Shown: positions 1-64,000 of the stretch, piece by piece
How positions within the stretch are numbered: position 1 is the stretch's first letter
How the letters are laid out: the number at the start of each line of letters is the position of its first letter
NCBI GenBank assembly: GCA_051313645.2
Contig: JBNRSN020000003.1
Coordinates: 84,444,001-84,508,000 of the forward strand
DNA: 64,000 bases
Source: Centroscyllium fabricii
Taxonomy: Eukaryota
Direction of reading: 5' to 3'
The notes under the pieces: model-generated
The model's input: the letters and a program-made list of their open reading frames with translations, nothing else
Told to the model about the DNA's origin: nothing
Database searches by the model: none
Position numbers and translations under genes: made by a program

Positions 1-2
1 AG

Positions 3-1049
3 TGTAAATGGAATAAGTCACGGACAGGAATGCTTTGGTGAAAAATCAGACTTATATTTATTTGGTCTAACATACACTGGCTAAAACATGCACTACTAAA
101 CAAAATCACTGTCTCTGTGGAGAATAAGATCCAGGTTACAAACAACATACATACAACACACAACTGGGAACTATAACATGCAGTAATTCCCTTGTTGCTA
201 TGGTGGACTTGAACTCCACCCCTACCAATGAATTACCAGTCACATAAGCCTCTTCACCTGGCTGAACCAAATGAAGCTTCCACCCCGGAATAGCCCAAAA
301 AATTCACTTCTGTGAAAAACTCTAAGCCCTTACAGCTCACCCAGCTCGCCTGGGATATCGGGTTACCGGCTTGGGACACTCGAGACCATGTTTAACACTA
401 CACACAGTCGGTCTCGATCACTCCACTCAGCGGCTTCTTCTCTGGTACTTCTTGTTAGGTCAATCTTGGTAGAGCGGGAGCGAGAGAGAGAAAGAATGGT
501 GGAAAAGGATCTATGTTTATAGGAGTCTGGCTATCCCTGTCTTTTCTGCCAATCTTTAAAATCCTTTTGTTTCTAAGCACTCTGGTGCTTAATCAGTGAT
601 GGGTCATCATCGGACCCATGAGTATTCCGTGATTGGATTAATGCCCTAAGTCTGGAACATATCTTCGGTCTTTGTGTTGGGAAAAACTGGCTCCTCTTCG
701 GCTGGCTGAGGCTAGTGGGTTCATTGTTCTGCTTCTCTTCTGAGATGGAGGCGAGAAGTGCTCTTGCATATTAGAGTGGCTTTCTAATAAGTTCAAGTTC
801 AACGGGTGCCTCAGGGTCCTCAGCCCCTTCGTCAATGGCCCCCTTCCTTTTCCCAGGACTGTCGGGCGAACCCATACATTCCGGATGACTGACAGTTCTT
901 TTGTCACAGCCAACTGCCATGCATTCTCTGGAGTTTTAACAAACCATTCCCCAATGCATCTGCACAGGGTGATTCCACCACAGGGAAAACACCCTCAGAA
1001 AAATCTCATAAAGTCCACAAAAATATTCTCGACCGAGTCCATCTCTTCA
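3..1049 (-). repeat. 3' LTR (~1.05 kb) of the env-bearing element
   Basis: Minus strand starts TGAAGAGATGG right after the PPT. CCAAT ~631-636, TATAAA ~516-521, AATAAA 57-62; ends ...TTTACA at 3. Confidence 0.75.
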
Positions 1050-1534
1050 GTCCCCCATTTGATGTTTTTCTTTCCACAAAGCATCACTTGACGAGAGAGC
1101 AAAAGCCAAAGTCTCCCACAAGTGAAGCTGTTTCCCTGAATTTACGTTTTAAAGCCCGGAACTGTACCCCTTACTGCGTGTCATGGTTCCCTTCTACCGA
1201 GTCAAAACATCAGCAAAACGGCTTCTTAACACATTCAAACGGCTGGGTTCCAATTCCCACCAACAAACTTCAAGTCAAAGTACAGAACATTAATAAGATC
1301 CACAGGACGTTACCAAAAAGTCACCGCGCACATCACACAGTACAGCATTGACAGGTGGTAACACATTACAAAAATGCAACAACGTACATCGCGCAATACA
1401 GAGTGTAAAACTATAACCAGAATACAATACACTTGCTTACAGAACTTTGGTACATTACAAGTTTTGGCAGGGAGAAAACCATCATCAACATAAATCAATT
1501 ACACCTTTCTGGATCGATCTAACACCCCTTGCCA

Positions 1535-2004
1535 TCACGCTCGGAGCATTTGGCTCCATCGCCTGCAGCTGGTGTAAAACAAGTAGCTTACAAGGAACAA
1601 TTGTATGATAACTAATGCATGGGAGCAGATGCGGATCCAGGGAGGAATCTCTATACTCAGACCGATGTCCCACCATGGTGGCGAGACAATCCCCTTGATC
1701 TCCCCCACTGTCTTTTGCTCTAAAGTGTAAAAATGTTTCTGGGAGAGCTCAATGGTCTTTATTAACTCAGTAAGGTGTTCCAGCAGAAAAGAAATCGGGT
1801 ACCTGAAATGCTCCACATAGTCCTGGAGATGCGTGAAGGTGTTTTTCACAGTGACGTGAATGGTCGAGGGTTCGGAGATGGGAGTAATTTGCTTTTGTGC
1901 CACTTGAACCTCAGCCTTGGGTTTGAAGCAAAAACTGCTCTTGCTCACTGGACACCACATGTCCTGGCTGCACCGGTAGCGGAGTGCACTTGTGGTGACA
2001 CAGT
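1535..2004 (-). pseudogene. env: env segment 4: HR2, transmembrane anchor, short tail
   Basis: LLEHLTELIKTIELSQKHFYTLEQK heptad, WW, hydrophobic ALVIIQLFLVSYLFY, RRWSQMLRA*. Confidence 0.8.
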
Positions 2005-3223
2005 GGGGTCAATTTTCCTCAAGGTGTGGGGAATTGGTGGGTTTCCCGCAGGTCAGGTTTTCTTCCCGCTTTCTGAAGGGTCTGGGAGATCCACGCAATT
2101 TCAGGTTAATTGGCCAATTAAATCCCCGCGTGTGGGAGCCCTTGCCACTGGATTGTTTCCAGACAGAAATCCGGCAGGCTTTCATAGAAACATAGAAACT
2201 AGGAGCAGGAGTAGGCCATTCAGCCCTTCGAGCCTGCTCCGCCATTCAATGAGATCATGGCTGATCATCCAAACCCAGTACCCCGCCCCTGCCCTCTCCC
2301 CATATCCCTATCGAGCCTGCACTGACACATATCCCACCCTTTCCCCGTAACCCCATAACCCCCACACATTCAATCCCCCTAACACTAAGGGTCAATTTAT
2401 CCTGGCCAATCAACCTAACCCGCACATCTTTGGACTGTGGGAGGAAACCGGAGCACCCGGAGGAAACCCACGCAGACACGGGGAGAATGTGCAAACTCCA
2501 CACAGATAGTACCCGAGGCTGGATTTGAACTCGGATCGCCAGTGCTGAGAGACAGCAGTGCTAACCACTGTGCCACCGTGCCGCTGTTCGGCTGTTTAAA
2601 GAGCAGAGTCATAATCCTACTGAAACCACAGAGATTTAGTGACAGCTGCTGTTTCAAAGGATTGTGAAAGAGGTCTGACATCACAATGCCTACTTGAAAA
2701 CCAGAGAGATTGAATGACAGTTGCTGTTTGTTTCAATGGCTGCCTGCTCCAGCACAGCCATTTCATTGAGAACTGAGGGGCTATCAGTCAAAGCAGCTAC
2801 AAGGTGAGTTTGTGACAGCTTTTTTCCCCAGTGATCTTGTACACCCTAGGGATACAGTTAGTCCTCATGAAGGCTAGAGCCCAGGGGCAACTTCTGCTGC
2901 AGCTGCTTGAATGATAGTCAGTAAGTTACTAGTGTCCCCGCCAGGTTTCACCACTGTGGTTCCCTCCAGGCATGCTTAGCGTGGGAAAAGGCTGAAAATT
3001 GCAAGGGGCCCTTAAAATGGCATTATACATGCCAATTAAGGGTCCTTAATGAGCCGAACGACCATCCCCGCTGGTGGCAGGCGGGACTGAAGCGGGTTGA
3101 TCGGACCCGCCGGGCTGAAACTCACAAGCTGCTGGGAAACCGGCGGGAGGGTTTGCGATTCCGCTATTTTTCCTCCCCGGCCGCTTAAAAAGCCACCTGT
3201 CGGCTCATTGAAAATTGACCCCC
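2005..3223. mobile_element. Non-autonomous DNA transposon (PIF/Harbinger-like MITE) inserted in env
   Basis: TIR GGGGTCAATTTTC (2005-2017) / GAAAATTGACCCC (3210-3222). The env frame is restored on removal. TSD not clean. Confidence 0.7.
2183..2585 (-). mobile_element. HE1-type V-SINE (tRNA head, V domain, CR1-derived tail)
   Basis: Head GCGGCACGGTGGCACAGTGGTTAGCAC, V core TGGAGTTTGCACATTCTCCCCGTGTCTGCGTGGGTTTCC, (TTTCTATG)n tail. Confidence 0.9.
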
Positions 3224-3763
3224 GTATGTCCCACTCCCTATGTATGCTATCTGTGGAGGTACGTGATCTGGTGCCATCACTTCCATGGTGCAATTGATAG
3301 GTTCCGTGCCTGCAGAAGCAAACCCACATTCTGGTCGCGCAAAAGCATTCGAGTGCTGGGGACACAGTATTGTGTGTGCACCCCGGCTCTGGCATCTGGA
3401 GAGGTCAGTGCCTGTTATACCATGCTCCCACTTTATGACATACAATGAGACCGCTTTAAAACGAACATGTACTCCTTCATGAATGACCCTGATATTCTCA
3501 ACCCGGAATGACTCGCCCATTATCGGCATCCTCACTACAATTCCCATCACTGTATGATTGGACCGCCCACAATCTACAGGGACAGGGTAGGCTTCAGAGG
3601 CTAAACAAAGCTGGCACAGGCTCAACGAATTGCTATGCAGGTGCAGCGTGGCAAGATGCTTGTTGCTTAACCATGAAGGGACGTGACCTTGTCTCAGATC
3701 CTCCAGGTTACTGCGGTCCTCACCCAGCAACCATGCTCCATACAACACACCTCATTCTATGCA
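3224..3763 (-). pseudogene. env: env segment 3: Cys-rich ectodomain
   Basis: NLEDLRQGHVPSWLS motif, several Cys (C..ILCP..EC..NCT); joins GSGTY|CVTTS across the MITE. Confidence 0.75.
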
Positions 3764-4749
3764 TGTAACGGTGGGGTGTGGGGCCCAAATGCAAGACACT
3801 GATAAAACTGTCTAGGTCCTTAAATTCCTTTATATACAAAAACTGTTGTAATAACAAACATACATGCATACATTCATAAAGTTACAATACATAATTAAAT
3901 GGCATACAATTAGTTAGATACAGAAAAACAAGTTCCCTTCCGAACTGGTACAAAACTTTCCTCAGTGCGTGGAATGATACTCCGTCAAGTGCATCATAGT
4001 GTTGTGAATTACATGTCCAACCCTGACTACAGGTGGTAGAGAGAAAAGTCCAGGCTGTTGAATTAGGAATACTCCCGAGTCCGCCCTACAGCAGGGACTC
4101 ACTCCAACGGAGTCTTCAGAGGAAGAATCCATCTTCACAAACAAGGAAACTCCCCACATACTCTACTGAAATGTCCAAACCTCAGTTCGGGTGATAACGA
4201 CCAATGTCCAGGAAGTAGAACCAGGATTTCTTCAAAGTCCGCTTCACCGCGGGGACTCAACCCAACGGAGTTCACAGAACGAGAATACTTGATCTACTTA
4301 GCAGGGGAACACCCTTACTTAACTAATGGAATGTCCAAACCTGAGCCCAGGTGGCAGAGTGCAATGTCCAGAATGTAGACAACCGTAGTTCTCCGAAGTC
4401 CGCTCCACAGCTAAGACTCACTCTACCCGAGTTTCCAGAAGAGAATACATCATCTACAAGGCAGGGGAACGCCCAAACCCATTGCCTCTCCAGGAGCTCA
4501 GACAGCAACCACTCCTTCCAGTAGTTCGTAGTAATGAGTAGTAAGTAGTGTAATGATCCGGCCACACCCTGGTCACAGAGCCCAGCTTATAAGCCGATCA
4601 GCCAAACACGATTCATTAATGCAAACCAATAAAATGCAAGTATTGAGAACCAGGAACACACAGGTATGTGAACAGTTAATTGAGGTACAATGAACCAAAA
4701 ACAGAGAATTCCAAAATGGATTCCTTAAAGGGGAATGCCATCTGTGACA
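3764..4749 (-). mobile_element. Solo LTR (986 bp) inserted in env
   Basis: TGT...ACA termini; perfect TSD ATGCA at 3759-63 and 4750-54. Orientation inferred. Confidence 0.85.
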
Positions 4750-5256
4750 ATGCAACCAGCTCCGAGGCGTTCCTGTCCTCCCATATCAAATCATTAACAG
4801 TTTTTGCATGCCTCTCCAGCTCCGCAATGATGTCCTTTAAATGAACGGTCATTGCCTGGTCCTCATGAAGCTCTGAACCCACCACTGTATTCTCTTCCCC
4901 TAGAACCTTACGCAGTTGGTTCTTTAACCCAGTGATCTGCATCTGGAGTTGTGCATCATTCATACTATTAACAATACCCATTCCTGTACTAAACGCTGTG
5001 GCTACATCATTCCAAGTCCCTCTTCTCTGCCTCCTGGACCCCACACTATCCCCAACATTCAGATTATAAAGCTGTTCTTTCTCTACATTTCCATAGTCCA
5101 CTTCATAAAATTCCTGAAATATCGCTTTTAACAGAGCTTCATAAAGCTTCTCCGTCTTCCTTGGACACCACACAGGCAGATGGACTTCAGTTAGGTTCAG
5201 GATCACGGATGCCATGGTATAATGCACGTTCTGAAACAACACTTTGTCAGTAGGGC
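4750..5256 (-). pseudogene. env: env segment 2: furin site, fusion peptide, heptad repeat 1
   Basis: RRQRR (5021-5035) followed by GTWNDVATAFSTGMGIVNS and an amphipathic heptad LQMQITGLKNQLRKVL...LKDIIAELERHAKTVNDL; sequons NLT, NAS. Confidence 0.85.
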
Positions 5257-7065
5257 TGTTAAGTCTGCACACTGGGTTACAGTGTTGCATTCGAGTACAC
5301 GTAGTTATTGTTATGTTATGTCTGAAATCTGTGATAAGTACTTGATTGCTTTTGTCTGTGATTGTGATAGGTATGCGATTGCTTTTGTCTGGATTTAGTT
5401 GGACACCATTAAAATCTACTCGAGTTCAGTTTGAGAGTCTGCCATTGATTTCACCCTGCAAACGCAACATTTGACGACAAGGTTGGCTGAAATTTCTCTT
5501 CCACCACCTCCTCCCTTCCTGGCACTACCCGGTGAGCCCCCGATCCCATGGGTTCACTGGTTACAGTCCTTTGAAACCTACCTCATCGTTCTTGGCCTAG
5601 ACGATGTGAGTGCAGCACGGAAAAAGGCACTGTTATCCCATTGCTTGGGAGCGGAGGGCCAGCGTGTTCTTGCGGCATTATGGACAGCAGACTCATTACA
5701 AACCAATGATATGGCTGTGGCTCTGTTAAAGTCATACTTCACTGCCCCACAAAGTGCCTTCCTCCGGCGATTCATTTTTAGACAGTGTCACCAACTCCCC
5801 GGCGAGTCTGTGCATCAGTATGTGGCTAATTTGAGGGGGTTAGCTAGCTCCTCCAAGTTCGGTGCACTACAAGATGAGATGGTGCGTGATCAACTAATAG
5901 AGCACACCAACAACGTGAGAGTGCGTGAAAGACTGTTACTCGAGTCCGACGATCTGTTGTTGTCACAGGCAGTTAACATTGCCTTTCAAGTGGAGTCTGC
6001 AGCCGAATGTGCAGCGAGGCTGGTGGGACATCCAGTGAGTGGCTTCTCCAGCGCCCCCTTCCACTCTGAACTCTCACACATGGCTCAGACACACACACCC
6101 AGTGACAGCACCCTCGGCCCCGACAGCTCTGCTACTGTAATGCTCGCGCGATGGCAGCAACGTGCGCTACCACAGCAACAGTGTGGAAACTGGATCTCGT
6201 TCACATGCTACCAGAGCACAGAATTGCCACGTGCGCGGCCAAGCCTGACGCAATTGTGGAAAACAAAATCACTTTGCCAACATCTGCCGCTCTGCCCCTG
6301 TTGCTTCAAATGAACACTTTCAGTCCTCAAGCACTATAACTCACAACGTGAACTCTGGGACAGTAGTGGCTTTCAAGTCATGCACAGTTAACCTGGATGA
6401 TGTGTGCATTCCACTATTGTTGGATACCGGTGCCAGTGTCTCACTGCTGAATGTGGACACATTCAAACAATTTTTCAGCTCCCTGCCATTCTCTGCACCC
6501 TCCACGGCCCTCTGCGGGTATGGTAAATCGAAAATTGACCTAGTGGGCTCAGTCAACCACACTACGCTATGGAACAAAAGTTTTGCCAGATTTTTGTTTT
6601 CATGTGGCACGCCATGGAGCTAACCTGATGGGACTGGATCTTTTCACTGACCTGGGTTTTTCTCTCTTGGACACCGGCGGGTCTGCGATTCTGCACGTCG
6701 CCTCATCGTGGCGCCAAATATGTCCAGCACTCTTCGAGGGTCTGGGCTGCCTGACTGCCTTCACCCACCAGCCAATGGTTGACTCCACCGTTACCCCTGT
6801 TATTCAGCCACTGCGCCGCAACCCACTTGCTCTCCGTGACGGGGTCACAGCTGAACTAAAGCAACTATTGGAAGTTGGGCTCATCGAACCGGTTGATGCC
6901 TCCCCATGGGTCTCCAACCTGGTGGTCGCAAAGAAAAAGACAGGTGGTCTATGCGTCTGTGTCGACCTTCAAGCACTGAATAAGGCCGTAATCTCTGACA
7001 AATATCCACTGCCCACGTCAGAGGAACTCACAGTGCAGTTCTATGGCTCCATCCTGTTCTCGAAA

Positions 7066-7165
7066 CTGGGTTTGGATGATCAGCCATGATCTCATCAAAA
7101 TGGCGGAGCAGGCTCGAAGGGCCGAATGGCCTAATCCTGCTCCTATCTTCTGTTTTTTCTGTATT
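7066..7165 (+). mobile_element. CR1/HE1 3' tail fragment replacing most of RT
   Basis: GGATGATCAGCCATGATCTC...GGCCGAATGGCCT tail between RT motif A and the RNase H text. Confidence 0.8.
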
Positions 7166-8756
7166 CAGTAGGAGAGCGTGAGGCGCAGGCGTGCGTCTGG
7201 GCATGTGAGCAGCGGCACCTGTACACGTATGGCCATGCCTTCACCCTGCGAACCGATCATCAGGCTCTCACTGCCCTGCCGTTGACATCCGGCACGGGCC
7301 ACAGACCACTGCGTCTACACCGCTGGTCTGACTGCCTCCACCAATACAACCTCAGTCTCCAGTTCTCGTCAGGACGTGACAATGTTGTTGCAGCTCTGCT
7401 CTCCCGCACTGTCTCTGCCCCAGACCCACTCGTTGGTTTTGAACATGTGGAACAGGATATTAGACAGATGCTGCAGATGCCTCTCCAGACCACAGTCTCT
7501 CTCAAGGAGCTCAAAGAGGCCTCTGAACAGGATCCGGCCCTCTCCCAGCTGTGCACCTTCATCCGGGATGGCTGGCCTCGCAAGATGCCTGAGGAACTGT
7601 CTGCCTACTCCAGAGTGAAAGAGGAGCTCTCCTGCTGGAATGACTCCTGTGTTGCACGTGGGCTCTGCACTGTGGTCCCAAGTGCCCTTCGTGCACGTGT
7701 TTAATCCATGGCGCATGAGGGCCACTTGGGCATAGTGAAGCTCAAACAACGATGCTGAGACCTAGTGTGGTGGCCGGGTATCGACAGGGAAATCGAGGCC
7801 CTGGTCAAGGACTGTGCAGCGTGCCTTCTAAGTGGCAAAACTGGCTGCCAAGCTCCTCCACCCCTACAACTCCTTGCCTGGCCCTCTCAGCCCTGGGAGC
7901 ACCTGCAGCTGGACGTCTGCAGGGAGATCCATGGTGTCCCCCACCATCAACGGTTCCTACTTGTGACCTATGACCTGCACTCAAAATGGCCAGAGGTCAC
8001 TGCCGTGGGCTCCGTCACCTCTCAGGTCATCATCAATATCCTTGAGTCACTCTTCTCCCACTGGGGGCATCCAAAGGCCATCACCACAGACAATGGCCCC
8101 CAAATGGTCTCTTTGGAACTCTCCTCCTACCTCGAGAACAAAGGCATCCGTCACATATGCACAGCGTACTACCACCCCCAATCAAATGGGGGGGTGGAGC
8201 GTTTTAACCAGACACTGAAAAATGGCCTCAGAGCACACCTATCCCAGGGGTGTGCATTTGACAAGTCCCTCCTCCACACACTGCTGCACTACAGAGCCTC
8301 CCAGCATTCCACTACAGGGGTCTCACCCGCATCCCTCATGCTAGGCCGTGAGCTCATGTTGCCACTTGACAGGCTCTGCCCCTCGCTATCTCAGAGCCCT
8401 GCTCCACGGCCTCAAGCCACAGTCGCCACACAGCAGGAGAAGATGAAACTCCGCTTTGACCAATCAAGGAGGGCCAAGGCACCCAACATCTCAGTCTCCG
8501 ATTGGGTCAGAGTCCGCAGGCCTCACCGCAACAATAAAATGGCCTCATTCTGGTCCTCCCCTCTCCAAATCAGCCGCCAACTAGGACCGGCCACTTTCTG
8601 CCTCACTGACGGCTCCCGGTGGCATGCCAACCGCCTTCGGAAGGTGCCAGCACCCCCTGATGCAGGTTTACACGGATCTCATTCCCAAGCCTTACCCCCA
8701 GATTGGCGGGATGTACATGTGGTGGCTCAGCTAGCATACCCTCAAGCAGATATTGC

Positions 8757-9595
8757 ACCTCAGCCTGCTCCTCACCAGTCCCCCCTTCGGCCTACTCCTC
8801 ACCAGTCCCCACCTCAGCCTACTCCTCACCAGTCCCCATCTCGGCCTACTCACCAGTCCCCACCTCGGCCTACTCACCAGTCCCCACCTCAGCCTACTCC
8901 TCACCAGTCCCCACCTCGGCCTACACCTCACCAGTCCCCAGATCGGCCTGCTCCTCACCAGTCCCCATCTCTGCCTACTCCTCACCAGTCCCCACCTCGG
9001 CCTACTCCTCACCAGTCCCCACCTCGGCCTACTCCTCACCAGTCCCCACCTCGGCCTACACCTCACCAGTCCCCACATCGGCTTGCTCCTCACCAGTCCC
9101 CATCTCTGCCTACTCCTCACCAGTCCCCACCTCGGCCTACCCCTCACCAGTCCCCACATCGGCCTGCTCCTCACCAGTCCCCATCTCTGCCTACTCCTCA
9201 CCAGTCCCCACCTCGGCCTACACCTCACCAGTCCCCAGATCGGCCTGCTCCTCACCAGTCCCCATCTCTGCCTACTCCTCACCAGTCCCCACCTCGGCCT
9301 ACTCCTCACCAGTCCCCACCTCGGCCTACACCTCACCAGTCCCCACATCAGCCTGCTCCTCACCAGTCCCCATCTCTGCCTACTCCTCACCAGTCCCCAC
9401 CTCGGCCTACCCCTCACCAGTCCCCGCCTCGGCCTACTCCTCACCAGTCCCCACATCGGATGCTCCTCACCAGTCCCCAGCTCGGCCTACTCCTCACCAG
9501 TCCCCACCTCGGCCTGCTCCTCACCAGTCCCCTCCTCGGCCTACTCCTCAGCAGTCCCCACCTCGGCCTGCTCCTCAACAGTCCCCATCTCGGCC
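8757..9595 (+). repeat. 27-bp minisatellite (~31 units) in the integrase C-terminal coding region (PTPHQSPPR)n
   Basis: Unit CCTACTCCTCACCAGTCCCCACCTCGG with recurring variants. Confidence 0.95.
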
Positions 9596-9828
9596 TGTTC
9601 GTACACTTTCTCGCCCTGGCCACCTACAGGACTTTGTCACTACATTTCACGTTTGAAATTCTGTGAGGGGGGAGGAAATGTTATGTCTGCACACTGGGTT
9701 ACAGTGTTGCATTCGAGAACACAAAGTTATTGATGTGCTATGTCTGAAATCTGTAATAAGTACTCGATTGCTTTTGTCTGTGATTGTGATAGGTATGCGA
9801 TTGCTTTTGTCTGGGTTTAGTTGGACAC

Positions 9829-12800
9829 TGATGCACAATCAATTACGCCAGTCGATGGTGAGATGTAATCGAGGCTTTTATTCACATTGAACAGGACACA
9901 GGTCCGACGATCTTCCAAGCCAAAGTGAGAGCACTCAGGTGTGCTCTCACTTTTATACCCAGTGGGCGGAGCCTGGGGAGGAAGCCGAGGAGCGGAGTCC
10001 TCCCAGGTGAGTCCTCCCTGGCAGGGAGACGTTCCGTGCATTTACAGGGAGGGGACACAAGGGGGAGACATCTATACACAACATAGAGTGGTTTACCACA
10101 TTCACCCCCTGTTTAAAAAAATGAAGGCGGGGTGAGTGATCTTTTAATATATATATATACAAAGTTCAAATGTTCAGTCTGTCTGGCGGTCTGGTCTGCC
10201 GAGTCGACCGTCGCAGAGCTGGTCTTGGTGGCGTTTCCGGGGTCGACGGTTGTGCAGTCTCCAGCTGTTGTCTGATCCCTGTCCGTACGATGTCTTCCGA
10301 AGTCGGTGGTGGCGCAGCCGTGGGGGGGTGGGGGTCATGCGTCGGTCCATCCCGCATTTCCACTGTGCCGCCTACTGGAGCTATAAGGGAACCATACGAC
10401 AGCGTCTCGTGAAGGGGAACGGTGGTGGTGGTGGGGGTGGGGATGGGGGTAGGGTGGCCGGTGGTCTCTGGGGCCCCCGAGGGCGCAAGGTCCCTAATGG
10501 AGACCGTGTCCTCCCGCCCGTTTGGGAACGCCACGTCGGCGTACTGGGGGTCGGCGTGGAGGAGCTGCACCCTCTCGACCAGGGGGTCTGTCTTGTAGGC
10601 CCTCACGTGTCTCCGGAGCAAGACAGGCCCGGGAGACGTCAGCCATGTTGGCAGCGAGGTCCCGGATGCAGACTTCCTGGGGAAGCAAAACATCCGCTCG
10701 TGGGGGGTGGCATTGGTGGCGGTGCAGAGCAGTGACCTGATGGAGTGGAGGGCATCTGCGAGAACCTCCTGCCAGCGGGAGGCGGGGAGGCCCCTGGACC
10801 GCAGGGCAAGGCTGATGGCCTTCCAGACGGTGCCGTTCTCCCGCTTAACCTGCCCGTTGCCCCGGGGGTTGTAGCTGGTGGTCCTACTCATCGCAATCCC
10901 TTTGCACAGCAGGTACTGGCGCAGCTCGTCACTCATGAACGCTGACCCCCTGTCTGAGTGAATATAGTTGGGGTAGCCGAACATGGCAAAGATGCTGTGT
11001 AGACTCCTGATGGTTGTGGCTATGGTCATGTCTGGGCACGGGATTGCGAAGGGGAAGCGTGAGTACTCATTGATCACTGTCAGGAAGTACCCATTCCTGT
11101 TGGTGGAGGGGAGGGGGCCCTTGAAATCGACGCTCAGTCGTTCATAGGGGCAGGTGGCTTTGACCAAGCTGGCTCTGCTAGGCCGGAAAAATTTAGGTTT
11201 GCACTCCGCGCAGGTGGGGCAGTGCCTGGTGACTTCCCGGACGTCCGAGACCGAGTAGGGCAGGTTGCGGGACTTCACGAAGTGAAAAAGCTGCGTGACT
11301 CCGGGATGGCAGAGGTCATTGTGGATGGCTTGCAGTCTATCCACTTGTGCGCTGGCACAGGTTCCACGGGATAGTGCGTCCGGGGGCTCATTGAGTTTAC
11401 CGGGCCGGATGTCATAATTATAGGTGGACAGTTCAATTCTCCACCGTAGGATTTTATCATTTTTGATTTTACCCCGCTGGTTGTTACTAAACATGAAAGC
11501 CACCGACCGCTGGTCAGTGAGCAGGGTAAATCTTCTACCGGCCAGGTAGTGTCTCCAGTGCCGCATCACTTCCACGATGGCCTGGGCCTCCTTCTCCACT
11601 GATGAATGCCTGATTTCAGGGCCATGGAGGGTGCGGGAGAAGAAGGCTACCGGCCGTCCAGACTGGTTGAGAGTGGCGGCCAGGGCAAAGTCAGAGGCAT
11701 CACTTTCCACCTGGAACGGGGCGGATTCGTCCACGGCATGCATTGTCGCCTTGGCGATGGCTTCTCTGATGCTGTCGAAGGCTGCATGAGCCTCGTTCAA
11801 CAGGGGGAAGGAGGTGGATTTCAGGAGGGGGCGGGCCTTGTCAGTGTACTGGGGGACCCATTGGGCGTAGTACGAAAAGAAGCCCAGGCACCTTTTCAGG
11901 GCTTTTGGGCTCTGGGGGAGGGGGAGCTCCATGAGGGGGTGCATGCGTTCGGGGTCCGGGCCAATGACCCTGTTTGCCACGACGCACTCCAGGATGGCGA
12001 GGCGGGTGGTGCGGAAAACCCATTTTTCCTCATTGTAAGTGAGGTTGAGGAGCTTGGCGGTGTGGAGGAATTTGGCCAGGTTGGCATCGTGGTCCCTCAT
12101 GTCGTGGCCGCAGATCGTGACGTTGTCGAGGTAGGGGAAGGTAGCCAGCAGCCCGTTTTGGTCCACTATCCGATCCATCTCCCGCTGGAAGACCGACACG
12201 CTGTTGGTGACCCCGAAGGGAACCCTCAGAAAGTGGTAGAGGCAGCCATTCGCCTCAAAGGCGGTGAAGTGGCGGTCTCCAGGGTCGATGGGGAGCTGGT
12301 GGTAAGCCGATGTGACCATGTCTGAGATGCGAGGCAGGGGGTATGCGTCCAATTGGGTGAAGCGGTTGATCGTCTGGCTGTAATCGATGACCAGGCGGTG
12401 TTTGGTGCCGGTCTTGACGACTACAACCTGGGCTCTCCAGGGGCTGTTGCTGGCCTCGATGATCCCCTCCTTCAGTAGCCGCTGGACCTCAGACTTAATA
12501 AACAGTCTGTCCCCCGTGCTGTAGCGCCTGCTCTTGGTAGCTATGGGCTTACAGTTGGGGGTGAGGTTAGCAAATAGTGAGGGAGGGGAGACTTTAAGGG
12601 TCGAAAGGCCGCAAACGGTGTGGGGTTCGCGTTGCGCGAACTGCTGGCTACAGACAGTCAACGGGGGGAGGGAACCACCGTATTTCATAATAACACTGTC
12701 GAGGTGGCTCTGAAAGTCAAGGCCCAGTAGGACAGCAGCGCAGAGGTGGGGGAGGACTAATAGTTTAAAATGGTTGTACACGGTACCCCGCACTTTCAAT

Positions 12801-14329
12801 GTTACTACGCAAATCCCACCGACTTCTGCCGACGCGGCGTTGGAGGCCATTAGGATCCACTGGTGCACGGGGAGTACCGTGAGGGAAAGCCTCCGTACAG
12901 TGTCCGGGTGTATGAAACTTTCGGTACTCCCCGAATCGAAAAGGCAATTAACCGTACAGCCGTTTACCTCAATGTCCATTTTCGATCGCGCCTGTTGGTG
13001 AGGCCGGGTCTGGTCCAGTGTCACCGATGCGAGTTGTGGGAGCTCCGTCGTCAGGCGTGGTGATGTCCACTGGTCGCACGCTGCTGAGTAGGCCTCAAGA
13101 TGGCCGCCCTGTGGGAGAAAACGTGGTTCTGTTCCAAGATGGCTGCCCCCGTATTCACTGTGTGGAGGGGGGGAGGGTGCAAGATGGCCGTCTGATCCAA
13201 GATGGCCGCTGCCACAGTCGCCACGTGGGGGTGAGTGCTGGTTGCCCCAAAATGGCCGCTCTGATGGGGCCCACGCGGCGCTGCTGGAGGGGGATGGTCT
13301 GCTCTTACAGACTGCTGCATAATGTCCCTTCTTCTTGCAGCTGGAGCACAGCGCTTCTTTAGCAGGGCAGCGCTGCCTGGGGTGTTTTGACTGTCTACAG
13401 AAATAGCACTTCTGGGGTCGGGCCACTGCCGCGGACGTGAGTGGGGGCGCAGCGGTGGTCGTCTCGCCCGCCCACGAGGTCAGCGCTCGCGCACCATGCT
13501 GGTCGTAGGACTCTCTTTGCAAGTGCGCAGCCTCCAGCGATTCTGCCAGCTTTTCAGCTGCCGCCAGGCCTATGTTACTTTGCTCCAGCAGCCGCTGGCG
13601 CGTATAGGATGACCTGAGTCCAGCCACCAGCGCATCCCTTAGGATTATGTCCTGGTGCTCGGTGGCTGTCAGCGGCCTACAATTGCAGGCACGCATGAGC
13701 GTTCGCAACGCTGCCATATAGTTCGTTAAAGACTCACCAGGCTGTTGTTTCCTGTTCAACAGTAGATGCCTGGTGTAGATCTCGTTTGTCGGTATCGCAA
13801 ACCGAGCTTTTAGGGCGTCCAGGGCGTCCCTGTAGGTCGTATCGCCCTCGATTAGGCTGAAGAGCTCGGGGCTGACCTGGGCCCGCAGGACGTTGAGCTT
13901 CCGCTGGTCTGTGTCCACGGTCAGGCGGGATTCCGCGAGGAAGGCCTCGAAGCAGGAGACCCAGTGAGTGAAGGCCCACTCAGCGCCTGCTGATCGCGGG
14001 ACGACATTAAGTCTGTCGGGTCTCAGGAACTTCTCCATCCTCATTGCAGAAAAAACAATGTGAATAAAACTGATCGGCAGTCGATGGTGAGATGTAATCG
14101 AGGCTTTTATTCACATAGAACAGGACACAGGTCCGACGATCTTCCAAGCCAAAGTGAGAGCACTCAGGTGTGCTCTCACTTTTATACCCAGTGGGCGGAG
14201 CCTGGGGAGGAAGCCGAGGAGCGGAGTCCTCCCAGGTGAGTCCTCCCTGGCAGGGAGACGTTATGTGCAGTTACAGGGAGGGGACACAAGGGGGAGATAT
14301 CTATATACAACATACAGTGGTTTACCACA
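9829..14329 (-). mobile_element. Gypsy element A (family lacking a tRNA PBS), nested in the 3' LTR of the previous element
   Basis: LTRs 9829-10100 and 14071-14329; TSD GACAC (9824-28/14330-34); PPT AGGGGGTGAA. Confidence 0.95.
10166..14044 (-). CDS. gag-pol: Gag-Pol polyprotein, 1292 aa (2 zinc knuckles, protease DSGS, RT YLDN, RNase H, integrase); RT motif A deleted
   Basis: Open ORF with a canonical domain order; ISDMVTSAYHQ versus ISDMVNQIAQYKVFSTIDLKSAYHQ in element B. Confidence 0.9.
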   Translation of the reverse strand: MRMEKFLRPDRLNVVPRSAGAEWAFTHWVSCFEAFLAESRLTVDTDQRKLNVLRAQVSPELFSLIEGDTTYRDALDALKARFAIPTNEIYTRHLLLNRKQQPGESLTNYMAALRTLMRACNCRPLTATEHQDIILRDALVAGLRSSYTRQRLLEQSNIGLAAAEKLAESLEAAHLQRESYDQHGARALTSWAGETTTAAPPLTSAAVARPQKCYFCRQSKHPRQRCPAKEALCSSCKKKGHYAAVCKSRPSPSSSAAWAPSERPFWGNQHSPPRGDCGSGHLGSDGHLAPSPPPHSEYGGSHLGTEPRFLPQGGHLEAYSAACDQWTSPRLTTELPQLASVTLDQTRPHQQARSKMDIEVNGCTVNCLFDSGSTESFIHPDTVRRLSLTVLPVHQWILMASNAASAEVGGICVVTLKVRGTVYNHFKLLVLPHLCAAVLLGLDFQSHLDSVIMKYGGSLPPLTVCSQQFAQREPHTVCGLSTLKVSPPSLFANLTPNCKPIATKSRRYSTGDRLFIKSEVQRLLKEGIIEASNSPWRAQVVVVKTGTKHRLVIDYSQTINRFTQLDAYPLPRISDMVTSAYHQLPIDPGDRHFTAFEANGCLYHFLRVPFGVTNSVSVFQREMDRIVDQNGLLATFPYLDNVTICGHDMRDHDANLAKFLHTAKLLNLTYNEEKWVFRTTRLAILECVVANRVIGPDPERMHPLMELPLPQSPKALKRCLGFFSYYAQWVPQYTDKARPLLKSTSFPLLNEAHAAFDSIREAIAKATMHAVDESAPFQVESDASDFALAATLNQSGRPVAFFSRTLHGPEIRHSSVEKEAQAIVEVMRHWRHYLAGRRFTLLTDQRSVAFMFSNNQRGKIKNDKILRWRIELSTYNYDIRPGKLNEPPDALSRGTCASAQVDRLQAIHNDLCHPGVTQLFHFVKSRNLPYSVSDVREVTRHCPTCAECKPKFFRPSRASLVKATCPYERLSVDFKGPLPSTNRNGYFLTVINEYSRFPFAIPCPDMTIATTIRSLHSIFAMFGYPNYIHSDRGSAFMSDELRQYLLCKGIAMSRTTSYNPRGNGQVKRENGTVWKAISLALRSRGLPASRWQEVLADALHSIRSLLCTATNATPHERMFCFPRKSASGTSLPTWLTSPGPVLLRRHVRAYKTDPLVERVQLLHADPQYADVAFPNGREDTVSIRDLAPSGAPETTGHPTPIPTPTTTTVPLHETLSYGSLIAPVGGTVEMRDGPTHDPHPPTAAPPPTSEDIVRTGIRQQLETAQPSTPETPPRPALRRSTRQTRPPDRLNI

Positions 14330-14402
14330 GACACCATTAAAATCTACTCGAATTCAGTTTGAGAGTTTGCCATTGATTTCACCCTGCAAACGCAACAAGG
14401 GC

Positions 14403-15130
14403 TTAACACCAACCCATTCCCTCGACCCCTGGTGGTGGTGGGACACCCATCTACAGTCGTCTGTACTGTCGGGGCTCTGGGCAGGGGCTTCCTGGTGTAT
14501 GAAATGAGCTTTGTGATGTTGATGGTGTTCCGGGGTTTTGGGATCACACAGGAGTCCACACTCCGATCCCAACCGATCCCACCCCTGCCATCCTGCTAAA
14601 CGCGATCGATACACCCACTGGGCAGATCTTTTCTGACCCTCACATAAACACATAAATCCCTTCCTTGGATTCGCACCACTTATCCCAACACACATTCACT
14701 CCTCCCTGAGAACCCATGATCGTCCGGTACGTGTCATTACTTAGTCTTTCCCAGTCAGCTGTCTGATCCCCTGTATCTGCGCTCAGTTTCCTGAGCCACC
14801 ACCACCTTCCCAGTGGAATGTGTCCCCTACAGCTAAGGCTCACCCGTTTACCCTCTGTTACCCTAATCCGCGAGGTGGTAACCCCTATTCTCGGGCATGG
14901 GATGGATGCTTCACCATAGGTGAACTTCCCATGGCTGGAAAACCGGGTGGAATTCGACCCCAGCCATCCAGGCCATCTTCCCTCGTGGAGTTAGACGCTC
15001 GCCCCATCCTTCGAGCCACCTCCAGTGGTCACAATTGGTCCGTCTCCGCCAATGCAGCTGAAGACAACAGGTTCCTCGGTGTTCCCCCGTGACTCATGCT
15101 GGCTTCAATCATGACGATCAGGACTACCAT
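14403..15130 (-). pseudogene. env: env segment 1 (signal peptide-like start and N-terminal subunit), with stops/frameshifts
   Basis: Acceptor TTCTGTGTGTTTTCAG| at 15161, then GCCATGG with MVVLIVMI.... ...GNGLVLS joins in frame to PTDKVLFQ at 5256 once the Gypsy and one AGGGC TSD copy are removed. Confidence 0.6.
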
Positions 15131-15392
15131 GGCTGACTTCACCTTGTTCTTAGGCGTTCCCTGAAAACACACAGAATGTAACATTGTCCTTGGGTGATGC
15201 CTCACCTTTCAAGCTGCAGCTACACATGATTACATTTGGTATCCACAGCATACATGTAAATCTAAACTATACAGACAAGCTAAGGCAACAGACAGGAGAG
15301 AAAAAAGTTATCTACAGCGCCACCCGTCTCCGGGTGGCCACACTAGGTCTGCTCTACCCTGGGCCTCTTACAACTCCGGCTTTCTTCGTTCA

Positions 15393-16405
15393 CTGGTGTG
15401 TAAGAAGGCGTCCAAGGCATCGTGGTTGCTGTTCTCCTGTAATTACCCAGCCTTCAGGAGAACAGCAACCACGACACCACACAACCCTGCCACAGCAACC
15501 TCTGCAAAACATGCCAAATCATCAGCACAGATACCATCATCACACGTGAGGACACAACACACCAGGTACTTGGTACATACTCATGTAACTTGACCAATGT
15601 TGTCTACCTCATACGTTGCAGGAAAGGATGCCCCGGGGCATGGTACATTGGCGAGACCATGCAGATACTACGACAACGGATGAACGGGCACCGCGCAACA
15701 ATCGCCAGGCAGGAGTGTTCCCTCCCAGTCGGGGAACATTTCAGCGGTCAAGGACATTCAGCTTCCGATCTTCGGGTGAGCATTCTCCAGGGTGGCCTTC
15801 GAGATACACGACAACGCAAAATCGTCGAGCAGAGGCTGATAGCCAAGTTCCGCACCCATGAGCATGGCCTCAACCGTGATATTGGGTTTATGTCATGCTA
15901 CATGTGACCCCGCCTGACGTAGAGTCATCCAGACTCGAACCATCTTTGGCTTGTTCTGCGATTATAAGTAAGAAAAATCCTGGTTTTATAAAAAATCATG
16001 ATGTGGGATTTAAAGCAGACTAACATTTGACCCTTTGTGACTGCAACCTTTGATATGTTGGAAAACCTTTGACTGCTTTGATGTCCCTCAGCTGAGGTAT
16101 GATGTGAAACAACTGGAGAGACCATATTGTTATCTCTCTCTATATATGCTATGTTTAAATGAAACACTTAAAATATGTTAATAAGCCTTTGTGTGTCTAG
16201 CTCTACTGAGGTGAGATGTGGGAGATATCAGATTTCTCTCTTCATCACACATGTGCGTTCTTTAAGTCAGTCTCTCTTTCATCTGACGAAGGGGCAGAAG
16301 CTCCGAAAGCTTGTGATTTAAAATAAAACTGTTGGACTATAATCTGGTGTTGTGTGACTTCTTACAATTGTCCACCCCAGTCCAACACCGGCACCTCCAC
16401 ATCAT
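15393..16405 (+). mobile_element. 5'-truncated Penelope-like element (GIY-YIG end and 3' pLTR)
   Basis: NVVYLIRC..WYIGET..RMNGH..EHF..GLN (15590-15907); tail ...CCACATCAT; inverted 5' junction 15420-15475. Confidence 0.88.
16279..16316 (+). ncRNA. Minimal hammerhead ribozyme motif
   Basis: TCAT-CTGACGA-A-GGGGC(AGAA)GCTCC-GAAAGCTT-GTGA. Confidence 0.7.
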
Positions 16406-16688
16406 GCATATTAGAGTGGCTTTCTAATAGGTTCAAGTTCAACAGGTGCCTCAGGGTCCTCAGTCCCTTCGTCAATGGCCCCCTTCCTTTTCCCAGGACT
16501 GTCAGGCGAACCTATACATTCTGGAGGACTGACAGTTCTTTTGTCACAGCCAACTGCCATGCGTTCTCTGGAGTTTTAACAAACCAGTCCCCCATGCATC
16601 TGCACAGGGCGATCCCTCCACAGAGAAAACACCCTCAGAAAAATCCCACAAAGTCCACAAAAATATTCTCGACTGAGTCCATTCGTCA
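16406..16688 (-). repeat. Remnant U3 of the 5' LTR of the env-bearing element
   Basis: ~94% match to 766-1049; truncated at a Penelope 3' end at 16405. Confidence 0.85.
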
Positions 16689-16693
16689 AACAG

Positions 16694-17011
16694 AGACTAT
16701 GCGATCTCTTCACGCCCGACACCTACCCTTCAAGTAGCGCCGCCGTGGCTGCAAAAATGTCACCCTGACCCTGTCGAACATATCGTCCAGCCATAGGTCA
16801 GGGGGCACAAAGGTGGCGCAACCCAAGTTTGCGGGTGGGTTTGCTGCGCACAACGATGATGTCATCACCGGCCGCGGGGCACCTCCTGCTATCGCCATCG
16901 ATAACTTCCCGCTGAATTTTGCGGGAGGCGTTAGCGGCATCACGCCTTGGCGCTAGGGGGTTTGTGTCCTATTAGCGCCCCTAGGCGATAAGGAGAGGTG
17001 CAAATCAACCC
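16694..17011. mobile_element. Right end of a GC-rich MITE into which the provirus probably inserted
   Basis: GC-rich tract ending GCAAATCAACCC|TA, similar to other MITE ends here; the other end is not in the window. Confidence 0.4.
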
Positions 17012-17602
17012 TACATTTCTAATTTTATAGAAGTGATTTGTAAAAATATTATAATGGCACTTGATATTAATCTTCACATTTGAAGGGATTCATGCTACTT
17101 CCTCCCACACATGTGATCTCCAAGTTCTAGTGCACTTGAGGAAATCTTCAAATTACTATTGATGAGGAGGTAAGTGCCTTCAAATGTTATCCTAAAATGA
17201 TAATTTGTTATCTGATTTGAATTTGACAGAGCCGACAGACTGACCAGCAAAGACTGAAACCAGAGTTATGTAGCGCCGGCAGGCCCAAAAACCACACGTG
17301 AGCCAGAGCTAAAGAAAAACACAGCTTTACTAACAAGTGAAAAACAAGAAAGAGGCAGAACCACTCAGGACAGGCTTATTTAAACGATCCCGCGGTTGGT
17401 GACGTCATCGCGTCGGCCGACGTGATGACGTAGTCGCGTCACCCGGATGTGCGGAGCTTTGCTCCGCGGAGTCCCCGTGGCGGATTCGATATCCCCGTGG
17501 GTGTACCGCCACACAGCTCCCCCCAGAATCCGTCCGGGAGGAATAGTGAAAGTGTCTATGTGTGCCGTTGGGGTGGCCGGATGATGCGGCCGGACCGTGT
17601 TG

Positions 17603-20600
17603 CTAGTAGTCTCTGGTTCTGCGTGGAGTGTGGGCGGGTTTTGTTGCGGGAGGGCGACCGCATTGAGGTGGTTGTGCGGGGACCGTGGTCTCGCCCGCTA
17701 TCACATGTGCCGGCTTGAGCCGGTCTATTGTTACAGTTTCAGTTCTGTTACCCAATTGTAAATCAAAAGTTTTAGCTCCCGCCCGAAGCACTCTGTATGG
17801 GCCATCATAAGGTGGCTGTAGTGGAGATCGGTGTCCGTCGCGCCGGATGAACACGAATTTGGCATTTTTAATTTCCTCCGGCACCCGAGCTGCCGGCTCT
17901 CCATGCCAGGCCACTGGTAGTGGCTGGAAAGCTCGTGCCGGGTTTGCAAAGTCTTTTAAATACTGGGCTGCTGACCAGGGAGCGTTGGGCTCAGCCAGGA
18001 ATTCGCCCGGCACTGTTAAAGCTTGGCCGTAGACGAGCTCCGCTGCTGAGGCATTAAGGTCTTCTTTGATTGCCGAGCGCAGCCCGAGGAGGACCCATGG
18101 AAGGCGGTCGGTCCATGATGCGTCTTTCAGCGTGGCCTGTAGTGATGCCTTCATCGAGTGGTGGAACCGTTCGCATAGGCCGTTCGCCTGTGGGTGGTAT
18201 GCGGTGGTTCTGTGTAGTGTCACCCCGAGGTCGCGGGCGATGGCCGCCCATAAAGTCGACGTAAACTGGGGTCCTCTGTCGGAGGTGATGTCTGTGGGCA
18301 CGCCGAATCGAGCGACCCAGGTGGCGATAAACGCCCTGGCCAAGTCCGTGGTGCCTGTGGTGGTGAGGGGGACTGCTTCAGGCCAGCGAGTGTTGCGGTC
18401 GACCATGGTCAATAGGTGTGTGTGGCCGCGAGATGGCGGTAGTGGCCCGATGAGGTCAATATGGACGTGGTCAAAACGCCTGGCCGGTACCTTAAAATTT
18501 TCCAGCGGTGCCCTGATGTGCTTGTGCACTTTGGAGCGCTGGCAGGCTATACAGGAGCTGGCCCAGGCGCGGACGTCTTTGCGCAGGCCGCGCCATACGA
18601 AACGGGCCGATATTAGCTTAATGGACGCGCGGGCGCCGGGGTGGGACAGGTCGTGGAGGGTCCTAAAGATATGTTGCCTCCAAGCGTGGGGCACGACTGG
18701 CCTGGGTTGCGGTAACGAAACGTCACAGCAGACGACGGTGGCAGCGGGGCCGTGCGCGATATTGGCCAAGTGTAGGCCGGGGAGATTAGTTGCTGCGTTA
18801 AGTAGGTCAGGGTCGGCCAGCTGGTCAGCGGCCAGCTGGGCGTAATCAACCGCCATTTGGGCAGCGTTAATGGTGGGGCGTGAGAGGCAGTCAGCGACCA
18901 CGTTGTCGCGGCCGGAAATGTGCTGAATGTCGGTTGTAAATTCCGACACGGCCGCGAGTTGGCGCTGCTGCCTGGCCGACCAGGGTTCAGCGACCTTAGC
19001 CATCGCAAACGTGAGTGGCTTGTGGTCGCTGAAGGCTGTAAAGTGGCGGCCCTCCAAGAGGAAACGAAAATGTCGCACCGCCAGATGGAGAGCAAGTAGC
19101 TCCCTATCAAAGGCGCTGTATTTAACCTCTGGGGGCCGGAGTTGCCGGCTGAAAAAGGCCAGGGGCTGCCACGAGTCGCCGGTCCACTGTTCAAATACGG
19201 CCCCGACCGCATGGTCGGAGGCGTCGGTGGTTAGGGCTACTCTGGCGTTGGGCCTAGGGTGGGCCAGGAGAGTGGCGTTTGCCAGGGCCGTTTTAGTTGC
19301 GGTAAAGGCGGTGGCGGCGTCGGCCGTCCACACAACCGCAGCCTTGTTGGACTGCCCGCGGGTGGCCTGATATAATGGGGCCATGAGAGCGGCTGCTCCG
19401 GGGATGAAGCGATTATAAAAGTTTACCATCCCTAAAAATTCCTGCAGCCCTTTAATAGTGTGCGGGCGAGGAAATTCCTGTACCGCCTGCACCTTGGAGG
19501 GCAGGGGAATGGCCCCTGTGGGCGAAATGCGGTGGCCGAGGAAGTCAATGGTCTCGAGGCCGAACCTACATTTGGTGGGGCTCAGGATAAGGCCGTGCTC
19601 AGTAAGGCGCTGGAACAGGGTCCTGAGGTGCAGGAGGTGTTCCTGGGGGGAGGTGCTGGCCACGAGGATATCGTCTATGTAGACGAATATGAACTTCAAG
19701 TCCCTGAGGACTGAGTCCATGAGGCGCTGGAAGGCCTGGGCCGCGTTTTTGAGGCCGAAGGGCATCCTCAGAAATTCGAAGAGCCCGAAGGGGGTAATTA
19801 CGTCCGTTATAGGAATGTCCGCCGGGTGTACGGGCACCTGGTGGTAGCCACGCACCAGGTCGATCTTGGAAAAGATCGTACACCCCGCTAATCTGGCGGA
19901 AAAGTCCTGGATGTGGGGTACGGGGTACCTATCCGGGGTAGTGGCATTGTTGAGGTGGCGGTAGTCGCCGCAGGGGCGCCAACCTCCGTCGGGCTTGGGG
20001 GCTATGTGGAGAGGAGAGGCCCAGGGGCTGTTGGAGCGGCGGATTATACCGAGTTGCTCCATGGTGCGGAACTCGGTGAGCGCGATCTCCTGCTTGGCTG
20101 GGTCGAGCCTGCCGGCGTGGGCATGGACGGGGGAACCTGTGGTCGTTATAAAATGCTCTACCCCGTGTTTGGCCTTACGGGCGGTGAACGTGGTAAGGGC
20201 GGGGAACTCTGCCAGGAGCGTGCCGTAGGCATCGGGGTCCCTGGAGCGGCATTGGGCTGCCGCGTGGGCCAGGAGTGCGGGCCCTGTGGAGCATGGGATG
20301 GTCGTCATGGTGTTTAAATTCACCAGGCGGTGCCGAGTTACATCGACCAGTAGGCCGTAGGCGCAGAGGAAGTCTGCCCTGAGGAGGGGAGAAGTGACCT
20401 GGGCCGTTACAAAATCCCAGGTGTACGCGTGGCTTGCAAGGGTAATGGTTAACTTGCGGGTGCCGTACGTTTTTATATTAGTGCCGTTGGCTGCCGCTAG
20501 TGGCGGGCCCCGGGTACCTCGTTTGGTTTCTGCAGGGGAGGCTGGCACGATGCTGTGCTGCGCGCCTGTGTCGTAGAGGAACCTGAGGCCAGTACCGCTG

Positions 20601-20641
20601 TCTGTGGTGAAGAGCAGTGCTCCTGTGTGGCCTACAGACAT
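17603..20641 (-). CDS. pol: Pol (protease DTGA, RT YIDD, RNase H, integrase with GPY), 1012 aa
   Basis: Open ORF with all motifs. Confidence 0.93.
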   Translation of the reverse strand: MSVGHTGALLFTTDSGTGLRFLYDTGAQHSIVPASPAETKRGTRGPPLAAANGTNIKTYGTRKLTITLASHAYTWDFVTAQVTSPLLRADFLCAYGLLVDVTRHRLVNLNTMTTIPCSTGPALLAHAAAQCRSRDPDAYGTLLAEFPALTTFTARKAKHGVEHFITTTGSPVHAHAGRLDPAKQEIALTEFRTMEQLGIIRRSNSPWASPLHIAPKPDGGWRPCGDYRHLNNATTPDRYPVPHIQDFSARLAGCTIFSKIDLVRGYHQVPVHPADIPITDVITPFGLFEFLRMPFGLKNAAQAFQRLMDSVLRDLKFIFVYIDDILVASTSPQEHLLHLRTLFQRLTEHGLILSPTKCRFGLETIDFLGHRISPTGAIPLPSKVQAVQEFPRPHTIKGLQEFLGMVNFYNRFIPGAAALMAPLYQATRGQSNKAAVVWTADAATAFTATKTALANATLLAHPRPNARVALTTDASDHAVGAVFEQWTGDSWQPLAFFSRQLRPPEVKYSAFDRELLALHLAVRHFRFLLEGRHFTAFSDHKPLTFAMAKVAEPWSARQQRQLAAVSEFTTDIQHISGRDNVVADCLSRPTINAAQMAVDYAQLAADQLADPDLLNAATNLPGLHLANIAHGPAATVVCCDVSLPQPRPVVPHAWRQHIFRTLHDLSHPGARASIKLISARFVWRGLRKDVRAWASSCIACQRSKVHKHIRAPLENFKVPARRFDHVHIDLIGPLPPSRGHTHLLTMVDRNTRWPEAVPLTTTGTTDLARAFIATWVARFGVPTDITSDRGPQFTSTLWAAIARDLGVTLHRTTAYHPQANGLCERFHHSMKASLQATLKDASWTDRLPWVLLGLRSAIKEDLNASAAELVYGQALTVPGEFLAEPNAPWSAAQYLKDFANPARAFQPLPVAWHGEPAARVPEEIKNAKFVFIRRDGHRSPLQPPYDGPYRVLRAGAKTFDLQLGNRTETVTIDRLKPAHVIAGETTVPAQPPQCGRPPATKPAHTPRRTRDY

Positions 20642-21377
20642 GGTGGGGGCTGAGTTGGGCCGTGGCTTAAACGCGCATGGCTGGACGCAGCGGTGCGCTT
20701 TGTGGTTGAACCGCGTGTGGTAGTAGCACCAGCCGGTGCTAGAGGGACGCGGTTGTCTAGGCGGGCACGGGGCCCTAGGTTCAGGCGTAAAGTTGTGCCT
20801 GGGGGGTGAATAGCTGCGTTCCGACCGATGCCGAGTTAGGGTCGCACGTGGTGGAGCGGGTGCGCTGCGCCTCCATCAGCCTGTCGGCTTCCTCACCGAG
20901 CTCATCGTCGCTGCGATGGCCTAGGGCCGCCAAGGCCGGTCTGATGGCGCGGGGTAATTTGAGGAGGAAGACGGTGCAAAATAAGGAGGCCGGATTGGGT
21001 GTGAGCGCCTGCATCTGACCTAAGAGGTCCGATGGGTCTGCGTCCCCGAGTTCGGGGAGGTCGAGGAGCTGGCAGTCGCGCTCAAACTGAGAGGGGGTAA
21101 AAATTTTAATAAGCGCGGCCTTAAGCGTTTCATACCTGCCTGCAGCGGGCACGCGCTGGATCTTTGACCACATCCTATCGATGGTCGTCTGTGGAAGGGC
21201 TGTGAACACCAAGTCGTAGCGGTCATCCCCTTGTATGCCATGTGAGCGGCAGCTGGCCTCTATGCAGACAAACCAGGCCGCTGGCCGTTGCTCCCAGAAC
21301 TCGGGTAAAGTAAGTCCACGCCCGGCGTTCTGTCCAGCTCCTTGCGTTCGTGGAGCTTGGTTTCTTGTGCTAACCAT
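20642..21377 (-). pseudogene. gag: gag, frameshifted
   Basis: LPEFWEQRPAAWF...; the frame breaks before the CHCC knuckle. Confidence 0.85.
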
Positions 21378-21948
21378 GCTTTCTGTTAAAAGTCTTTGGC
21401 TGGTGGTCCCAGGTCCTGTGGCAGCTTTTCCTTCACTGGAAGTTGTTCCAGTTCGGGGTCACCACTGTAGCGCCGGCAGGCCCAAAAACCACACGTGAGC
21501 CAGAGCTAAAGAAAAACACAGCTTTACTAACAAGTGAAAAACAAGAACGAGGCAGAACCACTCAGGACAGGCTTATTTAAACGGTCCCGCGGTTGGTGAC
21601 GTCATCGCGTCGGCCGACGTGATGACGTAGTCGCGTCACCCGGATGTGCGGAGCTTTGCTCCGCGGAGTCCCCGTGGCGGATTCGATATCCCCGTGGGTG
21701 TACCGCCACAGTTACTACATTTTTCTGATGCTAGAACAATGGGTTTTTTCTGTTTCTTCTTTACAATTGTGGTTAGGTAACTATTTACATCACCTCTTAT
21801 ATAAAAAATAACCATCTAAAGTAAGTATTTCTTGAAACTTTGGAATAGTAAATTTCTCTTCTGAAACGACATTTAAAAACAGTTTTCATTGTCTTTTCTA
21901 CCCCATAGAAATTCCACTTAACTAAAACCAGGAAAGCGTTTTTTTCAT

Positions 21949-22825
21949 GGTCTAGAAATTGGATAGCACAGCGCCTGTTTCTTCAGTCGTTAAACAAGTG
22001 CTGAAGGGTCCAAAATGACATGCTGCGTGCACGCTGATTCCACGCTGGGTGTGCAGCACATGCCATATTGGTGTTAGGCTTGTTGCAAATCAGGGCCTAA
22101 CGCCTATTTCTGGCCCCTTTGCTAAAATGATTCCTGACTGACTGCAGCATGCCCTGTGTGCGCTGCGGCCAGTTTCCCCAGGTGAGAAGCAACCAAACCG
22201 GTGGCCTTTAAAGGAACCGCTGCATGCTGCAAGCAAAAAAGTGCCTTAATCGGTAACCAGAGAACACAGATTTTAGATAATTGGCAAAAAAGCTGTGGGG
22301 AGATGAGGAGAATTGTTTTACGCAGCGAATTATTATGATCTGGAATGTGCTGCCTGAAAGGATGGTGGAAGCCGATTCAATAGTAACTTTCAAAAGGGAA
22401 GTGGATATATACTTAAAGAGTAAACATTGCAGGGTCACGGGAAAGAGCAGGGAAGTGGGACTAATAGGATAGCTTTTTCAAAGGGCCGGCAGAGGCACGA
22501 TGGGCCAAATGGCCTCCTTCTATGTTGTATGATTCAATGAATGTCCTTCAATGAATGAGCTTCTCCTAACTCCACATTAAAATTGCAGGCAGCTGCTGGC
22601 CACTGCTTGCCCCCCTCCGCTAACCGATTACATCACCATCCCCCCCCCTCCCACCCCGGACTCACTTACTTCTTATGGTAACTGCCACCTGCGGTTCACC
22701 GGTACGATATGGCCGAGACCGGCAGACCAATTTGCCACTGTCCTGTCGTCGGCCTCTGTGGGCATGTGCAGCGTGTGCTGCACCCAGATCCTGCCCCAAT
22801 TCAGGTGTGATCCAATTTCTAGACA
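21949..22825. mobile_element. MITE with nested CR1 fragment (22250-22540, +)
   Basis: TIR GTCTAGAAATTGGAT/ATCCAATTTCTAGAC, apparent CAT TSD; internal FTQRIIMIWNVLP CR1 text. Confidence 0.65.
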
Positions 22826-23763
22826 CATAGACATAGAAACCTAGAAGATAGGAGCAGGAGTAGGCCATTCGGCCCCTCGAGCCAGCTCCGCCATTCAACG
22901 AGATCATGGCTAATCATTCAAATTCAGTACCCTGTTCCTGTTTTTTCCCCATATCCCTTGATCCCTTTAACCTTAAGAAATATATCCAACTCCTTCTTGA
23001 ATATATTTAATGAATTGGCCTCAACTGCCTTCTGTGGTAGCGAATTCCACAGGTTCGCCACTCTCTGGGTGAAGAAGTTCTTCCTCATCTCTGTCCTAAA
23101 TGGCTTACCCCTTATCCTTAGACTGTGACCCCTGGTTCTGGACTCCCCAGCCATCGGGAACATCCTTCCTGCATCTAGTCTGTCCAGTCCTTTTAGAATT
23201 TTATAAGTTTCAATGAGATCCCCTCTCATTCTTCTAAACTCCAGCGAGTACAAGCCAAATCGACCCAATCTCTCCTCATACGTCTTTCCTGCCATCCCAG
23301 GTATCAGCCTGGTGAATCTTCGCTGCACTCCCTCCATGGCAAGGACATCCTTCCTTAGATAAGGTGACCAAAACTGCACACAATACTCAAGATGTGGTCT
23401 CACCAAGTATAACTGCAGAAAGACATCCTTGTTTCTGTACTCAAATCCTCTCGCTATGAAGGCCAACATACCATTTGCCTTCTTCACCGCCTGCTGCACC
23501 TGCATGCTTACCTTCAGCAACTGGTGCACAAGGACACCCAGGTCCCGTTCAGATAACAACCTGCCTTCCTGTTTTTGACGCCAAAGTGGATAACCTAGCA
23601 TTTATCCACGTTGTATTGCATCTGCCATGCTTCTGCCTAATCACCCAACCTGTCCAAATCATACTGGAGTTTCTAGGCATCCTCCTCACAGCACACACCC
23701 CCACTCAGCTTTGTGCCATCTGCAAACTTGGAGATATTACATCTAGTTCCCTTGTCTAGATCA
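22826..23763 (-). mobile_element. CR1 LINE 3' fragment (ORF2 C-terminus)
   Basis: RPHLEYCVQFWSP, RRMRGDLIE, FFTQRVANLWNSLP; CR1 tail. Confidence 0.93.
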
Positions 23764-23767
23764 TTAA

Positions 23768-24680
23768 TAAGAACATAAGAAATAGGAGCAGGAGTAGGCC
23801 AATCGGCCCCTCGAGCCTGCTCCGCCATTCAATAAGATCATGGCTGATCTGATCCTAACAACCAACCTACTATCACAGAAGCATCTCCTGCATCTAACAG
23901 AATTAGACACATGAAATAGGAGCAGGATCAGGCTACACGGTCCCTGGGCCCACTCCACTACCCACTGGGCCATGACCGATCTGAACCTAGACTCATGTCC
24001 AAATTCCTGCCCGCTCCCCGTAACCCTTAATCCCTTTTACTACTAGGAAACTGTCTATTTCTGTTTTAAATTTATGTAATGATGTAGCTTCTACAGCTTT
24101 TTGGGGCAGCATGTTCCATGGACCTACCACCCTCTGAGTGAAGTAGTTTCTCTTCATCTCAGTTTTGAAAGAGCAGCCCCTTATTCTAAGATTATGCCCC
24201 CTTGTTCTAGTTTCACCCATCATTGGGAACATCTTCCCCACATCCACCCGATCCAACCCCTTCACAATCTTATATATTTCAATAAGATCTCCCCTCATTC
24301 TTCTGAACTCCAATAACTAGAGTCCCAATCTACTCAACCACTCCTCATATGTCCAACCCCTCATCCCTGGGATTAACCGAGTGAACCTTCTTTGTACTGA
24401 CTCGAGAGCAAGTATGTCCTTTCTTAAGTATGGACACCAAAACTGTATGCAGTATTCCAGGAGCGGTCTCACCAATACCTTGTACAACTGAAGCAATACC
24501 TCCCTATTTTTATATTCTATCCCCCTAGCAATGAAAGCCAACATTCCATTGGCCTTCTTGATCACTTGCTGCACCTGCATACTAACCTTTTGAGTTGTGT
24601 GCACCAGGACCCCCAGATCCCTTTGTACTGCAGTACTTTCCAGTTTAATATATATTGTGAATAACTGGGGTCCTAGGACC
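23768..24680 (-). mobile_element. CR1 LINE 3' fragment
   Basis: ORFs 23993-24604 with the same CR1 motifs; (TTCTTATG) tail. Confidence 0.92.
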
Positions 24681-27600
24681 TATGTTTCATTTGTTTCAAA
24701 GTGGCTCACATCCATTGGTTTCATTAGGAAGTCATTAATTGGAGTAAAAAAAGGCACTCTTCCAAATTTGTCAAAGATGATGAATGCTGCTGAGAGACGT
24801 CGTTCAGTCTCAGAACGTGCTGCTCCACAAACTGTTAGATACGGATTGATACCTGAAAGTCCCATACCTGTAAAATTTTAGTGTCAACTGAGTTGCCATT
24901 GGGAGCTGCCAAGCAGAGGCAAGACTCTTCCCTGTGAAGAGAGGAGAAACATCAGATGGTGCAGCCTCATCGGTCACTCTCGTGCACCTAACAGCTGCAG
25001 AGTGGCTTGTTAGTTGCCTAGAACCAGTTTGCTGTCTATGCTTTCAGTGGGAGAAGGAGTATTCGGCCCAGGGAAAATAGTATCTAAAGGGCAATTTAAA
25101 AATTAAAATTAAAAGGGGGATCTCAACTATAAAAATAATTTAAAAGGAAGCCATACAAAAGCACAAAATCTGGAATTAAATGAGTTAGTGGCATCAGACT
25201 AGCCTTTAACAACACAGGTAATCTGCCATTTCTGACATCAGTATTTTTTTAACTTCAGTTTCAGACAAATAAACACCAACTTTTCTGGAAAGTGACCTTG
25301 TAAGTCACCTGCAATTATAATAATTAGGATAGAGCTGCCCTTTAAGAAACTGCGCATTCCTCAAACTGAAAAACAAACCAGGTCCAATCACTTTGAAAGT
25401 AAATAGAGGCTGGCTGACGGGCACTTGCGTGTTCCCAATGCTTTCAGAACTGATGACCTGACCATGTTGAAATGGTCAGGTCACTGGTTAGGGGAAAAGA
25501 AATGAGAGCATGCGGCTACCCGTCAGTTATCAAACTGACACACCAACAGTGCTGGGACAGACAACCATTTAATTCTATTTCACAGCTTTCACTGCCAGTT
25601 TTTATTTCAGTTTTACTGTGGAGCTCCTTCTGTGGAGGTGGAGAGGTTCTTAACATCGTGCACAGAAGCCATTAGAGGTGTGCTGGCGGTGTCATACATT
25701 CATTTGCAGGGGACACTTTAACAAAATATATGGTACAGACCCCACCCCTTACACCATCTACGCTCACCATGGCAGCCGCCTATATCGGGCAAATAGCAAT
25801 AACTATTTGCCAGTACCATTGAATTCAATTATAAATGTACCGCTTATAGCATATTAAGCATGCCGGCTGTTTCGGACAGCTCAATGGGTTCTTCAATAAG
25901 TTTGTACCTCATTAATCTTTTGTATTTGTGAAATCAGCCCTATATCTTGATAATTGGATTCATCAACGGCATGAAAATAGAGCCGTGAAGGGAAAAACGC
26001 CCAATCGAAACTGGCCGTGAATTCATAGGCTGCCGTTTACTCCTTAGTGGCAGAATATTGTTTGATTTCAGCCTGTTGAGAATATATTGGCTAGCTTCAG
26101 TCTGTTGGAGCAACGAAATGAGGAGACTTAACCTATTACGGTTTAACCGGACACTGCTCATGGCAGACGAATCCCGTTAACACCAACATGCCAACGATAA
26201 GTGGTGGGGACTGTAACTGATTGGTGGGAGTTTTAACTCTCCCCGCTGGGCGGGAGCAGAGGTGGCAAGCAGCTAAAATGGAGCGGCTCCTTTCCCGCTG
26301 ATCTCCAATATTAACAGCGATTGAGAACTCAGGCGGGAACCTCACGCACAAATGCTAATTGTAGTCCGATGACGTCAATAGGACCCCGATCGTACTTTAA
26401 TTGGGGCTTGAGTGGGGAAGCTTCCACAACTGAAGCAGGTCAGCAGCTGGTGGGAAGGACGAAGGAGCCCTTCAGCTGAGTGAAAACATTTCCTCTGTGG
26501 GGTGAAGATAGGTGGGAGCGCTCCTCTGGGCCTCACAAGGAAAGTCGCAGCTTTCCTTCCCCTAGACTCCTCCATTTTCTGCCGCAAGACTGTCCTGAAA
26601 TCTCCGAGCCCACCATTTACCTGCAAGCTGGCCGTCCAATCTTTCCCTAGCAGCAGCTGCTCCGTGTCCTCTTCCCACCCATTCCTGGCTGGAAGTGGAC
26701 CAATGGCATTTGAGAGGCCAGGAGTTAAAATACCTCAGCCTGAAACTTAGACCAGCAAGTGTGTTTCACTGCACACCCACTTGCCCCAAACCTGCTTGGG
26801 TTAAAATCAACTGCGTTGTAATTTATCTGTTGTATCACTTATATCACAAAGCGACGATAAAATGTAAGGATTTTTCATAGTTAATGATTTTTTCAATGTA
26901 GATGCCCTGGTGTCACAATGCACTGGGCTAGCAGAATGTCCTGTCCACACTTTCTTACAGATTGATACTAACACACCACCTAGTGAGATACCAGGAGGAG
27001 ACAAGGGTTTCTTTTTAAGAATGGAGGAAAAAAAGTGACTCATGCTAGGCCATTCTCATTGAACTCCTGACAACCGACCTAAAAATGCTATTTATGTGGA
27101 TTATGTGGTCTGCCTTTTGTCAGCTAAAAACTGGTACATGAGAAGAAACTTTTCACACAATGGACTATTTTTATGACTTGGCCTTTTTTTCATTTGACTG
27201 GTTATTCTCCACTTTGTTTCGTCAATTTTACCTCTAAAGCTCGATACTGCTTAATTTCCAAGAAACGTTTCCAATAGGATTCAAAACTTCAAGATAAGCC
27301 AGCCATGCTTTGCAACTTTCAGTTTTGACGTTCCCATATTGATAGACTGTTCCGTATTCTTACAGGAAAAATATTGGCAAAGAACAGGGAGGATAATGGA
27401 AAAGCTGCCAAATGAACTGTTTTCCACTTCTGGACCCAGGAATTTCAAGGGGTCTCTTTTGAAGGTAGATTTGGGGTGAGGCAGATCTTCTGCCCCATGG
27501 ATGTGTCCCTGACCCTGCCCCATATCCTGTCCAGATGACAATTTTTCCACCCTCAAACATGTAGAATTTTAGAGTTCAATTGTTTTATATTATTCTTAAA

Positions 27601-28319
27601 AATGGATTCCTTGGTTCGCAAATCTAAAATGAGATCACGCCTATCACTGAGCAGCTACCACACGTTTCTTGAAGCATTTTCACTTATAGATATATACAGA
27701 AAAATGTATCAAGGATTTGCAGGAACAATATAAGCAGAAACATCAGTACCTGCAAGTAAAGCCTATTCCTAATCTGGGAGCATTGCAATTTGCACCTTAC
27801 AATGCGAGTGTAACAGCTTTAATATGTCCAGATGTGAACTGCGCCCATTTGAATTCCAGGATCATTGCCTGGCTCTATTAAGATCAACATTCACTTGGCC
27901 CCAATAACCTCAGAGTACTCTAAGAGCAGGCACAAGCATACTACTGTCAGTGGAAATGGCAGAGGCAGCTGCAGTACTTGCCCACCAACATGCACCAGAA
28001 TAGAGGGGGAGGAGAACTTGTCTCCCAAGCAATATATCAACCTGTAAAATTTACTTGTTTCTAATTGAGAGTTAGTACCTCAGATGCAATGAATCCACCT
28101 TCAAGGATTGTATGAGGAACCACAGTTAAAAGATTGTGTTGTTGTTTATGGGAGACCTAAAATGGAGGAAGAGTTTGGCACAGAAAGAACACTCCCCCTT
28201 TATTGTAATTTCTGTTTTAACAAAAACTATAGTTACACTCATGGGAACAGGATCTCTTGGATGTATGTGTACTTGCATGTGTACATTAGCACAGCCATAT
28301 ACACCTCTCTGGACATTTT

Positions 28320-30650
28320 CATGTATCTACTTGATCAGACGTGATGGAGTCTCTTGTCTATTTGATGGCCAAGTCTCAGTTGTTGTAGATGTGCTGATGG
28401 GAGCAGTGCCCGATCCTGGACACACATATTACATTGAAAGCCAGATGAGGCAGAGAGTCAAGTTGCCTTGTGTGCCAGGTGCTCGGCAGCCAATCTCACA
28501 ACCTCATAGCCTCAAACTGACCTGGTAGACATGTTGCCATCGTGGTCTGTGTTTTCCCAGTTGGTGGAGTTAATATCACAAGATTTGAAGGTGAACTTCG
28601 GTCTGTGGCGGCACGCCCACTAAGACATCGAATCCGCCACGGGGACTCCGCGGAGCAAAGCCCCGCTCATCCGGGTGACGCGACGACGTCATCACGTCGG
28701 CCGACGCGATGACGTCACCAACCGCGGGACTGTTTAAATACGATTGCTGCGAGTGGTTCACTCTCTTTCTTGTTTTGACTTAGTGTAATAAAGCTGTGTT
28801 TTCTCTAGCTCTGGCTCACGTGTGGTTCCTAGGCCTGCCGGCGCTACAGTGGTGACCCCGAACTGGAACGACTTCCAGTGAAGAAAAAGCTGCCGCAGGA
28901 TCTGGGACCACCAGCCAAAGACTTTTTAAAGAAAGCATGGTAAACCCAAGAAACCAAGCTCCACGAACGCAGGGAGCTGGACAGAACGCCGGACGTGGAC
29001 TAACCCTACCCGAGTTCTGGGAGCAACGGCCAGCGGCCTGGTTCATGTGCATTGAGACCAGCTGCCGCACACATGGCATTCAAGGGGACGACCGCTACGA
29101 CCTGGTGTTCTCAGCCCTTCCACATCGATCTCGTCGGGCCACTACCGCCATCCCGGGGCCACACGCACCTAATGACCATGGTCGACCGCAACACTTGCTG
29201 GCCAGAAGCAGTCCCCCTCACCGCCACCGGCACCACGGACTTGGCCAGGGCGTTCATCGCCACCTGGGTCGCCCGCTTCGGCGTGCCCACAGACATCACC
29301 TCCGACAGAGGACCCCAATTTACGTTGGCATTATGGGCGGCCATCGCCCGCGACCTCGGGGTGACACTACACCGAACCACCGCATACCACCCACAGGCGA
29401 ACGGCCTATGCGAACGGTTCCACCGCTCGATGAAGGCATCACTACGGGCCACACTAAAAGACGCATCGTGGACCGACCGCCTTCCATGGGTCCTCCTCGG
29501 GCTGCGCTCGGCAGTCAAAGAAGACCTCAACGCCTCGGCAGCGGAGCTCGTCTACGGCCAAACTTTAACGGCGCCGGGCGAGTTCCTGGCTGAGCCCAAC
29601 GCTCCCTGGTCAGCCGACCAGTATTTAAAAGATTTCGCCAACCCGGCACGAGCTTTCCAGCCACTACCAGTGGCCCGGCACGGAGAGCCGGCAGCTCGGG
29701 TGCCGGACAACATTAAAAACGCGAAATTCGTGTTCGTCCGGCGCGACGGACACCGATCTCCACTACAGCCACCTTACGATGGCCCCTACAGTGTGCTTCG
29801 GGCGGGAGCTAAAGCTTTCGAGTTACAAATGGGCAACAGGACTGACACTGTGACAATAGACTGGCTCAAGCCGGCACATGTGATAGCGGGTGAGACCACG
29901 GTCCCCGCACAACCACCACAACACGGTCGCCCTCCCGCAACAAAACCCGCCCACACTCCACCGCAGAACCAGGAGCAACGAACAACACGGTCCGGCCGCA
30001 TCATCCGGCCGCCCCAACGGCACAACATAGACTCTGTCACTATTCCTCCCGGACGGATTCTGGGGGGAGCTGTGTGGCGGCACGCCCACTAAGACATCGA
30101 ATCCGCCACGGGGACTCCGCGGAGCAAAGCCCCGCTCATCCGGGTGACGCGACGACATCATCACGTCGGCCGACGCGATGACGTCACCAACCGCGGGACT
30201 GTTTAAATACGATTGCTGCGAGTGGTTCACTCTCTTTCTTGTTTTGACTTAGTGTAATAAAGCTGTGTTTTCTCTAGCTCTGGCTCACGTGTGGTTCCTA
30301 GGCCTGCCGGCGCTACAGGTCTGTCTTTATTGCGTTTTATCTGCCTATCTCTGTTGCGATATCTGGACTGCAGGTGGGTGTAGAAGACAGATTTGAGAAT
30401 TCTATAATCAGGCATTAGCGCGACATGTCCAGACCAACGCCTGTATGATTGTGAACTCAATTCCAGTTATATAGCAGTGCTTCAGGATATCAGTGTTAGA
30501 CGCCCTGGCCTGCCACATGATGCCAGTGGATACATCGTAGATAGCGCAATTGGAAATGATCAAGTCATTCGATGTGACGGCAGTAGCAGATCCATGACTC
30601 CAATCCATATAGTAGGGTGATGAGGACGACACCTTGGTACATAGTGACTT
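28320..30650 (-). mobile_element. Old RTE-clade LINE fragment, split by the CsRn1 copy
   Basis: RRWSGHVALMPDYRILKSVFY...QIKRNKD continues left of 28600 as ..KFTFKSCDINSTNWEN; boundaries approximate. Confidence 0.65.
28604..30317 (+). mobile_element. Internally deleted CsRn1-clade element (gag 5' end fused to integrase core)
   Basis: LTRs 28604-28848 and 30073-30317 (1 mismatch); TSD GGTC; deletion junction at TCCACA microhomology ~29118-29123. Confidence 0.95.
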
Positions 30651-31359
30651 TTGTTGCCAGAGGTTAATCTGCCAACAAAAGTCAGATATTTGAAAGGAGT
30701 CATTTCCAAGTATTTGTCATGTAATCAAAATGCATACAAGATATATATGATACTTCGTTCAGATTGACTCCTACAAAGAATGTTAAATTGAATCATATGC
30801 CGATCTATCTAAAGGTTATACAGGGTACTCTGATTAGAAATTCAACAGCCTCTCAATATTATGTACATAATAATGGCTAGACAGATAAAAAGAGTTTAAG
30901 TAACTAAAGAAGTAATTTAATGAATTTGGGCACTCTCTCTCTGCTGCCTCCCACACAATGATTTTGTGTCTGTTAAAATTAATGATGGGCAAACTGTGCA
31001 AAGTCTACACTCAAACTGTCAATATATACTCCTAGCAGGCAATGCTCCACAACAGGAGAGTAAATTCATAAAATGACCCCTTAAATATCAAGAGCACATT
31101 TAGTAAACACTAACTTGGAAATCACTCTTTTGGTGCTGCAAATAAAATAAGTTTTGGTTTGTGAGCACTGTTAGGGACACAACCGAAGGCACAATCTTGC
31201 TTTTTTTCCCAGTTAACCGCACAATAGTTTTCACACAACAGTAGTTAATCGGATTGTGGCTACAACCTAGCTATCAGCAACAGTTTAAGGACCTTAGTTA
31301 AGGCAGTTTTAAAGTATATGCAAGAGCAACACACGTTTGTGCTCAGCAATTTGATAGTA

Positions 31360-31701
31360 CAGGTACAGAATCCCTTATCCGAAACCCGTGGGACCGGACG
31401 GGTCTCGGTTTTTGTGATTTTTCGGTTTTCGGATGGTGCCTAGTGTGCATGAGCAGATCACATGCGCATTGCCGTGTTGGCGGCCCAGTGCGCAGGCTGA
31501 AACGGTAGGAGATTGTGGGCTCGGGGAGGAATTGGACCCATGGGTCCATTTCTTTACATTGGTAAGCTCTACTTTCTTGTTAATTTTATTTTTATCACTG
31601 GATTATATTGAATTGGCTTTCAAAACGGGTCAGTTTTGGCGCAACTCGGGTTTTCGGAGCTTTTCGGTTTTCGGATGTGCGGTTAAGTGATTGTGTACCT
31701 G
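31360..31701. mobile_element. Tc1/mariner (Tigger-like) MITE
   Basis: TA|CAGGTACAGAATCCCTTATCCG...CGGTTAAGTGATTGTGTACCTG|TA. Confidence 0.8.
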
Positions 31702-32105
31702 TATAACTAATAAAAACATAAGAACATAAGAAATAAGAGCAGGAGTAGGCCATACAGCCCCTCGAGCCTGCTCCACCATTCAATAAGATCATGGCTGATC
31801 ATCGACCTTGACGTATCGTCAATTTGTCTTAATAAAAGACTGGACGAGTAGTTACCGTAACTAAAGGCTTTTATTAACTTACTTTGGAGCTACCCTCCGA
31901 ACGAACATCAGAACAGAATGAGGGAGCCCCGGTCAGTCCTCACCTATAAAGGCCTCACCTGGGGGAGGAGTTAGAGGTGTGGCTGACCTGGCTCCACGAC
32001 AGTATTACAGGGCTGTGTATCACACAAAGCCAATGTTGGCGACAATAATACAGTGGTAATAGTATATACAATATGGGTTACCACATTCACCCCTTCTTGA
32101 AAATT

Positions 32106-35100
32106 TTAAGTCCGGCGGGGTGAATGGACAGAGCAGTTCAATATGAGCTTGTCCGGCGGTCGTGTCAGCCTGGAGGACCGCCGGGGCTCCGATAAAGGTT
32201 CCTTGTGTTCCGTACTGCTCGAGTCCGGTGGTGATGACAGCGGCTCTGGTGCCGTGATTTCAGATGCTGGTGGTCTCAAATGGTCCGAGCCATCGGAATG
32301 GAGGTCTTGGGCTGGCCACGGCTGGGGCTCTGGAAACCTCGGAGGCCATCGTAGATGTAGAGGGTGTTCTAGATACTGTGGCTGGGCGGGCTGCTGCCCG
32401 ACCAGGGGCTCTGCTGTGGTGCTTCCTGCGGGCGCCAGGTCCCTGATGGATACGGTGTCCTCGTGCCCGTCCGGGAACTGTATGAAGGCATATTGCGGGT
32501 TCGCATGCAGGAGCTGCACCTTATCCACCAGGGGGTCGGTCTTGTGGCCACGGATGTGTCGTGAGCCATGGAGGAAGAGCTGTCCCCGAAGTCGACTTCC
32601 TGGGGAAGGAAAAAATCAAGTCATGAGGGGTGGCGTTAGTGGCCGTACACAGGAGAGAGCGTATTGAATGCAGCGCATCTGGGAGGACTGCCTGCCAATG
32701 GGCCACTGGAAGGCCTCTGGACTTCAGGGCCAGGGTGACCGCCTTCCAGATGATCCCATTCTCCCTTTCTACCTGGCCGTTCCCCCGGGGGTTATAACTG
32801 GTCGTTCTGCTCGTGGCAACCCCTTTCTGGAGCAGAAACTGACGCAGTTCATCGCTCATGAACGATGACCCCCGGTCGCTATGGATGTAGCTGGGGAGAC
32901 CGAAAATGGCGAACAGCGTGGTGAAGTGTTTTATCACCGTTGCGCTCGTCATATCTGCGCAGGGGAAGGCGAAGGCGAAGCGGGAGAACTCATCTACGAG
33001 CGTGAGGAAGTATGAGTTGCGGTCGGTGGTGGGGAGGGTGTCTTTGAAGTCCATGCTGAGACGTTCAAAGGGGCGGGTGGCCTTGATGAGGTGCACCGTG
33101 TCTGGCCGGAAAAATTGGGGTTTGCACTCGGCGCAAACAGGGCACTCTCGGGTCATAGCCTTGATCTCCGTGATGGAGTAGGGGAGGCTACGGGATCTAA
33201 CGAAGTGGGCGAGTCTGGTGACACCCGGGTGGCAAAGGCAGTCGTGGAGGTCCTTCAGCCGGTCTAGCTGGGCACTGGCGCACGTTCCCCTGGACAGTGC
33301 GTCCAGGGGTTCATTGAGTTTACCTGGTCGGTAAAGAATGTCGTACTCGTAAGTCGAGAGTTCGATCCGCCACCGCAGGATCTTATCATTCTTGATTTTA
33401 CCCTTCTGTTTATTATTAAACATAAACGCCACCGACCGCTGGTCGGTGAGAAGGGTAAAACGCTTACCGGCCAGGTAATGACGCCAGTAGCGCACAGCCT
33501 CCACGATGGCCTGGGCCTCCTTTTCCACTGCAGAGTGGCGAGTTTCGGGTCCCTGTAGGGTGCGGGAGAAAAACGCCACGGGCCTGCCTGCCTGATTCAA
33601 GGTGGCAACAAGGGCAAAGTCCGAAGCGTCGCTCTCCACCTGGAAGGGAATGGATTCATCAACAGCGAGCATGGTCGCCTTGATGATGTCTTCCTTTATC
33701 CGGGCGAATGCCATTTGGGCGTCTACCGAGAGGGGGAAGACGGCAGCCTTGAGGAGTGGTCTAGCCTTGTCCGCGAACTGTGGGACCCATTGTGCGTAGT
33801 AGGAGAAAAATCCTAGGCATCTCCTCAAGGCTTTGTGGTTGTGAGGTAGGGGCAGTTCTTGTAGGGGGCGCATACGCTGTGGGTTGGGGCCGAGGACCCC
33901 GTTCTCCACCACGTATCCGAGGATGGCGAGCCGGTCTGTATTAAAGACACATTTGTCTTTGTTATACGTGAGGTCCAGCTTATCCGCCGTGTCAAGGAAT
34001 TTGGACAGATTGGCATCGTGGTCCTGCTGGTCGTGGCCGCAGATGGTCACGTTGTCCAGGTAAGGGAAAGTGGCCCGCAACTCGTTCTGGTCAACCATGC
34101 GGTCCATCTCCCGTTGGAACACTGACCCTCCGTTGGTCACGCCGAAGGGGACCCGGAGGAAGTGGTAGAGCCGACCGTTCGCCTCGAAGACGGTGTACGG
34201 GCGGTCGGCTTTCCGGATCGGGAGTTGGTGATACGCCGACTTAAGGTCGATCGTGGAGAACACCTTATATTGGGCGATCTGATTGACCATGTCCGAGATG
34301 CGGGGGAGGGGGTAGGCGTCGAGCCCGGTGTAGCGGTTGATATTCTGGCTGTAATCGATAACCAGCCGCTGTTTCTCACCAGACTTCACCACTACTACCT
34401 GGGCCCGCCAGGGGCTGGTGCTGGCTTCAATTATCCCCTCCTTCAGCATACGCCCGACCTCCGACCTGATAAACGTGCGATCCCCCACACTGTACCGCCG
34501 ACTCTTTGTCGCAATAGGTTTGCACTTGGGGTCGAGGTTGGCGAACAGTGAGGGGGGGTCGATTTTCACGGTGGAGAGGCCGCAGGCCGGGCTCCGCTTT
34601 GGGAAGGGACTGCCCGGCTACTGACGGTGAGGGGGGCAAGGTCCCGCTGAACTCCATTGTCACGCTCTTGAGGTGGCACTGGAAATCCAGACCTAGAAAG
34701 GCTGGGGCACACAACTGCTTGAGGGTGTACAATTTAAAATTACGGTACACGCACCCCTTGACTGTGAGCGTGACGGAGCAGTAGCCGGTGACGTCCGCGG
34801 TGTGGGACTGTGAAGCAAGGGAGACTTGGTAGTTCGTGGGCAGGATCTGCAGTCCGCAGCGCTGCACTGTATCGGGGTGCACAAAACTCTCCGTGCTTCC
34901 AGTGTCGAACAGGCAATCGGTAATATGGCCATTAATTTTAATTGGCATGATCGAATTTGAAAGGTTGTGCGGCCTATCCTGGTCCACTTTGGGTATGGCT
35001 GAGGTCGAAGTGTGCCTTTGTGTGTGGGGGCCCCCTGCTGGTTGGGGCTGTACACAAAATGGCGGCGCCCCTGGCTCGCACATGGTGGGGCCCTGGAGAC

Positions 35101-36355
35101 AAAATGGCGGCGCCCCTGGCTCGCACATGGTGGGGCCCTGGAGACAAAATGGCGGCGCCGGGGGGGTCGCACATGGCGGGCCGCTGGAGACGAGATGGCG
35201 GCGCCGGGGGTCGCACATGGTGGGCCACTGGAGGCAAGGTGGCGGCGCCCGTGGTTCGCACGCGGCTGACCGCTGTGAGCGCACTGGCGACGCCCGTGGT
35301 TTGCACGCAGCGGGCCGCGGTGACTGGGTTGGCGGTGCCCGTGGTTCGCACGCAGCGAGCCGCGGTGGTTGGGTTGGCGGTGCCCGTGATTCGCACGCAG
35401 CCGGCCACGTTGGGTCTGCTGCAGGCGTTGGGGTGTCGTGCTTGGCCGGCCTTTGCCGCATCAGGGTGGGGGATGGGGGCGCTTTCCTTCTACCCCCGGA
35501 CCGTCGCTGGATCGCGCTGCTATTGCAGCTTACCTGAGGTCTGACGGAGCTTTCACAGGCTGCGCTGTTGTACCTGGAGTTGGGCGCTGCTGGTGCTGAT
35601 CTGCAGGCCTTCGCATAGTGTCCCTTTTTGGAGCACCTCTCACAGGTCGCGGTCCTTGCTGGGCATCTCGCTCGTGGGTGCAGTCCCTGGCCGCAGAAAT
35701 AGCACCATTTGTCCTTTGCGGCTGTCGCAGCCATCGTGGGGGTCTCGACCCGTTGTGTTGCTGCCCAGGCCTGGGCCCGTTGTGGCGCGGCCCACATGTC
35801 GTAGGCCTGCGGGTTTGTGCCGCTGTACGCCTGCAGCTTATTGCGTGCTCCTTCAACGGAGTTAGCTATGGCGATCGCCTCCTCAAGAGTCAAAGAGTCC
35901 TTTTCGAGCAGCCGCTGGCGGGCTTCCACGCACCTCAGGCCAGTTACATACGCATCTCGGACGAGGAGGTTCGCCTCCTCTTCTGCTGTCCGGGCTTGGC
36001 AGCCACAGACCCGTACCAGGGCCTGGAGCACTTGCTCAAACTGTTCATTGGTCTCACCCGGTAGTTGTGGTCTGGTCGCGAGCACATGTCTGGCGTAGAC
36101 CGAATGGACCGGGCGCGCATAGCATTTCCTCAGCTTTTCCACTGCCCCTGGGTAGGTTTTGGCGTCTCGGATGAGGGAGAATACTTGGCTGGAGATCCTA
36201 GACCGGAGAACCTGCAACTTGTTCCCGTCGGTTGTAGCCTTGGCGGCGTCCATGTAGGCCTCCAGGAGACCGAACCAGTGTTCGAACATGGTGGCGGCGG
36301 CTGGGTCCTGTGGACTGATATCCAGCTTTTCTGGCTTTACCGCACCGCTCTCCAT
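32106..36355 (-). pseudogene. gag-pol: gag-pol, two frameshifts
   Basis: ORFs 34427-36355 (Gag, DTGS), 32521-34569 (RT YLDN, RH, IN) and 32106-32528. Confidence 0.92.
35055..35400 (-). repeat. Coding tandem repeats between Gag and protease (45-bp and 39-bp units; CEPGAPP/CEPRAPP)
   Basis: Repeated CAAAATGGCGGCGCCCCTGGCTCGCACATGG and GCCCGTGGTTCGCACGCAGC. Confidence 0.85.
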
Positions 36356-38687
36356 TTCAAAATTTTTAAGTTAATAAAATTGTCGTATCGTCAATTTGTC
36401 TTAATAAAAGACTGGACGAGTAGTTACCGTAACTAAAGGCTTTTATTAACTTACTTTGGAGCTACCCTCCGAACGAACATCAGAACAGAATGAATGAAGA
36501 AATTCCTCCTCATCTCAGTCTTAAATGGCCGACCCCTTATCCTGAGACTATGCCCCCTAGTTCTAGACTCTCCAGCCAGGGGAAACAACCTCTCAGCATC
36601 TACCCTGTCAATCCCCCTCAGAATCTTGTATGTTTCAATGAGATCACCTCTCATTCTTCTAAACTCCAGAGAGTAAAGGCCCATTCTACACAATCTCTCA
36701 TCATAGGACAGCCCTCTCATCCCAGGAATCAATCTAGTGAACCTTTGTTGCACTGTCTCCACAGCAAGTCCTCACCTATAAAGGCCTCACCTGGGGGAGG
36801 AGTTAGAGGTGTGGCTGACCTGGCTCCACGACAGTATTACAGGGCTGTGTATCACACAAAGCCAATGTTGGCAACAATAATACAGTGGTAATAGTATATA
36901 CAATATGGGTTACCACAGACCTCAACTCCACTTTCCCGTCCGATCTCCATATCCATTGATTCCCCTGGAGTCCAAAAATCTCTCTATCTCAGCCTTGAAT
37001 ATACTCAAAGACTCAGTACCACAGCCCTCTGGGGCAGTGAATTGCAAAGATTTACAACCCTCTGAATGAAGAAATTCCTCCTCATCTCAGTCTTAAATGG
37101 CCGACCCCTTATCCTGAGACTATGCCCCCTAGTTCTAGACTCTCCAGCCAGGGGAAACAACCTCTCAGCATCTACCCTGTCAATCCCCCTCAGAATCTTG
37201 TATGTTTCAATGAGATCACCTCTCATTCTTCTAAACTCCAGAGAGTAAAGGCCCATTCTACACAATCTCTCATCATAGGACAGCCCTCTCATCCCAGGAA
37301 TCAATCTAGTGAACCTTTGTTGCACTGTCTCCACAGCAAGTACAGGGTATATCCTTCCTTAGATAAGGAGACCAAAACTGTGCACAGTACTCCAGGTGTG
37401 GTCTCACCAAGGCCCTGTACAAGCAAGACTTCCTTACTCTTATACTCCAACTACCTTGCAATAAAGGCCAACATGCTATTTGCCTTCCTTATTGCTTGCT
37501 GTACCTGCATGCTAACTTTCTCTGTTTCTTGCATGAGGACACCCAAATCTCTCTGAACACCAACATTTGAAAGTTTATCACCATTTTAAAAATATTCTGT
37601 TTTTCTATTATTTCTACCAAAGTGAATAACCTCACATTTCCCTACATTATACTCCATCTGCCACCTTACTGCCCACTCACTTAGTCTATCGATATCCCTT
37701 TGCAGACTCTTTGGCTGCAATCTTACCTGAGGTGGCACGTTGGGGGTGGGACTGCTGGTTTCTGGGTTCTAGTCCCGCCCCCAGCAACGTCTGACGAACA
37801 AACGCTATTTTCCATTGATTGGCTTTGTTAAGCCCGCCCTGCAGGCTTGCCGGCCAATTCAGGAAAAGCCGGTGTCAGTGCATGGCGCTTCATCTGCCGG
37901 TTTTGTTAAAGGGACAAGCCCCATAATTTTTTGACAGATGAATTGTCAGTGTTTGACAGCACTGAGGTGCACCAATGACTCTCTCTTTAAGAGAAAACAG
38001 ATGGCAGTTGCATGTGAGATTGCAGAAACCATCTGTCAATTCTCCCGATCAGATGAGGCTTCACACAAACGTCAAATCTTGTCACCTGCAGATACATATA
38101 AACAGAATAAAAATATTTCTCACTACATTCTCTCACCTGTCATACCTGTGTACCATTGCACCCATCACACTACCTCTGCAGCTGCCATTTGCACACTTAC
38201 ACTGCAGCAGACCCACAGCTCACCTCACTGACCCTGGCGGGGTTTCCTGCCATTGGGAAGGCCGCATCAGCAGGCTGAAAATGGGGAATCGCCTCTTAAC
38301 TAGGCAGTTCATTGGCTCTAATCCCCTTCCTGCCGCTAGGAGATGGATCGCTGTGCGAGTCAGGGACCTGCTTCCCGGGAGGATGGTTCGGAGGCGGGTT
38401 GGTAGTGGGGTTGGGACCCTCTCCCAATTTTTCCCATTTTCCCAGCAGTCCAGGGAATTTGTCGGCTTTTAAACCCATTAGTTTCTCGAGTACATTTTCT
38501 CTACTTATATTAATTACGTTAATGGAACACAGAGGGAGAAAAAAAAGAGCAGGGGTGATTTCATAACTGCTTACCCAGCAGAAACCAGGCGGGCAGATAA
38601 AATCACCTGGATCACATTATCCACTGGCGTCCTTCTTTTATCCCACAGTCTGAGATTTTAACCTGCTAGTTTAACCATGGGCCTGAG

Positions 38688-38840
38688 TAAGAACATAAGA
38701 ACATAAGAATTAGAAGCAGGAGTCAGCCATACGGCCCCTTGAGCCTGCTCCACCATTCAATAAGATCATGGCTGATTTTTGACCTTAATTCCACTTTCCT
38801 GTGCTATCCCCATATCCCTTAATTCCTCTGGAGTCCAAAG
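38688..38840 (-). mobile_element. CR1 3' tail fragment
   Basis: (TAAGAACA)n and GAGCCTGCTCCACCATTCAATAAGATCATGGCTG. Confidence 0.85.
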
Positions 38841-40167
38841 TAGGGAAGTGGTTGTGGCTTGCCTGCCAGGTCAGCCTACTGGGAAAAGGCTCCAGGGTCA
38901 GATGAGGTAAGTTTATTTAACATTTATTTTTACTTTCCTTGTAGGGTCTGGAGTGCTCCTCCAGCACCCACAAGGAACATTTAGCCCTCCCCTGCCCGTT
39001 TCCACTCCCCCGATCAAGGCCCTTCTCAAATCCCCTCCCTGCGACATACCCGCGTGTTGGGGACCATTCCTTCGGTCCCTGGCAGTGGCCACCTGCTGCC
39101 TTGTTAGGCCAGGCTTTCACCCAGACTCAAAGTTACAATGCAGAGGGGGGTGGTTAGAGATCATTGGCTTAGAAATTAAAATTTGTTGCAACCATTTTAG
39201 GGGTGTAAAAAAGGCACACTGAGGCCCAGTTTCTGAAAGCAACATCCTGCACCCCAAGGACACGTGAAAGACATCCCACCCGAAATTGGGTCGGGCCGTT
39301 TTTCAGGTGTCCTTGATGTCAGCCTACCACAGGCCTTAGGTAACTTACACATATAAATGAGTAACTAGCGTGCTTTTTAGGCCCCCTTACATACATTTTT
39401 CTGTGATGAGCAGAGGCAAGTATTGGGCCTACCCCACTCAGGAATCTTCAGCAGCCACTGCGGCCTAAACAGCGACTGCCAACAAAAGGTTAGTTTCTAA
39501 AAAAATTAATTTCTAAAAATGCAAGGAGAAGCAGGAAGACAGTATTCGTGATCGCCCCATCCCATTGCCGCTACCCGTTCTTTGGGCCACTGCTGGCGAG
39601 GCAAGCGTCGCGACTTGCGATATCCGTACACGCAAAATGATCGAGCTGCTTGTATAGGCACATCAGGCGGCTCGTCCAAATTAAGCAAATGAGGAGCAAG
39701 GCCCAATTAAAGGGGAGCCTCGGTCTACCCAGCTGGAGCGCATGCTCCGAAAACCGATCATAACCAATTTCTACCTCATTTTGTTAAAGTCAAATGAGAT
39801 CACTACCTGATTTAGGGGTAGGGGTTAGATTTTCAAAATAACATTGATTTCAATGGACAGTAAAATTGGGCAGTTTCTATAATGAGAAGCCGACCTGCAA
39901 TGCCAGTTCTACGCCTGGGCAGCAAGTTGAAAGGAAGCGTGGCATGTTCCTTGTGTTGTATTATTACATGTAGATGCATTGTAGGATTGAATTAAGTGAG
40001 TCATTGTTCTGTATGTTCACTTGTTGTCTGTGAAATAAAACATCTTAACAAGTCTGCCCTCACCTTATTGAGTGTTTTCTCAGTTCACCTTCAAAAACAT
40101 TGGTGATGCACACATAGGGGCAATGTGTAAATGGCACAAACATCCATTTCAGATCATATTTTTACAT

Positions 40168-40282
40168 TTGCAAGAAGTCACACAACACCAGATTATAGTC
40201 CAACAGTTTTATTTTAAATCACAATCTGGTGTTCTGTGACTTCTTGCAATTGTCCACCCCAGTCCAACACCGGCACCTCCAC
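40168..40282 (+). mobile_element. Tiny Penelope 3' tail with fold-back 5' inversion
   Basis: 27-bp inverted arms; 15-bp TSD ATCATATTTTTACAT (40153-67/40283-97). Confidence 0.8.
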
Positions 40283-40523
40283 ATCATATTTTTACATGCC
40301 TGGGTTGCACTATTGTATATTTGATATTGGACAGTATGACACACCCCTAAACGCAAGACATTCAGATAATTTACAGGAGTGACCAATACCACAGTACCCC
40401 AAAATATATCTAAGGCAAGAACCGAAACATGTAATAGCTTCAGTTTGCATCAGCAGGTATCAGCAGGATATGGAACAAGGCAACATTCAGATGTCATGAT
40501 ACAGGACCAGTCTTCGAACCTAA

Positions 40524-40870
40524 TCATGATGTGGAGGTGCCGGTGTTGGACTGGGGTGGACAAATGTAAGAAGTCACACAACACCAGGGTATAGTCCAAC
40601 AGTTTTATTTGAAATCAGAAGCTTTCGGAGCGTTGCTCCTTCATCAGGTGTAGTAGAGATGCATAAAGACACAGCATATATAGTCGGAGAACAATGTAAT
40701 CTTTCCAATTGCCCTTCATCACACCTCGGCAGAGAGACATTCATAGCAATCAAAGGTGTGAATGGTGTTCAAACAGGTCAGTCAGGCAGGCACCATTTTT
40801 TTTTAATTGTTGGTTTTTCACACAGACCCCAGACCCCAGCATGTGCAACATTTGACCCTTTGTGACTCCA
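40524..40870 (-). mobile_element. Penelope 3' pLTR fragment with hammerhead motif (40615-40651)
   Basis: Reverse complement of the 16283-16405 tail; CTGATGA-GGAGC/GCTCC-GAAAGCTT. Right boundary approximate. Confidence 0.75.
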
Positions 40871-40885
40871 CCTCATTGTTCTTCG

Positions 40886-41078
40886 GATGGTGCCAATTCA
40901 TTAAATATATTCAAGAAAGAGTTGGATATATTTCTTGAGTCTAAAGAGATCAAGGGATACGGGGAGAAAGCAGGGACAGGGTACTGAATTTGGATGATCA
41001 GCCATGATCTCATTGAATGGCAGAGCAGGCTCGAGGAGCCGAATGGCCTACTCCTGCTCCTATCTTCTATGTTTCTAT
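40886..41078 (+). mobile_element. CR1 3' fragment
   Basis: Matches the reverse complement of 22826-23020. Confidence 0.88.
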
Positions 41079-42049
41079 GAAAATGGCCAAAAAAAATCCT
41101 GAAACGTGACATCCATATTTACAGAAAATTGTCCTTTCAAAAAAAATGGCAATGTACCTTTAAGAGTTTCCTGACATGCAATAATGTTGCTCGCTTTTAA
41201 TGCCTGCTTTCAATAGGCAAACTTAGGGAAAGACATTTGCCCAAATCTCAGAAGATGGAACCCTGAAAAGCAAGGTTCACATTTGAACCTATTATGTATA
41301 AGTAATGAAGCTCTCAAACATGCTGTAGGAGGACTATTACTCCAAGCAGAAAATACGGATGGGGAATGGTGCACTGGCCATTATCTTATCATTTTCCAGT
41401 TCCCCATTTGTTACCGCTGGCAGATCCACCTCTGCAAAGTTGGGTTTCTATCCTGCAATCACACTATTCTCTTTTAAGCTCGATTGAGGTCAGTCAGATC
41501 CAATGTAGGATACCGACCAACTACAGGACTGAGTAATATTGAGTCCGGATAGCAAACTGTGCAACTTTCTTGTACAATTCCTGCTGTGGTGATTGCCGAT
41601 ATGGATGCAAATTAATTCGCAACAGTCTTGAACTTTCAGATTCCTTTTACCAAAATGTTAACTGCACCGTCATGTCCATATGAGAGAAATTTCACACATA
41701 GTAATAGCCATTAATGCACAGCAGGGGTGTGGTAACCTTTCAGAGCTAGCAACAGAAAAGTTAGACCTGAATAACCACAAATCCTTTTTTTTAATGGAGC
41801 ATATATAACACTGTCATCTTATGTTGACTAGTTTTGGGGGGTAAGGGTAGTTAAGTGTTTTTATTGTGACTACTTAAAAAAATGATTAAGAATTGACCAG
41901 CAGCCCACGTACCATTGCAATCAACCAGTCTCTATTTATGTTCTGTCATTCCCAAAACACTGATGTAGGAAATTAATATATTCTGAGAGAACTGATTCCC
42001 TTTGCCTTGTTGCCCCAACAAATAAGGTTCCCCCAATAACAAGAAGTGA

Positions 42050-42475
42050 TATAACAACAGAAAACGCTGGAAAAACTCAGCAGGCTAGGCAGCATCGGTG
42101 GAGAGAGAAACAGAGTTAACGTTTCAGGTCGATGACCTTTCTTCAGAACTGGAGAAACCGAGGGGGGGGGGCGGATAGATTTTAAAGCTGGTAGGGGCTG
42201 GGGAAAGGGGGAGGGGTTGAAAGAACAAAAGAAAGGTCAGCGACAGGATAGAAGGCAGGGGAGATTAAGAGACATTGAGAGACATTAAGAGAAATTCAAG
42301 GAACACAGGATGGCTCTGGATAGGTGTGAACGGCAGAGAGAAGAAAAAAGAAAAAAGCCCAGACAAAAGTGTGGATTGAAAAAAGAGAGAAAATATATAT
42401 ATATATATAAAAAGTGTGATGGGGCCGAGGTTATGATCTATAATTTTTGAACTCTATGTTTAGTACAGAAGGCTA
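42050..42475 (-). mobile_element. Penelope (second family) 3' fragment with hammerhead motif (42114-42150)
   Basis: Homologous to 46634-46950; AGTT-CTGAAGA-AGGTC/GACCT-GAAACGTT-AACT. Confidence 0.75.
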
Positions 42476-43309
42476 AGAAGAATTGATACCCAACTACTGT
42501 CCATTTATGCCCTGTACTGGAGGCAGAATGTGTTAGATGTACTGTACTTTGTAGAATTTGTTAAATCTATCGCCATTGCTACGTTTAATGTTAGAAGGAG
42601 GACAAATGACGACAGACTCAGGTTAAGTTCTAACTGGGTGATGTTTACTGTACATGGTAAAATCACAACTTAACCCGTGGCGCTTCTCGCGCCACCATAT
42701 TTACATTAGCTTACAGCATAGTCTACTAGAGTACTAATAGCTAACTCATCGAGGACTGAGGACTAATGGAAGACTGAACAGGAACTACACACACGAGCTT
42801 ATATACACACACGACAGTGGCTGGTAAGGGTACTGCAGCCTGGTAACATCACATGATGCAGTGCCCAGCACCATCCTTAAAGGCACAGGCCATCGTATAG
42901 CACCGGGGTGATATAGAGGGGTGATGCCGAGGTAGAGTCTAGCATCATCAGTACATAGGTGTATGTTGTCCATACACCACATTCCTCCCTTCCTAATTCA
43001 ATCGTACGGGTACAATGATAAGTACACTCAGAAATATAACAATTAACTTTTGTACATACATTGTTCGATGCTAGCTAGTCGCTTACCATCATTTTTAACC
43101 CATTCAACTCAGTATAACCTTTTTCATACAACAATATTTTTCCAACAATAATCAACGTACATTTGTCACCTTGTACACTTCCTTAACATGGTGCATTCAC
43201 TATATACATTTGAATGTTCTACATTGTAAACAATTTTAACATTTAACTTTTTCTAGTTACTTGTACTCTGTACATTTGAACACTCTAACATTATTAACAA
43301 TTTAAACAT

Positions 43310-44287
43310 TCAATGCTTTCTCGTGTTTCTCCGACGGTGTTGTTTCTTTGTTTTCGTGGTCAGTTCCTCGACTGTATGGCTTCCATCGCTTTCATCAGCA
43401 ACCTGGTAGCCGTGGCTTCCAAGCCATTCTGTGTCCATCGTCTCTGGATAGCCTTGCTCTCCAGCTGTCCCCTCCGACAAACCCAGTTTCCCGAGTTGAG
43501 CAATCATGCGCTCACGTTTTCTTTCCAACTCCGCCTTCCCTTCCGCCAATAGCTCGTTCTCCTGCTTTATTACAGCCAGTTTCTCCTTAAGTTCAGTTGA
43601 GAGCTGCTCCAATTTGCTCTCATAGTCAGTTATTTTGGAGCTCAGCTGTGTCTGGAGATCCTTATTTCGTTCCTTGGCCTCGTGCAGATCGTCTTGCAGT
43701 GCCTTGTTTGTTTCAAGCAACTCCTGCATCTGCGACTTGAGTTGGTTCATTTCTTTGTGCATCTCCTCCAGTGGCTCATTTCTGTCCTGCGAAGCAGCCA
43801 CTGTAGCTTTAAAGTCGACTAATGGCCTCTGGCTATTGCTAGCCAAGTCCTTGCAGCCCCTTTCTGTGTCTGGGGTGCTTGCCGATATCCGTAATGGAGG
43901 TGCGTAACTCAGTCCAGCACCGTAAGGCGACAGTTCACTCACTGTCCCTCCTTCAGTTGTCTGAAGTGCTCCGTACAACCGTGATCTGACGTGTTGATGC
44001 TTCCGCTCGTTTTGTGCAGTCCACAACAACTCAATTTGGTCTTGGGCTTCCTTCAGCCCCCGAGTCAGACAAGAGATATGTCTCTGGTGTATCTCCAGTC
44101 TGTCCGACGTGGCTGTACTCTTTTCTTCACCCTTGATGTGTAAATCCTGGGTAGAGTTCCAATCTATATGGATCTTCTTCATCCATTCACGTCCCAAGAG
44201 TGGTGTTCCGCCATCTTCCAGTACGTACAGGTAGAGGCCTTTAGTCTGCTTGCCTTCGTTCTTCACTGAGACGGCTAACCGACCCAA
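43310..44287 (-). CDS. Protease C-terminus fused to a ~270-aa coiled-coil domain with basic tail
   Basis: LLGREWMKKI (protease end), then heptads LEEMHKEMNQLKSQMQELLETNKALQDDL...; ends KKQHRRRNTRKH. The start is a frameshift continuation. Confidence 0.65.
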   Translation of the reverse strand: MGRLAVSVKNEGKQTKGLYLYVLEDGGTPLLGREWMKKIHIDWNSTQDLHIKGEEKSTATSDRLEIHQRHISCLTRGLKEAQDQIELLWTAQNERKHQHVRSRLYGALQTTEGGTVSELSPYGAGLSYAPPLRISASTPDTERGCKDLASNSQRPLVDFKATVAASQDRNEPLEEMHKEMNQLKSQMQELLETNKALQDDLHEAKERNKDLQTQLSSKITDYESKLEQLSTELKEKLAVIKQENELLAEGKAELERKRERMIAQLGKLGLSEGTAGEQGYPETMDTEWLGSHGYQVADESDGSHTVEELTTKTKKQHRRRNTRKH

Positions 44288-44299
44288 AGTCCTTAACTT

Positions 44300-45030
44300 C
44301 TGTCCCGTATATGTTTTCCAAATTACGGGTGACTGTTCTAGGGGAATCCCCTTAAAGGTTTTCTTATAAAACCGACAGAGCTGACCCTGTGTCGAGCTCC
44401 ATTGATATGGGTACCCCTGCCACCTTGAGGGGAATCCGCATAATCTTCCGGTCCCGGTCCGATTGTATACCCATGTTATGGACCGTTAGGCTTCCTAGCC
44501 CCCAGTGCTCTTTGCCCTGGTTCTCTGGTTCACTCCCTGAACCGTCCTCTGTAATCTCGTGGACCTTCTTGGCCCCACCCTGTTTACAGTTTTGTCTTCT
44601 TGGTCCTTTTGTCAGCTTTCCGGACCGGCATACCGCTGCAATGTGGCCCGTCTTGCCACACTGCCAGCAATCTTTATCTTTGGCCCAGCACTTGTGCTGG
44701 GCGTGTGTGGTCTTGCCACACCTGAAGCACCTTTCCTTGTGCCAAGTAGTCTTGTGGGCTTTCACACAACCCCCACTGTTCCTTATCTGAGCTGCGCCTC
44801 CTGCAGCGGCCTCGTGGGCAGATTTATCCCCTCTCGTTGGTGATACCAGTGTTCGCAATAACCCGTATGCTTCGGGTCCTAGAGAATTTAACAGAATCTT
44901 TCATTTGTTAACTTGAGCTATTACCTGCACCTCGCAGTAGATGTCAAATTGTTCCAAATACGATTCCCAGTCTTCTTTCCCAGGCTGAAAAGTCCCAAAT
45001 GTTGTTCTGTCTCTGTTTTCTTCTTCCCCC
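44300..45030 (-). pseudogene. gag: Truncated Mag-type gag (two zinc knuckles) and protease LDTGS
   Basis: CFRCGKTTHAQHKC / CWQCGKTGHIAAVC, MELDTGSALSV; the capsid middle is missing. Confidence 0.85.
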
Positions 45031-45054
45031 ATTCTGGCTTATTGGGGTAAAATG

Positions 45055-45395
45055 GCATCTGGTCCCGCCCCCTTGTGCTTCTCTTCCGTTTTCGATCGGG
45101 TGTCTGGTCCCGCCCCTTTTTGCCTCACTTCCGGTCTTTTCGCGTTCGTTCGGCAGTCTGGTCCCGCCCCTTTTTGCATCACTTCCGGTTTTGGTTTTGT
45201 TTGCCATCTGGTCCCGCCCCGTTTTGCACCACTTCCGGTCTTTTCGCGTTCTTCCGGGCATCTGGTCCCGCCCCTTTCGCATCACTTCCGGTTTTTTCGC
45301 GTTCTTCTGGGTGTCTGGTCTCGCCCCCTTTCGCGTCCCTTCCGGTCCTCGGGGTTTTTTTTCTCTCGCTCGGGCGTCTGGCCCCGCCCCACTGC
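45055..45395. repeat. ~50-bp tandem array with alternating GC-box (GGGGCGGG) and ETS (CCGGAAGTG) motifs
   Basis: CTGGTCCCGCCCC repeated ~5-7 times, CACTTCCGGT 4 times. Confidence 0.75.
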
Positions 45396-46698
45396 TCTTC
45401 TTTTCCGGCGTTTTCGCGGTAACAATGGCGTTTCCCGCCCTAGCGCCGCTTCCCCGCGGGGTTTTTTAAAATTTTCTTTTCCCCACTGCGGTCTGGTCAG
45501 CAATTCCTCACCTCGGGTCTCCCTGGAGCTGGATCTGGACCTCGATTTCTGCAGGCCTTCTCCCCCCCCCCCCCCCTGCGGAGCTCTGCTGGCTGCTGTT
45601 GCTTACTCTGCAGGTCGCTGTGGGGCTCGCTCTGGCTGCTGTCGCCGTCCGCTGAAGGCTGCTACTGGTGATCGCCGGCGCTGATCTGCAGGTTTCTGTC
45701 TTGAGCTTCTCCGTCTGCTGTAAGCTGCTGCTGGATCTCGTTTGAGCGCCTTGCCACACTCCTTTCAGTGTGTAGGCCTCCGAGTTCCTCCTTCAAAACG
45801 CTGCCCCTCCTAGACTCGAGGAGCAGGGCGTGCCATAGCCATTGATGGATCCGTTCCGGTAAGAACTCTCCTCATTTCGCTAGTGTGGCCGAATGCACAG
45901 CTATGCATTCGATTTATCTCGTCGCCACTGTTAAATCTATCGCCATTGCTACGTTTAATGTTAGAAGGAGGACAAATGACGACAGACTCAGGTTAAGTTC
46001 TAACTGGGTGATGTTTACTGTACATGGTAAAATCACAACTTAACCCGTGGCGCTTCTCGCGCCACCATATTTACATTAGCTTACAGCATAGTCTACTAGA
46101 GTACTATAATACAATACAATACATATACAATTCAATTTATTGTCATTGTAAAGTGAACACAATACAATGAAATGCAAACATGCAATCTCCCAAAGAAACA
46201 ATAGATGTTAAAATGTCCTCTCCTGTAAGTCCCAGTCTGGTCCATAATGCCCCCCTGACGGCTAACTCATCGAGGACTGAGGACTAATGGAAGACTAAAG
46301 AGGAACTACACACGTGAGCTTATATACACACGACAGTGGCTGGTAAGGGTACTGCAGCCTGGTAACATCACATGATGCAGTGCCCAGCACCATCCTTAAA
46401 GGCACAGGCCATCGTATAGCACCGGGGTGATATAGAGGGGTGATGCCGAGGTAGAGTCTAGCATCATCAGTACATAGGTGTATGTTGTCCATACACCACA
46501 GAATTAGATATAGATTTATGACTGAGGGAAATCTACTGGAGTGTTGTGCTTGTTGGTTTTCCTTACTTCCCCATGTGCACTTAACCTCAATTATAAACTC
46601 CAACATGGTGCTATAAACTATATTGGTGTACTGAAATAACAACAGAAAATGCTGGAAATGCTCAGCAGGTCAGGCAGCACCTGTGGAGAGAGAAACAG

Positions 46699-46735
46699 AG
46701 TTAACTTTTCAGGTCTGTGACCCTTCGTCAGAACT
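46699..46735 (-). ncRNA. Hammerhead motif (stem III mutated)
   Basis: AGTT-CTGACGA-AGGGTC/GACCT-GAAAAGTT-AACT. Confidence 0.55.
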
Positions 46736-46999
46736 GGAAAAAGTTTGAGATGTAACAGATTTTAAGCAGGTGCAGAGGCAGGGAAAAGTGGGAGGGGAGG
46801 AAAGAACAAAAGGGATAGGGTTGAAGGCAGGAGTGGTTAAATATTGCAAGTGGGGATGGCAGAATTATCAACAGCTGCCGCCTGAAAAAATAGGGTCAGC
46901 GTTTATGGTCTGAAAATTTTGAACTCAATGTTGAGTCCAGAAGGCTGCAAAGTGTCTGCTAGAAAGATGAGGTGCTGTTCCTCGAGCTTACATTGAGTT

Positions 47000-49900
47000 T
47001 CATTGGAACAGTGTAGAAGGCCAAGGACAGAGAGGTCAGAGTGAGAGTGGAGTGGAGAATTAAAGTGACAAGCGACCGGAAGCTCGGGGTCACCCTTAAG
47101 AACTGAACGGAGGTGTTCCACAAAGCGGTCACCCAATCTGCATTGGGTCTCGCCAATGTGGAGGAGACCGCATCGTGAGCAGTGAATACAGTATACTAAA
47201 TTGCAAGAAGTACAAGTAAATCGCTGTTTCACCTGGAAGGCGTGTTTGGGGCCGTGGACAGTGGGAAGGGCGGGCAGGTGTTGCATCTCCTGTGCTTACA
47301 TGGGAAGGTAGCATAGGGAGGGGAGGGGCTGTTGGAGGTGATAGAGGAGTGGACCAGGGTGTTGCATAGGGAGCGGTCCCTTCAGAATGCTGAAAGGGGA
47401 GGGGAGGGAAGATGTGTTTGGTGGTGGTATCACGCTGGAGGTAGATCCGTTGAATGTGGAGGCTGGTGGGGTGAAAGGTGAGGACAAGGGTGTGATAAAC
47501 CACTGTTTCTCACTGTTCTTATTGTATATACTTACCCCGCCTGTATCTATGTAATCGTACCTAATACCATGTTGTACATAAACCTGTTATACGATTACCG
47601 GGACATACCCAGGTTGGCTCCGCCCATGACTCCTCCCTCCCAGGAGGGGGTACATAAGTGGCCGTCTCCCATCCCCCGGCCATACCTGGGGACAGTCGAC
47701 TAGCTGGTGTATGTCCCACCATTTAGTTAATAAAAGCCGCATTGTTTCTCTTCCTAACTACTCGTCCACGAGGTCGTTATTTCGGTCACAATTTTATTAA
47801 CTAAATTTTGAAGATGGAAACCATGCTCAAGCCAGCAACGTTTGAACTGGACCCCCGGACACCAGGTGCATCAAACACTTTTACACACTGGTACAGTGTT
47901 TTCGATGCGTACCTGAGAGCGAACGCAGCGGTCGTCGTGACCGAAGAGGACAAACGACGGCTCCTCAACGCCCGGGTGGGCCCTCAAGTGTACTCCATGA
48001 TCGTGGACGCATCATCGTACTTGGATGCTATCAGGATCCTCAAGGTGGAGTACAACCGGGCACCCAATATCGTCCACGCAAGACATCTCCTAGCCACCAG
48101 GAAGCAGCAACCCGGTGAGTCCAGCGTGGAATTTTTAAGAGCGCTGAGAGTGCTTTCACGGGCCTGTGACTGCAGATCGCTAACGTTCCCGATCCATGCG
48201 GACAGTCTCATTAGAGACGCATATGTGACAGGCCTCAGGTCGGACTATATAAGACAGAGGCTGTTAGAACAGAACGGCCTTGACCTGCAGGCAACTACGG
48301 ATCTGGGACACGCGCTGGACGTGGTCTCGCTAAACCTCTCATCTTACTCCGGCAACTATACGGGCCCAGCCCCGCCATCTTGGACAACGCCGGCGCAACG
48401 GCCGGTGGAAGAAATGATCGCAGCCGCTCACGCGAAGACGGCTAAATGTTACTTCTGCGGGCAGTCTCAGCATCCGAGACGTAGCTGCCCGGCAAGAGAA
48501 GTGGCGTGCTCGAAATGTGGAAAAAATGGAAATTACGCCAAAGTCTGTAAGGCGACCACATCAGCCCCTAAACCGAAACCGGGCAGCGCCGCGTGTGGAA
48601 CATGGGAGCAGCCATATTGGACTCAACCATCCCCCACTCAGCACCCCGCATGGCAGCTCGGTGTTCTGCGGCATTAAGAACAACATCGCAAAAGCCACAA
48701 TGCACGTTGTGGACGAGTCCGTCCCATTTCAAATAGAAAGCGATGCATCGGACTTTGCCCTGGCCGCCACCCTTAACCAGGCGGGCAGACCCGTGGCCTT
48801 CTTCTCACGTACCCTCCAGGGCCCCGAGACCCGTCACTCCTCAGTCGAGAAGGAGGCCCAGGCCATCGTTGAAGCAGTGCGTCACTGGAAGCACTACCTG
48901 GCCGGCAAGCGTTTTACCCTGTTGACTGACCAACGATCAGTCGCCTTTATGTTCAACAACAAAGAGCGGGGTAAAATCAAGAACGACAAGATATTGAGGT
49001 GGAGAATTGAACTCTCCGCGTTTAATTACGATATCTTGTACCGGCCCGGGAAATTTAACGAACCCCCAGATGCCCTATCCCGCGGTACCTGTGCCAGTGC
49101 ACAGACAGACCGCCTCCAAACCCTGCACAATGACCTCTGCCACCCGGGGGTCACCAGGTTGGTTCACTTCGTGAAGTTCCGCAACCTCCCCTACTCCATC
49201 GAAGAGGTCAAGACTCTGACCAGCAACTGCCAGGTCTGCGCGGAGTGCAAGCCGCACTTCTACCGGCCAGACCGGGCGCATTTGATTAAGGCCACTCGCC
49301 CCTTTGAACGACTCAGCGTCGATTTCAAAGGCCCCCTTCCCTCCTCCAACAGGAATGTGTACTTCCTTAACGTGATCGATGAGTACTCCCGCTTCCCCTT
49401 TGCCATCCCCTGCCCGGACATGACCTCCGCCACTGTTATCAAAGCCCTCCACAGCATCTTCTCCCTGTTCGGCTATCCCAACTATATTCATAGTGACCGG
49501 GGAGCGTCCTTTATGAGTGACGAGCTGCGTCAGTTTCTGCTAGCCAAAGGCATCGCGACTAGCAGAACTACCAGCTACAACCCCCGGGGGAACGGGCAGG
49601 TAGAGAGGGAGAATGCCACTGTCTGGAAGGCCATCCTGTTAGCCCTACGGTCTAAAAGCCTCCCAGTCTCTCGATGGCAGGACGTCCTCCCTGAGGCGTT
49701 CCACTCTATCCGGTCCCTCCTGTGTACTGCCACTAATGCCACCCCTCACGAACGACTTTTTGCCTTCCCCAGGAAGTCGGCTTCCAGGACCTCGCCACCA
49801 TCGTTGCTGCTGTCCCCGGGACCGGTCCTACTACGGAAGCACGTGAGGGGCCACAAGGCAGATCCCCTGGTCGAACGGGTCCACCGCCTGCACGCCAATC

Positions 49901-51235
49901 CCCAGTACGCCTACGTGGCGTACCCCGACGGGAGGGAGGACACAGTGTCCATCAAGGACCTGGCACCAGCGGGAGTCCCCAAACCCAGCCCCGCCCAGCA
50001 GCCCGCGCACCCAAGATGCCCCGCCCAGCAGCCCGCGCACCCAAGATGCCCAGTCACGCCACCCCAGCCACCGGCGCCAAGGTACGCTCCCCGGCACGTG
50101 GACCCAGTACCCCAGTACGCCCACCCGGCACCTGCGAGCAGCACGGCAAGGCCTCCAGCATGGCTCCACAGTGCACGCCCTCTAGAGTCAGACGACGAGG
50201 GGGAGAGCGCGCCTCCTACTGTCGGTATAAGGGCACCACCACCACCCAGAAACCAACCGACGACCACAGCTCGCCAACCTGCATCAGCACCATCGCTACA
50301 ACCGACTCGGCCGGCCACTCCGCGACCGCGGACACCACCAGCGGTGCGACGCTCGACAAGGATCACCAGACCACCGGATCGACTTAATTTATAAATAAAA
50401 GAACTGTTGCTTTCACCCCGCCGGACTTTTGTTTTAAAGAAGGGGTGAATGTGATAAACCACTGTTTCTCACTGTTCTTATTGTATATACTTACCCCGCC
50501 TGTATCGATGTAATCGTACCTAATACCATGTTGTACGTAAACCTGTTATACGATTACCGGGACATACCCAGGTTGGCTCCGCCCACGACTCCTCCCTCCC
50601 AGGAGGGGGTACATAAGTGGCCGTCTCCCATCCCCCGGCCATACCTGGGGACAGTCGACTAGCTGGTGTATGTCCCACCATTTAGTTAATAAAAGCCGCA
50701 TTGTTTCTCTTCCTAACTACTCGTCCACGAGGTCGTTATTTCGGTCATTGGAACAGTGTAGAAGGCCAAGGACAGAGAGGTCAGAGTGAGAGTGGAGTGG
50801 AGAATTAAAGTGACAAGCGACCGGAAGCTCGGGGTCACCCTTAAGAACTGAACGGAGGTGTTCCACAAAGCAGTCACCCAATCTGCATTGGGGCTCGCCA
50901 ATGTAGAGGAGACCGCATCGTGAGCAGTGAATACAGTATACTAAATTGCAAGAAGTACAAGTAAATCGCTGTTTCACCTGGAAGGCGTGTTTGGGGCCGT
51001 GCACAGTGGGAAGTGCGGGCAGGTGTTGCATCTCCTGTGCTTACATGGGAAGGTAGCATAGGGAGGGGAGGGGCTGTTGGAGGTGATAGAGGAGTGGACC
51101 AGGGTGTTGCATAGGGAGCGGTCCCTTCAGAATGCTGAAAGGGGAGGGGAGGGAAGATGTGTTTGGTGGTGGTATCACGCTGGAGGTAGATCCGTTGAAT
51201 GTGGAGGCTGGTGGGGTGAAAGGTGAGGACAAGGG
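47000..51235. repeat. 491-bp direct duplication (47000-47490 = 50745-51235) flanking element C
   Basis: Direct comparison, ~5 mismatches. Confidence 0.92.
47491..50747 (+). mobile_element. Gypsy element C (family lacking a tRNA PBS); protease/RT deleted; 3' LTR lacks its last 2 nt
   Basis: LTRs 47491-47790 and 50450-50747 (3 mismatches); gag 47808-48677, RH+IN to 50394; PPT GAAGGGGTGAA. Confidence 0.93.
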
Positions 51236-53466
51236 GAACCTTATTGTGGTTCTGGGAGGGAGGGGAAGGGTTGAGAGCAGTAGTTTAGGAAATGGAGTGG
51301 ACACGGAGGGCCATGTCAACCACGGTAGAGGGGAATCCTCGGTTGCAGAAAAAGGAAGACATATCGGAAACACTAGTATGGAAGGTGGCATCGTCAGAGC
51401 AGATGCGGCGGAGATGGAGAAACTGGGAGAATGGAATAGAGTCCTTAAAGGAAGCGGGGTGGGAAGAAGTGTAGTCCAGGTAGCTGTGGGTGTCAGTGGG
51501 CTTATAATGGATGCTTGTTGATAACCTATCCCCAGAAATGGAGACAGAGAAGTCGAGGAAGGGAAGGGAAGAGTCGGAGATGGACCATGTGAAGGTGAGG
51601 GAAGGATGGAAATTGGAAGCAAAGTGAATGAAAATTTCTAGTTCAGTGTGAGAGCAGGAAACGGCACCAATATAATCATTACTGTACCGGAAAAAGAGTT
51701 GAGGGAGGGGACCCGAGTAGGACTGGAATAAAGAATATTCCACGATAAACCAGGCATAGCTAGGGCCCATGTGGGTTCCCATAGCAACACCTTTAATTTG
51801 GAGGAAGTGAGTGGAGTCGAAGGAGAAGTTGTTCAATGTGAGAACAAGTTCAGCCAGGCGGAGGAGGGTGGTGGTGGATGGGGATTGGTTGGACCTCTGT
51901 TCAAGGAAGAACCGGAGTGCCATCAGGCTATCCTGGTGGGGGATGGAGGTGTAGAGGGATTGGACATCCATAGTGAAAAGGAGACAGTTGGGGCCAGGAA
52001 ACTGGAAACTGTTAAAGTGGCAGAGGACGTTGGAAAAGTCGCAAATATAGGTGGGAAGGGACTAGACAAGGGGAGAAAAAATAGAGTCGAGATAGGAAGA
52101 AATCAGTTTAGTGGGCAAGAACAGGCTGAAATGATTGATCTACCAGGGCAGCCCTGTTTGTGGATCTTAGGAATGAGGTAGAAATGGCCTGTGAAAGGTT
52201 GAGGAACTATGAGGTTGAAAGCCATGGAGGGAAGATCTCCAGAGGTGATGAGGTCAGTGACAGTCTTGGAAACGATGACTTGATGTTTGCTAGTGGGGTC
52301 ATGGTCCAGGGTGATGTAGGAGGAGGTGTCAGAGAGTTGGTGTTCAGCCTCCGCATGGTAGAGGTCAGTTTGCCAAACAACAACACCATCCTTGTCAACA
52401 GGTTTAATGACAATGTTAGGGGTGGATCTGAGAGAACGGAGTGCTACAAGTTCAGAGGGAGGTAGGTTGGAGTGAGTGAGGGGAGCAGAGAAATTGAGAC
52501 GGCCGATGTCACGACAGCAGTTAGCAATGAAAATATCCAGAGAGGGTTAGAGGCCAGAGGGAGGGGTCAAGGTAGAACGAGAATTCTGAAAGTGGGAGAA
52601 AGGGTCTCGCTGTGTGGGTAGAAGACTCCTGGCCAAAGAAGTGTGCACAGAGACAAAGGTGATGGAAAAAGAGCTCGACATCACGACAAGCTCGAAAGTC
52701 ATTGAGTTGGAGTGCAAGGGGATGAAGCTCAGGCCTTTGCTGAGGACTGATTGTTCGGGGTCAGAGAGGGAAAGGTCAGAGGGTACAGTGAAAACACGGC
52801 AGGGAGTGAGACTGAAAGAAGGGAGGAGATGTAACAGATTTTAAGCAGGTGCAGAGGCAGGGAAAGTGGGTACCTTCCCATGGAAACGCAGGAGATGCAA
52901 CACCTGCCCTTATACCTCCTCCCTTCCCACTGTCCAGGGCCCCAAACACTCCTTCCAGGTGAAACAGCGATTTAATTGTACTTCTTGCAATTTAGTATAC
53001 TGTATTCACTGCTCACAATACGGTCTCCTCTACATTGGCGAGACCAAATGCAGATTGGGTGACTGCTTTGAGGAACACATCCATTCAGTCCGTAAGGGTG
53101 ACCCTGAGCTTCCGGTCACTTGTCACTTTAATTTACCACTCCACTCCCACTCTGACCTCTCTGCCCTTGGCCTCCTACACTGTTCTAATGAAGCGCAATG
53201 TAAACTCGAGGAACAGCACCTCGTCTTTCTATTAGGCACTTTACAGCCTTCTGGGCTCAACATTGAGTTCAACAATTTCAGACTATAACCCCAGACCCTA
53301 TTCTTTCAGGTGGCAGCTGTTGATGATTCTGCCATCCCCATTTGCAACAGTTTAACTACTCCTGCCTTCCACCCTATCACAGACTGTCCCTTTTGCTCTT
53401 TCCTCCCCTCCCCCCTTTCCCGGTCCCTGCACCTGCTTAAAATCTATTGCATCTCTAACTTTTTCC

Positions 53467-53503
53467 AGTTCTGATGAAGGGTCATCGACCTGAAACGTTA
53501 ACT
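53467..53503 (+). ncRNA. Minimal hammerhead ribozyme motif, intact core
   Basis: AGTT-CTGATGA-A-GGGTC(ATC)GACCT-GAAACGTT-AACT. Confidence 0.75.
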
Positions 53504-53699
53504 CTGTTTCTCTCTCTACGGATGCGGCCTGACCTGCTGAGTGTTTCCAGCATTTTCTGTTGATATTTCAGATTTCCAGCATCCGCAGTATTTTGCTATT
53601 GTATATTGGTGTACTGCTGTGCATTTGACATTTATACTGTTGAATGAAACCAGTCTAAAGACCCACTTGTATGTACCAAGAATCTAACACCAGTCATAA

Positions 53700-54107
53700 G
53701 GGCGGCACGGTGGCACAGTGGTTAGCACTGTTGTCTCACAGCACTAGAGACCCAGGTTCAAATCCAGCCTCGGGTACTATCTGTGTGGAGTTTGCACATT
53801 CTCCCCGTGTCTGCGTGGGTTTCCTCCGGGTGCTCCGGTTTCCTCCCACAGTCCAAAGATGTGCGGGTTAGGTTGATTGGCCATGATAAATTGACCCTTA
53901 GTGTTAGGGGGATGAATATGTGGGGTTACGGGGATAGGGTGGGATATGTGTCGATGCAGGCTCGATAGGGATCGAGGGATATGGGGACAAGGCAGGGATA
54001 GGGTGCTGGGTTTGGATGATCAGCCATGATCTCATTGAATGGCGGAGCAGGCTCGAAGGGCCGAATGGCCTACTTCTGCTCCTAGTTTCTATGTTTCTAT
54101 GTTTCTA
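53700..54107 (+). mobile_element. Full-length HE1-type V-SINE
   Basis: tRNA-like A/B boxes, V domain, (TTTCTATG)n tail. Confidence 0.92.
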
Positions 54108-54183
54108 TAATAACATAGCAATGCTTTATATGGAGGATAAGACCCTTGGTCCTTCTAGGATTTCTTGATAACCATGAATCTTT

Positions 54184-54319
54184 CCTTCATCACACTTCAC
54201 CTGACGAAGGAGCAGCGCTCCAAAAGCTTGTGATTCTAAATAAAGCTGTTGGACTATAACCTGGTGTTGTGTGACTTCTTACATTTGTCCACCCCAGTCC
54301 AACACCGGCATCGCCACAT
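54184..54319 (+). mobile_element. Short Penelope 3' tail with mutated hammerhead (GAAA>AAAA)
   Basis: TSD CATGAATCTTT (54173-83/54320-30). Confidence 0.8.
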
Positions 54320-55054
54320 CATGAATCTTTTCAGATGCTTGGAACTTATTTATTTCCTTTCTGAAAATCTGAGATAAAAAGCAAAACCGTAATTGTTTGA
54401 AATCTGATATAAAAACAGGAAGTGCTGAAAATACAGGTGAATGGAAAGGAAGATGCCTCCCGGAAATGTTTCAGGTGTAACTTCCATGTTGCCAGATCTC
54501 ACGAAATGTCACACCTTTCTCTTTCAGATGCCGATTGCTGTGTATTTTCAACATTTGTTATTGTTATTTATTAACTAAAAATTCTGACTTGAACTTACAT
54601 TTTGGGAATGTGTGCACAAACACAGAAATTATTTTGAGCTTCTAGAGTTTTTGGGCCCTGTTTTCCTGTGCTCCAGAGGAGCTACACACCTACGAAGGGG
54701 GTTCAGAAATGCCTCGTGGGTGTGCAGCACGGGTGATTCCCACGAACGGGAATTTCCTGTGCTGATGGGCAAGGCCCGTCAGCTCCCAACGCAGGAAGTC
54801 CTTGCACTGACGATTTCCTGTCAGAACGGGTGATTTTTGGAGAGTGATTCCGTGTGCAACTGGCTCACAAGCTGCCCATGAAAAAAAACAGTGTAAGAGG
54901 GAGAAGATTTAGTTTTTGAAGCAGGTAAGTTAATTTTTTAACTTTAATTTTAATTTTTTACAGTTTTTGGGAGTAGTGTGGCCAGATCGGTAGCGTTAAA
55001 TTTTTAAGTTAAAGTTTTTAAAAAAATTTAACAAATCCGATTTTAAGTTAATTT

Positions 55055-58000
55055 TGTGGCGGTACACCCACGGGGACATCGAATCCGCCACGGGGACTCC
55101 GCGGAGCAAAGCCCCGCTCATCCGGGTGACGCGACTACGTCATCACGTCGGCCGACGCGATGATGTCACCAACCGCGGGACCGTTTAAATATGCCTGTCT
55201 CGAGTGGTTCTGCCTCTTTCTTGTTCAGTAGTTGTTGATTAAAGCTGTGTTTTCTCTAAGCTCTGGCTCACGTGTGGTCACTAGGCCTGCCGACGCTACA
55301 GTGGTGACCCCGAACTGGAACGAATTCCAGTGAAGAAAAAGCTGCCACAGGATCTGGGACCACCAGCCAAAGACTTTTTAAAAGAAACATGGTCAACCCA
55401 AGAAATCAAGCTCCACGAACGCAAGGAGCTGGACAGAACGCCGGGCGTGGACTTACTTTACCCGAGTTCTGGGAGCAACGGCCAGTGGCCTGGTTTGTCT
55501 GCATAGAGGCCAGCTGCCGCACACATGGCATACAAGGGGACGACCGCTACGACTTGGTGTTCACAGCCCTTCCACAGACGACCATCGATAGGATGTGGTC
55601 AAAAATCCAGCGCATGCCCGCTGCAGGCAGGTATGAAACGCTTAAGGCCGCGCTGATTAAAAAATTCACCCCTCTCAATTTGAGCGCGACTGCCAGCTCC
55701 TCGACCTCCCCGAACTCGGGGACGCAGACCCATCGGACCTCTTAGGTCAGATGCAGGCGCTCACACCCAATCCTGCCTCCCTATTTCGCACCGTCTTCCT
55801 CCTCAAATTACCCCGCGCCATCAGACCGGCCTTGGCGGCCCTAGGCCATCGTAGCGATGACGAGCTCGGTGAGGAAGCCGACAGGCTGATGGAGGCGCAG
55901 CGCACCCGCTCCACCACGTGCGACCCTAACTCGGCATCGGTAGAGCGCAGCTATTCACCCCCCAGGCACAACTTTACGCCTGAACCTAGGGCCCCGCGCC
56001 CGCCCAGACAACCGCGTCCCTCTAGCACCGGCTGGTGCTACTACCACACGCGGTTCGACCACAAAGCGCACCGCTGCGTCCAGCCATGCGCGTTTAAGCC
56101 ACGGCCCAACTCAGCCCCCACCATGTCTGTAGGCCACACAGGAGCACTGCTCTTCGCCACAGACAGCGGTACAGGCCTCAGGTTCCTCTGCGACACAGGC
56201 GCGCAGCACAGCATCGTGCCAGCCTCCCCTGCAGAAACCAAATGAGGTACCCGGGGCCCGCCACTAGCGGCAGCCAACGGCTCTAATATAAAAACGTACG
56301 GCACCCGCAAGCTAACCATAACCCTTGCAAGCCACGCGTACACCTGGGATTTTGTAACGGCCCAGGTCACTTCTCCCCTCCTCGGGGCAGACTTCCTCTG
56401 CGCCTACGGCCTACTGGTCGATGTAACTCGGCGCCGCCTGGTGAATTTAAACACCATGACGACCATCCCATGCTCCACAGGGCCCGCACTCCTGGCCCAC
56501 GCGGCAGCCCAATGCCGCTCCATGGACCCCGATGCCTACGGCACGCTCCTGGCAGACTTCCCCGCCCTAACCAACCCCACGTTCACCGCCCGTAAGGCCA
56601 AACACGGGGTAGAGCATTTTATAACGACCACAGGTCCCCCCGTCCATGCCCACGCCCGTAGGCTCGACCCGGCCAAGCAGGAGATCGCGCTCACCGAGTT
56701 CCGCACCATGGAGCAACTCGGTATAATCCGCCGCTCCAACAGCCCCTGGGCCTCTCCGCTCCACATAGCCCCCAAGCCCGACGGAGGTTGGCGCCCCTGT
56801 GGCGACTACCGCCGCCTCAACAACGCCACAACCCCGGATACGTACCCCGTACCCCACATCCAGGACTTTTCTGCCAGATTAGCGGGTTGTACGATCTTTT
56901 CCAAGATCGACCTGGTGCGTGGCTACCACCAGGTGCCCGTACACCCGGCGGACATTCCTAAAACGGCCGTAATTACCCCCTTCGGGCTCTTCGAGTTCCT
57001 GAGGATGCCCTTCGGCCTTAAAAATGCGGCCCAGGCCTTCCAGCGCCTCATGGACTCAGTCCTCAGAGACTTGAAGTTCATATTCGTCTACTTAGACAAC
57101 ATCCTCGTGGCCAGCACCTCCCCCCAGGAACACCTCCTGCACCTCAGGACCCTGTTCCAGCGCCTTACCGAACACGGCCTTATCCTGAGCCCCACTAAAT
57201 GTAAATTCGGCCTCGAGACCATTGACTTCCTCGGCCACCGCATTTCGCCAACAGGGGCCATTCCCCTGCCCTCCAAGGTGCAGGCGGTACAGGAATTTCC
57301 TCACCCGCACACTATTAAAGGGCTGCAGGAATTTTTAGGGATGGTAAATTTTTACAATCGCTTCATCCCCGGAGCAGCCGCTCTCATGGCCCCATTATAT
57401 CAGGCCACCCGCGGGCAGTCCAACAAGGCTGCGGTCGTGTGGATGGCCAACGCCGCCACCGCCTTCACCGCAACTAAAACGGCCCTGGCAAACGCCACCC
57501 TCCTGGCCCACCCTAGGCCCAACGCCAGAGTAGCCCTAACCACCGACGCCTCCGACCACGCGGTCGGGGCCGTATTCGAACAGTGGACCAGCGACTCGTG
57601 GCAGCCCCTGGCCTTTTTCAGCCGACAACTCCGGCCCCCAGAGGTTAAATACAGCACTTTTGATAGGGAGCTACTCGCTCTCCATCTGGCGGTGCGACAT
57701 TTTCGTTTCCTCTTGGAGGGCCGCCACTTTACAGCCTTCAGCGACCACAAGCCACTCACGTTTGCGATGGCTAAGGTCGCTGAACCCTGGTCGGCCAGGC
57801 AGCAGCGCCAACTCGCGGCCGTGTCGGAATTTACAACCGACATTCAGCACATTTCCGGCCGCGACAACGTGGTCGCTGACTGCCTCTCACGCCCCACCAT
57901 TAACGCCGCCCAAATGGTGGTCGATTATGCCCAGCTGGCCGCTGACCAGCTGGCCGACCCTGACCTATTTAACGCAGCAACTAATCTTCCCGGCCTACAC

Positions 58001-59502
58001 TTGGCCAATATCGCGCACGGCCCCGCTGCCACCGTCGTCTGCTGCGACGTTTCATTACCGCAACCCAGGCCCGTCGTGCCCCACGCTTGGAGGCAACATA
58101 TCTTTAGAACCCTCCAGGACCTGTCCCACCCCGGCGCCCGCGCGTCCATTAAGCTAATATCGGCCCGTTTCGTATGGCGCGGCCTGCGCAAAGACGTCCG
58201 CGCCTGGGCCAGCTCCTGCATAGCCTGCCAGCGCTCCAAAGTGCATAAGCACATCAGGGCACCAGTGGAAAATTTTAAGGTACCGGCCAGGCGTTTTGAC
58301 CATGTCCATATTGACCTCGTCGGGCCACTACCGCCATCTCGCGGCCACACACACCTATTGACCATGGTCGACCGCAACACTCGCTGGCCTGAAGCAGTCC
58401 CCCTCACCGCCACCGGCACCACGGACTTGGCCAGGGCGTTTATCGCCACCTGGGTCGCCCGATTCGGCGTGCCCACAGACATCACCTCCGACAGAGGACC
58501 CCAGTTTACGTCGGCTTTATGGGCGGCCATCGCCCGCGACCTCGGGGTGACACTACACAGAACCACCGCATACCACCCACAGGCGAACGGCCTATGCGAA
58601 CGGTTCCACCGCTCGATGAAGGCATCACTACGGGCCACACTGAAAGATGCATCATGGACCGACCGCCTTCCATGGGTCCTCCTCGGGCTGCGCTCGACAG
58701 TCAAAGAAGACCTTAATGCCTCAGCAGCGGAGCTCGTCTACGGCCAAGCTTTAACGGTGCTGGGTGAGTTCCTGGCTGAGCCCAACGCTCCCTGGTCAGC
58801 CGACCAGTATTTAAAGGACTTTGCAAACCCGGCACGAGCTTTCCAGCCACTACCAGTGGCCCGGCACGGAGAGCCGGCAGCTCGGGTGCCGGAGGACATT
58901 AAAAATGCTAAATTTGTGTTCGTCCGGCGCGATGGACACCGATCTCCACTACAGCCACCTTATGATGGCCCCTACAGAGTGCTTCGGGCGGGAGCTAAAA
59001 CTTTTGATTTACAATTGGGTAACAGGACTGAAACTGTAACAATAGACCGGCTCAAGCCGGCACATGTGATAGCGGGCGAGACCACGGTCCCCGCACAACC
59101 ACCTCAACGCGGTCGCCCTCCCGCAACAAAACCCGCCCACACTCCACCGCAGAACCAGAGACTACTAGCAACACGGTCCGGCCGCATCATCCGGCCACCC
59201 CAACGGCACACATAGACACTGTCACTATTCCTCCCGGACGGATTCTGGGGGGAGCTGTTTGGCGGTACACCCACGGGGACATCGAATCCGCCACGGGGAC
59301 TCCGCGGAGCAAAGCCCCGCTCATCCGGGTGACGCGACTACGTCATCACGTCGGCCGACGCGATGACGTCACCAACCGCGGGACCGTTTAAATATGCCTG
59401 TCTCGAGTGGTTCTGCCTCTTTCTTGTTCAGTAGTTGTTGATTAAAGCTGTGTTTTCTCTAAGCTCTGGCTCACGTGTGGTCACTAGGCCTGCCGCGCTA
59501 CA
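55055..59502 (+). mobile_element. Gypsy CsRn1-clade element, full length
   Basis: LTRs 55055-55300 and 59258-59502; TSD ATTT; PBS TGGTGACCCCGA. Confidence 0.95.
55389..59215 (+). pseudogene. gag-pol: gag-pol with one frameshift and a premature TGA (56243)
   Basis: ORFs 55389-55745, 55751-56245 and 56441-59215; RT YLDN versus YIDD in the sister copy. Confidence 0.92.
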
Positions 59503-60029
59503 ATTTACCTGTTTCAAATCGCTAATTTTTAAAGTTAAATTTCTGAAATTTTTAACTCTCTAGCTAATTAAAAAAATTAAAAAGTCTAAGAGGAAAAAAT
59601 GGCTGACTTACCTTCTGTTTCTTCCTCTGAGAGTCTGTTGTGCAGCTCCGCACTTCCCTGCTCTCACAAAGGTCCGACTCGGGATCTGTTCATTTAAATT
59701 AGGGATCTGGGGGGCGTTTTTTATTTAAATTTGGGATCTGTGGGGGCGTGGCTGGTCACGCACCAACAAAAGCCAGACCCCTACGCAGCACCCGAAGACG
59801 GTTTTTTTTACAGGAAATTAACGTCAAATTTTTTTTTTAAATTACGTGCGCCGCGGGTGCACGGGAGCGCGCACCCGTGGCAAACGGACCACAGGAAAAC
59901 AGGGCCCAATAAAATCTATCTCCAGTCCTTGATATGCGCTAGAACATCACATAGACCTCATCCTCGTTTTAAATTAAGTAAATTTATTAAATAGTAAACA
60001 AGCAAATGTGTAACAATATAATATACACA

Positions 60030-60032
<3 letters not shown>

Positions 60033-60061
<29 letters not shown>
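60033..60061. repeat. (AT)n microsatellite
   Basis: Direct reading. Confidence 0.9.
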
Positions 60062-60064
<3 letters not shown>

Positions 60065-60499
60065 GTTGAACACCATTAATCCAGCAGGGTCGGGACCAGC
60101 ACCCTACCGGATTCTTGAAAATGCCGACTGATTGAAGCCACGAAATTTTGAATGATCTGCGCATGCGCCGCCGAACGGCGAGCGCATGCGCAGATCATTC
60201 AAAATGGCCACCGCAAAGTTTTGAATGACCTGCGCAGGTACTGCAAAACGGCGAACTTTTGAATGGTCTGTGCATGCGCTCGCCGTTCGGCGGCGCATGC
60301 GCAAATCATTCAAGACTTCCGGCAGCCATTTTGAATGATCTGCGTATGCGCTCGCCGTTCGGCGGCGCATGCGCAGATCATTCGTCGAAGCATCAATCGT
60401 GGTGGCCATTTTGCGCATGCGCAGGGCAGTCAGGGCAATTTATGCCGGACGACTGAAGCTGCCAGCTTAACGATTACCAGATTAACGGTCTTCAGCCTG
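60062..60499. mobile_element. Tigger-like MITE with internal palindromic repeats
   Basis: TA|CAGGTTGAACACCATTAATC...GATTAACGGTCTTCAGCCTG|TA. Confidence 0.75.
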
Positions 60500-62549
60500 T
60501 AGGAAATCTATCTATCTCCTCAAATTGGAAAAATAAAAAAGTCTGTGAATTTAAATGCTAACCGATATCTCGACAAAGAACAGCTATATGCAGAGCTGCC
60601 CTCCTTGTTTCCTTACTAGCTGTGGGAGCGAGCTAAAATCTACGAAGATTGCCGTTTCATTCAACTATACTCATTGGACTATTCACAGGTCACTCCTTTT
60701 ATAGCCCTTGACTTGTTGCCAAGTCTCATTAGAAATTCATAACTGCCAGACTCATTAAAAAAACCAGGCTGCCATGTTCATAACTGAACCAATCGCAAAG
60801 TGTGGATCATATTGAAAATTGCATGTTACACTTGTACACATGCCTGTTACCAGGGAAACTATAACAACAAACTTTACATGGTGGAGGTTGCTCAGGTGGC
60901 TTTTTAACTTTTCATGAATTGTGCCTGATTTAAAGGTACAACTACCAGATCAAAAGAAAAACAGAACTGCTTCAGATAGAACCTAGCCAGTCTTGAAATA
61001 GACCAAACAAATAAGCTTCAGTACCAGCTAAGGGCACGCTCTATTTGAATCTTACAGCAAATGAACTCTGGGCTCTATGGAAGATCCATTCAAATATGAA
61101 ATTACAACTGACGTGTATTATGTTGAAATAAAAAAACACCTGCATGTCCTGGAAATCTAAAAACAAGACAGGAATTAAACAGCCGATCAGTCAGCATCTG
61201 TAATGAGAAAACACAGATTATGGCATTTCAACCCTTCATTAGAACTGAATTTGAAAAGTGAATGAAAAATATTAATAAGGTTGGAAAAAAATGATAATTA
61301 ACATTGAAAAGTAATTAAAAAACAGCTACATTGGAACACAGCTGGTGTTAAATATTTAATATTCAATGCATTTACTATCAATTTCTTTCCTTTTTAACTG
61401 CCCTCATTATTTATATGTGGTCAGATACTTTGGTACAATTTATATTTCAGGCTTAGATAGCTTAGCTGCTGTATTAAGAGAATTCCATTTTCAAATAGGC
61501 ATAACATCAGAAATAAACTTTACATAACTCCACGTGTCCAACAGGCATTGCATCAAGGTAGCTGTCCCATCTGGACTGACGCTTTTTATGGGAAAAGTCA
61601 TTGCTAATTTTTACGTGAATTAATTGACAGCAGAAGCCGCAAAGAATCAGAATGTCAAATTAAAATCCCTACAGTTGTCGACGGTATCGCTCAATGACAG
61701 CTGTCTGCGTTTCTCTTGTCATCAATTTGTTCACCCAAACTGCTTCTCAAGTGACCCTGAACATTTCCCCGTGACATGACAGGGCAGTTCACTGAATATC
61801 TAGCAGCTTGTCTTGCAACATTAAACTCGAACTCTTGCTATTAATAGGTCAAAGGAGAAGAACTGCCAAGGATGAGCAAATTCTTCAGGTTTGATTTGAG
61901 GGGCAGGCTACTTAATATGGTCCCTTGGATTTTTAAAATTAATTTGTTTATTAAATTGTGAGACTGAATCTAATTGGACTAAAATAAGTAAGTTATTTTT
62001 GATGTTCTTTCTTGAAAAAAACACAAATTTTTCACTGAGGTATATTTACAGTTGCAAGTAAGTATGAGATAAGCTAGGGGTATCCAAACTATGGTTCCTA
62101 AACCCTGGTTATCCAGCCCCTCAAGTCCTGGCTGTTCAACCCCCACCACCTCCACACCCCTCCCAACGCACCCCCCACCCCCCCACCCCCTCACCCCCCA
62201 CCCTCCCCACTCCCCACCCGCCCCCCCAGCCTGAACAGGCCAGGTAGCAATGGCAGGGAGACTTCAAATGGCAAGTCAAACTTTTTCTTACAAGTCCCCA
62301 ATGTATCCTCAGAACTTGAGACATAGACCTTCTGACTACTGCCTTTGGGCAGCAGCCAGGAGGCTCCACAGCCAGCATTGGTTACCACAAGAGGCCTGCA
62401 ACAGTGGCTGGACTTCTGCCTCAAAATTAGGGTGCTGGTCCATGCAAAGGGGGCAGGCCTGTGCCTGGAATCAGGAAATTCAGGCAATTCTGGGGGGAGG
62501 GAGCAAATAGGACCCTAGGTTACGCCCATATAAATTCAGGCAAATAAAA

Positions 62550-62705
62550 ACCACAAAGATGTGCGAGTTAGGTTGATTGGCCAGGATAAATTGACCCTTA
62601 GTGTTAGGGGGATTAAATATGTGGGGGTTACGGGGATAGGGTGGGATAGGCTCGATGGGCCGAAATGGCCTCTATCTGCACTGTAGGGATTCCATGATTC
62701 TATGA
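62550..62705 (+). mobile_element. 5'-truncated V-SINE variant
   Basis: CAAAGATGTGCGAGTTAGGTTGATTGGCC...GATTCTATGA tail. Confidence 0.75.
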
Positions 62706-63582
62706 AAGTAGCACGTTTAAACAAAACAGGAGAAGGAAAATCTAATGGTTTACAAATCCATACTAGTCAACTTTCCTTAATGAAAGGATGATCTCCGCTG
62801 AAATCAGGCAGAGGAATTCTTGTGGAATGTGCCCAGCAGTGAAATTTATTTTTACAGACTGACCAAGATGTGTTCTTTTTTTAAGAAACGTCTCTGTTGA
62901 GCTATCAGACAGACTGCTTGATGAATCATTCCTCTCTATATAACATTTACAGAATGTGTTCGCTTCAGTTCTGCTTGAATACAATGGCAGTTGTCTGGAT
63001 GATAGTCGGTAAGCATTACCCTTCAAAGAAAGACTTATAAAAGTTAACAGTGTAGGAGACATAAAAGGCAAATCCTTTCCATTCAAATCCTTTACTCCTA
63101 TCATTAACTTGCACTTTAATGATACCAAGAGATGAAAAACCCTTCAAAAGTTTCCGTGTTCGTGAATGTAGATTATCACTAGGGTAAGTGATTGACCATG
63201 ATAAGTAATTTATTATCACTTAAATGTGCTCAGACACTGCAGTCACGGGCCCCGATATTTACGAGGAGAGATCGGGTGAGTGCGGTTGCGGGGAAAAAAC
63301 CCGGAAACGCAGAGGCCTTGACCAATTTTCTCTCTAAACTGGGCACGTGCGTGGCAGTGCTGCACTGGGGAGGTACCACACAGGCCGCTCACTAGCTGTT
63401 CTCTCTGGATACCGAGCGCAACAAATTTAAAAGTGCTGCGCACCAACATATTCTTTTAGAGTTTCTGACCTCATTGTCGTTCCTTTACTCCGTTTCTCAC
63501 CTGGCAGCGGGCCAGATTGAGAGGCTGGCCGGCTGCCGGGCAAGAAAGCCACCAGTAGAAGGCCACAGCTGGAGACTCTTGA

Positions 63583-63969
63583 GAACACAGAAATTCAGAA
63601 ACACAGAAGATAGGAGCAGGAGTAGGCCATTCGGCCCTTCGAGCCTGCTCTGCCATTTTTGATGAGATCATGGCTGATCATTCAAACCCAGCAACCCCCC
63701 TCCTACCCTCTCCCCATATCCCCCGACACCCCCAACTCTAAGAACTATATCTCGCACACATACTCATGGGCAATTTTTAGTATCTCCAATTCACCTAACT
63801 TGCATGTCTTTGGGTGGTGGGAGGAAACCGGAGTACCCGGAGAAAACCCACACGAACACGGGGAGAACGTGCAAACTCCACGCAGAGAGGTCCCGGGCCA
63901 AGCAGGATTCGAACCCAGGAGCCTCCTTATTGCGAGGCAGCAGTGCTAACCACTGCGCCACCGTGTCAT
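63583..63969 (-). mobile_element. HE1-related V-SINE inside a probable MITE starting ~63247
   Basis: CR1 tail, V domain, CAGTGCTAACCACTGCGCCACCG head. Confidence 0.85.
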
Positions 63970-64000
63970 CCCCAGCAACTGGGAAAGATCACGGGGCGGG

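Follow-up and report, generated by a model that had tools for sequence, protein, structure and literature searches.

In a clade of Gypsy retrotransposons, three members of which (A, B and C) lie in the 64-kb window, that is, the whole stretch of shark DNA analysed here, the primer-binding site (PBS) forms the complement of a segment of the element's own LTR that ends at or near the poly(A) hexamer. The pairing of A, B and C with their own LTRs is real and not due to chance; the PBS lies 1 nt past the LTR, it co-varies with the LTR segment, and natural recombinants exchange U5 as a unit in both LTRs. This clade-wide feature is most probably explained by self-priming, in which an internal segment of the element's RNA would serve as the primer.

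Structure of the elements and of the paired segments

The features of the three elements are collected in Table 1, and all the motif positions that an earlier, sequence-only reading had listed for them were recovered. Both A and B have the Gypsy domain order protease-RT-RNase H-integrase (Pfam), with the Ty3 RT as the best PDB match (E 9e-47) and with the RNase H acidic residues present. The gag-pol frame of A encodes two CCHC-type knuckles, a protease, an RT with YLDN, an RNase H and an integrase. Gag-protease and pol are split over two frames in B, the 5' LTR of which is interrupted by an insertion of about 270 bp, and C lacks ~1.4 kb of pol and has a rearranged flank. The 5' LTR of A has a 13-nt U5 deletion, and its spacer is G where the family has A. 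An Rfam search of the 64-kb window returned no match. In RT-RNase H, A and B have 76% identity; among named proteins, the closest are those of rays and catsharks, at 73-80% identity. The LTRs had been called otherwise dissimilar, which is too strong, as those of B and C have blocks of 13-14 nt in common and the first 7 PBS bases are common to all three elements. A, B and C form one clade and therefore do not count as three independent origins.

Table 1. Features of the three elements and of the TGG-type control family, by position in the window
Feature	Position	Strand	Remarks
Element A, full-length Gypsy	9829..14329	-	5-bp target duplication GACAC at 9824-28 and 14330-34
A 3' LTR	9829..10100	-	polypurine tract adjoining, 10101-10115
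A poly(A)-signal segment, 3' LTR copy	9876..9889	-	14/14 complement of A PBS
A gag-pol frame	10166..14038	-	no chromodomain
A PBS	14056..14069	-	1 nt past 5' LTR
A 5' LTR	14071..14329	-	TATA 14180-86; initiator-like A at 14155, predicted start
A predicted self-primer, 5' LTR	14105..14118	-	13/14 pair; putative cut between 14105 and 14104
Control Gypsy family, TGG primer site	17269..21710	-	no self-complement; best 8/13
Further control copies	28604-30318 and 55055-59503		TGG-type Gypsy family of 17269..21710
Element B	31809..36917	-	5-bp target duplication at 31804-08 and 36918-22
B 3' LTR	31809..32085	-	segment copy 31869-81
B PBS	36367..36379	-	partners 36441-53 and 31869-81
B 5' LTR	36381..36917	-	broken upstream of segment by repeat fragment, ~36494-36766
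B predicted self-primer	36441..36453	-	13/13; putative cut between 36441 and 36440, from recombinants
Element C	47491..50747	+	~1.4-kb internal deletion near 48657; flanking 491-bp direct duplication
C 5' LTR	47491..47790	+	TG...CA LTR
C predicted self-primer	47721..47735	+	15/15; putative cut between 47735 and 47736
C PBS	47792..47806	+	partners 47721-35 and 50680-94; gag ATG at 47814
C 3' LTR	50450..50747	+	terminal CA (last 2 nt) absent; segment copy 50680-94

In all three elements the PBS begins 1 nt beyond the terminal CA of the LTR. Among the 39 distinct pairs, the LTR arm ends with TAAA or TAAAA, GCC or ACC (RCC) then follows in 33, and CAA stands directly before the PBS in 31; the number of A's in the LTR arm varies together with the number of T's in the PBS. 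Of 45 distinct elements, 40-45 are paired at each of positions 1-13 and 24 at position 14, an edge that the 13-nt search window may sharpen. The paired segments enclose a loop of 24-68 nt, and G-U pairs account for 2 of 897. Of 27 folds, 25 give the 13-bp helix a probability of more than 0.8, and in 20 a hairpin that starts at RCC scores higher than in shuffled loops (0.66 versus 0.35 when shuffled). Of the 39 distinct pairs, 32 have AATAAA or ATTAAA as the segment hexamer, four have GTTAAA or TTTAAA and the other three are damaged copies; in two of the GTTAAA/TTTAAA families (L131 and L133), a canonical AATAAA or ATTAAA lies in the loop, outside the duplex.

The sequence-only reading had placed the segment ~60-70 nt past a TATA-like box. 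Indeed, a TATA is found at -66 to -72 in 22 of the 25 shark rows with enough context (5 short rows were left out), an initiator at -37 to -41 also in 22 of 25, and a TATA at -20 to -35 in none of them, while the 24 rows from other assemblies have no consistent TATA or promoter. The motifs of these related shark families predict that transcription begins about 39 nt before the segment, which would make the primer internal.

Covariation across the clade and within family B

A Gag-profile search covered the window together with 100 10-kb stretches chosen blind to content and 90 metagenome or genome contig loci. Elements were kept if gag was preceded by 200 nt or more, which gave 74, the remaining contig loci being without a usable gag start. 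This genome contributed 40 of the 74 elements and other assemblies 34; roughly one in three of the latter belongs to a single assembly. With an anchor-free search, 13/13 pairing was found in 56 of the 74 elements and at least 12/13 in 67, and seven score only 9-11 of 13. Dinucleotide shuffles reached at least 12 in 2 of 370 cases (one at 13 and one at 12), and swaps of PBS and LTR between elements reached 13 in 3 of 1482. When the best 30 copies each of A, B and C were taken, 28, 28 and 30 paired at 12/13 or better. The 39 distinct PBS match their own LTR at 12.8 positions on average versus 9.2 for other LTRs, and the own LTR is strictly the best match for 32 of them. When 69 elements are placed on a Gag tree, parsimony gives at least 77 compensated changes, a count that tree error and recombination may inflate. 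In RT-RNase H, the paired elements of other assemblies share 43-66% identity with B. Among the named homologs, known here from their proteins, are those of a nematode, a sea anemone and two insects; no relative was found among the viral contigs searched.

The PBS of tRNA-primed elements starts with TGG, the complement of the tRNA CCA. As the earlier reading had seen for A, B and C, no TGG site follows the LTR; in their clade the PBS begins with TTT, whereas it begins with TGG in the other Gypsy clades of this genome. In six TGG-type controls, drawn from three other Gypsy groups, self-pairing is only 6-8/13. One common host RNA primer is ruled out, as the PBS changes along with its own LTR. Priming by a host RNA (a tRNA half, an snRNA or a small RNA) with an incidental match to the LTR is barely conceivable: half-tRNA priming is reported for some Copia lineages in the available part of PMC6317226, but here the 39 distinct PBS 13-mers follow their own LTR, including in swaps within one genome, and TGG is missing.

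Within family B, the segment and the PBS are matched in 10,497 of 10,573 copies across an AATAAA/ATTAAA swap (exact patterns: 6783 matched AATAAA and 3714 matched ATTAAA copies, 37 and 39 mismatched), counts that mirror subfamily descent and not thousands of events. Most of the 75 mismatched copies examined carry apparent single point changes on one background. The co-varying pairing claimed by the sequence-only reading thus holds clade-wide and within family B, though not as three independent cases. Gag trees are poorly resolved within families A and B and among the beta2 copies. One family of the clade is present in over 10,000 copies in this genome, which measures 7.2 Gb.

Natural recombinants and the mode of priming

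The subfamilies of family B were told apart by markers in U3, at -55 and -10 before the segment, at 0 in the segment itself, from +10 to +58 along the loop, at +72 in the PBS, and in the leader. We found 29 natural recombinants in which nothing but the part of U5 enclosed by the paired segments was swapped. In 27 copies, the segment and PBS of one subfamily are combined with the distal loop of the gamma subfamily, and in all 26 of these that were examined U3, the pre-segment region, the segment, the PBS and gag come from one parent. The switch points of the 26 lie at 0/+10 in 18, at +10/+48 in 2, at +32/+48 in 3 and somewhere within 0 to +48 in 3; with a predicted cut at +5/+6, 18 joins fall within 10 nt of it. 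The likely poly(A) site of family B, predicted from sequence as a CA before a U-rich tract, is at about +33. Eight reciprocal matches were also found, three belonging to the mirror class and five to a distinct lineage that carries the same compensated double change. At 12 loci the chimeric LTR is present at least 2 times (25 of 37 matches), and six of these loci have the normal 4.5-kb spacing. As the same join is carried by both LTRs, it arose during reverse transcription, and gene conversion was rejected as the source of the U5 swaps.

The recombinants fit a strong-stop DNA that would end at the predicted cut, and the joins lie where a TAAA(A) cut predicts them; the earlier reading had proposed that a 3' end after AATAAAA primes into U5. 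Matched recombinants can multiply and mismatched ones perhaps cannot, so that the comparison is about 8 haplotype classes versus 0-2, read by eye, and not 29 events; the crossovers were mapped in one family and the tree does not resolve the number of events. Tracts in three copies (L376, L358 and L363) are at odds with a simple transfer.

We propose that the leader folds so that the LTR segment pairs with the 13-nt PBS and that the RNA is then cut between TAAA(A) and RCC, likely by the element's own RNase H, as in Tf1. The primer would be the internal segment carried on a 5' fragment of roughly 52 nt, acting in cis or from a partner RNA, and strong-stop DNA would be the RT copy of the 24-68-nt loop. 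For the first strand transfer, the overlap would be limited to the RNA between the cut and the poly(A) site, which in family B measures about 28 nt; hence the primer would end at the poly(A) hexamer.

A primer supplied by the 3' LTR copy, with the RNA 3' end trimmed to TAAA(A) and folded onto the PBS and the leader left uncut, appears unlikely. The segment is indeed present in both LTRs, the 3' copy of A is the perfect one, and a 3' end in A's suits trimming of the poly(A) tail. Strong-stop DNA would, however, reach the cap site, joins would be expected upstream of the segment, and segment and loop would move together, of which no clear case was found; the localised joins lie at 0 to +48, and no clear crossover upstream of the segment is seen in the 75 examined of the 76 mismatched copies (L390 and L391 are ambiguous). 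The perfect 14/14 partner that the sequence-only reading gave for A is real, but it is this 3' copy, whereas the 5' copy matches at 12 contiguous positions (14105-16), not at position 13, and again at position 14. Where copies with a damaged 5' segment were considered, the 3' LTR was scored in 10 of 20 stretches, one belonging to another element, and the damage was absent from the 3' LTRs found (L014, L017, L021 and L076); the difference between the two segments of A therefore likely postdates insertion.

It is rather improbable that the duplex merely hides the 5' LTR poly(A) signal while another primer is used. The hexamer does end most distinct pairs as AATAAA or ATTAAA, the changes alternate between these two, and a PBS found solely after the 5' LTR provides the asymmetry that masking needs. 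In HIV-1, the poly(A) hairpin covers AAUAAA in the 5' LTR by a pairing that is local in R and unrelated to tRNA priming. However, the duplex begins exactly where a primer 3' end sets the LTR end, its length is near-fixed, it is kept with GTTAAA or TTTAAA, and L131 and L133 leave a canonical hexamer in the loop. G-U pairs are common in purely structural RNA helices and scarce here, no TGG site follows the LTR, and masking alone does not predict the recombinant joins. In the self-priming scheme, the duplex would at the same time hide the hexamer of the 5' LTR, masking being a by-product. The double function suggested by the sequence-only reading is unevenly supported: the recombinants and covariation argue for a priming role, and the masking half is weaker, being plausible but, in view of the four GTTAAA/TTTAAA pairs, not required in all families.

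A start of transcription at the segment itself, with the first 13 nt of the RNA as primer exactly as in Tf1, is very improbable. The recombinant joins would fit equally well, and the sharp 13-nt length resembles the 11 nt of Tf1 given in the accessible text of PMC7175516, but in 22 of 25 shark rows the spacing of TATA and initiator predicts a start ~39 nt further upstream, and a TATA 20-35 nt before the segment is seen in 0 of 25.

We also considered the copying of the primer into the daughter PBS as the cause of the covariation; Tf1 cDNA bears PBS-copied tails, according to the part of PMC11042837 available to us. The scarcity of G-U pairs, the distinct lineage of five copies that carries the same double change (L336-338, L341 and L342) and three single copies (L285, L361 and L424) agree with this idea. 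Against it, ~20 beta2 copies with a gamma loop retain the beta2 PBS and none was found with a gamma PBS; before the beta2 leader, 2 PBS are of gamma type versus 736 of beta2 type.

Relation to known self-priming elements

Experimental proof of self-priming comes mainly from yeast Tf1, and the mechanism is regarded as a chromovirus trait. Tf1/Tf2, Tj1 and the Tf1/sushi chromoviruses, including the plant Tcn1 clade, are likewise Ty3/Gypsy elements with a PBS complementary to their own LTR-derived RNA, and a cut at the duplex end would free a 3' OH, as here (available parts of PMC7175516, PMC4600332, 10.1101/2022.12.06.519325 and PMC6317226). The Tf1 primer is cut from an RNA duplex by RNase H, as stated in the accessible portion of PMC7175516. 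In the same partial sources, the Tf1/sushi primer is the RNA 5' end (11 nt in Tf1), the integrase usually has a chromodomain and three duplexes form a 'pretzel'. In the A/B/C clade, in contrast, the primer would have 13 nt, is predicted to lie ~39 nt inside the RNA and would end at the poly(A) hexamer, and the RT, unlike that of Tf1/sushi, mostly reads YxDN (92 of 120 homologs). No chromodomain was detected in the A or C tails or in 8 homologs at E up to 1, and none is listed among the 120 homologs. The U5 hairpin at the terminal CA, part of the Tf1 structure, is not conserved in the clade (above shuffle in only 10 of 27 folds, 0.31 versus 0.26 when shuffled). Because the chromodomain is absent and the primer is probably not the RNA 5' end, we do not file the clade under Tf1/sushi.

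Outside Tf1/sushi, self-priming is predicted for the TAR lineage of plant Ty1/Copia (Houba, Osr-1) in the consulted part of PMC6317226, a Copia and plant case which, within the limits of that source, indicates that self-priming has arisen more than once. The fungal GalEa Copia elements, with their 'conserved hairpin site', and the bivalve TRIMs also lack a tRNA PBS and have inverted repeats near the 5' LTR, but both arms are internal and the authors found no LTR complement, as far as the available text of PMC5445492 and PMC6934838 goes. The clade motif has no match in the accessible supplements of PMC6238403, and the PBS is not mentioned in the available parts of PMC8556966 and PMC2871265. Nor is the present arrangement described in the accessible portions of PMC3601003, PMC6317226, PMC6238403, PMC7175516, PMC4600332, PMC11042837, bioRxiv 10.1101/2022.12.06.519325, PMC8556966, PMC7472051, PMC6934838, PMC2871265 or PMC5445492. 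The search of the open full-text literature thus gave no description, and a prior record may exist in subscription papers, Repbase or GyDB, outside that scope.

If our proposal is correct, this would be a second, non-chromovirus animal Gypsy clade with an internal primer and thus another origin of self-priming, offering a different RNA substrate for RT and RNase H. The fuller reading has about an even chance of being right: an origin apart from Tf1/sushi in a widespread animal clade, with a 13-bp duplex that would prime, mask and set a functional R of <30 nt, and with recombinants that would record the cut at the hexamer. Such a clade would escape tRNA-fragment silencing aimed at the PBS, and annotation tools that require a tRNA PBS will overlook or mislabel its elements. 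The prediction is sharp, as RNA ends and strong-stop DNA ends should lie between TAAA(A) and RCC.

The Mag-lineage Gypsy clades (clades A, B, C and MolGy) are also wide in animals and without a chromodomain. The double CCHC knuckle is a Mag trait. The Gag profile of the A/B/C clade weakly matches the Gag of other elements in this genome; their primer sites are of TGG type, and their RT is about 30% identical to that of the A/B/C clade. In an RT tree with only local outgroups, the clade lies far from two local TGG-primed groups.

Catalytic motif of the reverse transcriptase

The reverse transcriptases of elements A and B carry YxDN, not YxDD, as their catalytic motif. The same replacement was found in 92 of the 120 homologous proteins (P0001-P0120), and its carriers include very abundant young families. 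A YxDD enzyme is also present in some members of the clade.

A second complement in B-like U5 loops

Within the U5 loops of B-like elements (element B and loci L104, L116 and L120), we observed an additional stretch that is partly complementary to the poly(A) segment and covaries partially with it. In the folds of L104 and L120 this second complement prevails, and it could act as an early alternative hairpin.

Genomic setting and other copies

An older Gypsy element hosts element A within its 3' LTR and has a 27-bp tandem array at the end of its integrase frame. Element C is flanked on both sides by a 491-bp direct duplication (486/491 identical) in place of a 5-bp one; its 3' LTR is 2 nt short, ending at a TCA microhomology.

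Features in the window
Feature	Position	Strand
Older Gypsy element hosting A	5257-9828 and 14330 onward	
27-bp tandem array	about 8735-9594	
Frame with YxDN, A	10166-14038	
Frame with YxDN, B	32521-34617	
Second complement, B	36390-36410	
Additional LTR element (TGG primer site; insertion in 5' LTR)	42559-46500	-
Duplication flanking C	47000-47490, 50745-51235	

Elsewhere, whole or deleted elements form tandem arrays with 5.3-kb and 2.9-kb spacing (loci L041, L043-L047; contig interval G000:C834:11143953-11149890). Gypsy elements of this clade also lie on contigs placed in bacterial genome bins (L211-L220), which are likely animal host contamination.
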